64,000 bases of DNA from Barthelona sp. PCE. Taxonomy: Eukaryota. Shown piece by piece: positions 1-64,000 of this stretch. Location of the stretch: NCBI GenBank assembly GCA_040285745.1, contig JAUFOR010000008.1:2046001-2110000 (forward strand), in the 5' to 3' direction. Position 1 is the first letter of the stretch. The number at the start of each line of letters is the position of its first letter. Made by a program: the position numbers and the translations under genes. The notes beneath the pieces were generated by a model. The model made no database searches, had not been told where the DNA came from, and saw only the letters and a program-made list of their open reading frames with translations.

Positions 1-991
1 CGGTCACTGCCTCAAGAATCACAGCTCTGTGGAGTGGTAACTGCCCGATATCATTGACCTCGTTGAGCAAAAACAACTCATTCTCGTAGCCCGGCGTTTT
101 CAATCTTTTTAATAGTATATTGATAACTTCTGGTTCCCTGCTCTCCACCGCCAAGTGGAACAGATTGTTACCATTGCTGTCTTTAAGACTCAGAAGTGAA
201 AATGTTACAGCTGACAGCAGTCTTTTTATGCGGTGAATTGAACCCGACTTGAAAGAATGGAATATTTGATTTCTAACAACCATCTCACTTGCAGAGAGTA
301 GGTTCTCCGTTGATAACGTCGTTTGCACGCTGAATTCAAAAGGATTCTTGTTCTTTTTTCGATTTCCAACATTAGCTCCTTTCTTGAAACTTTTTCGACG
401 ACGACGTGGTGTTCCCGTACTCTTTCTGTAAAAACGTTGCGACTTTCTTTCTGTCTGTCTTGACGAAGGCGAAGATCGAACAGATGCTGATGATACAGAA
501 CGCTCCTTATGTGCGTTTGTAAAATTTGAAGATATGTTTCTTGCTTGACTAACTCTATACATGAGCTCATTCATCTTAAGTCTCTTTGTTGTTAGTCGCT
601 TTTTCTGATCTGTTGCTTCCTGAATTGCATCAGAAATTCCATTGATGGCCGCGTCGACTTGCTGAATGTTTTTCTCAACCAAACGTCTACCCTTTGGCCC
701 TGAGTCATCGTCAAAGAAAATTGTTGAATCATTAATCGATATTTGAAGACCTTGACCTGAGTCCTGCATCAAATCCAATAATTTCTTCTTGTTATTCGTA
801 ATTCTTGATCTATGTTCGGTTAAAAAGTTGGATGATACCAAATCTACATCCTTTAAAAACGTTGTTATCTCTTGAGATGGGGAGGACTGAATTTCTTTTC
901 CTCTATCCGGATCTGTTCGTTCCAGAAACTTCGAGAAGTCTTGGGTGCTTCCTGAAAATGAAGAGGATGAAGCGAGAGTTTTTCTATGCAT
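1..991 (-). CDS. Ankyrin-repeat protein, 5' part only (runs off the window's left edge)
   Basis: Not in the ORF track. Manual translation from ATG at 991 (MHRKTLASSSSFSG...) stays open to the window edge. It contains ankyrin-type motifs KDSNGNNLFHLAVESREPEVINILL and NDIGQLPLHRAV. CCTTTTCA lies 13 nt upstream of the ATG. Confidence 0.8.
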   Translation of the reverse strand, partial: MHRKTLASSSSFSGSTQDFSKFLERTDPDRGKEIQSSPSQEITTFLKDVDLVSSNFLTEHRSRITNNKKKLLDLMQDSGQGLQISINDSTIFFDDDSGPKGRRLVEKNIQQVDAAINGISDAIQEATDQKKRLTTKRLKMNELMYRVSQARNISSNFTNAHKERSVSSASVRSSPSSRQTERKSQRFYRKSTGTPRRRRKSFKKGANVGNRKKNKNPFEFSVQTTLSTENLLSASEMVVRNQIFHSFKSGSIHRIKRLLSAVTFSLLSLKDSNGNNLFHLAVESREPEVINILLKRLKTPGYENELFLLNEVNDIGQLPLHRAVILEAVT

Positions 992-1004
992 GCATTCAGA
1001 ATAA

Positions 1005-1012
1005 TGAAAAGG
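1005..1012 (-). promoter_or_regulatory. CCTTTTCA candidate core-promoter/initiator element (ankyrin gene)
   Basis: Exact CCTTTTCA 13 nt upstream of ATG 991; the same 8-mer precedes several other genes. Confidence 0.5.
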
Positions 1013-1294
1013 GTGAATATTTGCAAAACATCAATTTTTTTTGAATTATGCTCCTCAAACACATGGGAAAGGGGGCTTTTTACAACCTCAGATTATCTAA
1101 AAAGAGGAAATATCCATATCACTGTACCTGCAAACAAAATTATTTCCAAATATCGTTTCTTTAAGTATATAAGCACGTTTCTTGGTTTTTCTTGGTTTTT
1201 TAACCCGTTAAACTACTTTTTTATGAAAAACTACGTAACTTGTAATTCAGTTAAAACCTAATTGGTGATCCATTTTATTAAAAGATACTCTAAA

Positions 1295-3610
1295 TTATAC
1301 CCAAAGCTGGCCACTGGAAGGACCCTTTAGGTTTCTACCGCTTAGAGACGATAATCTTGATCTTGAATTAGTTGTTCGCGTCGATGCACCTCGAGAACTA
1401 TCACTTGAATTGGTCATCTGCATGACTCTTGTGTATATTTTCTGCGACACAGTCTGTGGAATAAAACCTGATACGCCGCACATCTTAAAAATATCGTTAC
1501 CTGTTACAGTGCTGTATGCATACCCCTGCTGCATGATAAATGAAGCTCTGTTTGCGAAGAAACGCTCCTCGGATGTGCCACGTGTAATAACAGAATAGAA
1601 AGAAGCCTTTTTCTTCTTTGGTCTCATGATACGTCCAATCCTCTGCGCCTCTTGCATTCGTGAACCGAACTTTCCTGACATCTGTATGCACACATTGGCA
1701 TCTGGAAGATCAATTGAATCATCACCAACGTTACTGATAATTATTGTCTGAATTTCACCATTTCTGAACTGTTGCAGCAGTTCCTCTCTCCTCTGTTTAT
1801 CTGTTTTTCCGTAGATCACCTGCTCAGCGTATTTATCGGCCATATACTCGCGTGCAAAGAAGAGTAGGGGTGCAATGAATTCAAAAAACACTAAAATTTG
1901 GTCTCCCCTCTGTTCGTGATACTCTACAAGTGTTTTTGCAACATGAAGCTTTTGTGAGTGACACTGTGGAAGTAACAGGCGCTTTGTAGGTTGTGAGAAG
2001 TATTCCCTGTAAGTCGGAATATCCATATCGACTAAAACGCGCCTGAGACTCAGGTTAGCAATGAATCCTTTTGCAGCAAGACGCAACCACTCCGCAAAGT
2101 ACAGCGTTGGCCCACACAGTCGTGGTAGTAACGCCATGGAATCATCCTCACGTACGGGCGTCGCTGTGAGACCGAGACGAAATCTTGAATTGATCTTAAA
2201 AACATTTGCAAACTGCTTGGCGACAGCAGAGTGCACCTCGTCAAGCAGCGTGATACCCCACTCATTTGAGTTAATGTAATCCATCACGAGTCGCCTGCTC
2301 TGCGACATCTTTTCAACCTTCGTTGAACCAGTCATCATTGAGTATGTCGATATCAAAATGACGCCGTTGGTGCTTGCAATGGGCGATTCCAACAGCTGCA
2401 ACTCCTCAAGTTTTGTGTCTGCCGTGAGCGTAAGCACGATCGGTTGTTTTGATGACGTGGGGTCCAAACCCTGCTCGTAAGTGGTCCAATACCCAATCTC
2501 GCGCTTCCACTGGTTAACCGCCAGTGTACGCCTGCAAACAATGATTGTTGGCGCCTTTAACGTGCAGAGAGTTGCAATCCCAAGAAGCGTCTTCCCCGAT
2601 CCACATGGTAAAACCACCACTCCTGACCTGGCTCTCTCACGTGAGAATATCTTCCTCAAACTGGTAATCTGGTGCTCTCTCAGCGGATCTCTATCACCAA
2701 AATCAATGTTAAGTCGTGGTAACCTGATATTTTTGCCAAGCTTTGCTGAGAAATCTCGAGACCAGTACTCAATTAATATGTGTAATTTGGGTAACCCAAG
2801 CGTCTCCTTTGGGATATCGCTGGTGAAGAGATGTGATCGAAGCAGAAACTCCTTAAAAGGAAAAGGTATTTCGTTGATCGACTCAACCAAGAAGTACCCG
2901 CGAACAATTATTGGAGTTGTTTCGTCCATGAACACAAGTGACATACCTTGCTGTTCCATCCATTGTGCAACATCGTGATGATGGGTCGTTGGCACCGCCA
3001 AATAAATGTGATCACCGTAATGCAAAACACGACAGAGCGCTGTAGATGCTCTAATGAACTTAACAACCGAGTCATCTACGGGGGTCTTTGACAATAGCTC
3101 TAAACTTGATATCAAATCCTCAGCTGTGTAGCCTAAAGAAGCAAAAGTCATTAACGACTCTCTGGACATCACATACTTATGAATGGACAGCGGACGGCTC
3201 TCTGGCTCAGCGCATAGACTAAGCAGCTCCTTTGCTGCAGGGTAGAGTGGAGAAAATGTCTCGCACAATACTGTAATTACCTGTTCCTGAATTGAATGAC
3301 GAACAAAGAGTGGTCGAGAGTTAGCGTCTGGTTTAGCTTTTGTGAGAAGTATGTGGAAATTAACGAAATCACTGCTGTGTAGATCGTCTGGAATTTCATC
3401 CTGAAATTTCTTAACACGCTTTTTACGTTTCGGTTTCGCCACTACTTTCGACTTTGGCTTCGACTTTGATTTTGAACTACGCTGTGCTGCTTTTCTTGAA
3501 ACCTTTGGTTTTTCAACTGGTGCAACCTCCAATGAGAGCCCCAAATCCATGCTTACCTCCTCTTTCGGCTTTTTTGGCTCCGAAAAGGATAAATCTAATG
3601 TGAAATCCAT
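1295..3610 (-). CDS. XPB: TFIIH SF2 helicase/translocase XPB (ERCC3/Rad25)
   Basis: Motifs RSGVVVLPCGSGKT (Walker A), LLDEVH, LGLTATPVRED, IDLPDANVCIQ and GSRMQEAQRIGRIMRPK, plus the N-terminal AEPESRP..IHKY XPB motif. Start placed at MDFTLD (3610) after a pyrimidine tract; the ORF track extends to 3673. Confidence 0.96.
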   Translation of the reverse strand: MDFTLDLSFSEPKKPKEEVSMDLGLSLEVAPVEKPKVSRKAAQRSSKSKSKPKSKVVAKPKRKKRVKKFQDEIPDDLHSSDFVNFHILLTKAKPDANSRPLFVRHSIQEQVITVLCETFSPLYPAAKELLSLCAEPESRPLSIHKYVMSRESLMTFASLGYTAEDLISSLELLSKTPVDDSVVKFIRASTALCRVLHYGDHIYLAVPTTHHHDVAQWMEQQGMSLVFMDETTPIIVRGYFLVESINEIPFPFKEFLLRSHLFTSDIPKETLGLPKLHILIEYWSRDFSAKLGKNIRLPRLNIDFGDRDPLREHQITSLRKIFSRERARSGVVVLPCGSGKTLLGIATLCTLKAPTIIVCRRTLAVNQWKREIGYWTTYEQGLDPTSSKQPIVLTLTADTKLEELQLLESPIASTNGVILISTYSMMTGSTKVEKMSQSRRLVMDYINSNEWGITLLDEVHSAVAKQFANVFKINSRFRLGLTATPVREDDSMALLPRLCGPTLYFAEWLRLAAKGFIANLSLRRVLVDMDIPTYREYFSQPTKRLLLPQCHSQKLHVAKTLVEYHEQRGDQILVFFEFIAPLLFFAREYMADKYAEQVIYGKTDKQRREELLQQFRNGEIQTIIISNVGDDSIDLPDANVCIQMSGKFGSRMQEAQRIGRIMRPKKKKASFYSVITRGTSEERFFANRASFIMQQGYAYSTVTGNDIFKMCGVSGFIPQTVSQKIYTRVMQMTNSSDSSRGASTRTTNSRSRLSSLSGRNLKGPSSGQLWV

Positions 3611-3767
3611 AACAACGGAAGAGAAAAGGAAGAAAGAAATCGAAACGAATTCAGTCTGATTCTGTAATACCATAGTGATTTGACAGCGCAGTTATTGTGA
3701 ACCAGGCGTGCTTTTGCAGGTCACAAAACTTCTTTAAACATAAACTAATTTTTTACCTTTTTCAACA

Positions 3768-5132
3768 ATGCAAAACGCTAAGAAACTCACAGAATTGTCG
3801 GCGAACATCAAAGGGGCCTATATTCTTGCCAATGGTCATGTATTTACTCGATGTGGAAGTCACATTCCGGTGGGAGCCATCCTTATCGTTGACGACGAAA
3901 TCCAGGACGTTGGACCACTTAATGAGGTCCTAGAAAGAAATCCTGACTGTGAAAAGTACGATGTTGATGGTCGTCTCATTCTTCCCGGAAATATTTGTGC
4001 GCACACGCACTTTTATGGAATGTATTCTCGTGGAATGGCACTTAAGGACGAGGCTCCAGCAAATTTCACCGAGGTTCTTGAGCGCTTGTGGTGGAGGCTC
4101 GACAAAGCACTCGATATGGAGACTAGTGAGCTTTCTGCTCTTGTTTGTCTTGTCCAAGGTATCAAGTGCGGTACAACCACTGTATTTGATCACCACGCAT
4201 CTCCATCCTGCGTGACAGATAGCCTTAACGCCATTCATTCCGCTTGCCGTAAGGCTGGTGTTCGAGCAAGTTTGTGTTATGAGGTTACTGACCGCAATGG
4301 ACCTGAGGAGGCTACTGAAGGTATCAACGAGAACGCAAGATGGCTTGAAGCAGTGAAAACTGCAGAAGCTGATATCCCCAACCAGTTCCACGGTTTAGTA
4401 GGTGTACATGCTTCATTCACTGTGTGTGACGAGACTCTCAAGGGGTGCGTTGATGCAGGTGGTATCCATGTACACGTTGCTGAGGGCAAGGCTGATGTTG
4501 TCGACTCCAATGAGAAATATGGTAAGGGTGTCGTGCAGCGTTTACATGATATGGGTGGTACTGGTCCCAACAGCGTATTCGCCCACTGTATACATATCAC
4601 TGACGAGGAAAAGCAGCTGTTGAAGGATACAGACACATGGGTTGTGCACAACCCCCAGTCAAACATGAACAACGCTGTTGGTGTCAGTGATGTTGTAGCA
4701 ATGCTTGAGATGGGTGTACCAGTTTGTCTTGGTACAGACGGCATGACTCTCGATATGTTTGCAGAGCGAAAGGCTTTATATTTACTTCACAAGTTAAAGC
4801 GCGAAGATCCTCGTGTCATGGGTTGGGACGCTGATGTCATGCTTTTCGAAAACAATGCAAAGATGGCCACCCACTTTTTCGGCAAGACGATTGGTAAACT
4901 CAGCAAGGGCGCTGCTGCTGATGTCATCCTCATGGATTATAACAGCCCAACACCCATCCACGACGGAAACTTCCCCTGGCACCTCCAGTTCGGCATGGAC
5001 AGCAGCATGGTAAACACAACCATATGCGGCGGAAGGCCCCTTATGGTTAACAGAGAGCTTCTGACCCTTAACGAGAAGGAAATTATGAAGGCTGCTTATG
5101 AAAAAACGAATGAGGTGTGGGAGCGCTTTTAA
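3768..5132 (+). CDS. ssnA: Metal-dependent amidohydrolase, SsnA-like (bacterial type)
   Basis: Metal ligands ICAHTHFYG (HxH), HASFT, HVHVAEG, HNPQSNMNNAVG and LGTDG. The signature FTEVLERLWWRLDKALD is typical of SsnA proteins. Confidence 0.85.
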   Translation: MQNAKKLTELSANIKGAYILANGHVFTRCGSHIPVGAILIVDDEIQDVGPLNEVLERNPDCEKYDVDGRLILPGNICAHTHFYGMYSRGMALKDEAPANFTEVLERLWWRLDKALDMETSELSALVCLVQGIKCGTTTVFDHHASPSCVTDSLNAIHSACRKAGVRASLCYEVTDRNGPEEATEGINENARWLEAVKTAEADIPNQFHGLVGVHASFTVCDETLKGCVDAGGIHVHVAEGKADVVDSNEKYGKGVVQRLHDMGGTGPNSVFAHCIHITDEEKQLLKDTDTWVVHNPQSNMNNAVGVSDVVAMLEMGVPVCLGTDGMTLDMFAERKALYLLHKLKREDPRVMGWDADVMLFENNAKMATHFFGKTIGKLSKGAAADVILMDYNSPTPIHDGNFPWHLQFGMDSSMVNTTICGGRPLMVNRELLTLNEKEIMKAAYEKTNEVWERF

Positions 5133-5461
5133 TCATTCTTTTCTGGCAGGTTCTTCGAATAAATGAAACTCGGTGCCTTGTGGAACTGAAGACGACGTGT
5201 AACAATGCAATTTCCTTGAAAAACAGTATTACCATCTTGAAATGCTCGTTTAAGCACAATAAGTGGTTTTTCCAACCCGTGAATTTCACCTGTGAGCATG
5301 TGGTTCCCAATCATCACTGTGGCAGACTTATTCTCCTCATCAACGTTGAGTTTTCCCAACTCATATCCAGCAAATACCCCGCTGTGTGCTTCTAATTCGC
5401 CCTGTAAATCCAACAAAAACAGTTCATCCAGCTCATCGCTTAGAATAATTGGATAGTCCAT
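5129..5461 (-). CDS. CTF8: Chromosome transmission fidelity protein 8 (Ctf18-RFC accessory subunit)
   Basis: LLDLQGELE..LGKL..ATVMIGNHMLTGEIHGLEKPLIVL..VTRRLQFHKAP matches the Ctf8 pattern; 110 aa. Its stop codon overlaps the ssnA stop (TTAA, 5129-5132). Confidence 0.85.
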   Translation of the reverse strand: MDYPIILSDELDELFLLDLQGELEAHSGVFAGYELGKLNVDEENKSATVMIGNHMLTGEIHGLEKPLIVLKRAFQDGNTVFQGNCIVTRRLQFHKAPSFIYSKNLPEKND

Positions 5462-5613
5462 ATGAAAAGTAAGAAAATGGAATACAAGCCGAAAGTGTAA
5501 TGAAATTTGTTTAAGTACATCAACGTGGTACTATAAGCAATATTAAAGCTATTTAAGATGCATTTGAATTTAAAAATCACAGTAAAGTCGTATTACCATT
5601 TATCATCCTTTCA

Positions 5614-5928
5614 ATGTCTAATAACCCTGAAGAAACCCCAGTTGTGGAGCAGAAAGAGGAGCCTAAGGACGAGTTCCTTGCAGATCTTGAAGCAGAAATG
5701 GAACATCTTCCTGATAGATTTAAAAATCCTGATGCTTACCAAGAACCTCAACAGCAAGCTGTACATCCACTGTACAGAACTTCCAACTCAAACTATGGGT
5801 CAATGAAGGTATCAAAGGTAACAATGCCATTGCAGTATTACGGTCGTGCAGGAAACTTCACTAAACAGTTCACCGGCTTTAAATCCGTAGCCACCTTTAA
5901 CACATCCATGACTAAGAGCAAGGTATAA
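5614..5928 (+). CDS. PIERCE1/PIERCE2 (FAP182/DUF4490)-like ciliary microtubule-wall protein
   Basis: LPDRFKNPD..HPLYRTSNSNYG..MPLQYY..FTKQF..FNTSMTKSKV follows the PIERCE family pattern; 104 aa. Confidence 0.8.
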   Translation: MSNNPEETPVVEQKEEPKDEFLADLEAEMEHLPDRFKNPDAYQEPQQQAVHPLYRTSNSNYGSMKVSKVTMPLQYYGRAGNFTKQFTGFKSVATFNTSMTKSKV

Positions 5929-6284
5929 CAATGTAGCATAACGAGGTGTGAAAATTAGCATTATTTATTGTAGTTTCATGTAAATTCTAATCAGTTAATA
6001 TGTTTATGCTTATTATTGTGTGGCATACACGTTGGGGTTGTTCAAAACCCACATTCATCCTTATGACTCGCTTCTATTTGTAGCTTGTTGTTTCTAGCTG
6101 TGTAAATATAGTGTATTGGTCCCCAAAGCCATAGAATGACTAAAAATGTCTTTCTTTCTACAAAAAATTAGACTATTCCAATGAAAAGAATAGCATCACA
6201 CCTTGTAAAAGGTATTTTCACCCATTTCTCTTGATCTGTTGATCAAAATACGCATATAATTGTACCCATTACAGTCATTAAATC

Positions 6285-8741
6285 ATGTCAAGGAGAGGAA
6301 AGAGGGTTTTATCGGGCGAGATAGTTGTTAACAATGAAGCGAAACAACTCAGCATATACTACGACCTTCAAATATATTTGGTAAATGCAGATGGGTCGCG
6401 GGACATTTTGGAAACAAAAAACTCGGTAAAAAAAATCAAGTTGGATAAAGTTGAACTTTCCACTGATATTGATGTTCTGACCGAGCAGATCCTTGAGAAG
6501 TGCTCCAAAATCTTATCAAAAAAACGTTATAACGAACTTCATCAAAAACTCGAAGAATTTCAAAGAACTCTTGTTGTTGAAGACGATCTCCTTGAGTATG
6601 ACAACGAGAGTCTCACGACATACTCGGCCGGGATATATGGAAGGGATGCCAGTGTCTATGGAGACATCAATATGGAATCTGTGAGCATTGATTTTCTGGA
6701 AGACTATCTTGAATCTTTATACGATGATATAGACACGCAGATAAGGAGCACTGCTTGCATAGCGTTTCTGGCAAAGACGGACGTAAACCTTCCGAAATTA
6801 GTTGAAAACGACGCCCTACTTAACACAATGTCACGTTTATTAAGAGAAAGCGGACAAAAATCTGTACAGTTAAGCAGCAACATCATGCAATTCTTCTACA
6901 CACTGAGCATATTTGGAGAATACCATTCTGTGTTGCAAACATTTTCGATCAGTAAGATATGTATTGCTATACTGAAGAGTGAGGTGAAAAGATTCAACAC
7001 CAAAAACAAAAACTACTTGGAAGCAAGTCGGCTGTATGAAATGGAGCAGAATGGAACACGCACACTCGATAACCCTATGAGGCGTAAAGTAACTGCTATT
7101 CTTCAAAACTACACTCCTTTCGTCAACACACAGAACAGGCTCATTGTACTTGCACTCAACACACTCTTCAACATGACTACTACGGAGGCGTTCCATCAAG
7201 CACTCATAAAAGCGAAACTTTTCAAGATTCTCACTTTGCTTCTTCGCCTCGGCACTAAATTACCTGCTCAATTGTATGTGCACATATACACATTTTCGCT
7301 GACTTTTCTGCGTGTACTTTCTGTGTATAATTCGAACAAGGAGCAGCTGAAGAAGTTAGAAACACATCTTGAGTTATTACCCCTCATCACATTGTTTTTT
7401 ACAGACAACAAGATGCATTTGCTTGATCTGACGCTGCGCATCTTGCACAATATGGCGTTTGACACTACAGTACGCGATAGTCTTCTGAAAAACTCTGATT
7501 TTCTTGTTTTTTTTTCAAAGTTAGCTTTGTATTTTATTAACAATATGGAGAGAAAAGGATACAAAGAGATGCTCAATATTGTTATCAGAACATTTTATTT
7601 TTTGTCACAGGAACCGCACCATGCAGTCATACTGGGTAGAATGCCAATTATAGTCACCCGTCTACACCAAATGATCGTATCATACCCACAAACAGAGATT
7701 CCTGACGTGCTTATGAGTCTCATTGTGAACGTTGTCGAATGTAGCTTCTCAGCCACCAAACTCTTCTGCTTCTGCGGTCTGGAACTGGATCGTATCAAGG
7801 ATCAGTTTGCACGCTGGGATAGTGGTGAGGAAGAAGAAGGCGGAGGAGGAATGGAGCTTTTCCAGGGCGGAATATTTGCTCTCATCGAACGTCTTTTTGT
7901 CACTCGCCAGGAATTCTTATTTGTTCTCCCAGCTGCACTTTCAAAATCTCTATTCAAGGCAGTACATAACAGCGTCATATCGCGTGAGGAGGCCGTACTC
8001 TTTGCCAAGATGTTTCTTCTTTTCTTCCACAAGATCGTTGTATTCATGCAGGAGATAACACAACCGAACGCTGTCATTGCATGCATGGAGTTTATGTATC
8101 ACATCACGTTTCTCAACGTTCCTGCGTTTTCCAGGGTCCTTGTCCAGGGCGGTTACATAAACTACATTAGTGAAGCCATCACTACAAGTGACGTGGATGA
8201 TGATATACTGATGTTGTCTCTGTATATTGTCCTGCTGACTTGTACGACCGAGAGCAACGCACACCTCATCGTCACGAGCGGAATTTTAGACTCCCTAGTA
8301 AGCAAAATGCAAACGCTGTTCACCGATGTAGAGATTCTGAAGGTCAGTCTCGAGCTAATTCAAAACCTCATGTGCTTTGAGCGTTCGTTGGAGTTCATCA
8401 TGTCACATGCAGAGTTAGTCCAACTGCTCTTGTTTTTATATGGGGATTCAGACGAATCTATTCAAGCTTTCCTGGATGATATATTTACACTTGGGTTATC
8501 AGCTGATCCAACAGAGGATAGATTCACAGTGAACCTCACAGATGAACAATGCTCGCTTCATTTTCCTTATCGAACACTTGTCCCAGTTTCTGAAGAAGGC
8601 ACAATACACACTGCCAATTTGTTAAAGAAGCGAAGATTTGAGGTATGGAACTGGGAGTGGCTTAAGTGGTTGTCTACTGAACCTGCTGTTGAAGATACAA
8701 TTCCAGAATGGGATGAAAAGTATCATCGGTACACAAATTAA
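6285..8741 (+). CDS. KIFAP3: Kinesin-associated protein 3 (kinesin-2 non-motor subunit, IFT)
   Basis: LEDYLESLYDDIDTQIRST..LAKTDVNLPKLVENDALLNTMSRLLRE..KSVQLSSNIMQFFY, an ARM-like helical body, and C-terminal KKRRFEVWNWEWL. Confidence 0.9.
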   Translation: MSRRGKRVLSGEIVVNNEAKQLSIYYDLQIYLVNADGSRDILETKNSVKKIKLDKVELSTDIDVLTEQILEKCSKILSKKRYNELHQKLEEFQRTLVVEDDLLEYDNESLTTYSAGIYGRDASVYGDINMESVSIDFLEDYLESLYDDIDTQIRSTACIAFLAKTDVNLPKLVENDALLNTMSRLLRESGQKSVQLSSNIMQFFYTLSIFGEYHSVLQTFSISKICIAILKSEVKRFNTKNKNYLEASRLYEMEQNGTRTLDNPMRRKVTAILQNYTPFVNTQNRLIVLALNTLFNMTTTEAFHQALIKAKLFKILTLLLRLGTKLPAQLYVHIYTFSLTFLRVLSVYNSNKEQLKKLETHLELLPLITLFFTDNKMHLLDLTLRILHNMAFDTTVRDSLLKNSDFLVFFSKLALYFINNMERKGYKEMLNIVIRTFYFLSQEPHHAVILGRMPIIVTRLHQMIVSYPQTEIPDVLMSLIVNVVECSFSATKLFCFCGLELDRIKDQFARWDSGEEEEGGGGMELFQGGIFALIERLFVTRQEFLFVLPAALSKSLFKAVHNSVISREEAVLFAKMFLLFFHKIVVFMQEITQPNAVIACMEFMYHITFLNVPAFSRVLVQGGYINYISEAITTSDVDDDILMLSLYIVLLTCTTESNAHLIVTSGILDSLVSKMQTLFTDVEILKVSLELIQNLMCFERSLEFIMSHAELVQLLLFLYGDSDESIQAFLDDIFTLGLSADPTEDRFTVNLTDEQCSLHFPYRTLVPVSEEGTIHTANLLKKRRFEVWNWEWLKWLSTEPAVEDTIPEWDEKYHRYTN

Positions 8742-8766
8742 ATACGTTCTTCTGTAAATACCATCT

Positions 8767-9090
8767 TTATTCAACAATGGGGCAGTTCAGGTTGAAACTT
8801 TGATATACTGTGTCGCAAAAGGGTTCTACACTATCTAAAACCTCCAACAATACGTCTGTGATCTGAACATCATTCTTACACTGAATTCGTAATTTCAGCT
8901 CAGCGTTCAGGGGATGTGGGATTGTGTAACCTGCAAGAATAACGTTAGGATGTCTGTTCAATAGGAATTTTAAAACATTCCCAAGTGTGTGATCTTCGTT
9001 GACGATTGTAAACACGCCAGATGAGTAGTCGCTAGTTTTGTCCTTGTTTAGATCGTACTGAATGCTTAATGGCCTTCGTTCTACCGGCAT
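8767..9090 (-). CDS. RNA polymerase RPB11/AC19-family subunit (AC19/RPAC2 slightly favoured)
   Basis: FTIVNEDHTLGNVLKFLLNRHPNVILAGYTIPHPL..LRIQ. ATG at 9090 is preceded by CCTTTTCA. AC19 and RPB11 cannot be separated with certainty by eye. Confidence 0.88.
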   Translation of the reverse strand: MPVERRPLSIQYDLNKDKTSDYSSGVFTIVNEDHTLGNVLKFLLNRHPNVILAGYTIPHPLNAELKLRIQCKNDVQITDVLLEVLDSVEPFCDTVYQSFNLNCPIVE

Positions 9091-9094
9091 AATA

Positions 9095-9102
9095 TGAAAA
9101 GG
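9095..9102 (-). promoter_or_regulatory. CCTTTTCA candidate core-promoter/initiator element (RPB11/AC19-family gene)
   Basis: Exact CCTTTTCA 4 nt upstream of ATG 9090. Confidence 0.5.
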
Positions 9103-9183
9103 GTTGAAAAAACAATACCACAACCTTTACATTTGCCAACGACTTTCTACATCAAATTTGTCCACATTTAACAAGAAAAAAAT

Positions 9184-10125
9184 TTATTTTGGTAAGAGAC
9201 TGGTTTCATCCACATCTATCACAACCAATTCTACAAATGAAGAGGGATTCTCAGTTTGATACACTGGCCCCACGCCTATGACCAGATGCTTATCGTCATC
9301 GCTGAGCCTGACGGATGAAATATTCTGTTTTGACGAGTTAATGTATAATTTGTCTATTCTGCTACGGGATTGTGTACACCACGATATTACCTTGCCATCT
9401 GATCCTGCTGTGATGACAGAAGTTGGATTTTTGTGAGAAAAACAAACGCTATTGACTGGAAACACGCTGTTCTTTGACTTGTGTGCTCTGAAAGCAAAAG
9501 ATAAAGCGAGAGATGTAGCCTCCTCAACATGTGAGTACAGAACACGTCCTTGCACGCTTCCGAATGCCAAACTACCATCAGAGCTAATATCTGCACAACG
9601 AATTTGTGATTTCAGCAAAGTCTTTCTCAAAGCCAACAACTCATCAGCAAAGGTATACAACGCCATAGATTTATCACTAAGTGCAATGACAAGGTTTCCA
9701 TCGTTATAACTCATATCAAAGACCTTTGCTGGCAGTTCCATTTCTTTAACAATTTTTCCAGGGTCAGAAAAATCAAGAAAATAAAGTGTTTCATTCCAAC
9801 AACCAACAGCAACAATACCCTCTTCCTGACATACACATATGCTTTTGATAACTGCTGGGAGTGTATTCAACGAAAAAAACCTCTCAGACTCGTAATTGAA
9901 TGCTAAAATTGTTTTATCAACTCCACCAACAAGCATTGTGTTTTCGTTAAAAAAATCTATGGTGAGGAGCGGCGCGTGGACTTCCTTCGATGCTATGAGA
10001 GCGCTCTTCTCAATATCATAGACTCTGATGAAGCAATCCCACCCAATTGTTGCAAAAACTGTATTTGACCCCTTTGCAAACCTGATTGAACTGATTGTGT
10101 CTGTAGGCTGATCTTTGAAAGACAT
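9184..10125 (-). CDS. BUB3: WD40 protein of the Bub3/Rae1 family (Bub3-like)
   Basis: QPTDTISSIRF..GWDCFIRVYD, ELPAKVFDMS, LKSQIRC, GSVQGRV, FAFRAHK..FPVNSVCF..TAGSDGKV. Confidence 0.75.
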   Translation of the reverse strand: MSFKDQPTDTISSIRFAKGSNTVFATIGWDCFIRVYDIEKSALIASKEVHAPLLTIDFFNENTMLVGGVDKTILAFNYESERFFSLNTLPAVIKSICVCQEEGIVAVGCWNETLYFLDFSDPGKIVKEMELPAKVFDMSYNDGNLVIALSDKSMALYTFADELLALRKTLLKSQIRCADISSDGSLAFGSVQGRVLYSHVEEATSLALSFAFRAHKSKNSVFPVNSVCFSHKNPTSVITAGSDGKVISWCTQSRSRIDKLYINSSKQNISSVRLSDDDKHLVIGVGPVYQTENPSSFVELVVIDVDETSLLPK

Positions 10126-10176
10126 TTAATCGTGTTAAGTTAAATATTTCACAAAACAAGAAAAAAATTTTTATTC

Positions 10177-11076
10177 CTAGTCTGACCCTGATGAATAACC
10201 TTCTGACTCCGTATCTGTCTCGTTGTATACTGCCTGCATCTTTCTCTTGGGCTCTGACTCAGATGATCTCTTCATTGTATGTGTACGAGGTACATCAATA
10301 ACTTCATCGTCATAATCCGAATGAGGATAGTCTTCGTCTGATGAGCCCTCGCTCTCCTGGTCACTCTCATCCTTCTGGAAGATGCTTCCTGAGCCCAAAT
10401 CGAGATCATCATCATATTCAAATGATTCTCTCACTTCAGGAGCTGAAATAAACTCACAGAATTCACCTTCGATGATGATGGTGTGCTCTTCTTCGTACTC
10501 TTCGTTGAAAACACCCATACATTTGATGCCAATCACTGATCCCTCTTCAATACGGACATCAGCATCATCGTTGTGCTCAAACATCTCGCCACGGCCCACG
10601 TACTTGTGTGTGTAGTCTGTCAACTTATCAGTTGTAACATTAACTGTGAAGACATCGAAAAGCTTGGCTGTTATTCTGTCATCATCAACGTGTTCTACTA
10701 GTGCGTTAAGCTGTGGTGTGGTGTTGTCAGGCATGAATATTAGGCACTCGCAACTGCCTTTAATGTGCAAAAATGGTGATTCATCAACATAACGTGAATA
10801 ACTGCTCAATACACGTACGTTGTTATATGTCAACACAATACCCCCAATATCGGCACTGTATGTCAAGATTCTGTTGTTCAATGCTTCATTTATCGATAAA
10901 CTGATATTCTTTGGGAGAAAAACTGGGCTGGCAAATAGACTGAAGTTAAGTTTCACAGTGCGGAACCCCTCCGACACTTTTGCTGAACTCACGGCTTCCA
11001 TATTTGTTGTAAGGTTGTGATATGATGTGTTTTTAGGAAACAAGCTATCCTCAGTGGTCATATCTTTCTCACACAT
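10177..11076 (-). CDS. RPA43: RNA polymerase I subunit A43 (RPA43) with acidic C-terminal tail
   Basis: LNNRILTYSADIGGIVLTYNNVRV..DESPFLHI..LIFMP..LFDVFTVNV is the A43 Rpb7-like/OB pattern. The start may be a downstream Met. Confidence 0.8.
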   Translation of the reverse strand: MCEKDMTTEDSLFPKNTSYHNLTTNMEAVSSAKVSEGFRTVKLNFSLFASPVFLPKNISLSINEALNNRILTYSADIGGIVLTYNNVRVLSSYSRYVDESPFLHIKGSCECLIFMPDNTTPQLNALVEHVDDDRITAKLFDVFTVNVTTDKLTDYTHKYVGRGEMFEHNDDADVRIEEGSVIGIKCMGVFNEEYEEEHTIIIEGEFCEFISAPEVRESFEYDDDLDLGSGSIFQKDESDQESEGSSDEDYPHSDYDDEVIDVPRTHTMKRSSESEPKRKMQAVYNETDTESEGYSSGSD

Positions 11077-12168
11077 ACGAATGAGTTTTTCATAAAGTTT
11101 TGCTCAAATTATAATGTTCAAATGTCATAGTAAATGCTTGTGTGTAAACCACCAAAGTAAAATATTTTTATTGCAACAATATAACAATATATGTAGTTAT
11201 TTCGTGAATTTAAAGAAATATAAGTGTGACACACAATGATCAAGGTGAAAATACAGAATGATCAACGAAGATATTTACTACTTACTTTCACAATTTTCTG
11301 TGGATATACGGTTCAAAAGCAGTATGAGTTCGTAAAACTGTAATGTGTTTGATGTTGAAACTCATAATAAACTGTAGCATCATTAAAAAAGTGTTGACCA
11401 TACACTTTTTTGCTGGTTCTATGAAAGCCTTAATTTTGCATGTATCACTGATGTTTTTGATATAATTTTGAACAGTATATTACAATTAAATGCACTGTTA
11501 AGTGAATGTAAGTTGCATAAAAGGACAAAATTTGTAAAAAATTTGAAAAACCACTGAATCTCAAATTTAAGCTCTGCTACAAACTACTTATTCATTGTGT
11601 GTCTTTAATTCATGTTTTTACACTTCCCCTATTGTAGACCCACTTGAAGAAGCAAAATAAGGTAGTAAATATATAAAGTCTATAATTATTTTCTGTTTTT
11701 ACTCTTAATTAACTCATTTTTTAAATTACGGGTACAACATTTTAAACACCTGTATGTGGATTAATTACTATAGTTTTGTCACTATTCTAAACCAATAACC
11801 ACCATAACTGATTTAAAAGTGATATTTTTTAACTTTTTTCTTTCACTTTTTTTGTTGTTTTCTATAAGTAATTAACCTTAAATATCATTATTTATTGTCA
11901 ATTGCACGTTTTAATTACTGTGCTTAAACAAGAGTAGGGCTATCGAAATATATATCTTATATCAGTATCATTGGCAAGAAATAAGAAGCGTATGGAAATT
12001 TAAAACACACAATAAGGACAGTTTATCATGAAGTATTAGTTATATCTGTTTTGTTTGTAGAAATTTGTGCTGACCCTAATTATGCTTGAAAATTGATTAT
12101 AGCAAGAAAATGATAGACACGCGCAGATAAACTTCGATTTTTTTGACCGGTTATTTCATTATTAATGC

Positions 12169-12198
12169 GTGAGTTAATTTAATACTGAAATTTTCCAG
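12169..12198 (+). other. Candidate 30-nt spliceosomal intron
   Basis: GTGAGT...AATACTGAAATTTTCCAG. Removal joins ATG C (12165-12168) to GT GTG CTT CCA..., giving MRVLPNDELTHLRTSF. Confidence 0.45.
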
Positions 12199-12304
12199 GT
12201 GTGCTTCCAAACGATGAATTGACACACTTGAGGACATCATTCCAGAACTTAAATCTCTTTTTAGATCTTTTACTACCTACATAACCCATCAAAAAGATGT
12301 GCAG

Positions 12305-12336
12305 GTTTTCTATTTTTTTACATACTCAAATTTTAG
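12305..12336 (+). other. Candidate 32-nt spliceosomal intron
   Basis: CAG|GTTTTC...CATACTCAAATTTTAG. Shares the 3' pattern ATACTnAAATTTT..AG with the 12169-12198 candidate. Confidence 0.4.
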
Positions 12337-12460
12337 AAGCATATATGCTATTGTATGCATTACTGGAAACTAGCACATATCAAAAACACAATAAAGATTT
12401 AGAGAATTTCATTCGTTACACTTTTTTCACCTATTTGCAACCAGTACACATCACATAACC

Positions 12461-13153
12461 ATGAATCTATGCATGAGGCGGCTGAGGCTCGTTGAAGCAG
12501 CTGTTAGCAAGAGGGGGTCCGATTTTGAATATATTGAGAACATATTTAGCAAGGAAGAAACACTTATACACAACACATTATTAATATCTCCACAGGGGTT
12601 CATTGAAATGCTGCCCGAAAAGGGTTTATTCATGGAATCCATGATGAGTCTATGTACATCATTGGATACACTTCTTAAAGAGCGTAATCATCTTGAGTTT
12701 TTGCGGCTAATCGATCAATTGTGCGTGGAACATGACTTTATATTTACAGGAGATACAATTGCAAAGAAAAAAGCAGTGAGTTTCACAATGGTTCCAAATT
12801 TACCTCGCATTTCAGAAAGCATAAAATCACATGTATTTAAGTCATCAGGTTCAGTATACCTCGCCGTGCTTAAGTTGCCATTTGAGTCCCTTCCCTTTAA
12901 ATTTCGATGTAGTATGCAACATTTAGTTCTTCAATGTGTTCAAACTTTAAGAAGAGTATATAATCAGTTTTTATCGATTCAAGATGTATTATTGTTCCAT
13001 ATAGATGTCTTTGATAGGTTTGAAACTCTTGTGAAACACCATTTCTTCAATTATTTATTTGATGCATCTCATAATTCAATATCCAGTGCAGCAGATAGAC
13101 AACTACAAGGTCTTCAGACGATCTTCGAGCAATATCGAATTATGGTGCAATAA
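12461..13153 (+). CDS. Hypothetical helical protein; may extend upstream to ATG 12165 via two short introns and two frame breaks
   Basis: 230-aa ORF in AT-rich DNA. Its stop is embedded in AATAAA (13149-13154), like many real genes here. No family recognised. Confidence 0.55.
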   Translation: MNLCMRRLRLVEAAVSKRGSDFEYIENIFSKEETLIHNTLLISPQGFIEMLPEKGLFMESMMSLCTSLDTLLKERNHLEFLRLIDQLCVEHDFIFTGDTIAKKKAVSFTMVPNLPRISESIKSHVFKSSGSVYLAVLKLPFESLPFKFRCSMQHLVLQCVQTLRRVYNQFLSIQDVLLFHIDVFDRFETLVKHHFFNYLFDASHNSISSAADRQLQGLQTIFEQYRIMVQ

Positions 13154-13164
13154 ATATGTTAGTC

Positions 13165-14277
13165 TTAAGCTTCAACTTCTGTAACCCAGCCGAAAATATC
13201 TTCAACACCTTCGTTACCGTACTGCATACCTGTAAGAGTGCTGAAAATTTGTTGTGTGGTTTCACCAACGGGGTACTTGACCTCGAACTCTTCGCCCTTG
13301 TACTCAAGCTTGTTAACGGGAGAGATAACAGCAGCCGTACCTGTACCAAAGATTTCGACGATTTTCTCATCACGGATCTTTTGAACAATCTCTTCAATGT
13401 CAAGGGGCTCTTCAACGACCTCAATGTGCATAATTTCACGAGCAATTTGAAGTACAGACTTTCTTGTGATACCGTGGAGGATAGTTCCATCGAGCTTGGG
13501 AGTACGGAGAATACGTCTATCACCGTCTTGTTCAACGAACATAATGTTCATGGCACCAACCTCAGTGATGTAGCGGTGTTCGAGAGCATCTAGCCACAAA
13601 ACTTGGGAGTATCCAGCGTTCTTGGCTCTGAGACCACGTTGAAGGGTAGCGGCGTAGTTACCACCGGTCTTTGCCTCACCAGTTCCACCAGGAGAAGCAC
13701 GAGATTGGCTTGTGGCAACGGTGATAGGAACGGGAGTGAAACCACCCTTGAAATAAGGACCGCAAGGGGAAAGGACAATGCAAAAGATATACTGATCAGA
13801 GGGCTTGACACCGAGAGCTGGGGAGGAACCAATCATGAAAGGTCTGATATAAAGGGATGTCTCGGGTCCGGTGGGAATGTACTGCTTGTCGATCTTGATG
13901 AGCTCAATTGCGCTTTCCATAAAGAGATCAATGGGGACTTCGGGCATGGCCATACGTGTAGCAGACTGGTTGAAACGCTTGGCGTTTTCTTCAAGTCTGA
14001 AAAGGCGGAAACCATTACCCTTTTGCGAGTTGAAAGCCTTGGCACCTTCAAAGATGGTCTGGCTGTAATGGAGGCATTTGGCACAAGGATCGAGTGAAAT
14101 GGGACCATAAGGAACGATGGAAGGGGTCTTCCATTCTCCGTTATCGTACTCAACCATAACCATGCTGCTAGTACGAGCAGCACCGAATCCGAGATCCTGA
14201 TAAGGTAGCACAGCGGGTTTCTTGTCTTCATCACAAGGGGTGTAGTTGAATGTATAGTTTGTAGATTGAATTTGCAT
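13165..14277 (-). CDS. ilvE: Branched-chain amino acid aminotransferase (PLP fold IV, IlvE-like)
   Basis: LGFG, LHYSQTIFEGAKAF, LYIRPFMIG, GEAKTGGNYA (PLP lysine), EVGAMNI, ILHGITRKS and FGTGTAAVISPV. No evident targeting presequence. Confidence 0.95.
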   Translation of the reverse strand: MQIQSTNYTFNYTPCDEDKKPAVLPYQDLGFGAARTSSMVMVEYDNGEWKTPSIVPYGPISLDPCAKCLHYSQTIFEGAKAFNSQKGNGFRLFRLEENAKRFNQSATRMAMPEVPIDLFMESAIELIKIDKQYIPTGPETSLYIRPFMIGSSPALGVKPSDQYIFCIVLSPCGPYFKGGFTPVPITVATSQSRASPGGTGEAKTGGNYAATLQRGLRAKNAGYSQVLWLDALEHRYITEVGAMNIMFVEQDGDRRILRTPKLDGTILHGITRKSVLQIAREIMHIEVVEEPLDIEEIVQKIRDEKIVEIFGTGTAAVISPVNKLEYKGEEFEVKYPVGETTQQIFSTLTGMQYGNEGVEDIFGWVTEVEA

Positions 14278-15001
14278 TATTAAGGGAATTTAGGTAAAGA
14301 AAAAAGTATTTAAGTGTATGAACAACTTAGCTAGGGGATAAAAACCTGCGTGAAAGCGGTGAATAGGGAAGAAAAATATTTTCAAGCATTCTGGTATTTA
14401 TTGATCATCTAACAGTAGGTCTGATGATGATATTGCGCGTGGACCATAATTATAAGCATTTTTTGCCATATCTAAAAGGTTGTTGACTACATTTGACTTT
14501 GATTGAAAAATTTCAATATTTTTTTCAACTTCAAAGTTAGTGCTCGTGCAGCACTCAGTAAAGAAGCGCGTGTAAACCCATGATGCAAATTTACTCCTAC
14601 AAACTACCATACTATTTGTATGAATTTCTCATCACGTGAAAAGAGAATATGGGTATGTTATCAATAAATAGTGATGTCTGACCAAATCATGCTTTTGACA
14701 CGTGATAAAATCATCATTGATGAATGAAACAGTGGTTAAGAAAAAAAACAACCAAATACTTCTTTTACTGGGTTTTTGGAGCGCAAAATTAATCTGGAAA
14801 CACTTTACATTGAAAAAAGAATGAATAAAACAATTTGCCTGACTTATTGATAAGGATGTGCTTTAAAGTTTTTTGGATATAGAACTGCATTGAACCGAGG
14901 TTTTGCTTAATATTACATTCAGATGTTTATATGTGTATGAAACGGAACATTGTTCATCATTAAGTTCATTTTTTATCCCTTGTCATCATTGTTTTTTTAT
15001 A

Positions 15002-16555
15002 ATGGGCAAACAAAAGAAATCAACGAAGAAGTTTATGCAGAAGCATCTGCCTAATGTTATCGAAAAAAGGCATCGCATGAAGAAATATAACAAGAAGGAT
15101 AAATACGGCAAGAAGAAGAAGAACGACAATAGCCTGAAGAAGCAGCACCTCGCAAGTGCACTAGCACAACTAAATAGACCCAAACCAACATTTTGCACAA
15201 TTCCTTTCACAAATGAGGCTGAAGAAGGCGTATGGGAGTCTTACGAACCATTCAGCATACTCATACCACCATTCGTACCTCAGCAACTACTCGAAATTGG
15301 TGATATCAGTGCATTGAAGGAAGCATATATGGGTAGGTTACCAGAGATTGATCTAGAGATCGATGGCGATGATGGATCAATCGAGGGCCTCCCTAAACCC
15401 ATAACAGTTGATCTTCTTTGTTGGTGGGTCGCCTTAGCTTCAGAAGGCAGTGATGATGCTCTAATGTTTTTAACCTTAGCTATTCGATCACTGATTGAGA
15501 CATTGTCGCAGTCTATGGAGTACATCGACGACGAAGAGTGTGAGGAGGAGTTCAACTCCACTATTCTCACACAGTCTCCTATTGCACTTGATTCGGAGAC
15601 TTTCAGATTAACATTTTTGATTGCCACTAATTTTTCTCATATTTGTGAGAACTTTTTCCAGATTGAAAATCGTAACATTTTCGAATTGGGTGTTCCTTCC
15701 GTGGAATCCAAAAAGTTTGGTGCCAAATGGGTTGACAGCAGCAGTATTTTCCAGTTTGTCCTCATGAACTTTGTTTCGCTCATTCACAGATCAATTAGCA
15801 CTGTTGCATTCGATGTTTTGGTGCCCCTGATATCATCCATCACCCCTTATTGCGCTCTCGATGCTATAAAGCCAAACGTACTCGAACTTTTGGATACCAT
15901 CGTTGATGCCTTGCTCATGACAGAAGATGAACACGAGATTGTGGGATTGACACAGTTGAGTGACTTTATATTGAGCACACCCAAGCTTTCTTTTGATGTT
16001 CACTTCGCCTTTGTTCACTACGTACTTTTTGCGATGAAAGAAGGTGATGTAGAGTTTGATGCTTCAGCTCTCGATAAGATTAACCCCATCGTCGTGGAGC
16101 AGTACCTTGGCGCATACGCACAGCACCTCATCACAAACTTTGATGAGGATTCGTTTGAGTTCTTGGTTAGTGTACTAAAAGAGTATAATTTTGCGAGCGT
16201 GAAGCAGGGCGTTATTGCTTTCTGTGATGCCAAACTTAAACAAAGCCCATCCAGTACAACAATGTACGTGTTGTTGAACGCCATGGTACAGTTACTTTCG
16301 ATAGAAACATATATTCCTCTCAAGTTTGGACTCATAAGGTATGTGCAAAGGAATGTGGATACGTTGAAGCAGCGTGGTAAACAATTCGACATGGTCATGT
16401 CTGCCTGCAATAAGCTCCTAGATTACATGAGTCTTGACGGTGGAGAGACCATTGTTGTTTTTATTCTTGATTTGATTAAGCAGCTACCTTTTGAAATGCA
16501 TAAGTCTAATATCGTGAAGAAGCTGAAGCGAAAGGTTGAAAGTAAAATTAATTAG
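15002..16555 (+). CDS. NOC2: Divergent Noc2-like nucleolar protein (60S biogenesis)
   Basis: N-terminus MGKQKKSTKKFMQKHLPNVIEKR resembles the Noc2 basic N-terminal motif. Helical body with ETYIPL near the C-terminus. First ATG at 15002 (the ORF track starts at TTG 14903). Confidence 0.6.
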   Translation: MGKQKKSTKKFMQKHLPNVIEKRHRMKKYNKKDKYGKKKKNDNSLKKQHLASALAQLNRPKPTFCTIPFTNEAEEGVWESYEPFSILIPPFVPQQLLEIGDISALKEAYMGRLPEIDLEIDGDDGSIEGLPKPITVDLLCWWVALASEGSDDALMFLTLAIRSLIETLSQSMEYIDDEECEEEFNSTILTQSPIALDSETFRLTFLIATNFSHICENFFQIENRNIFELGVPSVESKKFGAKWVDSSSIFQFVLMNFVSLIHRSISTVAFDVLVPLISSITPYCALDAIKPNVLELLDTIVDALLMTEDEHEIVGLTQLSDFILSTPKLSFDVHFAFVHYVLFAMKEGDVEFDASALDKINPIVVEQYLGAYAQHLITNFDEDSFEFLVSVLKEYNFASVKQGVIAFCDAKLKQSPSSTTMYVLLNAMVQLLSIETYIPLKFGLIRYVQRNVDTLKQRGKQFDMVMSACNKLLDYMSLDGGETIVVFILDLIKQLPFEMHKSNIVKKLKRKVESKIN

Positions 16556-16572
16556 ATTGGTTACCAGATTAA

Positions 16573-17211
16573 TTAGCGTTGACTCCTGTGACCTCTTCTC
16601 TTTCTGATGGGTTGTTGATCCTGATGCTCCTGCTGAATTTGCAAAAGTTCTTCCCTGCTTGATCCGCGTTCACGACCATAGTAATTTTTGTTATCGAAAT
16701 CAGTCTCTCGAATAACAATATCAATTGCCTGTTTCACTAATCTGTTTTGAATTTCCTGATAGTATTTGTCATTTTCTGGATCTGTCTCACGTTCATTAAA
16801 GAACGGATCGTACTCAAAAGTAGGTTTGTCGACATGAGAATCAAGGAGTCGAAGTTCAAGATCAAAATTAGTACCTTGCTTTGATTTCTTCTTTTTTACC
16901 TTTCGTTTCTTCACTTTCATCTTCTCAACTTTCACTTTCTCTTCACCAACTTCACTTATTTCCTTCGGTTCGGTGGTTTTTGTGCTTGAATTAACACTAA
17001 TATTAACTGCACGTTGCTGCTCAAAAATTCGCTCGAAATTTTCCAGTTCTTGCTGCTTCAATAACTTAACTTCTTCATCGATACCCTCACGACGTAGCAG
17101 TCTTTTGAGGTTTCTGATCTTCGAACGTAAGAATCTGTTACTGTACTCAGGTTTTTTATCGACAGGTTGATTGATCCTGTCGGTTTCTGTATTATTTTCA
17201 GCGTCCCCCAT
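16573..17211 (-). CDS. Efg1-like rRNA-processing protein (divergent)
   Basis: LRSKIRNLKRLLRREGIDEEVKLLKQQELENFE resembles the Efg1 N-terminal motif; Lys-rich, NLS-like stretch. CCTTTTCA lies upstream. Confidence 0.5.
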   Translation of the reverse strand: MGDAENNTETDRINQPVDKKPEYSNRFLRSKIRNLKRLLRREGIDEEVKLLKQQELENFERIFEQQRAVNISVNSSTKTTEPKEISEVGEEKVKVEKMKVKKRKVKKKKSKQGTNFDLELRLLDSHVDKPTFEYDPFFNERETDPENDKYYQEIQNRLVKQAIDIVIRETDFDNKNYYGRERGSSREELLQIQQEHQDQQPIRKRRGHRSQR

Positions 17212-17235
17212 GCAAATTCTGCCAAAATTAGGTGA

Positions 17236-17243
17236 TGAAAAGG
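17236..17243 (-). promoter_or_regulatory. CCTTTTCA candidate core-promoter/initiator element (Efg1-like gene)
   Basis: Exact CCTTTTCA 24 nt upstream of ATG 17211, within a 96-bp divergent spacer. Confidence 0.5.
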
Positions 17244-17307
17244 TGAGAATAGCGAAAGCAAGGTTGTAGGTTCGTTTTATGTATTATTACCATATTTTGG
17301 GGGTTTT

Positions 17308-19296
17308 ATGTCGATGAATTTTAGCTCATCGTTCAACAGATCAACATTAGATGCTTCAAAAGCTGAGAATTTTGGTTCAGCATTTCAAAGTGCATATTGT
17401 GCTTCTAGTGCATCAGAAGAGGGGAAATCAAACACAGTGGCCACAAGCGGCCTGCACTCAACGGTTATGTGCAAATTTGACCATGTAGAGTCACCAACCA
17501 ACGTTTTAACGCGCACTATTGAACGTACAGTAGTTTTAATTGAGAAGGGAGAAGACTCATTCAGTTGTTTCAGCGACCATAGACTAGTGCTTGGTGACAT
17601 TTTTCCGAACCAAGCGATGGACGAAATCATTGTTTCAAATTCAGCTGTCCCCGTTTTTGATACTGATAACTCATATCTTATGATGCTTGCGTCTTATCTT
17701 TATGAAATGGATAGCAGCGTGACTTTACAGGTTGCGGAGATCCACAATGACTGTGTCTATGATTTACTTGGTGACGTCATGATACCGATGGACTGGCCTA
17801 GTTTGAAGGGTGCTTCCACTGCTGCGTTTGATACCGAGAACCACTTTGCCTTCCTAGTAAGTAAGGCTCTCGCATCGGTACACATCAGGTGCGGTCATAT
17901 TCGCTCACACCTTGTGTTTGCATTCAACGCAATGGGTGTAACCCATCATGTATTTGTGTTTGCAACGCCTTTCGATCTCACAAACGTTCAGGCAAAGGTG
18001 TACCCGTCGGCATTCATCAGTGAGCAGAAGAGTATCACACGTGGCGTTGATGTTTTTATTGATATTGTTTCCAGTATCAAGGACAAGAAGCAGCCTCTTA
18101 TTGCGTGGAGAACGAGTAGGTTGACCAGGGCATTCAAGGCGTACCTGTCAGCATGGTATGGTACATGGGTATGTGACATGAACGGAGATGCACGTGGCAC
18201 AGATCGAATGCTGGAGCTGTTTTCGCTGATTCGATGCATTGACGAACCACTAAAGAGACTAAAAGGTACAACTGAGGAGGATTTACACATTTCCAACATG
18301 AAAGATCTTGAGAGGAGCCATCGATTTCATATGTTGAAGAAGAGCGATGGGGATCTCACATTGAGCAATTTGGGAACGACTACGATGATGCATGACCTTG
18401 ATCTTGGCAACTTAACACAGACAATGGCATCTGCCATTGAAAAAGAGAGGAAGGAGAGCACTCTGCTGAAGTCCCAACTGGAGAGCACTCAGAAGAGGTT
18501 GACACAAATACAGGTGACCAGTGAGAATGCTCGGCTTGACGAGATCACGAGTTTGAAACAGCAATTGAACGCAGAGCGCAATAAGAATCAGGCATTAAAA
18601 CAACGTATGGATAAGATGCAGATGGAACTTGACGAGCAGAAGCGTATGCGTGTTGGGTATGAGCATAAGGTTGAGGACACAATAGAAGAGCACGAGAAGA
18701 GGATATCGCTTCTACGTAAGATCACAGATGGACAACGGGTCGAGTATGAGAAGAAGATAGGCATTTTGTTGGAAGAGCAGGATACGCTTAACCAGACCAT
18801 CCAGGACCAAAACAAGAGGTTTTCTGGCCTATTGGAGACTGTTCGCACGTTGAAGATGGAGTTATCGACTTCATCAGCGACTCTATCGGAAGAGGATCAT
18901 CAGACTTTGCTGGACCTGCAAGATCTCTTCATACAGCAGGCCGAGGACATTAACGGGCTGCACAGCGAGGTGCTGCATGTGACAGAGCAATGGAATGGAG
19001 CACAAAATGAACAGGCCACGATTGTTGTAAGATTTTTTAATTTTGTCTTCAATATAATTCAGAAACTGTTCATGAGCATGAGTGCGCTGCAGGGTCCTAT
19101 GTTGCATAAGTTCTCTGAAGTTGAATCGGAGTTGAATCACATATTCAGGGATATGGAGCGTGTAGATACGTTGTTATCAAATGAATTGAGGAATGTAATC
19201 CCCGAAAACGCCAGAAGCGACCTATTCACCGTACAAGAGTCACTTGTAACGTTCATAAAACTACTTTTGCACATTTTTGAAGTTTTGATTGATTAA
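17308..19296 (+). CDS. Degenerate kinesin-like protein (motor-homology domain plus long coiled coil)
   Basis: Kinesin remnants KFDHV, VTLQVAEIHNDCVYDLL, RSHLVFAF and IAWRTSRLTRAFKAYL. No GxxxxGKT P-loop or DLAGSE. The C-terminal half is coiled coil. Confidence 0.75.
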   Translation: MSMNFSSSFNRSTLDASKAENFGSAFQSAYCASSASEEGKSNTVATSGLHSTVMCKFDHVESPTNVLTRTIERTVVLIEKGEDSFSCFSDHRLVLGDIFPNQAMDEIIVSNSAVPVFDTDNSYLMMLASYLYEMDSSVTLQVAEIHNDCVYDLLGDVMIPMDWPSLKGASTAAFDTENHFAFLVSKALASVHIRCGHIRSHLVFAFNAMGVTHHVFVFATPFDLTNVQAKVYPSAFISEQKSITRGVDVFIDIVSSIKDKKQPLIAWRTSRLTRAFKAYLSAWYGTWVCDMNGDARGTDRMLELFSLIRCIDEPLKRLKGTTEEDLHISNMKDLERSHRFHMLKKSDGDLTLSNLGTTTMMHDLDLGNLTQTMASAIEKERKESTLLKSQLESTQKRLTQIQVTSENARLDEITSLKQQLNAERNKNQALKQRMDKMQMELDEQKRMRVGYEHKVEDTIEEHEKRISLLRKITDGQRVEYEKKIGILLEEQDTLNQTIQDQNKRFSGLLETVRTLKMELSTSSATLSEEDHQTLLDLQDLFIQQAEDINGLHSEVLHVTEQWNGAQNEQATIVVRFFNFVFNIIQKLFMSMSALQGPMLHKFSEVESELNHIFRDMERVDTLLSNELRNVIPENARSDLFTVQESLVTFIKLLLHIFEVLID

Positions 19297-19408
19297 GCTC
19301 ATTTCTATCATTGACATCTTTCATTTACTTTACCACACTCTCCGATTTGCCGCTTCGTGCGAGTTTTTTTTACCCTTGCACGTCTTGTAAAACGTTTTTT
19401 TGTTTTCA

Positions 19409-19416
19409 CCTTTTCA
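19409..19416 (+). promoter_or_regulatory. CCTTTTCA candidate core-promoter/initiator element (strumpellin)
   Basis: Exact CCTTTTCA 8 nt upstream of ATG 19425. Confidence 0.5.
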
Positions 19417-19424
19417 ACTGCGGG

Positions 19425-22400
19425 ATGGATTTTATTTCAGAACACAACCCATGTGGTTATCAACTACTGCAGCTCACAGCAACAGGTGACGCTGTTATTG
19501 CAGAACTGACGAGACTTGCACAAAATTTACCCTCTATTTTTTACTTAAAGACTAAGGAAGACCAAAAGAGGTACGCAAACATAATTTTTGACTTCCAGTA
19601 CCTTGATAATTCGACAGTGCTAGATTACAAGATTCGTCAAGATAGTGTATGGCTTATTGTGCTCATATTAAAGTATTTGCTAACTTTTAGGAGTTGTATG
19701 ACCTAGATCAGGAACTCAAGACTACTTACAAGAACATTGCTGAACGTTTGTATAACCTGTTTAAGAGTATTTATTTGCACTTTCAGCGTCTTTCATCTTT
19801 TTTCGATTCTGTAATCAATCAGCACTTTTACAACTATCCGTTAGAGAAGATCCTCGAGGATAAACTTGGTTCACAATTGATTTCAGAGGCTCTCTATCAA
19901 TATGGTCTCATGATGATTCTTTTAGACAGAGACATTCCTGGTATTGTCCGTGAGAGATGTGTGGTCTTCTTCTATCGCCTTAACTCCTCTTCTGACATTC
20001 CTTTCTTTGAGGAGGTTGTCAAGTTAGTCAGCAGGACTGGTTACAGTCATCCAGATCCCTACCCAAAGAACTACCCATTTTCATTCATCGAACGCTACCC
20101 TCTAGACAAGCAGATTGTACGTACCGTATTGGGTAAGCTGCGTTCCGAAGATATTTATCAAAGAAGCGTTGCGTTTCCAGATCCCGATCATCGTTCAACA
20201 GCGCTCTCTAAACAGGCGGCGATGATCTACATCATTCTCTTCTTTGTTCCCGAGGTTTTGGAACAGGACAATGCAATTATGCGTGAAATAGTGGACAAGT
20301 TTTTTGCTGATAACTGGATTGTCTCTTTCGGCCTTGGTCACACCGCTGATATTAGCGTTGTGTGGAAACCGTTCAGGGCAGCAAGAGGAGCCCTTGATGA
20401 CATGATGAGCTCAGCAGCCCTCTCCAATCTAGGATTGCGTTACGATCGTGTGTACTCCGAGGCAATGCAGGGGCTGTCTGATCTTCTGGTCGACGGTGTA
20501 TTGACCAGGGAATACCTGCTCTCGAACTTGACGTCCACATTGAACACTATTCGTGTTGCCAACGTGACACTTCGGTTTCTGATGCTTCATTCTGTGATTG
20601 AGAAGCGTAAAACACGCGAAAGAGTCATGAGATCGATCACTGAAGATAGTATCCTCGATTTACTACTGCAGCTCAGCGATGTTGAGTTCCAGACGAACAA
20701 GATCATCAATAACATTATCGATAACAAAGAATCTGCATGGGAGGAGCTGAAGAGCGTTGCCAAAAAGCGTTTACAGCAGCTCGCAGCGTTCTACAGCGGA
20801 CAGAGCTCATTCGCAGAGATTAGTGAGAACAAGCGTATTCATGACTGGTTTACGTCACTCATCACCAAGGTTGACGAGTTGAGCCTGGATGAGAGTGTAG
20901 TCACATCACGCCTCAGTACTGACATCATCATGGCACTTGAGCGTGTCGAGATGTTTGAGGAAGTGCAGAAGTCCATCATCCAACAGCTTTTGGAAGATTT
21001 GCGAGCCGGATTAACATCCATGCTTAAGTTATTGAATATTGGTCCCGACGTGGTGTTCAAGTTGTCCCTCATTACAGATTTCTCACACTCATGGCATTTG
21101 ATTAGGAAGTTCGTACCCCTCATGCATCAGCGCATTCGTCAGGATGCCGGTGTAATCATGCAGTTGCGAGGCACTTTCCTGAAGCTCGCGTCGCTGCTTG
21201 AGGGACCACTTTTACGTATGACCCAATTCGAACACAGTGATCTTGAATCAGTTGCTTCATTCTTCTCAAATGAGATTGTTAAGTTTGTTTCGGATGTGCT
21301 GCAGATTGTGCCCCACTCCATGTTCAAGTACCTTCATGCCATATCTGCTCTTTTGACGGATGAACTAGCGGAGATACCATCAAAAATTTCAAGATTTGAG
21401 CTCATTGAGTTCGCTAAGGTGGAGCTCCGTGAGAGGCTTAATGTGTACACCAACCAGGTATGCGTGCTCGCCCGAGGTATACTCGCCATGCAGCGTAACT
21501 TTATTGGCGTCATTGAGATCGATCCAAAGGAGATGTTGGAAGCTGGTCTTCGCAGAGAGCTGATCAAGCTCATTGCAGACACCGTACACACGCATCTTGT
21601 CTTCAACACGAAGGCGACCCACGGTCCAGAGACACTGGTCGAACGATTCTCAACCGTCAAGAAGGAGCTACTCGCGATCAAGACATCAATGCAATATATT
21701 CAGGACTATGTTAACATTGAAGGCCTTCGTTTGTACAACGAGGAGTTTGAACGCCTTGTCATCTACAATGTAGAAGAGAGTGCTTTTGTTTTTATGAAGA
21801 AGGCCACCCAGTTTCAACCCAATGTTGTCTTTGATGATTTTGATGTTAACCCAGTCCCGTCATTCGAACCTATCGATAAGAATGGGGTCAACTGGATGGC
21901 GCGCCTTGCCAATGAACTAATCAGACTGGTCTCACACAGACACTCTTTCTATTGCCCAAAGCACATTGCATTTGTGCACTGCGAAGATAAGAGCAAGGAA
22001 TTCCTAAGCATCCGTATCATGCGCCTTCTTTTTGATTCATTAGGTGTTGCTGGTTTCGTTGGACTCAATAAGTATCTTTCATTCTTGATTGTTTCATCGC
22101 TTCAAAAGATTTATGCTATTATTGAAAAATACCAAGATGCCGGTGCTAAGGAGAGCCTCACCATGATTGACCGCTCCTTCTATCCACTCAGTTCCATTGT
22201 TAGCTTGCGCAATTTCACTGGATTGTCCAGAATCATAGACAAGTACTATGACAAGATTGTAAGTCTGTTTGGCTTCATCGGCCGTGCCCAGCTCATCCAG
22301 AACATGGTCAGTTACCTGCTCAAGCACGACGCATCCATTAACAGAACACACTTCTATGGTGCAATGGTTACGATCAACGAAGCAATCATCGAAGACGTTA

Positions 22401-22909
22401 AGGAACACTACCGAAACCCGTTGATTGATGACTACGTTGAGTCATCCCTGTTGAGTGAATTGTGCGCAGGCCTGAACAGATGTGGCATCTCCGATAGTGA
22501 CAATCAAGTGTACAGTCTTCCTCCACTATTCAACTTTGTTCCACTAACATGTCTGGCATTTGTATTCAAGTCAATTGACATGATGCGTTTTACTGAAATG
22601 GGAGACCTTAAATGGTACAAGAGCCAGAATCACTTTGATGAGACATCTTTGTGTATTGCCCTTCATACTTTTCTTCAGCAATTTCATCCCCATAATAGGG
22701 AGCGTTTTATTGGTCTTTTGGGTCAGTATATTCGCTCATACGTTGCGGATGAGTGGTCGTTTTCGAATGCATTATCAACCAAAACACTTGATGTGAATGA
22801 TCGTGTGAAAAAGGTGATGCGCTTACTCTCTGTGCTCAAGAAGAACAATTTCATCCCCAACGAGTACTTCAAGTCGCTTGTGCCTGAATATTTGGCTGCA
22901 ATTGTGTAA
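19425..22909 (+). CDS. WASHC5: WASH complex subunit strumpellin, 2 exons (19425-19646, 19691-22909), 1146 aa
   Basis: MDFISEHNPCGYQLLQLTATGDAVIAELTRL, FPDPDHRSTALSKQAAMIYIILFF, MREIVDKFFADNW and GVIEIDPKEMLEAGLRRELI. A phase-0 intron joins ...RQDS|ELYDLD. Confidence 0.95.
19647..19690 (+). other. 44-nt GT-AG spliceosomal intron
   Basis: GTATGG...TTTGCTAACTTTTAG, with branch point GCTAAC adjacent to the 3' splice site. Removal restores the conserved strumpellin frame. Confidence 0.92.
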
Positions 22910-23066
22910 ACACATAGTTATTTGAAAAGGAAATCTGACACGTGACCCTCTAGTTTATTCTTTGAAATTCACTTTTTGGGTGTATAGTGGCGGTGTACAG
23001 CTACATATCCATAAGTTTGAGCGTAGTGTTTTAGGAAATTGCTATTTTAAATATCTTCTTAACTTG

Positions 23067-24737
23067 ATGTTAGAATCCAGCATACTCATAAGAACAACGG
23101 CCGTTGCGGTAATTATGTTACTGTTTTTCACGCTATCTTCAGCACAACTTGGACTTACAATTTCAGATTTGGTTCATGGAAGCAATAACGCAGCTAAAGA
23201 TGGCGGTGGCTCTAAATGTGCAGCATGCGTCGCAGGTGTTAAGGTTGTGGATGATGCATCACGCTATTACGACGAAGATGTCAATGCTGTCTTCCGTCGT
23301 ATTTGTTCTGCTATTCCTCAGCCTTTCAGAATCGGATGCAACACCTTCGTATCCAAATACGGAAAGAAAATTATCTCTGCTCTTTCAACAGGAATGACCC
23401 CTGAACAAGTTTGTAGGATTTCAGGTTTTTGCAGTGAAGAGAAGCAGTGCACACTTTATAAGAAGTGGCCTCTTCCTATTCGCAACGAAAAGGCTTCTAA
23501 GAACTCAGTGTTCATTGTTGACTATGAGGAACCTATTAAGGATAGCAACAATATTTTCAGTGATATGATGAACGCAGTCAAGCGCTCAATGGTCACCCAC
23601 AAGCCAGCGATGGATCCGGATAGTGATGGATTCAGTACATTCAAGCAACTTCGTGGTTCTAACTGGAGAGGTAAGGATTGTAATGGTGGTGACAAGACTG
23701 TCTATCCCGGATCGAAGGCTGCCCCGTTCCTCGGATACTTTGATGGTAATTGTAACGGTCTTAAGCAGGCTGATGAGCGCAAGTATTGTCCAAATGGTAT
23801 TCGTCAATTCGCAGCTCTTGGAGATTCTATGACTGCCCACTTTGAGCTTCCTGAGGACTTGTTTTTTGTATCACGTTGGACCAACGAGCTCTTTGCTGAT
23901 CTCCCTAATTTAATTATGATGGAGGCTGATCATCCTCAAAAGAGTTTCTTTACAGGTTTCGAAGATGTACTCAGTGTTGCAGGCAGATTCCGTCAGCTTG
24001 ATCGCTGTAATCACCGTCAGTTCCAGAACGGTGGTGTTAATGGTATTTCATCAAATAATTTGATGTTTGGAGCAAAGGCTCTCAACTTCAAGAAAAAGGA
24101 TCACCCTATGACTGTTGTGATTTCCATTGTTGGTAATGATATTTGTTCACACTGCGATGCTGATGATAAGGCTGATTGTATGACGACTGTTGATGACTTT
24201 GAGAAGAATATTGTTGAAGTTTTGGATCACCTACATGATAACATGCCCAGAGGTTCACACGTTGTCTTTGGTGGTCTTGTTGATGGTAGAGTTCTTTACG
24301 ATACTTTACAGGATCAAATTCATCCTCTTGGTGTTACTTATTCTGACTTCTACGAATTCATGGAGTGCACTGGTGCATCTCCTTGTCTTCAGTGGATGTC
24401 AAAGAATGAAACCCTCCGTAATGTTGCATCCCAACGTGCACATGATCTTTCTGAGGTTTACCCCAAGATTATTGCCGAACATGCATCCAAGTATGGTGAT
24501 GTTTTCCAGATGGCTTACATTGGTGAATATCTCAATGATATGCTTGGTATGTTTACCAAAGAGGAGATGGTTAAAGTTATTGCTTCTGTTGACGGATTCC
24601 ATGCTAGTCAGTATGCTCAGCAATACATTGCTGATATTGTCTATAACAAGCTTACCAAGATTCCTGGCGCCCTTCCTAAGGAAAACCCCAATAATGCCCG
24701 AATTATTCAGCGTTTTGGTGACCAAGGAGGTTTCTGA
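23067..24737 (+). CDS. AOAH: Acyloxyacyl hydrolase (saposin B plus GDSL/SGNH lipase; lipid A deacylase)
   Basis: Hydrophobic signal peptide, saposin CAACV...C..C, DPDSDGFS..LRGSNWRGKDC, catalytic ALGDSMTAHF, IVGNDIC, VDGFHASQ, and C-terminal NPNN..I...FGDQGG. Confidence 0.93.
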   Translation: MLESSILIRTTAVAVIMLLFFTLSSAQLGLTISDLVHGSNNAAKDGGGSKCAACVAGVKVVDDASRYYDEDVNAVFRRICSAIPQPFRIGCNTFVSKYGKKIISALSTGMTPEQVCRISGFCSEEKQCTLYKKWPLPIRNEKASKNSVFIVDYEEPIKDSNNIFSDMMNAVKRSMVTHKPAMDPDSDGFSTFKQLRGSNWRGKDCNGGDKTVYPGSKAAPFLGYFDGNCNGLKQADERKYCPNGIRQFAALGDSMTAHFELPEDLFFVSRWTNELFADLPNLIMMEADHPQKSFFTGFEDVLSVAGRFRQLDRCNHRQFQNGGVNGISSNNLMFGAKALNFKKKDHPMTVVISIVGNDICSHCDADDKADCMTTVDDFEKNIVEVLDHLHDNMPRGSHVVFGGLVDGRVLYDTLQDQIHPLGVTYSDFYEFMECTGASPCLQWMSKNETLRNVASQRAHDLSEVYPKIIAEHASKYGDVFQMAYIGEYLNDMLGMFTKEEMVKVIASVDGFHASQYAQQYIADIVYNKLTKIPGALPKENPNNARIIQRFGDQGGF

Positions 24738-24917
24738 AATTAATAAACTACTTTTCTATTTGTGCCGGTTGTTTCTGTGCTGTTTTTAGAATATTTGTTT
24801 TTCAGAAAATTCTTTAAATATCAGTATTTGACCTCTGAATACCGTCAACATACATAGATCAGAAAATTTGGCTGTTTTTTGTTTTGCTACATTTTCTCTT
24901 TATTTTTTTCGGGTTTA

Positions 24918-27845
24918 ATGCAGTTTGAAAGTGATTCGGAATATTCATTGAACGAGGACATCATCAGAAGCACAAATGACATTCAAGGGTTTCTACAAAA
25001 GATTCGAAGAGAGTTTAGTGATCGTGATATCGTCACAAAGGGTTTCAATTCGTTACAATTTATTGCAGACAAGGCATTGGGATCAACTTTTGAGACTACA
25101 TTCGAAGATGTTGTGAAGAATCGGAAATTGCTGGATGAATTAATGAAGGTTGTTGTTGAGGAAAACGAGCGCAGCATTCAAACCAATTTTGCGTCTTTCA
25201 GTGATATTTTTACACAATTGAATAACACTAGACTAAACATATCTCAGTACTCATTGTTTTTGAGCAACTCTCAGCACCCTCTTGAAGTTAACGCCCGCAA
25301 AGAATCCAAGGATAAGAACCTCCACAATGAGCTGAAACATCTGAATGAGAAGTTAATCATGGATGAGGAACATCTACAGGAGTTGGTTGAGATTCGAGAT
25401 TTTTTAACTGTTTTTAACAAGATAGAGGATCAAATCAACACAAACGCCTTTTACCCAGCAGCGAAATCACTTATTGACTGTATGAATTATCAAAGACAGT
25501 ACAGGGCATTACAGAACGATAAAATCGATGCAATGCTACGAGGCGTCAAGAGCAAATTATCTTTCAAGATTCGTATGCTGTTGTTGGAAATGTGCTTCTT
25601 TAAGAACGAAGTAAGCGTGAAGGCAGTTAACAAGCCTGTGCCCCAGTTCGAGGTGCTCTTTGATCGTAAGACATTTGAACTTGATTTTCGTATTATGCAA
25701 GACGATGTTTTCTTCAAGATATTTGAGATATCTTTCGCCATATGTATGTTGGATATTGAAAAAGAGTTTTTGAAGAACTTAATGTCGGAGAACACTCGTA
25801 AAGATATTTTAAAGCTTGTTAAGGATTTTTACACCGCTTTGATTAATTCATTCTTAAAAGACAAATCAGTTAACTTGGAGAGCAACAATTTAAAACCTGA
25901 TAAAGAGCAATTTGATTTGATTGTTAGCATTTTCAATCAGTATTGCTATCATTTGTTGATTTGCCTCAGAAAGTGGTATTTCTTCTTTGATATGATCAAG
26001 AAATCTATTGATTTCCTTCACGCTGGTACCTTTGAGATTCCAAATTTGAGGGACGATTTTACCAAGCTACAGACAAAAAGTCTGCAGACTGCCTCAACAA
26101 TGGTTTATGATTGCATACAAGAGAGTACGGTGAACATGCTTAAACTATTCCTTACAGGAACAGATCGTAATTCTACACGAACAAAACATGGTTCTCACAT
26201 TTCTTTCAATATCATGACAGGTGGGGAATCTCTTATGCGTATTGTGCAGAAGCTCGATGAGAAGAATCAGTCGAACAGTTCTCCTGATCTTTCCGGACAC
26301 AGTAGAGGTCTAAGGGGAGTACCAAACTCCCCATATTTCTTGATTGCCCTGCACACTCGGTGTATGTCATTCCGTCGTGCTGGATACTCCATCTTGAGGT
26401 TAAAGCCAAAGAGCGATCCGATAAAATCGAGTTTAAACGACTTCAAGACTACACTCGTAACAGTTATGCAAGCGAATTTGTTTGAACAGCATCAGAGTTT
26501 GGTAGATGATGACACGATTACAGAAGTAGAGGGAAAGAAGCATTTCCGAAGCTTTTTCAGCAAGATATTTGTGGGAATCAATCAAGATTTCATAAACTTC
26601 CCCTCTCTTTCACAGGTGCTCAAGCCAATTCTGTTAAGTTACGAGAATTCATTCGTTAGCGATATCAATAGAGCGTTGCGCACGATTCTCGCTAACAAAT
26701 ACGCGTTTAAAATCAACAACCGTAAGCACTTTAACGTTCCCAAGAAGCTGGCAAAGATATTCGGTCAGCTCTCAGATTATTCATTCATTGGCAGCGTTAT
26801 CGATTCAGTCAGTTTCTTTAACCTGAGCGCGTTCCGCGGCATCGATAACCCCACCCGTAATATTCACACCGAGAAGGAGGTAAGACAAGAGTTGGCACTG
26901 TATTGGGAGAAAAACGGAATGTTATGCAATGCTCTCGAGGTGCAAAAACCCACACTTGAAGCAATCAAGCTCATGTGCTCTGTCCTACAAGGCCTTATCA
27001 TACTTAGCGAGCAGTGCCTGGAGATATCATCAAAATATATGTTACAGATTCCTAATCTGAGTCTGGGTATGCTAGGCCCAATGAGCAGTATTAACCAGGA
27101 GCTTAAATCTCGCAGAAGCGGCGGGTCAATGGCCTCCCGCTCTGAGTATTCAAAGAGCAACAAGCATAAGGAACATGTACTTGATATCGACAATGTCAGC
27201 TTTCTCAATCAAGAGTATCTACCCTTAGCAGTGACAAAGATGGTGGAGGAGCACGTAGAAGCGTACGAATATAGCGAGGCGCAGCAACATTTGAGTATGC
27301 TAGCGGAGAAAACGTGTGAGAATTTTTTTTCACTTTTTGTTCAAATTTTTAATAATTTAGTGCATGAAATAAGGTCAAAGGTATTTTTCCTTGTCTTAGA
27401 GCTACAGAACGTTACAGATCTTGATGCATGTATCTTTGATTTTAACTCATTTTGTATCGGTCTGCTCCATACCCTCGTTAGTTATTTAGGAGAAGACTTT
27501 GGTGCAATTATCATAAAGCCCATTCCACAATTGTTGGATTTGCTGCTTGTTGAATTAATGGGTAAAAAGGAGCGGTACAATAGAGAATTTATTGCTAAAA
27601 TGAACAATGGAATAGGCATTCTCTCGCAAGGTTTGGATTCAGTCTTCTTTTCACTACATTTACCCACTGTTAACCACCTACCGAACGCAACAAAGGCGTG
27701 GAAGCTCGTCACTTATAGTTATGAAGAGTTTAAACAGCAGTTGATCAATCACAAGCATTTATTCACAAAACAAAGTTATAAATATTTGATCAGCTATGGG
27801 TTCAAGAATCATGAAGCTGAGTTGTTGGAGATTTTAGAGGGTTAA
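24918..27845 (+). CDS. EXOC4: Exocyst complex component Sec8 (divergent)
   Basis: N-terminal LDELMKVVVEENERSIQTNFASFSDIFTQLNNTR coiled coil. C-terminal HEIRSKVFFL..IAKMNNGIGILSQGL..LPNATKAWKL..FTKQSYKYLI pattern typical of Sec8. First ATG at 24918. Confidence 0.7.
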   Translation: MQFESDSEYSLNEDIIRSTNDIQGFLQKIRREFSDRDIVTKGFNSLQFIADKALGSTFETTFEDVVKNRKLLDELMKVVVEENERSIQTNFASFSDIFTQLNNTRLNISQYSLFLSNSQHPLEVNARKESKDKNLHNELKHLNEKLIMDEEHLQELVEIRDFLTVFNKIEDQINTNAFYPAAKSLIDCMNYQRQYRALQNDKIDAMLRGVKSKLSFKIRMLLLEMCFFKNEVSVKAVNKPVPQFEVLFDRKTFELDFRIMQDDVFFKIFEISFAICMLDIEKEFLKNLMSENTRKDILKLVKDFYTALINSFLKDKSVNLESNNLKPDKEQFDLIVSIFNQYCYHLLICLRKWYFFFDMIKKSIDFLHAGTFEIPNLRDDFTKLQTKSLQTASTMVYDCIQESTVNMLKLFLTGTDRNSTRTKHGSHISFNIMTGGESLMRIVQKLDEKNQSNSSPDLSGHSRGLRGVPNSPYFLIALHTRCMSFRRAGYSILRLKPKSDPIKSSLNDFKTTLVTVMQANLFEQHQSLVDDDTITEVEGKKHFRSFFSKIFVGINQDFINFPSLSQVLKPILLSYENSFVSDINRALRTILANKYAFKINNRKHFNVPKKLAKIFGQLSDYSFIGSVIDSVSFFNLSAFRGIDNPTRNIHTEKEVRQELALYWEKNGMLCNALEVQKPTLEAIKLMCSVLQGLIILSEQCLEISSKYMLQIPNLSLGMLGPMSSINQELKSRRSGGSMASRSEYSKSNKHKEHVLDIDNVSFLNQEYLPLAVTKMVEEHVEAYEYSEAQQHLSMLAEKTCENFFSLFVQIFNNLVHEIRSKVFFLVLELQNVTDLDACIFDFNSFCIGLLHTLVSYLGEDFGAIIIKPIPQLLDLLLVELMGKKERYNREFIAKMNNGIGILSQGLDSVFFSLHLPTVNHLPNATKAWKLVTYSYEEFKQQLINHKHLFTKQSYKYLISYGFKNHEAELLEILEG

Positions 27846-28269
27846 AGAGCAAAATGTTTTACAGATGTTGGTTGTACAAGGATCTTCAGAGTATTTTACT
27901 TTTTTGAAGTTTTTCGAGATCAAGGTTAAAAATACACATAAAAGCGATCAAGTAAAAGTTTATCAGTCTTTGGATATGGTGAATCTGTGCTTAAGAGAAA
28001 AAAATGCAGGCTCAAAAAAAATGGTATATGAGCGCGCGCGTTCAATATTCAGCTCATTTATCGAGTACAAATATATTTAAACAGCAAAATATTGTATTTA
28101 TATGGGTGTTAAACATTAACATACAGTTATTTTGTCGGTTCTTGGAATATATCCTTTTTCATACAGTGAATTGTTTTTCATTCACAGTTAACTGGTTTTT
28201 TATTCATATATAAGCTATTTTTATACTTTATACATTAACTTAGATTTTTTTTTTCATATTTTCAAAGCA

Positions 28270-28515
28270 ATGTCTCGTTACACCGTTGATGCAGTAGTTA
28301 AAAGTTATGGGCAGAAGTACCACGATGAAACATATGAGTACAGGCACGTGATATTGACGCCGGAAGCAACCAGAAGGTTACCTAAACCTGCTCGCTTGCT
28401 TACAGAAGCTGAATGGCGCTCCTTAGGTGTAAGACAGTCACCAGGATGGGAGCATTATATGAACCATTCACCTGAACCTCATATTCTGATGTTCAGACGT
28501 AGGCTTCAGAAATAA
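28270..28515 (+). CDS. CKS1: Cyclin-dependent kinase regulatory subunit Cks1/Suc1
   Basis: KYHDETYEYRHVIL..LLTEAEWRSLGVRQSPGWEHYMNHSPEPHILMFRR. Confidence 0.97.
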   Translation: MSRYTVDAVVKSYGQKYHDETYEYRHVILTPEATRRLPKPARLLTEAEWRSLGVRQSPGWEHYMNHSPEPHILMFRRRLQK

Positions 28516-29470
28516 ACAGATCAAAATTTATCTTTTTTTGTTGCTAAATGACTTTTATGGATTTTTAGGATGAGAAAAAGCATGTTGACATTGGTATTTT
28601 GATTAATATGTGGAATTCCCAAATGAAATTCTTTTTGAAAGGTATCAGGTTTTTTGTGCAGGTGACAGAAAGGTTTCTTTTAGTTTCTTTACATATTTGA
28701 ATCTTGTAATATAAATAATTCATATCAATATTGAATAAGAGTACGGAGGTTTTTATATGATGCGTAACTTTGAATTTTCGGCATGATAGTTCGCACTAAA
28801 CTCAACATGAATAAGGTCAAGCATATGTAGTAACCCCTCCCCAAAAATTTAAATAATTATGGTTTGGTGATGTTAATTGCTACAGTTTCCAAGGAGAGTA
28901 AGTGCGTCCCTCCGGATAATAAATGTTTATGTGGGAAAAACAAAGGATAACATCCAATTCATACTTATTTTAAGATTTTCGTTCCTTTAACTACAACGTC
29001 AATGTTTCACTAAGATCAAATCTTCTCGTCACAACCGATCTATAGTTTTTTATGTGAAAATTATCCGAACTCAGATGAATTTCAGAAATGTAAGATTTCT
29101 ACATGATATTTCAAATTGTAGGATAGTAAATGTTACTTTATTTATCACATAAAATGATAAAAAACATATCAAAAATCTTGTACCTGCTCAGTGATGCATT
29201 ATTTCTATTAGTGTTAATCAGGGGAACTTGGCAATTGATCGCATGATTTATTATGGTCAATATTTGTTTTTGATGTAGTAAAAGGTACTAAAATCATTGA
29301 ATTGATGAGATCCTAATTCACTTTCAATATTTCTTTTTTCTTTATTGATTCTCATTCTCTTCTATAACATGGGGTGGTTTTCACTACTCATATTATCCGT
29401 TTCATGATACTATTTTATTCGCATTTACTGTTTTCTCTTTTATTTACTCTTACACATTTTTATGCAATAG

Positions 29471-32400
29471 ATGAGCGGAATAGAGAACTACTTGTTCAAA
29501 CAGTTGCAAAATTTGTCTAAATATGATAAATATATTCACGTATTGCTTACAAAGCAATTGGTTAGAAGTTTCAGATCTTTTCTGAAGTCCAATGGCGGTC
29601 GTACATTCTACATGAAACTAACGAGAGATAAGAATGCCTTTTATAAAGAAGAAGAAGAGAAGTCCGATTCAGAAAATCTTGAAACTGAAAATCTTGAAGT
29701 GAGCGCAAAACTTGAGGAGAGTGAGCACCAAGAAATTCTCTCACTGTCTTCAGCTCCAATTACAGCTGAGAATACTCCTAATATGGAGGTGAAGAAGTTC
29801 AGTTCACAGTCTAAGGTTACGCGTAAGCGTCGTAAGATGAAACGGCAGGAAAGTGAAGGCATGTTGGATGACATCGAGGCCCTTACCGGCATGAAGAATC
29901 TCAGCAATAAGGAAGATTGTATATATGATCTGGAGTTCAGTTCAGACATCACTACCTTTGTACAGTATGATCAGGAACAGTCCACTCGCGATCGAAACCA
30001 GTTCCACATGGGATACTCCACTAGTATCAATCAGAAGGAGGAGAGTCAGCAGATACTTGAGCACAAGACGTTGAAGACAGATAAGGATTATGATATGACC
30101 ATCATATATTTCTGGAAGAAGGACTTTGGAGTTGATTACAGTGACACTTTTCAGGATGTTTTAAGTATTGGTGTGCTTAATGTTCGTCATGAAGTCTTTG
30201 CAAGAGAAATTTCCAATTTGTTACGTATTTTTGAGTGTAGTACCAAAGAAGAGGTTGAGGAAAACCTTAATCAGATCGATAACCTTCAATTGAACAGAAT
30301 CAGAACAATTCCAGTTGGCAATGACCACTACGAGACGATTAAAGAAAGCAAAAGGTATGATCCTAAGAAAGAAGATAAGGATTACATTCACGGGGTGGCT
30401 AGTTCAATGCATTCGTTTTTGAGTGATCGTGCAATTAGTAATCAACATATGGAAGATTTGCCTACGATAGATCCAGCATTGCTGATGTCCATCAGATCAA
30501 ACGTTGGAAAATTCAGCACAGATAAATCTCGTACATTCACAGAGGAGGGTGTTACAAATACATTAGATTCTGCGATGCGTGTAGGCTATAGTGTACTAAA
30601 AGAGCTCAGTCCAGTCCAGCGAACTTATGAAAACGGTGATGGTAACCCGCCTCTTGTATCTGAGTTCAACTTCTGGCAGGGTCACTACAGCAGACTCATT
30701 CGTATTCGGCAACAGTTGAACCATAAGTCGTACCAGATGATTTTGATCCATGCTAATTCGATGAGAGGAACACACGGTAAAGACTGGAAGAAGTTTGAGC
30801 AGGAGTTGAATGATCGTGCTCGTGTTGTTCATGAGTATGTTGGATGCTTTGATCCCCTTCTACCGCTTATATACGCGTTGGAAGGAAAGACATACACTCA
30901 ACAATCTAAAGAAACACAGCAAATGAAGCGTTTCAGCATCATCGTGAAGGATATTGAGGAAACTGTGGATAAACGACAGGATCACTCACCCAACCGAATT
31001 TTTAGCATGTTTTCAGCATTCTTTGATAACTTGCTTATGTCTCTCGTTAGCAATCCATCAGGTCACTTGTTGAGTGTTGACCCACGCTATGTCAATTATT
31101 TCTTGCGGGCTTTAGGCCATTGTATCAAGAAGTATATTATCCATTTTCTTATTACGAACAAGGCACCCAATGTTGGTTCTGTGAACAATTTGATCAACAG
31201 TCTTGATTTAACAAAGATCGAAAATCTTTTTAATTTTCACTATATTTATGAAAGTTTGAAAGATTTCAACACAAAGAATATCTTTACAACAATTGAGCTC
31301 ATTAACGAGTTCAAAAACAGTTATAATGATTCACACAAAAGGTTGATTAGTGTTAATTCACAGCAAAGTATCAAAAAATTGTTTACCTTTAATATACATG
31401 ATTGCTTTAAGGACATAACGCGTTTCCAGATGTATTGTGACAGAATAATACATTATGTCAACATTCTCAGTGTATACATTCCTCTGACAGATGCCTTTGT
31501 TGGAGCCAAATGGTGTGATGACCTCAAGGCTGCAATCAATAGGGTTATATCTTCCGACACGCTTCCGCAATTAGAAGCCGATCTTACACACACAGATACA
31601 TTCATTACAGAGACAGATGAATCATCCATGCAAATTAGAAGCTGTTTTGAGGAACTTGACGAGCAGATTATTACTGTTCAGAAATTTCTTGGCTCCAATC
31701 TTGGCAAGCTTATCGACTCCCATAACAGACAGAAACTTACCAACTTGTCGATGACGGAAATTGAACAGTGGGGCGATTTGGAAATTGATGGAGAGACGAT
31801 TTCCAACTTGACAACAACAGAAGGCATAATTAGCAAATGTGTGAATAAGTTGTTGTTTATCACATCAATTAGTGCTATACGTATTGTTGCTGACATCAAA
31901 CTTATCCTTGACAGGCAAGTCCAACACATTGTTGATATCCTATTAATTGAAGTCAATAACGTAAAGAACCATCTTTCATCGATTATTAAGACGCATCATC
32001 GTCATCAGTCCCAACAATTCTCGAACTTCAAGCTTCTCTGTCTCATATTTCACATTGTTAACAGCCCTGTTGCATATTTAGAACATTGTGCAGAAGCATC
32101 GATAGGGTCTGTATCACAACTTACTTCATTATTAAAGCGGATTGGTACAATAACAGCGCATATTGATGATCTGAAGGATAAACTCCTGCAGAGATTCTCT
32201 ATCCTCATTTCGAGCCTTGAGAAGAGTTTGAACGTTCCCATTTTCAAGTTGCGTTCGAAATCGAAAGTTTTATTTGATCTTAATCACGTAAATACACTTG
32301 ATTGTCTGTTCAGCACGTTTGTTGCTCTCATGAACGAACTAGAGGAGGATGAAATGTTCTTGTTCATGAGTAATCTCTCGGTTCCAGATCTTTCACCTTC

Positions 32401-35400
32401 ACAAATACCTCACAACCCTTCATTGTCCTCAAAGGAGCAAGAGATCGAGGTTGGTCGTGTTAAGTTTGACAGATTCATCAAGCGAAAGGATTTATACTGG
32501 AGTTTCCGTAACCGTTTGGTTGAACTCGTAGAATGTTATAATGAAACGTTTTCTGACTGCATTCGTTCTGGTGCAATTGATGTGTGCAAGTCTATTCTCG
32601 TCCTCGTCGAGGATGCGATGCATGTCGGTCTCAAGTCGATTAGTTGGGGGTTTTCCAATTTAGATGCCTTCTTGGAAACAAATTGGGATCGGCTCAACTT
32701 GTTGAAGGAAAGTATTGAGGACTACAAGGAGATGCAATATTTCAGACTTTCTACATATCGGAACTTAGTTCATACCATCATCCTTGATAAGAAGAACTTT
32801 TCTACATGTCACACTGATAATTTCAAGTCAATTCCAACGCTTGAACAATTCCAAGAACATCAAATCGCGCATATCGAAGAGTTATCAGAGGGTTTCTCTT
32901 GTTCAGTCGACAGTTTTGATCGGAAATCGGCAGCAATGTTCAGTATTCCCAAGCGTGTTAGCCGTCTGGGTGGATCTATCCTTCCCCAAGAAGAGGAATT
33001 CTGTATTAAGGGACTCAGCGATTCCAGAAACCTTATTTCGGACGTAATCTCTCGTGCTGTACTCTATACTTGGAAGCGTGTCTTTGATATTGCTGCGGAA
33101 AACAATACCCCTTTATTTGTTGTTGGTTTACAGTTAGTTGGTCCGGTTTTGCAGCCAACATCGACTGAGGCAGCTGTTCAATCACGCTTGGGTTCTGTAT
33201 TCTCAAAATCACTTCAAGTTGCACAACATCTACCAGAATCAAGTGTGTTTTACAAGGCTTGTTCAGGCATTTCGAACACGGACTTTAGCAACTTTGATCT
33301 TGAGGCAAGTCTGTTCGAGTTTACTTTGAATAACAGTATTTTTGATGCTGATTTTGATTCTCTCTTTGATTCACCCAAACCTGAAGTAATTGAAGAGTCA
33401 CATCCTGCACAATCTCCGTTCTCTGAAACATTAAGTCAATCATTGTCTCCAGCCCAATCAACTAGTGAGATGCTTGATTTGGCAGAAAATAAGAAATCAA
33501 AGCTGGATACTGTCTCTGTCAACTCTATGAGTGGATCTGCGAATATCCCTCTTGAACCACAAGTCTCACATATGAAACCATCAACGCCGCTCAAGGACAC
33601 ACCAAAGAATTTTTCGAGTGTTAACGATGTAGATGGTATGATTGACATTTTTGCTGAGGTTGCAAATTTTGAGGAAAAGCCAAAGGAAGAGCAAGAAACA
33701 TTTGTGCTTGAGATTAATGAAAAGATCATTTCTTCGACCGAGGAAGTTGAGATTGATAGTGCTTCTTCACTTAACTCTGCATTTAAAAATGCAAAAGTTG
33801 TTGAAGAAGAAGAAGAAGAAGAAGCATTCACTTCAGATGCTTCAGTAGCTTCTTCAAAGATGAATGTGCTCACTGAAATTGTTCGTCGTGATCCGGCAGT
33901 TTTTAAGCTTTCAATGAACTTGTTTAAGCGAGTTGTTCAGAGTTACAAGCCGATCACAGAAGTGATAAAGGTGTTTGAGGAAGATTTTGGGTGGATTTAC
34001 AAGAGTGATGAGGAAGACGTTATTCGTGAAATAGCACTCAACAAACCTTCGCTCCAGGGATTCGAGGAGATGTTCCAAAAGCTGGAGAACGTACGCATCG
34101 AGATTCAGAAGCTTCAAGACTTTGTTCTCCCCGAGGGTTCCTTTATTGGTGTTGATTTTTCTCAGCTTAAACAAGCAATGCTTGCTCAGTTACATCAATG
34201 GTTTGGTCTGTATTCATATGTTCTTCGACAGGACTGTTTCAGCACTCTGGAACGTTTGATAATCAGTAACATTGGCCTTATGGAGCATATTTCGACGGAA
34301 ATAGCAAAGCTTGCTGATTACGATACTGTTGTCAAAATGATTAATGACATTAAGATGTATGGTTCGGAGAAGGAGTTGGAAATACACTCTATACAATCAG
34401 GATATCAGCTGCTGCACCGATATCACGTTGGTATTCCACGGTCTGCATCTGAGCAAGTAGAGCGGATATTTGCCGATTTCAAATCCAATCACGTTCGAGA
34501 ATTTTTGACACCGTTGCACTTTTTCTTCGATTACTGTCACTCAAAACTGGTTGGTGAACATCAGTTTGAGGCAAAGACTGAGTACACTGTATTGCAGTCG
34601 CAAAGGACAATGTCTGATGGATATACCGGTCGAAACTCTTACCGATCTATAACAAGCAGCATGCAAGACACGGATCAGGACTCGAACGCATCTCTTGAGT
34701 CAAAAGGATCGATTTTTTCAGCCCGTAGTGGTGCGAGTATGCACAGTAGACGTTCTGGGACAAGTAGTCATTCAGCTAAACATTCTCGCCACGGTAGGGT
34801 TTTAGAGTCCATGAGACATAAGGCTGCCACAATCATTCAGCGCGTTTGGCGTGGTTATGTTGTCAGACGTGATTTACGAAAGGCAAATCTTGTATACGCC
34901 ATGTCAGAGTCATCAAAGAACTCTCTCACATCACTTGAGTCAGATGTATTGGCACTCGACAGTGTATCAACCATGTCATCCTCGCTTCATAGCTCTTTTC
35001 TGTCTGTGACGAATACGGATATCTCTGGTCGATCAATGGATAGTTTGGCCTTTGCAATTGTGAAGCAGAAATCATCAATTGTATTTTTTAACCAAATGTC
35101 CCGACAAGCATCACATTCTATCGTTGAGAGCGGTATTCTCAACAGGGTAAGAGAACTCACTCAGATAGAGGGGTTCAGTAGCATCTTCCAGCACGTCTAT
35201 TCTGATGATGTGATTGAGGCATTGCTGTTGAAAACCCTTGACTTTATTTGGAATAAGTTGATGAAGAACCTGACGGAAGCTGAGACAAAGATTAAGACCT
35301 CTCATGCGATATTGAAGACAAAGGCGTTGGAGTTCGAGAAGTCTTTGCGTACACGTCTAATGCAGTTCCAAACTGAGCTCAGTGGAATGCATCCGTTGGA

Positions 35401-38400
35401 GCTGGGTATTACCATTGAGGAAAGTGACCATAGATTTGGTAAGCACCGTAATGTGTGCAACCGCATTACTGACTCAATCGATTATTATAGACACGCTGTT
35501 CGGATATTTAATCTTCCAACACTCCCAGTCAAACAGTTGGAGGCCCTAGCACGTATTCTTGTGATGATTGAGAACCTGCATAATCTACATTCGAATCTTT
35601 TCCAGGTCATCTCTTCAATTTTATCAAGCTCAATTTCTGCGTTGCGTCTTTCAAGGGTTGCAAAGGATGTGAAGAAGCTCAGTGATGGGTTCCTTTCAAT
35701 TTGGCATAATCCCAAAAACCACGACGAGGACTCTCGTCTCAATTTGATTCGGGGAATCAATCCAGAGTTCAACAAAGGAGCTTTCCAACAGTCTCAGCTA
35801 ATCAAAGATATCATCCACATGTTGGAGTTGGGTTCAAGCCTCTTACCGGTGCTGAAGATTATTGTTCAGGCAGGCTTCACAGTAGTTCATTGGCGGCATC
35901 TAATTGCTGAACTGCAATGGACGTTTGAAAATGAGGTGAACGGCGAGGATGGCCTGAGTTCAGACATTGTTGATCGCCGTAAGAACGATGTTGCTCTTAT
36001 TAATAGATTGACCTCTTCTTCCTCACTCGAGGAGCTGACTGTTGGTGAATTACACAAGTTTGATCTCATTTATCACGCTGATATTATAGAGAAGTATTCG
36101 AGACTGTCGGTAGAAGAGAGAGATATTGAGATACATCTTAAGGATATTACTGAACGTTGGCCTGCTTTATTCTTCGGTTTCATTAGTTACGAAACAGACT
36201 CGGATATGTTGGGGTTCATGAATAACCAAGGGTTCCAGATGGATAGTAAGATAGATCTTGCTAGTGACATAGAGTTAACCAAAGGTTCCCGTGATGTGTT
36301 GGACATTGAACAGCTCAACAGATTAATCCGTGATGTACATTCAGATAACATTGTGGTTGAAGATTTGTTAATTAAAGCTACACGTGTCTATCAAGAGATG
36401 TACGATACTGAAGATTCAAATATAAGTATCGCTCCACCTCTTATTACTCGATTGAAATTGTGGTTTGATGTTCTTGTTCATCTTAAGGAATCATTCAATG
36501 ATCTTCTTGAGTTGCAAAACTTAATTATTGTGCTTGAACGACTCTTCCGTGGACTTTTCGACTCTGAATCAGTTGATGTAATTAGTATGAATCTGATGCA
36601 GGTGTTCCACACGATGATGGTTAACTGGAATAATTTAATCCATGTCATCCACACGAAAGATGATCATGTTCTAGATTCTTTCATAACATTGCGTCAGATT
36701 GACTTTGATAAGAGTGCTTTGTTGACTGAAATTTTGCCTTCACTAAACAGAAGTTTGAATGAGGTACGGGAGAATCTTCAACCTTTGCTATTAGATCCGA
36801 GTCAATCGGTTAACCGCGCATATTTCCTTCCTGAGGTTGCACGTTTCAGATTCTTTGCAGATGCTCTTGTAGCAGAGAGCGCTGCTGATATTTTCTTGGG
36901 TAATTCTATTACTTTACTGTTTCCGATGCTCAAGAGCGTTCTAACAGATCACAAGAATCCTAATTTGATAGTAGGAACTGTAGGTCGTTTCGGAGAGATG
37001 TTACAATTTGATAATAGCATAGATATCTTCAACAAGAAGTTTAAGAAGGAGGACGAGGATGTGTTTACTAATCAGTATTTGCTGAGAAGATTACGTTACA
37101 TAGTTAATCAGATTGAAATTCAAGTTAGATTGACTGTACAAATATTGGTTCGTTCATGTTTTACTGAATACACTAATTCAATTGGTAACATCACTCAGTC
37201 ATATTCCAATAGCGCCTCAGCCGCTAACCGTGCGCTCATTGATAGTCTCAGTGAAGTGTGTTTGAACTATACTGGTCAGGCAATGTGGGTGGCTGCTCTA
37301 ATAGATTGGACGAGATTTGTGAAACGATGTATCACTCATTCTAAGCGTAGAGATGATTTATCTCGCCGACAAACAATTTATGGAGCTTTGGAGAGTTCAT
37401 TTTGTGAAAAATGTAGTTCTTCAAACAATGTATTGGATAAAATGCGTTTACGTAACGCAGCAATCACTGCGCATTATTTAAATGTTATAACTACGGATCT
37501 CACACAATGTTCTTCAAAGCAGGATAGGGAGGTTTTGTTCGGAAAGATGTTGCAATATCAATATGATGAAGATTGTGAAAATATTGTGTGGGTGTGTGTA
37601 GGTAAGAATTTGAAGTATAAGTATCAGTTTGACTTCATCTCCATCAACCAACCCGTAAAAAGGTCAGCTGTATATGGTATGCTTCATACAGATACTACTG
37701 GCAATGCTTTGCTTCCAATTTTTTCGAACAACACAGTTGATGCGTTTAAGAGAGCTTTTGCAGGAATCATTTTTGGTGGTCTTACCGTTGTTAGTGGTGC
37801 TGCGGGTATGGGTAAGAGCACCTTCGTGCAACAATGCTGCACTTTGTTTGGTACTGTTCCAGTTGTAGTAGATGCAACAATGACTCCAACTGTTAAGCAA
37901 CTCTCCAATTTCTGTGAGGGATGTGCACTCACTTTACAATGGGTTTTCATTCAGAACCTTCATGTGTTGCCAGCTGATGTATTATCTCGACTTTCTGTTT
38001 TTGTTCACAGTATTCGTATGAGAATGGGTTTCATGAACAGTGACCGGAAGACGGTTTTCTTTGGTACAACTGAGAACCCTATCAATTCTATTGATAATCA
38101 GGATATTCGTGCAGTTATGCGACCTGTTAGATTACCCAAAAATGTGTTAAGTGGTGTTGTTGAGGCAAAATTAGTCTTGTTTGGATTTCCAGAAGCCTCT
38201 ATTTTTGCCAAAAAATTGATTGAGCTGATTTTGACAGTGCAACCGAAGATAAATTGTGATATTACAATGAGTCAGATCAGCGATATCATTACTGCAGCTC
38301 ACGATATCATGGTCGACATTAACAACCAGCTGGACGCTACGAATCTAGGCAGTCGTTCTGCACGTAGTGAGGTTACCAACACGGCAAAGAGATCAATTAA

Positions 38401-41400
38401 TGTGGCAGTATACGCCATCAATCATGCATGTGAGATATTTTTGCATCACATGACAAAATACAGTCATTTTGTTCGAGCAGAGCTTGCAGATCCATTGCTG
38501 ATAGAAGCTCTCAAGACATTAAATCAGAGTATGGACACCAGCAGCCGTCAAAAAGCTCTTTACACAAGGGTTAATGATATTGTCAACACATACTTCCACT
38601 ACTCGTCACTTAACATGAGTAGATCTAGTCATGCGAATGAAGCAAGCATTTTGCTAACAAATGAAGAGTTCTTACACAGTGAGATCGAGGAGGTTATTGA
38701 AGCACTTCATCTGGCCAAACCACCCGCCGTCATGTATGATACTATCCACTCTGTTTTGGAGATTCTTAACGATCGCAATGCTGTTCACATTTGCGGTCCA
38801 CCAGAGTGCGGTAAGACAACGCTCGTAGAGATTGTAGTTAATGTATTGAACAGAGTAAGTCCTGCAAGTATAATAACCATTCCCTCCAACATAGTAAGTG
38901 AAAGAGAGCTCTTGAAGCAACTGGAATTAGCCTCGCTGTTTGCTAACCAGACCATATTCTTCCACATTGAACTGAACAGTTCAATGATTCTGCCGTTGTA
39001 CAAGTGTCTTGGATCTAACATTATTGCTAACCGCAATAGGTACTTACTCAAATCAGGTATTGTGTGGGAAGTTCCATCAAATGCAGTCTTTGTATTCGAG
39101 AGTTGCACTGACCTCCAGTTCAATCGATCGATTGAATTCAATAACGTTCCTCAGGTTGTTGTTCCTCAGTTGGTTACTGTCAACTGTCTTGTTGATCAGT
39201 TCTGCAAGCGCATGAGCTATGACGAGTCAAAGCACATTGCGTCCAAGAACTCTTTTGGGAACGGTATCGAAGCAATGATTGGGTCGAGACTGCAGTCTCA
39301 TTTGGGCACCCCGAGTATGAGCATGCATGGATCAGTCAAATCATATGGTTTTGCCCACAGTGAAGCACCATCTCTGGCTCCTTCAATAAGTGGGCTGGGT
39401 ACAAGAAAATCTCCAGCATTAAGTAACGGTAGCCGTGCACGTAGTCGTATATCATATGCTCCAACAGTATTAAATGCCAACCTTATTCAGGATATGCAAA
39501 TATTTGAAGAAGATTATCTTGCTTCTCTTGAGCGGGATGATGATATAAGTGGAGGATCTCACAAGAATTCTGACTTGGGTTTTTCTAACAGAGGAAGTAG
39601 AACTCCAGCACCTGTTTCTTTTGATATTGAAGAGCCAGAAGGGTCAGACATTGTTGATCCAGAAGAGGAATCAACTCCTTGTCTCATTCGATGGCTTTGT
39701 ACAAAGTTCCTTTTACCAATCCACGCTCTGGTTTTTATCGTTAGTGACACCGAATTACTACGTTTCAAACCAAAGACCTCCTTGTCTTTACCTCAGCTTG
39801 TGCGAGGTGTGATTGGTATTATGGGCGGATTTATCAACACTGCGATAGAGAAAGGCGAACACGAGTTTCCGTTCGAAGGTATGGTCATCCGTAGACTGTT
39901 TGCGATGGCAGTCGTTTGGACAATAGGGCAAGTTCTTCCTTCATCACAGATTGTTCGTTTGAATTATATCGTCCTTGCTATATTCAAGCTCCCAGGATTG
40001 CCACGCGTTAAGATGGATATCGCTGCAACTGCTAGTCGTAACGTCCTCAGAAAGCGTCGTACCACCCCTCGTTCTTCAAGAAACCAAAAGGCATCAACCG
40101 ATAGCGTTTCACTTCGTATGAAGAACTTGGATATTGATCTTTTTACATCATTCCTTGACATGTCGAGTGGGCATTTCCTTTCATTGAAGCGTTACGTTGT
40201 CCAAAATGATATTCCACCAGTCATCCGTGAAAACTCAGTTGAACAACATATTGACGTACTCAATTACAGATATCCAACAACAGTTGCTGTTCGCATGCAC
40301 TTTGTGTCGAGTTATTCCATTCGTGCGTACAATGCAGGTTATCTACCAACTCCACCAACTTTTGCTGTGCTTCCTGAGCCGAACTCAAAGCACGAGCTTA
40401 TCCTCAACGCGATTGGTGAGATTGGTGATGCCGACTTTAACATGGACGATGCGTCCATTTTGAAAGTGGATTTCTCAACCACTGAAGCACCCGAGTTAGT
40501 TGGTGCATTGTTGGAGAGATCTCAGCCTGTTGCTCATGAGACATACAGGGCTCGCGTAAAGAACAAGTTCAACACACTACTGGTTAAGTGCCTTCACTAT
40601 GACGAATCAGATCGCCCAGACAACGTCATGCGCCTGACGATCAATCCCATTGTCGCAGGAAAGAAGATCAACGACTTTGGTTTCCAGAATGTTGCGTTCG
40701 AGAACATTTCATTCGTGTTGGAATTTAAGTCGTCTGACGTTCCAATGACGGCTCACAGAGGTATGATTCCTGTTTGCGTTTCTCCTCCATCTTATGATGA
40801 CCTGACTGACGTGTACATCGACCGTCTAAAGTCTCATCTGTCTGTGAAACGTGGCTTCGCTCCATCCCTTGATTCTATTCCTCGTATCATCGCTAAGATT
40901 ATCATTGACTGTACGCGTGTGCTCGCAGGTTGTATCGGTGTTGATCAGAGAGCTTTAGAGGACGATGCTAAAGGTGATGAAATTAACCTCGACACAGCCA
41001 CGTTGAAGGAAGTGTCATACACAGAGCACAAAACTCTGCCTATCGACCCCCTACAACTTTCTGAGGTAATGTCCATCATTATGCTGATCGCACCCAAACT
41101 GCAACCAAACCCCATACAGTATTTCCAGTACATCTACTCAAGCTTATCTGTTGTGACGCATCACCTACCAGAAGAGGTTAATTTCAAGATTTTGGAGCGT
41201 TTCCAGCAGACGCTGAAGGAGAACAACATCACATTCGATCCTGCAGTGTTTAATCAACTTCTATTACCTTTCCTAATATATACACGTAATGATAAGTATA
41301 ACATAACTTATCTAACTCAAAAATCATGCGCTAACTATCTGAGTGAATGGTGTGGCATCTATTCTAAGATACGTGATCAGGATGCGCGTTACCTATTATC

Positions 41401-44400
41401 AACTAGTGGGTTGCATCTTGGATACTTGTTAACTCTTCCAAAGATCCACACACTGTGGTGTATCCTTGAGAAAGATTTTGTGCCTGATGGTTTTTTGCCT
41501 GTTCCATATTTTCTTTATGACTTTTTAAAGAGCATTGTGAAGATGCTTAATTATGAGTTCATACTGTACAGAACGGGTTTCACAATAGATAGTAATGAGT
41601 TACCTGATGATGTCAATAAGCCAATAATATTTATGGTGACGGAAGATATTGTCAGGAGTACTATTTATGATATTTATTCATTTAATCGAGCATTAACCAT
41701 GCATACAAAGCGAAAGTTTACCTTCTTGCTATTGGCCCATCAAAGTGACCAAATAATTAATGAGTATTACGGATTCTTTAAGACTGATGAAAACGGAATC
41801 TTTTACACTTCAGTGTATGAGCTGACTTTTTCGCTCGTTTTAAACAACGATCAGCTCATGGAAGACGCATTTATGGAATCCAGCAGCGAGAGCGAAGACG
41901 AAAAAGAGGATATCGACAATGAATATATCAACAATGAATCCAAGCAGGAGACAGAAAACTGTGATGAGTTACATGTTCACGTCGACGATAATGTCATTGT
42001 ATGTTCTGATAAAGATAGTGAGAAAGATGAGACACCCCATGGCGTTGCTGTTCTTACCAAATTTTCTATGGCGCTTGGTGTTCACCCTGGTGACTTGGTC
42101 GTCAACGTTGTTCGTGTTCTATTTTCCATGCTATCATCCCGAATCATGGATTCTGACATCAGTAATCGTTTTCATACGATATGCGAGGGTTTCTTCTCTT
42201 TTGAAGGTTTTCCATCAATGACGAATCTTCTGAACAGTCGATCAGAATCTCAATCAAAAGAGATCACAAGTGTCATGGGTGCCAACAGAGAGCGAAAGAA
42301 GACTGAAATAGTTGAACCATTGCATCGTAGCCGTGTTATTGTGGATAAATTTGGAATATTCAGTGATTTTATCAACATCATTGGTAAAATTATCCATAGT
42401 AATTCCAAATCTGTATATTATCACAACGTTTCGAAGTACATCACCACAATGAATATTATATCCTTCTTACCTACAATGGTGAGTGTTGTTGAGAGTATTC
42501 GTAAAATCCAAGCACAGGAAGGATACCGTCTAGATATAATTACAAAGGTGTTAAATAGACAATATGATCTGCGTAGCATCCTGGAGACAAACATACAGAA
42601 TACGAAAGATAACATTAAGGAGTTGGAGGAGAAGCGGATCGAGATATTCAACGAATTTTCATCTTTTCACTTGGAAGTTGTTCGTCTTAAGAAGCTACTC
42701 AAGATAAATCTTGATCATGATGTCGAGTCGCTTTTGTTGAAGTTCGTTGACAGTCATTTGTATGCGATTGAGAAGAGCATTGAGGTGTTTTGTGAGAAAT
42801 ATGCAACGATCATCGATCGATTTGATTCCACATTCCCACTGTTACTGCACGAATGGAGCAACGACACACACAGCTTTGTTGAAATGTTCTATGTTGTGTT
42901 CAAGCGCATGCCTGCACCAGACGACGAGCAAATCTATGAATACCTCAAAGAGCGCGAACACTTGGAGAGTTACACACTGAATACCGTCCCTTACGATCAG
43001 CCCAAAGACCAAAACGAGCTGCCGCCAGTCGAAAATGAAGAGTTTCAGTTCACAGGTCCGGAGCCAGAAGCGGAATCAGAATCTGACAATGTTAACTATT
43101 ATGAGTTCGACGAACCCAATCTTTTCTTGCAAGAGCAGCATTATATTGCGTTCTACAAGCAGTTGATGCACTTTAACTTTGCAGAGTACCTCAAGGACGG
43201 TAAATTATTTATGAATCTGAGCAACTTCCTTGACATACCCGTGAACACTTTGCAGCAAATGCATAAGCTGTTTACTTCAAAGCAGGCTCAGTTTGAACAC
43301 CTGGTTGAGCACATTCCGTCTATATCACAACTTTACCGGTTCTTAGTCGATTTCATGGCGATTCTAGGCGACATGCTTCCTGTTCTCATTGATGAGTCTG
43401 ATACTGAACAGTTTGATGTTAACGAACTGAAGGAACAACTCAAGTTTTCCTCAACTAGTACCGATCTTCTCAAGCAAGACTATGACTTCACGACGATGAC
43501 GCTCACTGAGCAACGTCAGCAGCTGATTGATCTTGAAAATGATCACGGGCGGTACACAGAGGTCATCAGCGGGCTGCATTCTCTGATAAAAGTTTTGGAC
43601 GAAGTGGTCAACATTAACGATACAAAGCTGTTTATGAACGGATCGTATATCATATGCAGACTTCTATTCATGCCCCTGTTGCCGGGCTGGATGCATTCGC
43701 AGTTCGACGAGACAATGAACAGTGTGTTTGTTAACCGACTGCATCTGCCATTGGAGGCGTCCTACAATATTAAAGATGAGTTGCTCTCGTTGGAGCTCAC
43801 ATCCAAAGAATCTAAGTTCAAATATCCGTGGCTGCTCGATCTCCAATGCGACTTTGGTTCATTTGAACAATTATTGTCTGTCCTTGTCAACTTACGAATT
43901 CACCCTGTTATCACTTATGACAATGAGTTGTCCATCTCGTTGCTTGAGAAGCTGTGCAGTCGTACTATTCATAAGGGGCACCTTCGCGAATACCGGAATC
44001 TGGATCCTGAGGCTGTGTATATTGTATACATTGACTCACAAGAAGACATAGATCAACTACACTTTATGTTTGAGCAGGTGAACAAGGTGAGTATTAATAA
44101 GGAGCGATATCCCGTGTGTTGTCTTAACGGAATTCACGAATTTAAGCTATTCTTTGACTATTTACCGTTTTTGGTTATTGTTCCGGATGAGAACTGGTTG
44201 CATCGCATTAACTTTACGCTTACAAGCTGTATCTATTGGGATTCAGAGCCATCACGTGCTTTCATGAGTTATGAATTGACAAACAGCATATTCCACAACG
44301 AACATGATACTCTAAAAGCACAACTCCAACAGTATATCAAGGACTCATATAATCTCAAGACTTCCATAGACGATGAGCGCAATGGGCTGATCGATGAGAT

Positions 44401-47122
44401 CATTCAAAAGTCGGAGCTAGTCCATCGCACGTTCCGTCAGGAGAGGAAGAAGATTAGAGAGAGAAAGAAGCGCTTCATTGAGAAGAAACGCGAGAAGGAA
44501 CTCAAGGAAGAGAAGGAGCGTGAACTCTTCCAGGGAGTTCCACAGGTTCAAGAAGAGTATGTTGAGGTCGCTTTGAGCGATGTGTACGATAGTTACGATG
44601 AGGAACAGTTCTCTGATAACGTTGTCACTGAGGATGTTGAAGTTGATGAAATGGAAACTGTTGCCTTTGAAGAAGTTGTGCTGAGCGAATCAGATGATGA
44701 AGAAACGGTTGAATTCATGGAACTTGGTATTGATTTGGTTACGTTCACCACCCGTATGAAGAGGCTTGCCTCACTGAAGCAAAAAGTTATAGATACACAG
44801 AATGTGTTCACTGCAAAGTACACATATTTCCAACCGTACCTTGACTTCTGTAGTGAGATATTTGATTTTGAACGGGAGTTTTATGCAAGCACTGACCTTC
44901 TAAATCCATGGGAACTACGAATCACTCCCATTCGCACTCATTCAGGCCACTGGCTCAACCATTTGGGCAAGATCACGCCTGCAGCACCTGTTGGATCGGT
45001 ATCCAGAGTTAAGGCGCTCAAGAGATCGGTTCAGCTGTATTACTATTATATTTTCTGCACCATAGATCCGAAGTTGCGTCCAATCATTGCGCTTAACATG
45101 TGCGTTCGTCGTATGACCCGTGAGGATGAACAGAACGGGGAGTTGCTGAGAGCGTTCATCAGACTAAATCAAACTTACTCATTTTCCATCAGCATCAGTC
45201 AGCGTCTTTATGTTCTTTCGCAGAGCTACCCACGTTTTTCGAAACTTATAGTCAACGCTGATCCTCTTGTTGTTGTGCCTGAGCTCAACTCATGGATCAA
45301 CAACGGGGCATCACTGTCTTACAATGATATACCGAGTCACTTAACGACTTTCCCACTGGCTGATGATTTTAACGCCTTGGAGAAATTTATCATTATGTTG
45401 GTTGTACTCCCTAAGAACACACATGATTGGACGATATTGCAGTTCGTTTCTTCAGTTCTTGGCCATCGTGTTGGTGCAGCGTTACATGCATCTTCGCTTG
45501 AAACCATTTGGTCTATGTGTGACCTGCTGCTCGGCAAACACTTTGACTGTAGATGCGGAATGGTAGTGTATGGTGATCACATTCAGCCTGAAATGATTAC
45601 CGAAAATGCCATTTGTCAGGCTCAAATTCGTGCTGTTCCCATGTTTTACGATGAGAATTCGCGTGACAAAGCTATTAACACGTTCAGAAAGACAGGAAAA
45701 TGGTCAGTTTTTTATTGCTTGACGACTGACGAAATTCTCTCTGCTCTTCAATTACGACAAGACCCTGAAATAGTTGAGCTTGATATTGGTATTATCATTT
45801 TGGTCAAGGCTAAGCTTTATGTTGAAAGTTACAGTTCGCTCCTTAAAATGGAAGCAGTACGTTGTTGGGTTGACAACGCATCTACCATCCGTGCTTGTGT
45901 CCAGAACATTGCTGCATCTTACGCTTGCCCTGACCTTCACAAGTTCATGCCATCTATTCACGGTGCTGTCACAATGAACGCTATCGTGCACACGATGGGC
46001 GTATTGTGTATGGCTTACCCAGAGCACTTCAGTATCATGGACTGTAACCCAGCGGCTATTATTATGACACCATTAGTGGAGAACGTCGACATGTCTGAGA
46101 TCACAGATTTTGTTGACTACTTCATTTGTAGTGGTATTGATAATCCATCAATTCGAACGTTGGCAGTTCGTGTCTTCCAATCATTCTTTGTAGGAGGAAC
46201 TTATCTCCTCAATAACAAGCAGTATCCTCTGCCGCATCACTTTGATGTGCTTCCTAGTTGGACTGGTATGATGCGGAATCCCAATGTCAAGGGAACACAC
46301 GCGTTCTCAACACTATATGGCGACTCTTTCCCACTCTTCAAGGATTCAATATCAACTGTATTCTCTTCGTTAATCGAAAAGCTGCCAGTCGCTTTGAATC
46401 TTACTCCATTATACGTTGTACCATCAATGACACAGCTAGAACTCAACAATGTGCGTTTGATTCACGCCATTGAGATTGCTAGTCAGTTCATTCAGAATTT
46501 ACCTGCAATCAATTATTCAGAGGAAGAATGGATCAGACAACAAACTCAGGTTCTTAAATCAATCGTAGTATTTGCTGATTTTATGTTTAAGCAACTCTTC
46601 TCCAGTGTTAATAATCCCGTTGTGAAACGTGTCGCACTGTCGCTTATTTCACATCGAATTCCAGACGTTTTCATAGATGAATTTCCATTTTTGCAGAAGT
46701 ACTTTAAGTATCAAAAGCATATATCCCTGTTTTTTAATTTCCTCACAAAAGCTATTTCTCAGCTTAATTCAGGGAATGTTATTGATGTTTCCTTGTTACC
46801 CAAACCACAATATTTCTTCTCTCATCTGAAAGAAACATTTTTGAATCAGATAACTAGCGTTTCTTCTGATCAGGTTATTGTTTTAGGACCTGCTACAGTT
46901 GCTACTACAGTACCTTTAGTTTCAGGACTTGTCACTGACACTGGATTTTTCTTGCCTTCTTCTTCAGCATCATTAATGCGTTTTTCATCTTCCCACACAC
47001 CAATTATTCAGGATAATGAAATTGTTGCTTTTTCAACATATACTAATGAAAATGTTAAGTGCATTTTTGTTAAGAACAAGGATATTCGTGATATCTCCCT
47101 CGTGTTCAGCCAAAATCAGTAA
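29471..47122 (+). CDS. Giant, highly divergent dynein heavy chain-like protein (5883 aa) with IQ motif
   Basis: DHC_N1-like PLVSEFNFW..L..IRQQL (~30650), IQ motif AATIIQRVWRGYVVRR (~34823-34880) and DHC_N2-like HWRHL..EERDIEIHLKDITERW and RAYFL. AAA1 P-loop GAAGMGKS (37796-37819) and AAA2 P-loop GPPECGKT (38795-38818) are followed by stalk-like coiled coils. Uninterrupted ORF. Confidence 0.85.
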   Translation: MSGIENYLFKQLQNLSKYDKYIHVLLTKQLVRSFRSFLKSNGGRTFYMKLTRDKNAFYKEEEEKSDSENLETENLEVSAKLEESEHQEILSLSSAPITAENTPNMEVKKFSSQSKVTRKRRKMKRQESEGMLDDIEALTGMKNLSNKEDCIYDLEFSSDITTFVQYDQEQSTRDRNQFHMGYSTSINQKEESQQILEHKTLKTDKDYDMTIIYFWKKDFGVDYSDTFQDVLSIGVLNVRHEVFAREISNLLRIFECSTKEEVEENLNQIDNLQLNRIRTIPVGNDHYETIKESKRYDPKKEDKDYIHGVASSMHSFLSDRAISNQHMEDLPTIDPALLMSIRSNVGKFSTDKSRTFTEEGVTNTLDSAMRVGYSVLKELSPVQRTYENGDGNPPLVSEFNFWQGHYSRLIRIRQQLNHKSYQMILIHANSMRGTHGKDWKKFEQELNDRARVVHEYVGCFDPLLPLIYALEGKTYTQQSKETQQMKRFSIIVKDIEETVDKRQDHSPNRIFSMFSAFFDNLLMSLVSNPSGHLLSVDPRYVNYFLRALGHCIKKYIIHFLITNKAPNVGSVNNLINSLDLTKIENLFNFHYIYESLKDFNTKNIFTTIELINEFKNSYNDSHKRLISVNSQQSIKKLFTFNIHDCFKDITRFQMYCDRIIHYVNILSVYIPLTDAFVGAKWCDDLKAAINRVISSDTLPQLEADLTHTDTFITETDESSMQIRSCFEELDEQIITVQKFLGSNLGKLIDSHNRQKLTNLSMTEIEQWGDLEIDGETISNLTTTEGIISKCVNKLLFITSISAIRIVADIKLILDRQVQHIVDILLIEVNNVKNHLSSIIKTHHRHQSQQFSNFKLLCLIFHIVNSPVAYLEHCAEASIGSVSQLTSLLKRIGTITAHIDDLKDKLLQRFSILISSLEKSLNVPIFKLRSKSKVLFDLNHVNTLDCLFSTFVALMNELEEDEMFLFMSNLSVPDLSPSQIPHNPSLSSKEQEIEVGRVKFDRFIKRKDLYWSFRNRLVELVECYNETFSDCIRSGAIDVCKSILVLVEDAMHVGLKSISWGFSNLDAFLETNWDRLNLLKESIEDYKEMQYFRLSTYRNLVHTIILDKKNFSTCHTDNFKSIPTLEQFQEHQIAHIEELSEGFSCSVDSFDRKSAAMFSIPKRVSRLGGSILPQEEEFCIKGLSDSRNLISDVISRAVLYTWKRVFDIAAENNTPLFVVGLQLVGPVLQPTSTEAAVQSRLGSVFSKSLQVAQHLPESSVFYKACSGISNTDFSNFDLEASLFEFTLNNSIFDADFDSLFDSPKPEVIEESHPAQSPFSETLSQSLSPAQSTSEMLDLAENKKSKLDTVSVNSMSGSANIPLEPQVSHMKPSTPLKDTPKNFSSVNDVDGMIDIFAEVANFEEKPKEEQETFVLEINEKIISSTEEVEIDSASSLNSAFKNAKVVEEEEEEEAFTSDASVASSKMNVLTEIVRRDPAVFKLSMNLFKRVVQSYKPITEVIKVFEEDFGWIYKSDEEDVIREIALNKPSLQGFEEMFQKLENVRIEIQKLQDFVLPEGSFIGVDFSQLKQAMLAQLHQWFGLYSYVLRQDCFSTLERLIISNIGLMEHISTEIAKLADYDTVVKMINDIKMYGSEKELEIHSIQSGYQLLHRYHVGIPRSASEQVERIFADFKSNHVREFLTPLHFFFDYCHSKLVGEHQFEAKTEYTVLQSQRTMSDGYTGRNSYRSITSSMQDTDQDSNASLESKGSIFSARSGASMHSRRSGTSSHSAKHSRHGRVLESMRHKAATIIQRVWRGYVVRRDLRKANLVYAMSESSKNSLTSLESDVLALDSVSTMSSSLHSSFLSVTNTDISGRSMDSLAFAIVKQKSSIVFFNQMSRQASHSIVESGILNRVRELTQIEGFSSIFQHVYSDDVIEALLLKTLDFIWNKLMKNLTEAETKIKTSHAILKTKALEFEKSLRTRLMQFQTELSGMHPLELGITIEESDHRFGKHRNVCNRITDSIDYYRHAVRIFNLPTLPVKQLEALARILVMIENLHNLHSNLFQVISSILSSSISALRLSRVAKDVKKLSDGFLSIWHNPKNHDEDSRLNLIRGINPEFNKGAFQQSQLIKDIIHMLELGSSLLPVLKIIVQAGFTVVHWRHLIAELQWTFENEVNGEDGLSSDIVDRRKNDVALINRLTSSSSLEELTVGELHKFDLIYHADIIEKYSRLSVEERDIEIHLKDITERWPALFFGFISYETDSDMLGFMNNQGFQMDSKIDLASDIELTKGSRDVLDIEQLNRLIRDVHSDNIVVEDLLIKATRVYQEMYDTEDSNISIAPPLITRLKLWFDVLVHLKESFNDLLELQNLIIVLERLFRGLFDSESVDVISMNLMQVFHTMMVNWNNLIHVIHTKDDHVLDSFITLRQIDFDKSALLTEILPSLNRSLNEVRENLQPLLLDPSQSVNRAYFLPEVARFRFFADALVAESAADIFLGNSITLLFPMLKSVLTDHKNPNLIVGTVGRFGEMLQFDNSIDIFNKKFKKEDEDVFTNQYLLRRLRYIVNQIEIQVRLTVQILVRSCFTEYTNSIGNITQSYSNSASAANRALIDSLSEVCLNYTGQAMWVAALIDWTRFVKRCITHSKRRDDLSRRQTIYGALESSFCEKCSSSNNVLDKMRLRNAAITAHYLNVITTDLTQCSSKQDREVLFGKMLQYQYDEDCENIVWVCVGKNLKYKYQFDFISINQPVKRSAVYGMLHTDTTGNALLPIFSNNTVDAFKRAFAGIIFGGLTVVSGAAGMGKSTFVQQCCTLFGTVPVVVDATMTPTVKQLSNFCEGCALTLQWVFIQNLHVLPADVLSRLSVFVHSIRMRMGFMNSDRKTVFFGTTENPINSIDNQDIRAVMRPVRLPKNVLSGVVEAKLVLFGFPEASIFAKKLIELILTVQPKINCDITMSQISDIITAAHDIMVDINNQLDATNLGSRSARSEVTNTAKRSINVAVYAINHACEIFLHHMTKYSHFVRAELADPLLIEALKTLNQSMDTSSRQKALYTRVNDIVNTYFHYSSLNMSRSSHANEASILLTNEEFLHSEIEEVIEALHLAKPPAVMYDTIHSVLEILNDRNAVHICGPPECGKTTLVEIVVNVLNRVSPASIITIPSNIVSERELLKQLELASLFANQTIFFHIELNSSMILPLYKCLGSNIIANRNRYLLKSGIVWEVPSNAVFVFESCTDLQFNRSIEFNNVPQVVVPQLVTVNCLVDQFCKRMSYDESKHIASKNSFGNGIEAMIGSRLQSHLGTPSMSMHGSVKSYGFAHSEAPSLAPSISGLGTRKSPALSNGSRARSRISYAPTVLNANLIQDMQIFEEDYLASLERDDDISGGSHKNSDLGFSNRGSRTPAPVSFDIEEPEGSDIVDPEEESTPCLIRWLCTKFLLPIHALVFIVSDTELLRFKPKTSLSLPQLVRGVIGIMGGFINTAIEKGEHEFPFEGMVIRRLFAMAVVWTIGQVLPSSQIVRLNYIVLAIFKLPGLPRVKMDIAATASRNVLRKRRTTPRSSRNQKASTDSVSLRMKNLDIDLFTSFLDMSSGHFLSLKRYVVQNDIPPVIRENSVEQHIDVLNYRYPTTVAVRMHFVSSYSIRAYNAGYLPTPPTFAVLPEPNSKHELILNAIGEIGDADFNMDDASILKVDFSTTEAPELVGALLERSQPVAHETYRARVKNKFNTLLVKCLHYDESDRPDNVMRLTINPIVAGKKINDFGFQNVAFENISFVLEFKSSDVPMTAHRGMIPVCVSPPSYDDLTDVYIDRLKSHLSVKRGFAPSLDSIPRIIAKIIIDCTRVLAGCIGVDQRALEDDAKGDEINLDTATLKEVSYTEHKTLPIDPLQLSEVMSIIMLIAPKLQPNPIQYFQYIYSSLSVVTHHLPEEVNFKILERFQQTLKENNITFDPAVFNQLLLPFLIYTRNDKYNITYLTQKSCANYLSEWCGIYSKIRDQDARYLLSTSGLHLGYLLTLPKIHTLWCILEKDFVPDGFLPVPYFLYDFLKSIVKMLNYEFILYRTGFTIDSNELPDDVNKPIIFMVTEDIVRSTIYDIYSFNRALTMHTKRKFTFLLLAHQSDQIINEYYGFFKTDENGIFYTSVYELTFSLVLNNDQLMEDAFMESSSESEDEKEDIDNEYINNESKQETENCDELHVHVDDNVIVCSDKDSEKDETPHGVAVLTKFSMALGVHPGDLVVNVVRVLFSMLSSRIMDSDISNRFHTICEGFFSFEGFPSMTNLLNSRSESQSKEITSVMGANRERKKTEIVEPLHRSRVIVDKFGIFSDFINIIGKIIHSNSKSVYYHNVSKYITTMNIISFLPTMVSVVESIRKIQAQEGYRLDIITKVLNRQYDLRSILETNIQNTKDNIKELEEKRIEIFNEFSSFHLEVVRLKKLLKINLDHDVESLLLKFVDSHLYAIEKSIEVFCEKYATIIDRFDSTFPLLLHEWSNDTHSFVEMFYVVFKRMPAPDDEQIYEYLKEREHLESYTLNTVPYDQPKDQNELPPVENEEFQFTGPEPEAESESDNVNYYEFDEPNLFLQEQHYIAFYKQLMHFNFAEYLKDGKLFMNLSNFLDIPVNTLQQMHKLFTSKQAQFEHLVEHIPSISQLYRFLVDFMAILGDMLPVLIDESDTEQFDVNELKEQLKFSSTSTDLLKQDYDFTTMTLTEQRQQLIDLENDHGRYTEVISGLHSLIKVLDEVVNINDTKLFMNGSYIICRLLFMPLLPGWMHSQFDETMNSVFVNRLHLPLEASYNIKDELLSLELTSKESKFKYPWLLDLQCDFGSFEQLLSVLVNLRIHPVITYDNELSISLLEKLCSRTIHKGHLREYRNLDPEAVYIVYIDSQEDIDQLHFMFEQVNKVSINKERYPVCCLNGIHEFKLFFDYLPFLVIVPDENWLHRINFTLTSCIYWDSEPSRAFMSYELTNSIFHNEHDTLKAQLQQYIKDSYNLKTSIDDERNGLIDEIIQKSELVHRTFRQERKKIRERKKRFIEKKREKELKEEKERELFQGVPQVQEEYVEVALSDVYDSYDEEQFSDNVVTEDVEVDEMETVAFEEVVLSESDDEETVEFMELGIDLVTFTTRMKRLASLKQKVIDTQNVFTAKYTYFQPYLDFCSEIFDFEREFYASTDLLNPWELRITPIRTHSGHWLNHLGKITPAAPVGSVSRVKALKRSVQLYYYYIFCTIDPKLRPIIALNMCVRRMTREDEQNGELLRAFIRLNQTYSFSISISQRLYVLSQSYPRFSKLIVNADPLVVVPELNSWINNGASLSYNDIPSHLTTFPLADDFNALEKFIIMLVVLPKNTHDWTILQFVSSVLGHRVGAALHASSLETIWSMCDLLLGKHFDCRCGMVVYGDHIQPEMITENAICQAQIRAVPMFYDENSRDKAINTFRKTGKWSVFYCLTTDEILSALQLRQDPEIVELDIGIIILVKAKLYVESYSSLLKMEAVRCWVDNASTIRACVQNIAASYACPDLHKFMPSIHGAVTMNAIVHTMGVLCMAYPEHFSIMDCNPAAIIMTPLVENVDMSEITDFVDYFICSGIDNPSIRTLAVRVFQSFFVGGTYLLNNKQYPLPHHFDVLPSWTGMMRNPNVKGTHAFSTLYGDSFPLFKDSISTVFSSLIEKLPVALNLTPLYVVPSMTQLELNNVRLIHAIEIASQFIQNLPAINYSEEEWIRQQTQVLKSIVVFADFMFKQLFSSVNNPVVKRVALSLISHRIPDVFIDEFPFLQKYFKYQKHISLFFNFLTKAISQLNSGNVIDVSLLPKPQYFFSHLKETFLNQITSVSSDQVIVLGPATVATTVPLVSGLVTDTGFFLPSSSASLMRFSSSHTPIIQDNEIVAFSTYTNENVKCIFVKNKDIRDISLVFSQNQ

Positions 47123-47418
47123 ATTGTAAGAATTTTTGAAGTAGTTTGAAGCATGATTGGAATAAAGTGCCTGAAGTTCCATTATGAGATATTGTGGATA
47201 ACATGGATAACATGATGCATTGTATCACCAATAGTCCTTCTTCAGCTTCCAGGATAAGCATTTCTATTCAATAAAGTGTTTCTTGAAAATCATCCCTCTT
47301 CTTCACTGGAATATCCTTATTTTTATAGGTTTTCCTTGATATTTCTGCATTTTTTCATCATTCAGCAGCATTAAAATACTTTAAACACTTTATTTTGTAG
47401 TTTTTAAATAACACTTGT

Positions 47419-49788
47419 ATGCCTTCACACGCTGAAAAATTTACAAGTACAATCCAATCGCTTTCGGAAAAATATCCCGAGTGCTTCAAAACTGATTGCT
47501 GCATCTGCTTGAGTCCAATGAATATTGTTAAAAAGAGCAAAGCTGATGATAGAGTTGGTTTCCTTCTTTGTCATCACGTCATTAACCCTGAGACCAATCT
47601 CCCAGATGATCACGTAGGTTCAGTATGTCCATGTGGTCATATGCTTCATGAAACATGTTTCAACGAGCTGTTTAAAGATTATCTTAGTAACAGGGACAAA
47701 CGTGAACCGGTCCCAGCCCCCCACTGTCCTCTATGTCGTAAGGTTATAGCTGGATGGATGCCAGTTGACTTTTCTCTTTCGCTGCAGTTGAAGGGTATTG
47801 CAGATGCTGAAGTATTTTTAAAACCATTGAAACTAACGGGTGTATACAAGGGAATCTGTATGCAGTATTGTAACAATTTTATTCGGAACGGGTCGGCAGA
47901 GCTCCACAGTTTCGTGTATGATTGCTGCCATCTTATGTTCATGGTTGCAATATGCGTCCAGCGAGGGCTTGTACGGATGAACCAGCCTCTCGTGGCGCTT
48001 TACTTCTGCCTGTTGCTCAACTTCTTGACCGTTGTGCGGATGACTGATTACGCTGATGTGGACGGGTTCAAGTACGTATCTGACAATGTCACAGCATGTT
48101 GGCCGGGGTTACCAGCATTCTACGCATGTACTTCGCAGTGTAGGCCATCATTCACAAACGTTGCGTCTTACATTAACATCATTCCTCGTTTCTTCACGGT
48201 CAAGGGTCCTTTTTTCAAGGCTATGCTCATAGACGGTTGGAACGCGTTGTATTCGATGCTCGATATATTCTTTAACATCGGTCAGTGCGCCGGCAGAGAC
48301 GGGGTGGATACGATGCTGCTCAGCATTGATTCCTTTTACAATTTGACACTGGAGTGGTTCACAATGCCCCCTGTTGCAAAGTATGAGAATACAATGGATC
48401 GCCTCAACCGCCACTGGATGATGAGTGCGAACGCTTTCTTCTTGATCAAGGATTTGTCGTTGATCCAAACCGTCAATTCTCATCCAACATGTCACTCACT
48501 GTTCAAAGCTGTCACCACAGACCCTCGCCACGGCCTTCAGATCATAGAGAGAGGTAAATATGTTAAAAACGATGAGGATTTCGACGCTATGGTTGTTTTC
48601 TTTTTGGAGTATATGAGTGAGATGTATGAGGAAGGAATTTATCATAACCACCTGGGTACATGTGGTATGGAAGTCCTGTCAACATTTATGATGACCGTTT
48701 TCCAGGGCTCGACTAGCTGTAGTTGTGCTTTTTGTCCCAAAACGACATACGCAAAGTTATTCCCTGGAATGTGTAACATCTGCTACGATTGCTACGCTGA
48801 ATACGGTGCTTTGTTCAAATCAGAGAAGCAAACCCCTGTGCCGTATGTTGATCTGGATATACACGCAGTCATTGTAAGTGATGCAGTTCTTGCAGCTAGT
48901 GTGTATTTTGAGAGTTTAATTGGCCTTTGGCGTGCATCGAATGTCAATTCGTGCTTCGATATGGCCTTTCTGTTGAGCTGTGCGGATTGTAAGAACTATG
49001 CGCCAAAGCGTTTTGCTACAATAATTGAAGTTTTTTCTGCCACGATTGAAATGGTTCTTATTTGCTTTAATATAACTGAATTCCCGCTCAAGGCGCTCGA
49101 TCTTAATAATTTAGGATGGATGCCAACTCGTAATCAAGCTATGCGTTTTTTACAAGCTCTTTCATGGCTTGTTGACTTTAGAATTCAGGCAATAACCACA
49201 GATTTATTCGAGAAGGAGGTTCAGCAGGTTGAACTACTCTTACCGCGTATTAGATATATTGTTCCAATTCTAAAGAAACACTATCTATTACCCTTTACGT
49301 TCTTTAGAACAAATCACAAAAGTGAGTTATTCACTGAAGAACGCTTAGTTGATCGCAATTTCATCGACTGTCTGTTGAATTCCAAACTAGATTCCGACCT
49401 AATAGAGATTGTATACAATTTTGGAGTGGCTCTTGCTGCTAATAGGTTGAACGTACAGATGCTTCAAGGTGATGAAGGATGTTTTTTCAAGATCGTTGAA
49501 TTCCTTCGAGTTATGATTATGAATGGGTTTAAGCTTAAAGAGGAGCATACTTCTATTGTGTTGTTATATAACGAAAATGCATTGTCTGAAGCCTTTGAGA
49601 TTGTTTCAAAGAAGATTGAACCAGTAATTAGACAGGAAAACTTTGTTTCAAAACGTACAAGAAAGCAATTTGTTGAGTTTATCAAAAAGTTTAACCCTGC
49701 ACCAAGCACAGTCCTTATTAACTTTTTTGGTATTAATAACATATACTTTGAGGACTATGAGTTGCCCGAATGGGTCCCACATTTCTAG
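47419..49788 (+). CDS. RING-H2 zinc-finger protein (putative E3 ligase) with a second Cys-rich knot
   Basis: CCICL...CPCGHMLHETC...CPLCRK (RING-H2 with a long insert); internal CSCAFC...CNICYDC. Confidence 0.75.
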   Translation: MPSHAEKFTSTIQSLSEKYPECFKTDCCICLSPMNIVKKSKADDRVGFLLCHHVINPETNLPDDHVGSVCPCGHMLHETCFNELFKDYLSNRDKREPVPAPHCPLCRKVIAGWMPVDFSLSLQLKGIADAEVFLKPLKLTGVYKGICMQYCNNFIRNGSAELHSFVYDCCHLMFMVAICVQRGLVRMNQPLVALYFCLLLNFLTVVRMTDYADVDGFKYVSDNVTACWPGLPAFYACTSQCRPSFTNVASYINIIPRFFTVKGPFFKAMLIDGWNALYSMLDIFFNIGQCAGRDGVDTMLLSIDSFYNLTLEWFTMPPVAKYENTMDRLNRHWMMSANAFFLIKDLSLIQTVNSHPTCHSLFKAVTTDPRHGLQIIERGKYVKNDEDFDAMVVFFLEYMSEMYEEGIYHNHLGTCGMEVLSTFMMTVFQGSTSCSCAFCPKTTYAKLFPGMCNICYDCYAEYGALFKSEKQTPVPYVDLDIHAVIVSDAVLAASVYFESLIGLWRASNVNSCFDMAFLLSCADCKNYAPKRFATIIEVFSATIEMVLICFNITEFPLKALDLNNLGWMPTRNQAMRFLQALSWLVDFRIQAITTDLFEKEVQQVELLLPRIRYIVPILKKHYLLPFTFFRTNHKSELFTEERLVDRNFIDCLLNSKLDSDLIEIVYNFGVALAANRLNVQMLQGDEGCFFKIVEFLRVMIMNGFKLKEEHTSIVLLYNENALSEAFEIVSKKIEPVIRQENFVSKRTRKQFVEFIKKFNPAPSTVLINFFGINNIYFEDYELPEWVPHF

Positions 49789-49862
49789 ATTATGAATAAA
49801 ATGTAGATCAAAACAAGTTTTCAAATATCTATTCTCTTTCATTCTTTTAGACGTCAAGGAAG

Positions 49863-51113
49863 ATGACTTCACTTGAAGAAGATGTCTATATGAACGCTAT
49901 CAAACCATATAAAGCGAAAGATCTTGAAGACCTCGCTCAAATTCTTACACAATGGAAAACCGCATACAGACACTATCCTCATCACATCCCATCGTTTTAT
50001 CTCGTCATTGTCATCGAGTCAACACGTGTTATGTGTGTTTTTGGTAACTCAGCAGTACTGCCTGAGTTTCAGCTTTGTCAGATTGTCTTCAACAATATTG
50101 ATTCCACAACTCTTCTCCGTGAGCAACTGTTTGCGTTAAACAGAGTGACACAACAGAATGAGTTGTACGTAACTCATGCACATTTTACTGTTTCAGGAAG
50201 AATTAAACCCAGTGGAAAAGGTTTTGAGGTTACAAATTACCCGAAGCGGTTGCACGACGACAAGATCAACAGAACCTTACTGTTACCCTCACTTCCATTA
50301 CAGTTGTTGAGTCGTAGACCTGTATGCTCTAATGATATGGCAGACGTAGCCTTTGGACTTTGCTTTTTAAAGAAGGGTGGGCTCATGCAGGAGACCTTCA
50401 GGAAGATATACCCTAATTTGATAAGTATGCAATGGTCAGGCGCAAGAAACCCGTATGATGGTGCTGCTGCTGCTCAACCACGTCTGGAGACCGGTCGCCA
50501 TCTCGTCGTGGGACGTGGGCGTGGGTTAGGCGTGGCTATGGTATACACAACAGACGGAGAGCGTTTCAATGTTCTTGATTTGGAGAGTGGTCATATGAGT
50601 TGTGTTTCTAAGAGAGGTGCAGAACTCGAGAACTACATGAAGGAGCAGCTGGGCGTACACGCGCTTGACTATGAGAATCTTTGCTCGGTCACCTCACTTG
50701 AACACATATACAATTACTGTTTACACAATGCTCGAATCAAAATTAATGATGAAACGTGTTTCAAGAGCGAAGAGGAGCTTCTCAGACTCGCAGTGGGGAG
50801 TGCGCCGTTCCAACCAGCTCGTAAAGCGCTGGAAGTTCAATTTTTCTACTTGTTTAAGATGATCATTGACTGTGCAGTATCTATGCGTTGCACTAATGTC
50901 TGGCTCTTGCCATCTCGCACTTCATTTTCCCTCTATCAGGTTCTTATGAGCCAGATTTGTTCATCAATGTTGCGAAAAATGATTTCTAAACATCCCAAAG
51001 GACAATGGTTAATTGATGCTCAATTTCAACTGTATTTACAGATTAGACCTGCGGATCTAAAGTTACTAGGTGCACTTTTCCAAGCAGCACATTCTGTTAA
51101 TAAACCATCTTGA
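49863..51113 (+). CDS. Bacterial-type glucokinase (Glk) family protein, degenerate
   Basis: HFTVSGRI..EVTNY, CSNDMADVAFGL, VVGRGRGLGVA, LESGHM and YENLCSVTSLEHIY match Glk motifs in order. The DxGGTN phosphate-1 loop is replaced by VIESTRV. Confidence 0.7.
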   Translation: MTSLEEDVYMNAIKPYKAKDLEDLAQILTQWKTAYRHYPHHIPSFYLVIVIESTRVMCVFGNSAVLPEFQLCQIVFNNIDSTTLLREQLFALNRVTQQNELYVTHAHFTVSGRIKPSGKGFEVTNYPKRLHDDKINRTLLLPSLPLQLLSRRPVCSNDMADVAFGLCFLKKGGLMQETFRKIYPNLISMQWSGARNPYDGAAAAQPRLETGRHLVVGRGRGLGVAMVYTTDGERFNVLDLESGHMSCVSKRGAELENYMKEQLGVHALDYENLCSVTSLEHIYNYCLHNARIKINDETCFKSEEELLRLAVGSAPFQPARKALEVQFFYLFKMIIDCAVSMRCTNVWLLPSRTSFSLYQVLMSQICSSMLRKMISKHPKGQWLIDAQFQLYLQIRPADLKLLGALFQAAHSVNKPS

Positions 51114-51138
51114 TAACTAGCCAGATTTGTTTTTTCAA

Positions 51139-52248
51139 ATGTCACTTCGTTCAAGGCAGAACAGTGACAATACATACGCAGACGTGAACAGTGATAACGA
51201 GAGCGGGCTTCTAGATGATAAAACACAGATAGATGTTACAGATAGTGAAATAGTTTCAGGAGAACAGCTTCCTTCTGATAATGAAGGGATTTTAAGAACA
51301 TCACACAGGGTACAGCGCAACATACCATGGTATAGCCGTTGCCTCAATGCTGTAGGTAAATTGTGCGGTGGTCTTCTTGTCATTTTTATGTTGGGAGTCC
51401 ACTATATGGGCTATAAGTTGGGTGCGATCGAAATATGCGACAAGTGGGCTGAGAATTCGATAGTAGGTTACATTATCAAGTATCTGTGGATGTTTTTCAC
51501 AATTTTCAACTTGACTAGCTATCTTCGTGCTGTGTTTTCTGGTGGCGGTTTCGTTCCATTTGGTTGGGGAATATCATTCTTCGGTTCCATATATCCGATA
51601 AGTTTAGATTTACCTGTCCCTGATCACGTATACAAGGTTAACGGTGTCAGTTATCGGGCCCCAATATGTATTGAACAGTCGTCAGAATCACGCATTCGCT
51701 ACTGTACAAAGTGCTGTGCATGGAAACCTGATAGATCACATCATTGCTCTGTATGTAATAGATGTGTAATGTGGTATGATCATCACTGTCCCTATATTGC
51801 AGCCTGTGTTGGTGCAAAAAACAGAAAGTTTTTCGTTCAGTTCCTCATCTACCAGACCGTTGTTCTGATAGTGAGTGACATCATATTTTTGTATGGTATT
51901 TTTGATCATGTTGATGTCAAAAATCAAATGTTCGCCTCTTCAGCCGCATTTCTCTTCTTCACAGGTGTGATGACCGTTGTGCTTATCCCGTTCATGGTTT
52001 ACCACACACTGCTTGTAGTCAAAAATATGTCATCGATTGAATATGGTGAATGGCAAGCCATTCCAAAGGACTACCGAAAAGATCATCAGCACACATTTGA
52101 TTTAGGCAAAGGAGGCAATTTCAGACATGTATTTGGTGAGAAATGGTATCAATGGTTCATTCCTACACATCATGGAACACCTTTTGCAAAAAAAAATTCC
52201 TCTGCAGGAATTATATGGCCAATCAATCCCCATCTTTTTGATGCATGA
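51139..52248 (+). CDS. DHHC palmitoyl acyltransferase
   Basis: [49 protein letters not shown], four TM segments, NMSSIE (TTxE-like) and [11 protein letters not shown]. First ATG at 51139. Confidence 0.96.
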
Positions 52249-52260
52249 TCAATAATTGGT

Positions 52261-53256
52261 TTATTCATTTTCTCTCTTGATTCTTGTGTGTAACTGGATC
52301 ATACAATTCAAAACCTGTAAATAGACGTCGGCTCCAGTCGATATTCTATAGTCTGCAACACCAATGGTCCACAATAAATCGCCGAGCATTATGCTAACAT
52401 CCGGCTGGTTGGCAAACAAACCATACTCGTCGCGGACTGCTTGTACGATACCTTGCAGTATACTATTTCCATTGTAGCCGTCCAGACACAAATCGGTGAC
52501 TGCTTGAACGATCTCGCTGTGGTCACCGTTCAAACTGTCAATAACACTGTGAATTCGAGACATGGGTACAACACCTGCGATCTCATACACCAGCTGTGAA
52601 TCAATATCAGAGAACAGACGACATGACGTCTGGAGGAGTTGTACTGCGCTTCTCATATCTCCTTTTGACACATCGATGATGGATGCCATTACAGCCTGAC
52701 TGGGCTCAACACCTTCAACGGCCGCAATCGAATGCAGCTTATCGAGCATTGCTGGGCGAGGGAGTGATCCGAAGTGGAATTTTGCACATCTGGAAGTGAT
52801 TGGATCTATGATTTTCGAAACATAATTACAAATAATGCAGAAACGTGTAACTGAACTGAACTGTTCCATGACTCTGCGGAGCGCTGCCTGTGCGTCAATT
52901 GTCATAGCATCTGCCTCATCTAGAACAATAATTTTGAAGGGTGGGCATGGAAATCCCTTTGCCTTCTCTGTGGATATAGTTTGTGCAAACTCCTTGATGC
53001 GGTTACGCACAACTTTGATTCCTCGTTCATCGGAAGCGTTTAATTCAAGTACTCTTTTTCTTTTAAGTGGACCAAATAACTGATGTGCAGCAGCCATAAT
53101 CGTAGATGTCTTTCCTGTTCCGGCGGGCCCATAAAAAAGAAGATGAGGAAGGTTTCCTCGCTCAAGGGCACGCTGTAAAAATTGAACAGCTTCCTCTTGA
53201 TGTGCAATATCCTTCAGACGTTTCGGCCTATGTTTAGATACCCAGGGTTTGCTCAT
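52261..53256 (-). CDS. RFC4: Replication factor C small subunit (human RFC4 / yeast Rfc2 type)
   Basis: PWVSKHRP, GPAGTGKTS, LELNASDERGI, PCPPFKIIVLDEAD and SRC motif. Confidence 0.93.
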   Translation of the reverse strand: MSKPWVSKHRPKRLKDIAHQEEAVQFLQRALERGNLPHLLFYGPAGTGKTSTIMAAAHQLFGPLKRKRVLELNASDERGIKVVRNRIKEFAQTISTEKAKGFPCPPFKIIVLDEADAMTIDAQAALRRVMEQFSSVTRFCIICNYVSKIIDPITSRCAKFHFGSLPRPAMLDKLHSIAAVEGVEPSQAVMASIIDVSKGDMRSAVQLLQTSCRLFSDIDSQLVYEIAGVVPMSRIHSVIDSLNGDHSEIVQAVTDLCLDGYNGNSILQGIVQAVRDEYGLFANQPDVSIMLGDLLWTIGVADYRISTGADVYLQVLNCMIQLHTRIKRENE

Positions 53257-53313
53257 TTCGTTTATTCGAAGAACAAAAAATTAACAGAAAGAAGTAAAAA
53301 AAGCAATACAAAT

Positions 53314-54804
53314 TTATTGTCTGGGTTGGATTCTGAATGACAATTGGAAGAATTCTTCAGCCTCAGCCATCTCGTGCCTGTCAATATCAACCATAACTTC
53401 ATGGTTCTCCTGAATGTGAGAGTACAAATTCGGCTTCTGAAATTTCAAGAGCAAACCAATTGCATTGTATTGGAGCATGGCTCTGAACAAGTTAATGAGC
53501 CCATCATTGAACTTTCCGTTACCATCCTCAATGAATGTAAGATCACGTAAAAAGGGTGATATGAACGGGACACAGTGATCGTTAGGACTTACGCCTTCAA
53601 GAGCGACACGGTAATTCTTATAGTTAGACAGAGGTGACATGAGTTGTGAATAGTTCCTGTGCTCTTCTTGTAAAGATTCTTTAAGTTCTACATATGTTTT
53701 TGTGAGTCTATTAACAGGAGGATTGGAAAATGCAAACGCAAAGGCGGAAAGGCCATTGAAGTTATTGAGCTCATGAAGGTGGCTCATGACCTGGATGGCG
53801 TTGGTCATCACATTCTTTCTAGCCTTGATATCAGGTGCTTTAAGAATAGAATATGTCACAAAATTGCTTATTTTTTCAAAGAATTCGATATGCTCAACCA
53901 AACATGGGACTAGATGCTTCTTCTTGTTCCACTTGCATCCAATGAAATCTAAAGGTGATAGCTGATTGTAAATCTCAGCATCAACACGTGTCAGTTGTTC
54001 GGCAATAACCAGAGGTGAGTGCTCCCAGAACTGCTTATAGATTGCGTCACTGAGCGCAAGACCCTTGGAGAAACCCTTGGAAACAAACTGAGGTGTTTCG
54101 GTGGGACCATCAATAGCTTTCCTTAATTCCTCAGCAGCTCCGTAATGTCCATCACGAATAACGTTCTCTTGGACAAAGGTTCTGAGGTAGTCTAGTTGAT
54201 CGCGCACCTCATAGCGGTACTTCTCAAGATATGCTACTAAAACGCGACACACCTTGACTTGAATGATGACTCTTTCTTGCAGTAAGAAACGAGGACGATC
54301 GCAAGGGAGCAGTCCCTCGGGTTCGCAAACATCATAGCGCTCAAGGAGCTTGTGGATCAGGATATCAGGTGTTGTAAACTGTCTAAAAGTGTGAATGAAT
54401 GCTTTCCACATATAATCATTATTGTGTGGAGATGTCATCTCAATGATGACACGGTTCAGGGTGCCATAACGAACAACAGGTTGAGCATTTTTATCACCTG
54501 GTTTAGAGCCCACCACAGGATTGGTGCTTGTAGGTTCGGGTTCTTCATGAAGTGAAAGGCGTTCTTGTGCGCTGATATCAAAAACTTCATCAGCTGTTTT
54601 TTTGACTGACTGCTTATCATAGACGAGAAGAACGTCCCCACCCTTAAATGAGCAAACTCTGTTCAATTTGAGAATCCAGGGGTTGTGATCGTAGAGAGAA
54701 CAGTATGCTTCCATGGCTAAGTCGTTCAGCTGCTCGATAGATGCTTCCTGCTCAATATTGAGCATGAATGGGGCGCTCTGGCTCACATGAACAAATAATC
54801 GCAT
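53314..54804 (-). CDS. Ras guanine nucleotide exchange factor (REM plus CDC25 domains)
   Basis: YGTLNRVI..AFIHTFRQFTTPDILIHKLLERY (REM); IAEQLT, LNNFNGL, NYKNYR and CVPFISPFLRDLTFIEDGN (CDC25). Start placed at MRLFVH (54804). Confidence 0.92.
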   Translation of the reverse strand: MRLFVHVSQSAPFMLNIEQEASIEQLNDLAMEAYCSLYDHNPWILKLNRVCSFKGGDVLLVYDKQSVKKTADEVFDISAQERLSLHEEPEPTSTNPVVGSKPGDKNAQPVVRYGTLNRVIIEMTSPHNNDYMWKAFIHTFRQFTTPDILIHKLLERYDVCEPEGLLPCDRPRFLLQERVIIQVKVCRVLVAYLEKYRYEVRDQLDYLRTFVQENVIRDGHYGAAEELRKAIDGPTETPQFVSKGFSKGLALSDAIYKQFWEHSPLVIAEQLTRVDAEIYNQLSPLDFIGCKWNKKKHLVPCLVEHIEFFEKISNFVTYSILKAPDIKARKNVMTNAIQVMSHLHELNNFNGLSAFAFAFSNPPVNRLTKTYVELKESLQEEHRNYSQLMSPLSNYKNYRVALEGVSPNDHCVPFISPFLRDLTFIEDGNGKFNDGLINLFRAMLQYNAIGLLLKFQKPNLYSHIQENHEVMVDIDRHEMAEAEEFFQLSFRIQPRQ

Positions 54805-55468
54805 ATTTATATGTGTTTTGGTGCAAGGTGTGGGAAATGAACGGTTAAATAGCGATAGGAAAAGGGTTAACAATTCTAAAACACCATTGAATTTCAAAAA
54901 ACTACAAATGGTCAATTCGCATGTTATAGATGCACACGCCATTTAAAGCACGGTGCAAGAGTATTACTTCTCACATTGCGCGAGTGAAATATGCCTTCTT
55001 GCTGTTTTTCTTTTATCTTACTGTTATCCTTTACTAATTATGATTTTGGGCTGATTATTCACTCCAAAAATAATTTAAAGGTCCATTATCCTCATAAAAT
55101 TTGCATTAAACCTGGATTCGGAAAGGTAATCATGTTTGTCAAACAATATGCAGTATTAGGATATAATTCGTGTTGGTGAGATTTTGGTAGGTTGTAAATG
55201 CTCTGTAATACTACAATTCATGTATACATAATGATACCTTAGATGATATCAGTGTGAATATATTTCTTTATTTCACTCATTAAAACATGTATAAAACATT
55301 GTAAGTAGTGTTTTGGTGGAGTGAAATGCTATAAAGTAATGAATACGGAGAGAAAAATGGAAAAGAATGAAAATCAAGTATTGTAGTGTTAATACAATAC
55401 CGCGTCCCATAAATACACATTTCACCTATACCTGCTGTATACAAAACTGAATTTAACTGTAGCGTAAA

Positions 55469-56947
55469 ATGTATCCATTTTTCTCCATAATTTCGTCGAA
55501 TTTTTTCGACGCATCCTTATTAACAGAATTTTCACATACCCACCGGTATATAGGGCATATGTATCTTAAACTAGAGGGAAGCAGTGAGATTGACTTCGAT
55601 GTTTTACACAACACATACAACGTAACGCATCTAGATGTGTCACACGCGACCATATTCAAGAATATAGAGGTGCTTCAGAGTATGGAATTAACAAAAGTAT
55701 CGTTTAGCTATTGTAATTTGAGCGGGATCAAGGCATTTCACTTCCACAAGATCGCAACGTTAAGAGAGCTTAGTCTGAGCCATAATAGGCTGAACAGCGG
55801 TTGCGTACCAGATCTTGAACGTATAAAACAGATACATTCATTGGATTTATCGTATAATGAGATGAGTTCATTTTCTATAAGGACCCCATTACAATGGTCA
55901 AGTGTTAACCTTCAGGGAAACAACCTGTTGGAACTGCCTGAGGTGTACAGTCTTAAGATGCTTCGAGATTTGAATCTGAGCTACAATAGTATTGATAGTT
56001 TAAAAAATATACATACATTCGTTTATAAGTCTCTTATAACTTTAAATTTAAGTTTTAATAATTTGTTGGACTTTAATACATTGAAATTTTTAACTTATTT
56101 TTCAAATTTAAAAGTTTTAAAAGTATTTTTAAAGAATGAAAAGCTTAATCAGCTTTTTTTAAATTTTAAACCATTTTTTGTATTCTTATCACCAAATTTA
56201 GTCAGTTTCAATGGAATTATGGTGCAAAAATTTGATTTTGATTGTTGTGCAGAATTGTTTTTTGAAGGTGAAAAAATTAGTCCCAATGTTCCTCAGATTT
56301 TTGGTGATCATCAGCTTTTAATGGAATTTTTAGTTAATAATCTGCCTCCTAACACATCACATGTGAACCAATTTGTAGAAATCAAGAAGAAAAATGAATT
56401 TCTCCAAGATAGAGATTTTATATCCATTTTTGAAAATAGGTTACGACAATTAGAAATAGCAGCATCCAGAAGCGCAACATCCAACATATCAAATGGCATG
56501 GATAAAAGATTTGAAAAGTTTCCATCACTTATTACGGTTGATCGAATGGTTGACTTAAGCAGTGTTGATCCAACCTGCGTAGAATGTGATCCGCGCATCA
56601 TTGACTGTCAGAGGTATGTGCGAGGTTTCATCACTCGCAAGAGATATGAAAAATTAAAAGTATTGACCAAGGCAGCCATAAATTTGCAACGTATTTATAG
56701 GGGGGTACGAGTGAGACGCATTTGGCGTCCAGTTCTTGACAGAATGTACGTTCTGAATCAGCGTATAGCACATGTAGAATCATATTTAACAGAAATGGAA
56801 CCAGTCACACCAGAATCTGATCCGCAAACAATAGAATTGGATCGCGTATTACATGAAGCAGCAGTAACAATTCAACGTGTGTACCGCGGCTATCGACTGC
56901 GAAAAGTGCTTAGAAAATTTGAGGATTTTGTGTGTTCTTTTGAATAA
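55469..56947 (+). CDS. Leucine-rich repeat protein with C-terminal IQ motifs (CEP97/LRRIQ-like)
   Basis: Repeated LxxLxLSxN units; IQ motifs CQRYVRGFITRK, LQRIYRGVRVRR and IQRVYRGYRLRK. The start may be 55559. Confidence 0.8.
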   Translation: MYPFFSIISSNFFDASLLTEFSHTHRYIGHMYLKLEGSSEIDFDVLHNTYNVTHLDVSHATIFKNIEVLQSMELTKVSFSYCNLSGIKAFHFHKIATLRELSLSHNRLNSGCVPDLERIKQIHSLDLSYNEMSSFSIRTPLQWSSVNLQGNNLLELPEVYSLKMLRDLNLSYNSIDSLKNIHTFVYKSLITLNLSFNNLLDFNTLKFLTYFSNLKVLKVFLKNEKLNQLFLNFKPFFVFLSPNLVSFNGIMVQKFDFDCCAELFFEGEKISPNVPQIFGDHQLLMEFLVNNLPPNTSHVNQFVEIKKKNEFLQDRDFISIFENRLRQLEIAASRSATSNISNGMDKRFEKFPSLITVDRMVDLSSVDPTCVECDPRIIDCQRYVRGFITRKRYEKLKVLTKAAINLQRIYRGVRVRRIWRPVLDRMYVLNQRIAHVESYLTEMEPVTPESDPQTIELDRVLHEAAVTIQRVYRGYRLRKVLRKFEDFVCSFE

Positions 56948-57007
56948 AGTCTTGTTTTGTATTCTTTCTTTTTTAACGTTTTTTTTGTTGTTGTTTTTAT
57001 GAGATAA

Positions 57008-57643
57008 ATGTTTTCAAATTATGCGTTCCTATCAACAAACACACGCAGGGCATATGAAAGCTTTAACAGACAAGTGAAGAAAGAACAAAGTTCGCGTTTA
57101 GACAAATACAGACGAAACAATATAGCTTCTATGGCAGCACTGGGCTCATCAGAAAGGGATTCAAAACATGGAAATGATTCTCGAAATGCAGAATCGAAAA
57201 AGAGATCTGCAGATATTACTCTTGGAAATGGTAATGTTCTATCCATGATGCAGACTTTTATTAGCGAGGAATACGACAAAAGCACACCAAAAACAACGTC
57301 ATCACGTAGTTCAAAGATATCAAGCTCATCGGCTCGGAGCGGTCTTCGAAGTGCAATTGAACATTCAAAAATGGTTTCAAAACTAGGAAACATACCTATT
57401 CGCATCCATCTACCCTTTTTAAAGAAGAATAATTTAATTCAACTTCGCATATCAGGAAGAACAACAATACGCCAAATCAAAAATTTAATTATCAGTCAGT
57501 TGAAAACCATAAACAGAGACTTTGATGAGAATAGGAACTATAAGCTTTTCTTAATGGAGAACAACAACATTGATTTTGATATGTTCTTAAACGATGATGT
57601 TCAAGCCAATGATTTTGGAACAGAATTTGTTTTTATGCATTAG
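57008..57643 (+). CDS. Small protein with a Sin1/Avo1 CRIM-like (ubiquitin-fold) C-terminal domain
   Basis: IPIRIHLPF..LIQLRISGRTTIRQIKNLII..NYKLFLMENNNIDFDMFLNDD..NDFGTEFVF resembles the Sin1 CRIM consensus. Ser-rich N-terminal half. Confidence 0.5.
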   Translation: MFSNYAFLSTNTRRAYESFNRQVKKEQSSRLDKYRRNNIASMAALGSSERDSKHGNDSRNAESKKRSADITLGNGNVLSMMQTFISEEYDKSTPKTTSSRSSKISSSSARSGLRSAIEHSKMVSKLGNIPIRIHLPFLKKNNLIQLRISGRTTIRQIKNLIISQLKTINRDFDENRNYKLFLMENNNIDFDMFLNDDVQANDFGTEFVFMH

Positions 57644-57798
57644 CATTATTGTTTCAATAGTTTTACAAATGATATTCATCAATTTACTAAATAAATTATA
57701 TTTGAAAAAAAGTTAATTCTACTTGCTAATGTCCGTGACACAAATTTGAAAAATGATTGCTATGAGCCATAAAAAAAAAGCTCGGGGTTATAAAGCGC

Positions 57799-58992
57799 TT
57801 AGTCAGTATGGGAACAGACACCTAAAACAATAGATGAAGAGATTGTATCACCAAGACCAACAGTGGAAGAAATGGGCTTGAGAATCTTGGGCTTGAAATA
57901 TACAAGCTTCTCCTTGTCAATGGTATCTGGAACAGTGTCAAATTCTGTTAAGTCATGTTTTAAATCAACGTAAAAAGCTTCAGAATCTTCAACGGCACGA
58001 GTGTCCAGAATAACACGTTCACCAATGTGCATACCGTAATCGTACGCAGCCTTGGAGAAAGGGGACTTGCAACCAATAGCAACATAAAGGCCGAGGGTGT
58101 GGAAGAAGACCTGGGGTAACTGTAAATCGTTGGTAAATCGAATGAGGGTTTGGGGAAGGGTATCCTCAGCGCAGTATTCTTCACAACAAGTTTCAGCAAA
58201 CAAACGCAGCTCAACCTCGTTCAAACCAACAGAAGATGCCTTGGGGATCAGATCATCCAAAATATAATCGCGAACAACCTTATCAGACTGAAAAGCCATC
58301 TCGTAGTGAACCCAACCAGCACGATCGGCGAGGGTTTGCATGAGGGTGGTATGCTTATTCTTGAACTCGTCAGTTAGCTTGTCAACAGATATTAAGTGAT
58401 GACCACTGATGAGCACAGCCCAGTCCTTATCGATAAGATTCATGTTCATGAAGAGGTGCTCATCAAGGACGAGGTTTGAGTTAGTCTCATCGAAAGTAAG
58501 AATGAAACGATTGGCACGATGAACAACAGAACCATCGGGCATAACGAGACCAGCAGGATACTCAGCAACAATGTGAACTGGGGCTGCTTCGTTGGTTGTT
58601 TGAATGTCACTGATGGACATGAGACCATTATCCTCAAAAACTAAAGCGGTGGGGCAGATAGTTTTGACAAATTCAACCATCTTGACAGAACGGTTGGGAA
58701 GATGCAAGACTGGCTTCATGTGCTTGAAGGAGCGGACTGTGTTTTGGAAGAAAAAGCCTTCCTGACCTCCTAAGACTTGTTCGTGTTCAAATTCAGACAA
58801 AATGTCAGAAACAAGAGTAGAAGGAACCAACTCCTCACGTGCGTAACCTCCACTGACTGCATCGGTGAAAATAGGAAGGATTTCAGGACAGTGTTGCTCC
58901 AACAATTGTTGAATGCGAATAAACTGATCTGTAGTTTCAATATGCATAATAGCATCAATGTTAATGTTCAAACCAAGGAATACGTGCTCCAT
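57799..58992 (-). CDS. ADP-dependent glucokinase/phosphofructokinase family (ribokinase superfamily)
   Basis: VFLGLNINIDAI, LGGQ, ANRFI, LISGHH, VHYEMA, SVGLNEVEL, FHTLG and catalytic TVGLGDTISS. Confidence 0.92.
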   Translation of the reverse strand: MEHVFLGLNINIDAIMHIETTDQFIRIQQLLEQHCPEILPIFTDAVSGGYAREELVPSTLVSDILSEFEHEQVLGGQEGFFFQNTVRSFKHMKPVLHLPNRSVKMVEFVKTICPTALVFEDNGLMSISDIQTTNEAAPVHIVAEYPAGLVMPDGSVVHRANRFILTFDETNSNLVLDEHLFMNMNLIDKDWAVLISGHHLISVDKLTDEFKNKHTTLMQTLADRAGWVHYEMAFQSDKVVRDYILDDLIPKASSVGLNEVELRLFAETCCEEYCAEDTLPQTLIRFTNDLQLPQVFFHTLGLYVAIGCKSPFSKAAYDYGMHIGERVILDTRAVEDSEAFYVDLKHDLTEFDTVPDTIDKEKLVYFKPKILKPISSTVGLGDTISSSIVLGVCSHTD

Positions 58993-59792
58993 GTTATTCG
59001 TTTAAGCTCCAAAGATTCTGTAAAGGGATGGAAAGGGAATAATAGAATTTTCGACGTGTAGTAAATTTTTCTCAAAATTCAGTATGTGTTTTGGTGCCAA
59101 CCTGTACTAAATAGTCTGTGGCAGCGAGTTTAAAGACAAATAACTTGGAAATCTCACAGATTTTGCGATTTAGTTTATTGATCTGAATGTGTTTAAGATT
59201 GCATTGTTTTAGGGAGTATTATAGTATTAAGAGCGAGAAACATGTAGAAACAGAATCAAAAAGTGTTGAATTATATAGGAATTTATTCATTTTTTATAGT
59301 TATTGTAGTAATAAAAGTTTGCCAAAAACTAGGTGCCCGTGATAGAAAATCCCCATTGTTGTTGTTTTAAAAACCTGTACACTTAAGATTGAGGAATAGG
59401 AAAAAAATCTCAAAAACTTGAAACTGTTTGTATTAGTCACATTTCAAAAATTTACGAGGTTAAAAATAAGACGGGTGTTGCAGAGGAAGGTAAACATCAC
59501 AAAAAAGCCTAAGTACTGAATAACAGCATAATAAGCGGATAGACTAGTGCGGTTTTGAGAATAAGACCACCTGCCATCCTAATGCTTCCCCATAAACATG
59601 TAAAAGGAGAAAAAAAAGTATACTATACAAAATTCGTAATAACATTATCGGTGTTACTATATACAATCTGACCCATCGTTTTGCTGTCTTCAACAGTATT
59701 CACGAAACGGATTTTGAAGTGATTCTTTGTTACTCCATTCTTCACTTGTTCCTGTTGTTTTTCTATTTTGTGGCCGCATACAACTAAAACAC

Positions 59793-60590
59793 ATGGAACG
59801 ACCAAAGTTAGTTAGGGATATTGGTATTAAATCAAGTTCCGATGAATTCACAATTCTTTCAGACTTGGATTTAACAAGCGCACTCTTTGACTTTGACAGA
59901 GAGCTTCTACAGCGCTATACAGAGATTGTTCGTTGTATTTCGATGCTCTACACAAGCTCCACATATCTAAGCGAACTTACCAATCGTAATTACAGGAACA
60001 GCGTTCAACGCTTGGCTGTGACGTTTCTTACTCGGTCCCACAGGTTGTTGACGGAGAGAGAAATGACAATGACACAAACTAGAATGTGTTGTTTTCGTCG
60101 TCAGATGGATACTTCAAAATTTGTGAATTTTTTTGATAATTATGACTCAATTGTGGCGACACATGGTGCTAGAATCCAGAGGGATATTGATTATGAAGAA
60201 AGAAAGAAAAGTTTAGTGGATAAACCCAAATTTTCCAAAGCTTTTCTCGATTTTATGGATGAACATAATATGTTGTATGCAATTGGCGATATGAGCCAGC
60301 TAACAAAGTTGTTGTATGATCACGCAAAGGAATCAAGAGATAAATACACTAATACAAAATCAAAACTCAAGAATTTTACTGCAAATGTCGACCACACACT
60401 TCAAATGATTGTGAGAACCATGGAGCTTGTCAACTCATCTCTTCCTGATGATAAAAAACTTGATATTCCTACAATCCCTAAAACATCAATCAACAAACTC
60501 TTAACAATGCGTAGTGTGTTTGGTGATATGCATGAGTTATTAGTGGAGTACTTTACAGTTGATATTGATGAGATTATTATTACTATGTAA
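59793..60590 (+). CDS. Hypothetical protein
   Basis: 265-aa ORF from ATG 59793 with coding-like composition, convergent with the next gene across a 16-nt gap. No family recognised. Confidence 0.65.
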   Translation: MERPKLVRDIGIKSSSDEFTILSDLDLTSALFDFDRELLQRYTEIVRCISMLYTSSTYLSELTNRNYRNSVQRLAVTFLTRSHRLLTEREMTMTQTRMCCFRRQMDTSKFVNFFDNYDSIVATHGARIQRDIDYEERKKSLVDKPKFSKAFLDFMDEHNMLYAIGDMSQLTKLLYDHAKESRDKYTNTKSKLKNFTANVDHTLQMIVRTMELVNSSLPDDKKLDIPTIPKTSINKLLTMRSVFGDMHELLVEYFTVDIDEIIITM

Positions 60591-60606
60591 CCAATCATTA
60601 AAAAGA

Positions 60607-61683
60607 TTAAAGCCACTGTTTTGTTTTCACATGAAAACTAGTTTTATGTGATAGTTCCTTGTGATAATACCCAGGACCAGGCGTAGTAGACCTCGGCGTC
60701 ATTGTGTCACGTGTCTGGTTACTCTTAAATATACTTGAATCAGTATATTTCTTTTGCACCCTTGGCATCTTGAAGTAAGCACCTGGACCAGGTGTTGCTT
60801 CATTTTCATCTAAATATTCTTCACCATAGTAATCCATTAGTTTTCCGAACCGGTTGTGTAAAGTTGGTACAAATGATGAACGGTAACTCCTTGTGTTTCT
60901 TTGAACATCTATTTCGTAATCACCCGGTCCAGGCCCACAGTCTTTCTTTTTTACCTTCTTGGAAACGAGGAAGTTCTTCATTTTCTTCTGTATTGGTTCT
61001 TCTCTGTTCTTCTTCTGATTTTGCTTTTTTTTCTTTCTTTCAAAAAGCATATTCTCATATCCATACTGTAAAGATCCATATTGACCCGGCCCCGGTACAT
61101 CATTCGTTTCCTTTTCCTTGAAACGAGGTGCCGAATAGCCAAATGGAACCTTTTTTTTATCTCTCTTGGGAAGCAGTCTGGTACTCTTTTGTCTCACATT
61201 AACAAAATCTTTTCCAACACTAAAATCATCACTTTCCTTCTTAATCGTCCTCCCCACCTTCCTTCTGAACTTTTGTTTTGGTTTAAACTCTTTCTTTGTG
61301 GTTTTCTGGAAACTTCCTGGAATATTATAAGATCCTGGTCCAGGCATTGCTCCTCTTTTTAATGTATTAAATCGATTACCTTTTGATGCAAAGTTACCAA
61401 TTCCCTGTTTTGAATAGCTAGGCTTTGTAGCTTCAAAGCTATCACGCCTAACTCTGTATGTACCCGGTCCAGGTCGATTTTCCACATCTTTTTTTGAATT
61501 AAATCGCTTTGATGAAATAGAAAACCCCTTCTTTCGATCTTGATGATGCAGAATAGTAACAAATTTGCTTGGTATACTTGGTGCACTGGCAATTCTGTAA
61601 CTGTTACCCTTTATGAGATTTCCGTCTGATAGTTTGCCCACCTGCCGGTAGTTCTCCCCCGAACCACCAGTGTCAAAATTCAT
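60607..61683 (-). CDS. SHIPPO/PGPGxY-repeat axonemal protein, STPG1-like
   Basis: Six PGPGxY repeats (RPGPGTY, MPGPGSY, VPGPGQY, GPGPGDY, TPGPGAY, TPGPGYY) and N-terminal APSIPSK..KKGFSISSKRF. Start is ambiguous (61683, 61725 or 61773). Confidence 0.85.
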   Translation of the reverse strand: MNFDTGGSGENYRQVGKLSDGNLIKGNSYRIASAPSIPSKFVTILHHQDRKKGFSISSKRFNSKKDVENRPGPGTYRVRRDSFEATKPSYSKQGIGNFASKGNRFNTLKRGAMPGPGSYNIPGSFQKTTKKEFKPKQKFRRKVGRTIKKESDDFSVGKDFVNVRQKSTRLLPKRDKKKVPFGYSAPRFKEKETNDVPGPGQYGSLQYGYENMLFERKKKKQNQKKNREEPIQKKMKNFLVSKKVKKKDCGPGPGDYEIDVQRNTRSYRSSFVPTLHNRFGKLMDYYGEEYLDENEATPGPGAYFKMPRVQKKYTDSSIFKSNQTRDTMTPRSTTPGPGYYHKELSHKTSFHVKTKQWL

Positions 61684-61913
61684 TTTTGACGATAAGGGAC
61701 TGGAAAATAAAACAATCTCTGACATATTGCCTATCTGTATTTGTATTACTAATACCTGCGGTAATCGATGCATAAAAGTCTCCTGTTCTATTCATAAATT
61801 CATAATTCAAATTTTATTCGAAAGAACTTGAATCTCCATTTATATCCTCTTTACATTTTTTATAAAGGGCTGGCTTAGCACAAATCATCGATTCTCCTAT
61901 TTTTATGCGCTAA

Positions 61914-63155
61914 ATGAACGGACTGTCCATCTTTGACATTAAACCTGTGGCACAAATGCCACTCATTCACTCTAAACGGTTAGTAGGGACATATGAACAA
62001 TTTTTCCTTGCATTAGAAGTTTGGATCCAACACAATCGACGTGTTTTTCAGGTAACTAATAATGGTAAAACACTAAAAATGAGTCCTTCAGCATGCTGGG
62101 TATTAACAGAGATGATAAAAGTTTCATCAATTCTCAAAATGCAGGCAGAACAAGATCCCAAAGAGAACTATACCCTACCCTGGCATTTTCCGTTGATAAA
62201 ACATGAAAAAATAACAAGGATAGAGATTTTTGAGCCTTCAGAAGACCTAAAATCTCCATTTGTTTTAGAAATTATCTTTAATCATGTGTATAGACCATTA
62301 AAATACAACAAATTCTTTGAAGAAGATACAGTTAAATTGGATTTGGGACCATTTATAAATCTCAAACATTTAATACTAAGAGAAGTTAATCCATTAAGGT
62401 TACATTGTGTTCCATCACAGATAACTACACTTGAGATATATGATGTTCAACATTCCTTTACACTTTCTTCTTTTTTTTCTGATTGTGTTGAAACCAACAT
62501 CCCCAGGCTTGATAAACGTATCCCACCGAGCACAAACCCCCTTGATACATGTAGCTGTGTACTTTTTAATCCAAAAGTTGCCGACCAGGTTAAGCTTTTT
62601 TCGATAGAGAAACTAATCATTAATAATACATCCTTAGTAGATACAACAAACATATTCCATAAGCTGCCCTTGCTGGAGCATCTTGATTTGAAGAAAAATG
62701 AAATCAGGCAGATAAATAACCTAAATTTATGTGGATTTCTATCATTTGTTGATTTAAGCTTTAATAAGATTGATAACCTAAATGCAATCAGTAATTTGCC
62801 TGATATGGTAGCGAGTGTTAATCTTAGTAACAATAGCATAAGTAAGTTAGATTTTAATTTCCAAGCTTCCATTAAACTTTTAAATTTGAATGATAATATT
62901 ATAATGGATGAGAAAACAATTATAAGTTTACTTATTAATAATTATATTGAACAAATCTATTTCTTAAATAATCCAATCATTTTTCAGACTAATTTTAATG
63001 AAAACTTTTTAAACATGCTATTTCAAGAAATTTTTGAACAAAACTTAACAGACATTAACTTAAAAACAATAATTAACGATGAAATCAATTGTTTTAAAGA
63101 ATTTCAAAAAGAAAATGAAAAACAAATTGAATCCAATCACATTCATCTTTTTTAA
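61914..63155 (+). CDS. Leucine-rich repeat protein (nischarin/STK11IP-like LRR region)
   Basis: LDLGPFINLKHLILRE followed by LEHLDLKKNEI, LSFVDLSFNKI, VNLSNNSI, LLNLNDNII and an LRR cap FLNNPI. Confidence 0.7.
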   Translation: MNGLSIFDIKPVAQMPLIHSKRLVGTYEQFFLALEVWIQHNRRVFQVTNNGKTLKMSPSACWVLTEMIKVSSILKMQAEQDPKENYTLPWHFPLIKHEKITRIEIFEPSEDLKSPFVLEIIFNHVYRPLKYNKFFEEDTVKLDLGPFINLKHLILREVNPLRLHCVPSQITTLEIYDVQHSFTLSSFFSDCVETNIPRLDKRIPPSTNPLDTCSCVLFNPKVADQVKLFSIEKLIINNTSLVDTTNIFHKLPLLEHLDLKKNEIRQINNLNLCGFLSFVDLSFNKIDNLNAISNLPDMVASVNLSNNSISKLDFNFQASIKLLNLNDNIIMDEKTIISLLINNYIEQIYFLNNPIIFQTNFNENFLNMLFQEIFEQNLTDINLKTIINDEINCFKEFQKENEKQIESNHIHLF

Positions 63156-63197
63156 TATATTGACATTTTGATTATGAAGGTCTTTATCAGAAAACTA

Positions 63198-63692
63198 TTA
63201 TTTGAGATCATCAAAATAATCTAGTAAAGTTGTAGGAGCAATTTTATAATTTGTTTCTGTGTTACTCCGCCTAAACACATAAAAATCAATGTGCAGTTGT
63301 CTGATCAAGTCCCCGTCTTCCGAATCTAACAGGAAATACTCGCTATCCTCTGAAATAAACTCACTATCTATTCGCATATAACAGGGCTTCAAAAAGTTCG
63401 AAATTACTGTTGAAAATTCTTTTGGGATGAAATAACACTTAAAATATAACTGATTCATCCAGTGATGTATGTCAAAATTTTCTTCTGAAGGAGAATATAA
63501 TACTATAGCTTGTTTTTGAGGTGATTTATGCATCATTGTGTTTAAAATAGGCACCAACCTTCGACTCAAAGGGAAAACAAAAGGTGCATTAAGGAAAATT
63601 ATCTCATTAGGAAGACTATCAAAGGAAACAGGTCGTCCATTTATCTCAATAATGTTTAAACGCTCAAATTCCTGCTTGGTTATTGTAAGCAT
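63198..63692 (-). CDS. Thioredoxin-fold (nucleoredoxin/tryparedoxin-like) protein lacking CxxC
   Basis: NGRPVSFDSL..IIFLNAPFVFPLSRRLVPILNTMM..AIVLYSPSEE..WMNQL..FIP follows the nucleoredoxin-domain layout, with WCPPC replaced by VFPLS. Confidence 0.45.
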   Translation of the reverse strand: MLTITKQEFERLNIIEINGRPVSFDSLPNEIIFLNAPFVFPLSRRLVPILNTMMHKSPQKQAIVLYSPSEENFDIHHWMNQLYFKCYFIPKEFSTVISNFLKPCYMRIDSEFISEDSEYFLLDSEDGDLIRQLHIDFYVFRRSNTETNYKIAPTTLLDYFDDLK

Positions 63693-64000
63693 CTAGCTCT
63701 GCTCTCTAATATGCGCTAATTTAAATCGAAAAGGAAGATTATTCAAAAAACAACATCTTCATCTTCAACAGTAAATCAATCTGGTATTTGGGAAGATTAG
63801 TTCATTTTCATGCTTTTTTTGATGACTAAGATGTATTAAATTACAATATAAGCTGCCAGATTTTTCCCTGCACAAAACCTTTTTCCCGCAATTCGAAAAA
63901 TGGTTTGGAACTTGCACTTGTATAATTTACTCTGAATTTATTTTATCAATGAAATGTACAATAAATGATATAATCACATTATCCATCTTTATCTTTCTGA

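Follow-up and report, generated by a model that had tools for sequence, protein, structure and literature searches.

Judged by its sequence, the product of the open reading frame PCE1_003747 of Barthelona sp. PCE is a dynein heavy chain that has diverged to an extreme degree, and it is very probably not a motor. We read it, with a probability of about 0.6, as a non-motile, probably Ca-sensitive part of axonemal dynein with a structural or regulatory role and as one of a paralogue pair derived from the outer-arm gamma heavy chain. The features of the chain are listed in Table 1.

Table 1. Features of PCE1_003747 (positions in the window; res, residues).
Feature	Position	Strand	Remarks
ORF PCE1_003747, motor-dead dynein heavy chain (predicted)	29471..47122	+	5883 codons, 5883 aa, no internal stop
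N-terminal tail, DHC_N1 region, two-headed-dynein type	30392..33235 (res 308-1255)	+	Pfam DHC_N1 33.6 bits, cut-off 28.3; custom HMM E 4e-12
Distal tail helical bundles	33716..34483 (res 1416-1671)	+	52.6 bits; best profiles outer-arm gamma and inner-arm f-alpha
Tail-neck insertion, about 250 aa, Ser-rich	34448..35200 (res ~1660-1910)	+	not in the reference dyneins compared; common to PCE1_003705
IQ motif	34817..34879 (res 1783-1803)	+	Pfam IQ 29.1 bits, cut-off 20.3
DHC_N2/linker	35162..37630 (res 1898-2720)	+	Pfam DHC_N2 43.2 bits, cut-off 31.9
AAA1	37658..38350 (res 2730-2960)	+	Pfam AAA_6 32.7 bits, cut-off 25.2; z 14.9 vs local shuffles
AAA1 Walker A GAAGMGKS	37796..37819	+	Lys and Ser kept
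AAA1 Walker B WVFIQNLH	37940..37963	+	catalytic DE to QN; gap-free alignment with 44 reference dyneins
AAA1 sensor I region	38066..38080	+	Asn apparently kept, following GYAGR loop gone; register differs between two alignments
AAA1 sensor II region	38255..38275	+	Arg to Ser
AAA2	38648..40240 (res 3060-3590)	+	P-loop GPPECGKT (38795-38818) intact; hhalign prob 95.9
AAA2 arginine-finger position	39140..39160	+	no Arg
AAA2 low-complexity insertion	39218..39670	+	
AAA3	40253..41275 (res ~3595-3935)	+	moderate; Walker A degenerate (40370-40393), with Lys but without the glycines; Walker B missing
Putative AAA4 and stalk	41318..43840	+	weak; boundaries by eye
Antiparallel coiled coil, putative stalk	about 42488-43630	+	predicted model, pLDDT 60-74
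Acidic insert in degenerate microtubule-binding-domain region	42953-43135	+	
In-frame GT-AG stretch, 48 nt	43411..43458	+	excised in database gene model, giving 5867 aa
Putative AAA5, strut, AAA6 and C-terminal domain	43838..47119	+	low-confidence model collinear with dynein motor domains
Charged insertion in putative strut	44438-44725	+	

The Gene and Its Reading Frame

Barthelona sp. PCE swims with two flagella (PMC13087550). The genome of this anaerobic protist comprises 10.2 Mb and is reported to be the smallest known of any free-living eukaryote. The window, that is, the whole 64-kb stretch of DNA analyzed, contains the gene as one uninterrupted giant frame, as the preliminary description had claimed: about 366 stops are expected over its length by base composition, none occurs in frame, and the five other frames contain 235–580. 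Codon usage was like that of 20 neighboring ORFs (RSCU r = 0.895; 0.40 and 0.59 for the shifted frames). The database entry of the same gene (KAL0230185.1) differs by the GT-AG stretch, which is possibly an intron or possibly an annotation artefact; the other conclusions on PCE1_003747 are unaffected either way. The chain exceeds the named DNAH8 chains (4492–4741 aa) by about 1150–1400 aa, in agreement with the claimed expansion of more than 1000 aa, and carries many low-complexity insertions.

Recognition of Tail, Linker, AAA1 and AAA2

DHC_N1, DHC_N2 and AAA_6 each scored above the Pfam cut-off as a single domain, so that dynein HMMs do recognize the chain; the preliminary description had named the lack of such hits as a refutation. 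DYH2-5-8_CC matched the distal tail with an E value of 0.004, below the Pfam cut-off. Matches of custom HMMs were collinear along tail and linker, and controls reached at most 4.9 bits. The dynein-type AAA1 and AAA2 region gave z-scores of 14.9, 8.4, and 7.3 against local shuffles and matched dynein clusters in the ESM Atlas (0.92–0.96). The dynein domain order that had been proposed earlier stood for tail, linker, AAA1, and AAA2, while the C-terminal half was only partly recognizable.

General searches returned little. Searching PDB sequences with residues 1–2700 gave no match, and with the middle of the chain it gave DNAH17 at E 0.53 together with spurious PPR repeats. When residues 2150–3249 were searched exhaustively against 1.84 billion representatives, the query itself was the only match; the known paralogue, which scores 41.6 bits once the filters are off, is also lost under the default settings, so that this is no proof that orthologues are absent. 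In a word-limited database search with PCE1_003747, 1 of 2801 candidates matched, which was the chain itself, and further word-limited searches gave 2 of 3712 and 10 of 4440. A motif scan of viral contigs found none.

Loss of Motor Chemistry in AAA1 and AAA2

The motifs GAAGMGKS, WVFIQNLH, and GPPECGKT were found where the preliminary description had placed them. It had also taken AAA1 to be probably dead, and neither an intact Walker B DE nor an arginine finger was present: DE is replaced by QN, the sensor II Arg by Ser, and the finger Arg is absent. The reference dyneins were chosen by their Walker B motif, and its conservation among them is, therefore, by construction. The available text of one study reports that a Walker B E-to-Q exchange by itself renders AAA1 hydrolysis-deficient (10.1101/2020.09.22.308700). 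The arginine-finger site holds Arg in all 42 references and Asn or Cys in the two paralogues. Since both paralogues carry an Arg five positions ahead of this site (R3219 in PCE1_003747), we are less sure that the finger is lost than that Walker B is.

Inserts of AAA2 bend the linker in canonical dyneins, and the ATP bound in AAA2 is structural (PMC4047620). The H2 insert of PCE1_003747 is shorter by at least 14 aa, and the PS-I DDNK motif is absent. The spacing from the AAA2 P-loop to beta4 is 101 in both paralogues, compared to 115–135 in 42 of 42 references. Patterns for the H2 and PS-I inserts matched 28 and 32 of 35 references, respectively, and the AAA2 of neither paralogue. With Walker B acids, sensor II, arginine finger, and AAA2 inserts lost, a powerstroke driven by hydrolysis would not be expected.

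A swap of AAA6 for AAA1 was considered and rejected. The AAA1 Walker B region scored 60.9 against the AAA1 template and 21.7 against AAA6 templates, the latter being read as general AAA similarity.

The Weakly Recognizable C-Terminal Half

A scan for GxxxxGK[TSQR] gave only two matches, the P-loops of AAA1 and AAA2. The earlier statement that AAA3 and AAA4 lack a P-loop holds in that no full motif is present, but in AAA3 a Walker A survives in degenerate form, its Lys (K3640) aligning with an invariant column. The predicted model of AAA3 has an AAA+ fold (Z about 5). The putative microtubule-binding window contains 13 K/R versus 35 D/E; the net charge in 26 references ranges from −3 to +8. For the region from putative AAA5 to the C-terminus, the best match of the model to dyneins had Z 12.2 (rmsd 9.3, 495 residues), the model being built on a dynein alignment. 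Both structure models of PCE1_003747 were built on such alignments and had a mean pLDDT of 43–45.

In a domain-matching test, 7 of 12 windows best matched their own template (5 of 10 from AAA3 onward). CC2, AAA5L, AAA6L, and the C-terminus were among these, while AAA4L, CC1, MTBD, strut, and AAA6S failed. No dynein Pfam match was obtained for any of eight pieces from AAA3 to the C-terminus. With this chain as the only query, none of 15 windows of the C-terminal half reached significance in local hhalign runs. Single-window z-scores against local shuffles ranged from −0.9 to 2.3 in this half. The PDB sequence search with the C-terminal part returned no dynein, only GCN4 and antibody noise, and the ESM Atlas gave no usable match for residues 3901–5883.

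A Paralogue Shares an IQ Motif in the Neck

PCE1_003705 (5342 aa), apparently located on the same contig, was found in a word-limited search with an E value of 3e-29. It matched PCE1_003747 with 109 and 97 bits, compared to at most 48.5 bits for canonical dyneins, and overall identity is 23%. In AAA1 of PCE1_003705, Walker B reads AN and Walker A is gone; on its sequence, this chain is likewise motor-dead. The P-loop of AAA2 is kept in both paralogues, that of AAA1 in PCE1_003747 only.

The neck insertion with its IQ motif is absent from the preliminary description. It is in this motif that the two paralogues agree most closely: 12 consecutive residues are identical, the next-longest identical run being 5. 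Among reference ORFs longer than 2000 aa, none matched the strict IQ pattern. A paper has reportedly dealt with IQ-like motifs in Leishmania dyneins. The motif of the pair is predicted to bind an EF-hand protein, and we consider this quite likely. In the solved structure of the Chlamydomonas gamma chain, the light chain LC4 does not use the predicted IQ motifs (PMC7817835), so that an IQ match need not bind. A complex prediction for the two N-termini, folded without alignments, scored 0.01 and weighs neither for nor against an association.

The Tail Is Probably of the Outer-Arm Gamma Type

The N1 tail of PCE1_003705 scored 81 bits with the gamma profile, 46 with f-alpha, 32 with beta, 14 with f-beta, and −3 with the cytoplasmic profile. 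Eight of its nine non-self matches in a word-limited search were named DNAH8, and one was unnamed. Class scores for the distal tail of PCE1_003747 were 38.5, 35.2, 26.2, 23.5, 16.9, and −3.8, with gamma and f-alpha only 3 bits apart for this chain alone. In the tail tree, the pair was sister to gamma (DNAH5/8) with support of 94/97 and stood outside the six sampled gamma chains. The AU test rejected placement of the pair with f-alpha (p 0.025) or beta (p 0.006). Under a mixture model, PCE1_003747 alone still joined gamma (SH-aLRT 80). A shorter tail tree without PCE1_003705 put it beside the cytoplasmic outgroup (74.5/64). Both branches are very long, and joins between very long branches are often false.

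We concluded that the pair is likely derived from a DNAH5/8-type outer-arm chain and that its tail would be of a two-headed axonemal, outer-arm gamma type and not cytoplasmic. Gamma (DHC3; DNAH5/DNAH8) is the nearest canonical class by tail profile, database matches, and tree. Unlike the pair, gamma, which is the outer-arm chain linked to calcium, is an active ATPase of 4500–4750 aa with AAA1 motifs and AAA2 inserts intact and without a neck insertion. A frog "DNAH8 isoform" was considered as a possible DNAHX and rejected, as it is 63% identical to other DNAH8 chains.

Discussion

A role of the pair in a flagellar dynein complex appears rather probable to us, in keeping with the two flagella of the organism and with the genes for KAP and SHIPPO in the window. 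It could have arisen as follows. A duplicate of the outer-arm gamma heavy chain would have lost motor function and then split into two paralogues. An ATP bound in AAA2 may have a structural role and hold the ring in its folded state. The stalk tip, acidic and unrecognizable, would have lost its grip on microtubules. Through its gamma-type tail, the chain would enter a two-headed dynein complex, joining another heavy chain as well as intermediate and light chains. The neck IQ motif would recruit an EF-hand protein, either calmodulin or one resembling centrin or LC4. The chain may act on the axoneme; alternatively, in the way put forward for DNAHX, it may serve in transport as a partner for packing and inhibition. 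Selection appears to have kept the gamma-type tail, the AAA2 P-loop, and the IQ motif and to have let go the AAA1 chemistry, the linker-bending inserts, and the stalk tip. About 34 kb of coding sequence is spent on two dead chains in what is reported as the smallest known genome of a free-living eukaryote, which suggests that they probably do something a minimal flagellate needs. In the literature surveyed, non-motile dynein heavy chains were studied only in animals.

The chain had been suggested as perhaps of an undescribed class. It may be, but its kind is not new: the long, non-motile, gamma-derived DNAHX and many orphan classes are already in print (PMC11785096, PMC5100056, as far as the available text of both extends). 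We rather regard the pair as a new form within the known phenomenon of non-motile dyneins, the comparison with DNAHX and DNHD1 being drawn from published descriptions. In mainly open literature, we found no paper on barthelonid or skoliomonad dyneins, and a prior mention is possible.

The same mechanism would apply, at a different age, if the pair were no invention of the barthelonids but the metamonad branch of an old lineage of non-motile dyneins, shared with DNAHX/class 12 or with the diplomonad chains DHC_A and DHC_B, which we consider unlikely. According to the accessible part of its description, DNAHX shares with the pair the DNAH5/8 outer-arm origin, a degenerate AAA1, a disrupted stalk and MTBD, and a proposed role as a non-motile partner, and it reaches an unusual 5272 aa through many insertions (PMC11785096). 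The same text states that it retains Walker B and is found in some animals only and absent from protists, and no IQ insertion is mentioned there. A folded AAA4S pre-sensor II insert is a further mark of DNAHX/class 12. The Barthelona pair, in contrast, occurs in a protist, lacks the Walker B DE and the AAA2 inserts, carries the IQ neck insertion, and is far more diverged. Kollmar classes 10–17 and 75 orphans, among them DHC_A and DHC_B, combine a canonical-class tail with a strongly diverged motor; class 12 resembles the pair in its class-3-like (gamma-type) tail and lack of a typical stalk and microtubule-binding site. Orphans from Thecamonas and Guillardia stand at the base of class 12 (PMC5100056, parts available). 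The supplement lists two orphans each in Giardia and Spironucleus. In these parts, ATP-site motifs are not analyzed, and neither a barthelonid nor an IQ insertion is named. The branching of the pair outside the six sampled gamma chains would fit an old lineage but is also expected from long-branch attraction, and neither of the two larger word-limited searches gave a DNAHX-like match. DNHD1 (Kollmar class 11) is likewise a full-length orphan without the Walker B catalytic residues and is needed in flagellar assembly (PMC11785096, available text). It is described as metazoan and was compared by description, not by sequence, and loss of Walker B is weak evidence of kinship. That non-motile gamma-derived dyneins form an ancient eukaryotic class including DNAHX has a low probability in our view. 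If gamma duplicates became dead regulators both in animals and in metamonads, this would be either a repeated route or an overlooked ancient class.

It is more doubtful still that the pair are the organism's own outer-arm gamma chains, no active gamma being present and the gamma slot being filled by a motor-dead, Ca-controlled brake or scaffold with a built-in IQ motif. The gamma-type tails would agree with this, as would the calcium sensor LC4 on Chlamydomonas gamma (PMC7817835) and the very small genome, in which spare copies are costly. No canonical Barthelona gamma was among the word-search matches, though the word filter missed even an expected match in one of these searches, so that the absence does not count. 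However, in the sources as far as available, a gamma that can be classified is present, next to orphans, in the diplomonads, which are the sister lineage, and loss of one axonemal dynein is called rare. If this explanation were true, Barthelona would offer a natural outer arm with one force-free head; the two paralogues would perhaps serve one per flagellum or per flagellum part, with beta and inner arms supplying force.

That PCE1_003747 is a fast-evolving but active motor with non-canonical residues is highly improbable. Lys and Ser of the AAA1 Walker A are kept, the sensor I Asn probably also, the predicted model seems to contain a coiled-coil stalk, and metamonad proteins are often divergent; but four independent catalytic or mechanical elements were lost together, and PCE1_003705 has lost the AAA1 P-loop too. 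The neighboring XPB helicase and RFC subunit keep their motifs, which argues against a genome-wide rate as the source of the divergence. Just as improbable is that the gene is a "ghost" in decay whose frame persists only since shortened products would be harmful to their partners, as argued for DNHD1 (PMC8754002): divergence is extreme and insertions are many, but two frames of 5883 and 5342 codons are still open at about 23% identity, the IQ motif and AAA2 P-loop are selectively retained, and codon usage is normal. Signs of selection, which the preliminary description had assumed, are present.

The open reading frame and its setting

The ORF of P0001, the 5883-aa dynein heavy chain derivative, ran through 5883 codons without a stop, although about 366 stops were expected (ORF scan), and its codon usage tracked that of 20 neighboring ORFs (r 0.895). 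A motif scan found two P-loops only, and the long intact frame and the quoted motifs of the preliminary description were confirmed in position. In the database the same protein is listed for Barthelona sp. PCE as PCE1_003747, a hypothetical protein 16 residues shorter. This strain has been described under the name Microbarthelona vorax, a biflagellate swimmer (PMC13087550), and its 10.2-Mb genome is said to be the smallest known among free-living eukaryotes (10.1101/2023.05.03.539051). Genes are densely packed in this eukaryotic window, and the neighbors are unremarkable: XPB, KAP, strumpellin, an RFC subunit, RasGEF, and SHIPPO (see table). The strumpellin gene contains a short GT-AG intron of about 44 nt that includes a branch-like CTAAC and offers a model for the introns of this genome. 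No Pfam match was obtained for the kinesin-like ORF. Four metabolic genes belong to families that are frequent in bacteria or archaea; a lateral origin of these genes is a guess.

Features of the window discussed in the text
Feature	Position	Strand	Remark
Amidohydrolase	3768-5132		metabolic
Kinesin-associated protein KAP	6285-8741	+	cilium-linked, near dynein
Class IV aminotransferase	13165-14277		metabolic
Degenerate-kinesin look-alike with coiled-coil tail	17308-19296	+	by eye
Strumpellin	19290-22909		listed ORF; gene start lies upstream of it
Very diverged Sec8-like protein	24918-27845	+	Sec8_N E 0.0014, under cut-off
Small Cks1-type gene	28270-28515	+	Pfam CKS, E 8e-32; closely upstream of dynein
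P0001	29471-47122	+	dynein heavy chain derivative
Glucokinase-like	49863-51113		metabolic
LRR plus IQ protein	55469-56947	+	cilium-linked, near dynein
ADP-dependent phosphofructokinase/glucokinase	57799-58992		metabolic
SHIPPO-repeat protein	60607-61773	-	cilium-linked, near dynein

P0001 is a dynein heavy chain

Pfam matches were poor for large pieces of P0001. Domain-sized pieces exceeded the Pfam cut-offs for DHC_N1 (33.6 vs. 28.3 bits), DHC_N2 (43.2 vs. 31.9), AAA_6 (32.7 vs. 25.2), and IQ (29.1 vs. 20.3), and the clusters nearest to residues 1950-3249 by ESM features were dyneins (0.92-0.96). References came from a pool of at least 117 metagenome loci with a canonical AAA1 Walker B. From these, ORFs of at least 2000 aa (36) formed the BLAST set and those of at least 3200 aa (27) the profile set. 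The reference profile matched P0001 collinearly over residues 308-3147. With windowed profiles, 8 of the 11 windows up to AAA2 scored 11-66 bits and two others -1.3 and 5.3 (controls ≤4.9); downstream of AAA2 there was no clear match. In global alignments with window borders set by eye, z was 14.9 for AAA1, and 8.4 and 7.3 for the AAA2 halves; the ten windows after AAA2 gave z values between -0.9 and 2.3.

For the C-terminal half, the assignment to dynein is less secure. With a two-sequence profile of P0001 and its paralog P0003, 7 of 12 windows ranked their own template first among the 12 (AAA1 60.9, AAA2S 37.6, AAA6L 19.2, AAA3 18.0, CC2 16.7, AAA5L 7.5, C-terminus 5.3); AAA4L, CC1, MTBD, strut, and AAA6S did not. 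Two AlphaFold models had mean pLDDT values of 43 and 45, and the top Foldseek matches of both were dynein heavy chains or their assemblies. Since they were made from dynein alignments and are thereby biased toward dynein, we count them as consistent and not as independent support. The modeled final 1094 residues were collinear with dynein motor domains (Z 12.2, rmsd 9.3, 495 residues). For the middle model, the top VIA matches were generic coiled coils, and dynein stalks appeared from rank 5; the alignment beneath it was, judged by reading, misregistered at AAA4 and the stalk tip.

Loss of motor elements

P0001 almost certainly does not function as a motor. When it was aligned without gaps to 44 references, the AAA1 Walker B DE was replaced by QN and the sensor II Arg by Ser, and the post-sensor I loop was gone, while the Lys and Ser of Walker A were kept. 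A Walker B E-to-Q exchange alone is reported to render AAA1 hydrolysis-deficient (10.1101/2020.09.22.308700). The arginine-finger position holds Asn in P0001 and Arg in 42 of 42 references; an Arg five residues N-terminal of it, common to P0001 and P0003, calls for caution on this loss. P0001 kept at least 24 of 120 highly conserved columns compared to at least 92 in each reference, the 24 being a lower bound because the AAA2 portion of that alignment was out of register. In an AAA1-only alignment it kept 21 of 67 columns; the lowest count among 57 references was 23.

In AAA2, the P-loop and the beta4 Glu were 101 residues apart compared to 115-135 in the references, a spacing consistent with a lost H2 insert; no PS-I DDNK motif was present. 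These two inserts are described as bending the linker and as conserved across all dynein families, and ATP bound by AAA2 as structural (PMC4047620). AAA3 kept the Walker A Lys alone. The putative MTBD stretch is strongly acidic (13 K/R, 35 D/E; 26 references net -3 to +8). Since ATPases encoded nearby keep their motifs, fast genome-wide change does not explain the losses. The earlier reading as a catalytically dead dynein is supported, and it is extended here.

A paralog shares the losses and an IQ insertion

A tail search identified P0003 (PCE1_003705, KAL0230143.1; 5342 aa, E 3e-29), encoded outside the window, apparently on the same contig. It matched P0001 with 109 and 97 bits, compared to at most 48.5 for any reference. 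Its AAA1 has AN at Walker B and no P-loop, the AAA2 and AAA3 P-loops are intact, and the AAA2 spacing is again 101 residues. Overall identity of the pair is 23% over 4740 aligned positions. Both proteins have a neck insertion with an IQ motif, which is their best-conserved stretch (12 consecutive identical residues; next-longest run 5); no reference ORF longer than 2000 aa contained the strict IQ pattern. AAA1-AAA3 of the pair aligned above shuffles (z 4.8-10.4); the stalk and MTBD windows did not rise above them (z -0.7 to -0.4). The common losses together with one common gain indicate that the ancestor of the pair was already dead and already carried the IQ site.

Class of origin

The gamma and f-alpha labels were checked against solved structures, one member each; the other class labels are based on the tree plus class signatures. 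The best-conserved tail block of P0001 scored 38.5 bits with gamma (outer-arm DNAH5/DNAH8 type), 35.2 with f-alpha, 26.2 with beta, 23.5 with single-headed, 16.9 with f-beta, and -3.8 with cytoplasmic chains. The preference was more distinct for the N1 tail of P0003, with values of 81 (gamma), 46 (f-alpha), 32 (beta), 14 (f-beta), and -3 (cytoplasmic), and 8 of its 9 non-self database matches were named DNAH8. A tail tree built from 16 loci, 2 DNAH8 proteins, and the pair (20 rows, 1080 columns) joined P0001 and P0003 at 100/99 and placed them as sister to gamma at 94/97. It omits seven of the nine DNAH8-type matches, and also single-headed and alpha chains because their tails fall short of the region. 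The two alternative placements tested, with f-alpha (p 0.025) and beta (p 0.006), were rejected by AU tests. Without P0003, P0001 remained with gamma under a mixture model (support 80). An earlier 610-column tree that lacked P0003 placed P0001 next to the cytoplasmic outgroup; its support was weak, but it counts against gamma. Every placement rests on very long branches.

Relation to non-motile dyneins and possible function

Non-motile dynein heavy chains are already known as a kind, through DNAHX, DNHD1, and the classes and orphans of Kollmar, and the novelty claimed in the preliminary description is correspondingly lower. DNAHX is described as a non-motile chain of 5272 aa that derives from DNAH5/8, carries insertions, and has a disrupted stalk, and it is proposed to serve as an inhibitory partner during transport; the same paper reports protists to be without it and DNHD1 to lack the Walker B residues (PMC11785096). 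Walker B is lost in P0001, whereas DNAHX retains it. The Kollmar survey describes eight further classes plus 75 orphans (together 216 sequences, 110 species) whose tails belong to canonical classes; among them, class 12 combines a gamma-type tail with the lack of a typical stalk. The survey did not cover ATP sites (PMC5100056). Giardia and Spironucleus each appear in its supplement with two orphans. As far as our literature searches reach, the combination is new: two paralogs in a protist that have completely lost the catalytic and mechanical elements and share a conserved IQ insertion. The finding would gain weight if Barthelona sp. PCE had no active gamma chain at all, which we consider improbable, and likewise if the pair were orthologous to DNAHX.

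Likened through their descriptions, P0001 would work in the manner of DNAHX or DNHD1. As read from the alignments, it lacks the AAA1 catalytic set and the AAA2 linker-bending surfaces, while the AAA2 P-loop and the IQ motif are kept in both copies and the tail is of gamma type. A structural nucleotide at AAA2 may hold the ring, and the stalk tip would not bind microtubules. The tail would join a second heavy chain as partner, along with dynein intermediate and light chains, and an EF-hand protein at the IQ site could make the neck calcium-responsive. P0001 may reside on the axoneme or act as an inhibitory partner during transport, as proposed for DNAHX. In Chlamydomonas the gamma chain is reported to carry the calcium sensor LC4 without use of its predicted IQ motifs (PMC7817835).

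Two other sequences deserve mention. The frog protein P0008 (named DNAH8 isoform X3) is 63% identical to other DNAH8s, and its AAA1 is partly eroded (Walker A, post-Walker B, and sensor I loop altered, catalytic DE kept); it is possibly a duplicate heading toward inactivity. In metagenome locus L023 (ORF 6413-10507, minus strand), a dynein AAA1 is broken just ahead of the FNC motif. The intervening sequence is unrelated, ends in an intein-like QAN-C junction, and is possibly an intein within a dynein-2 heavy chain.
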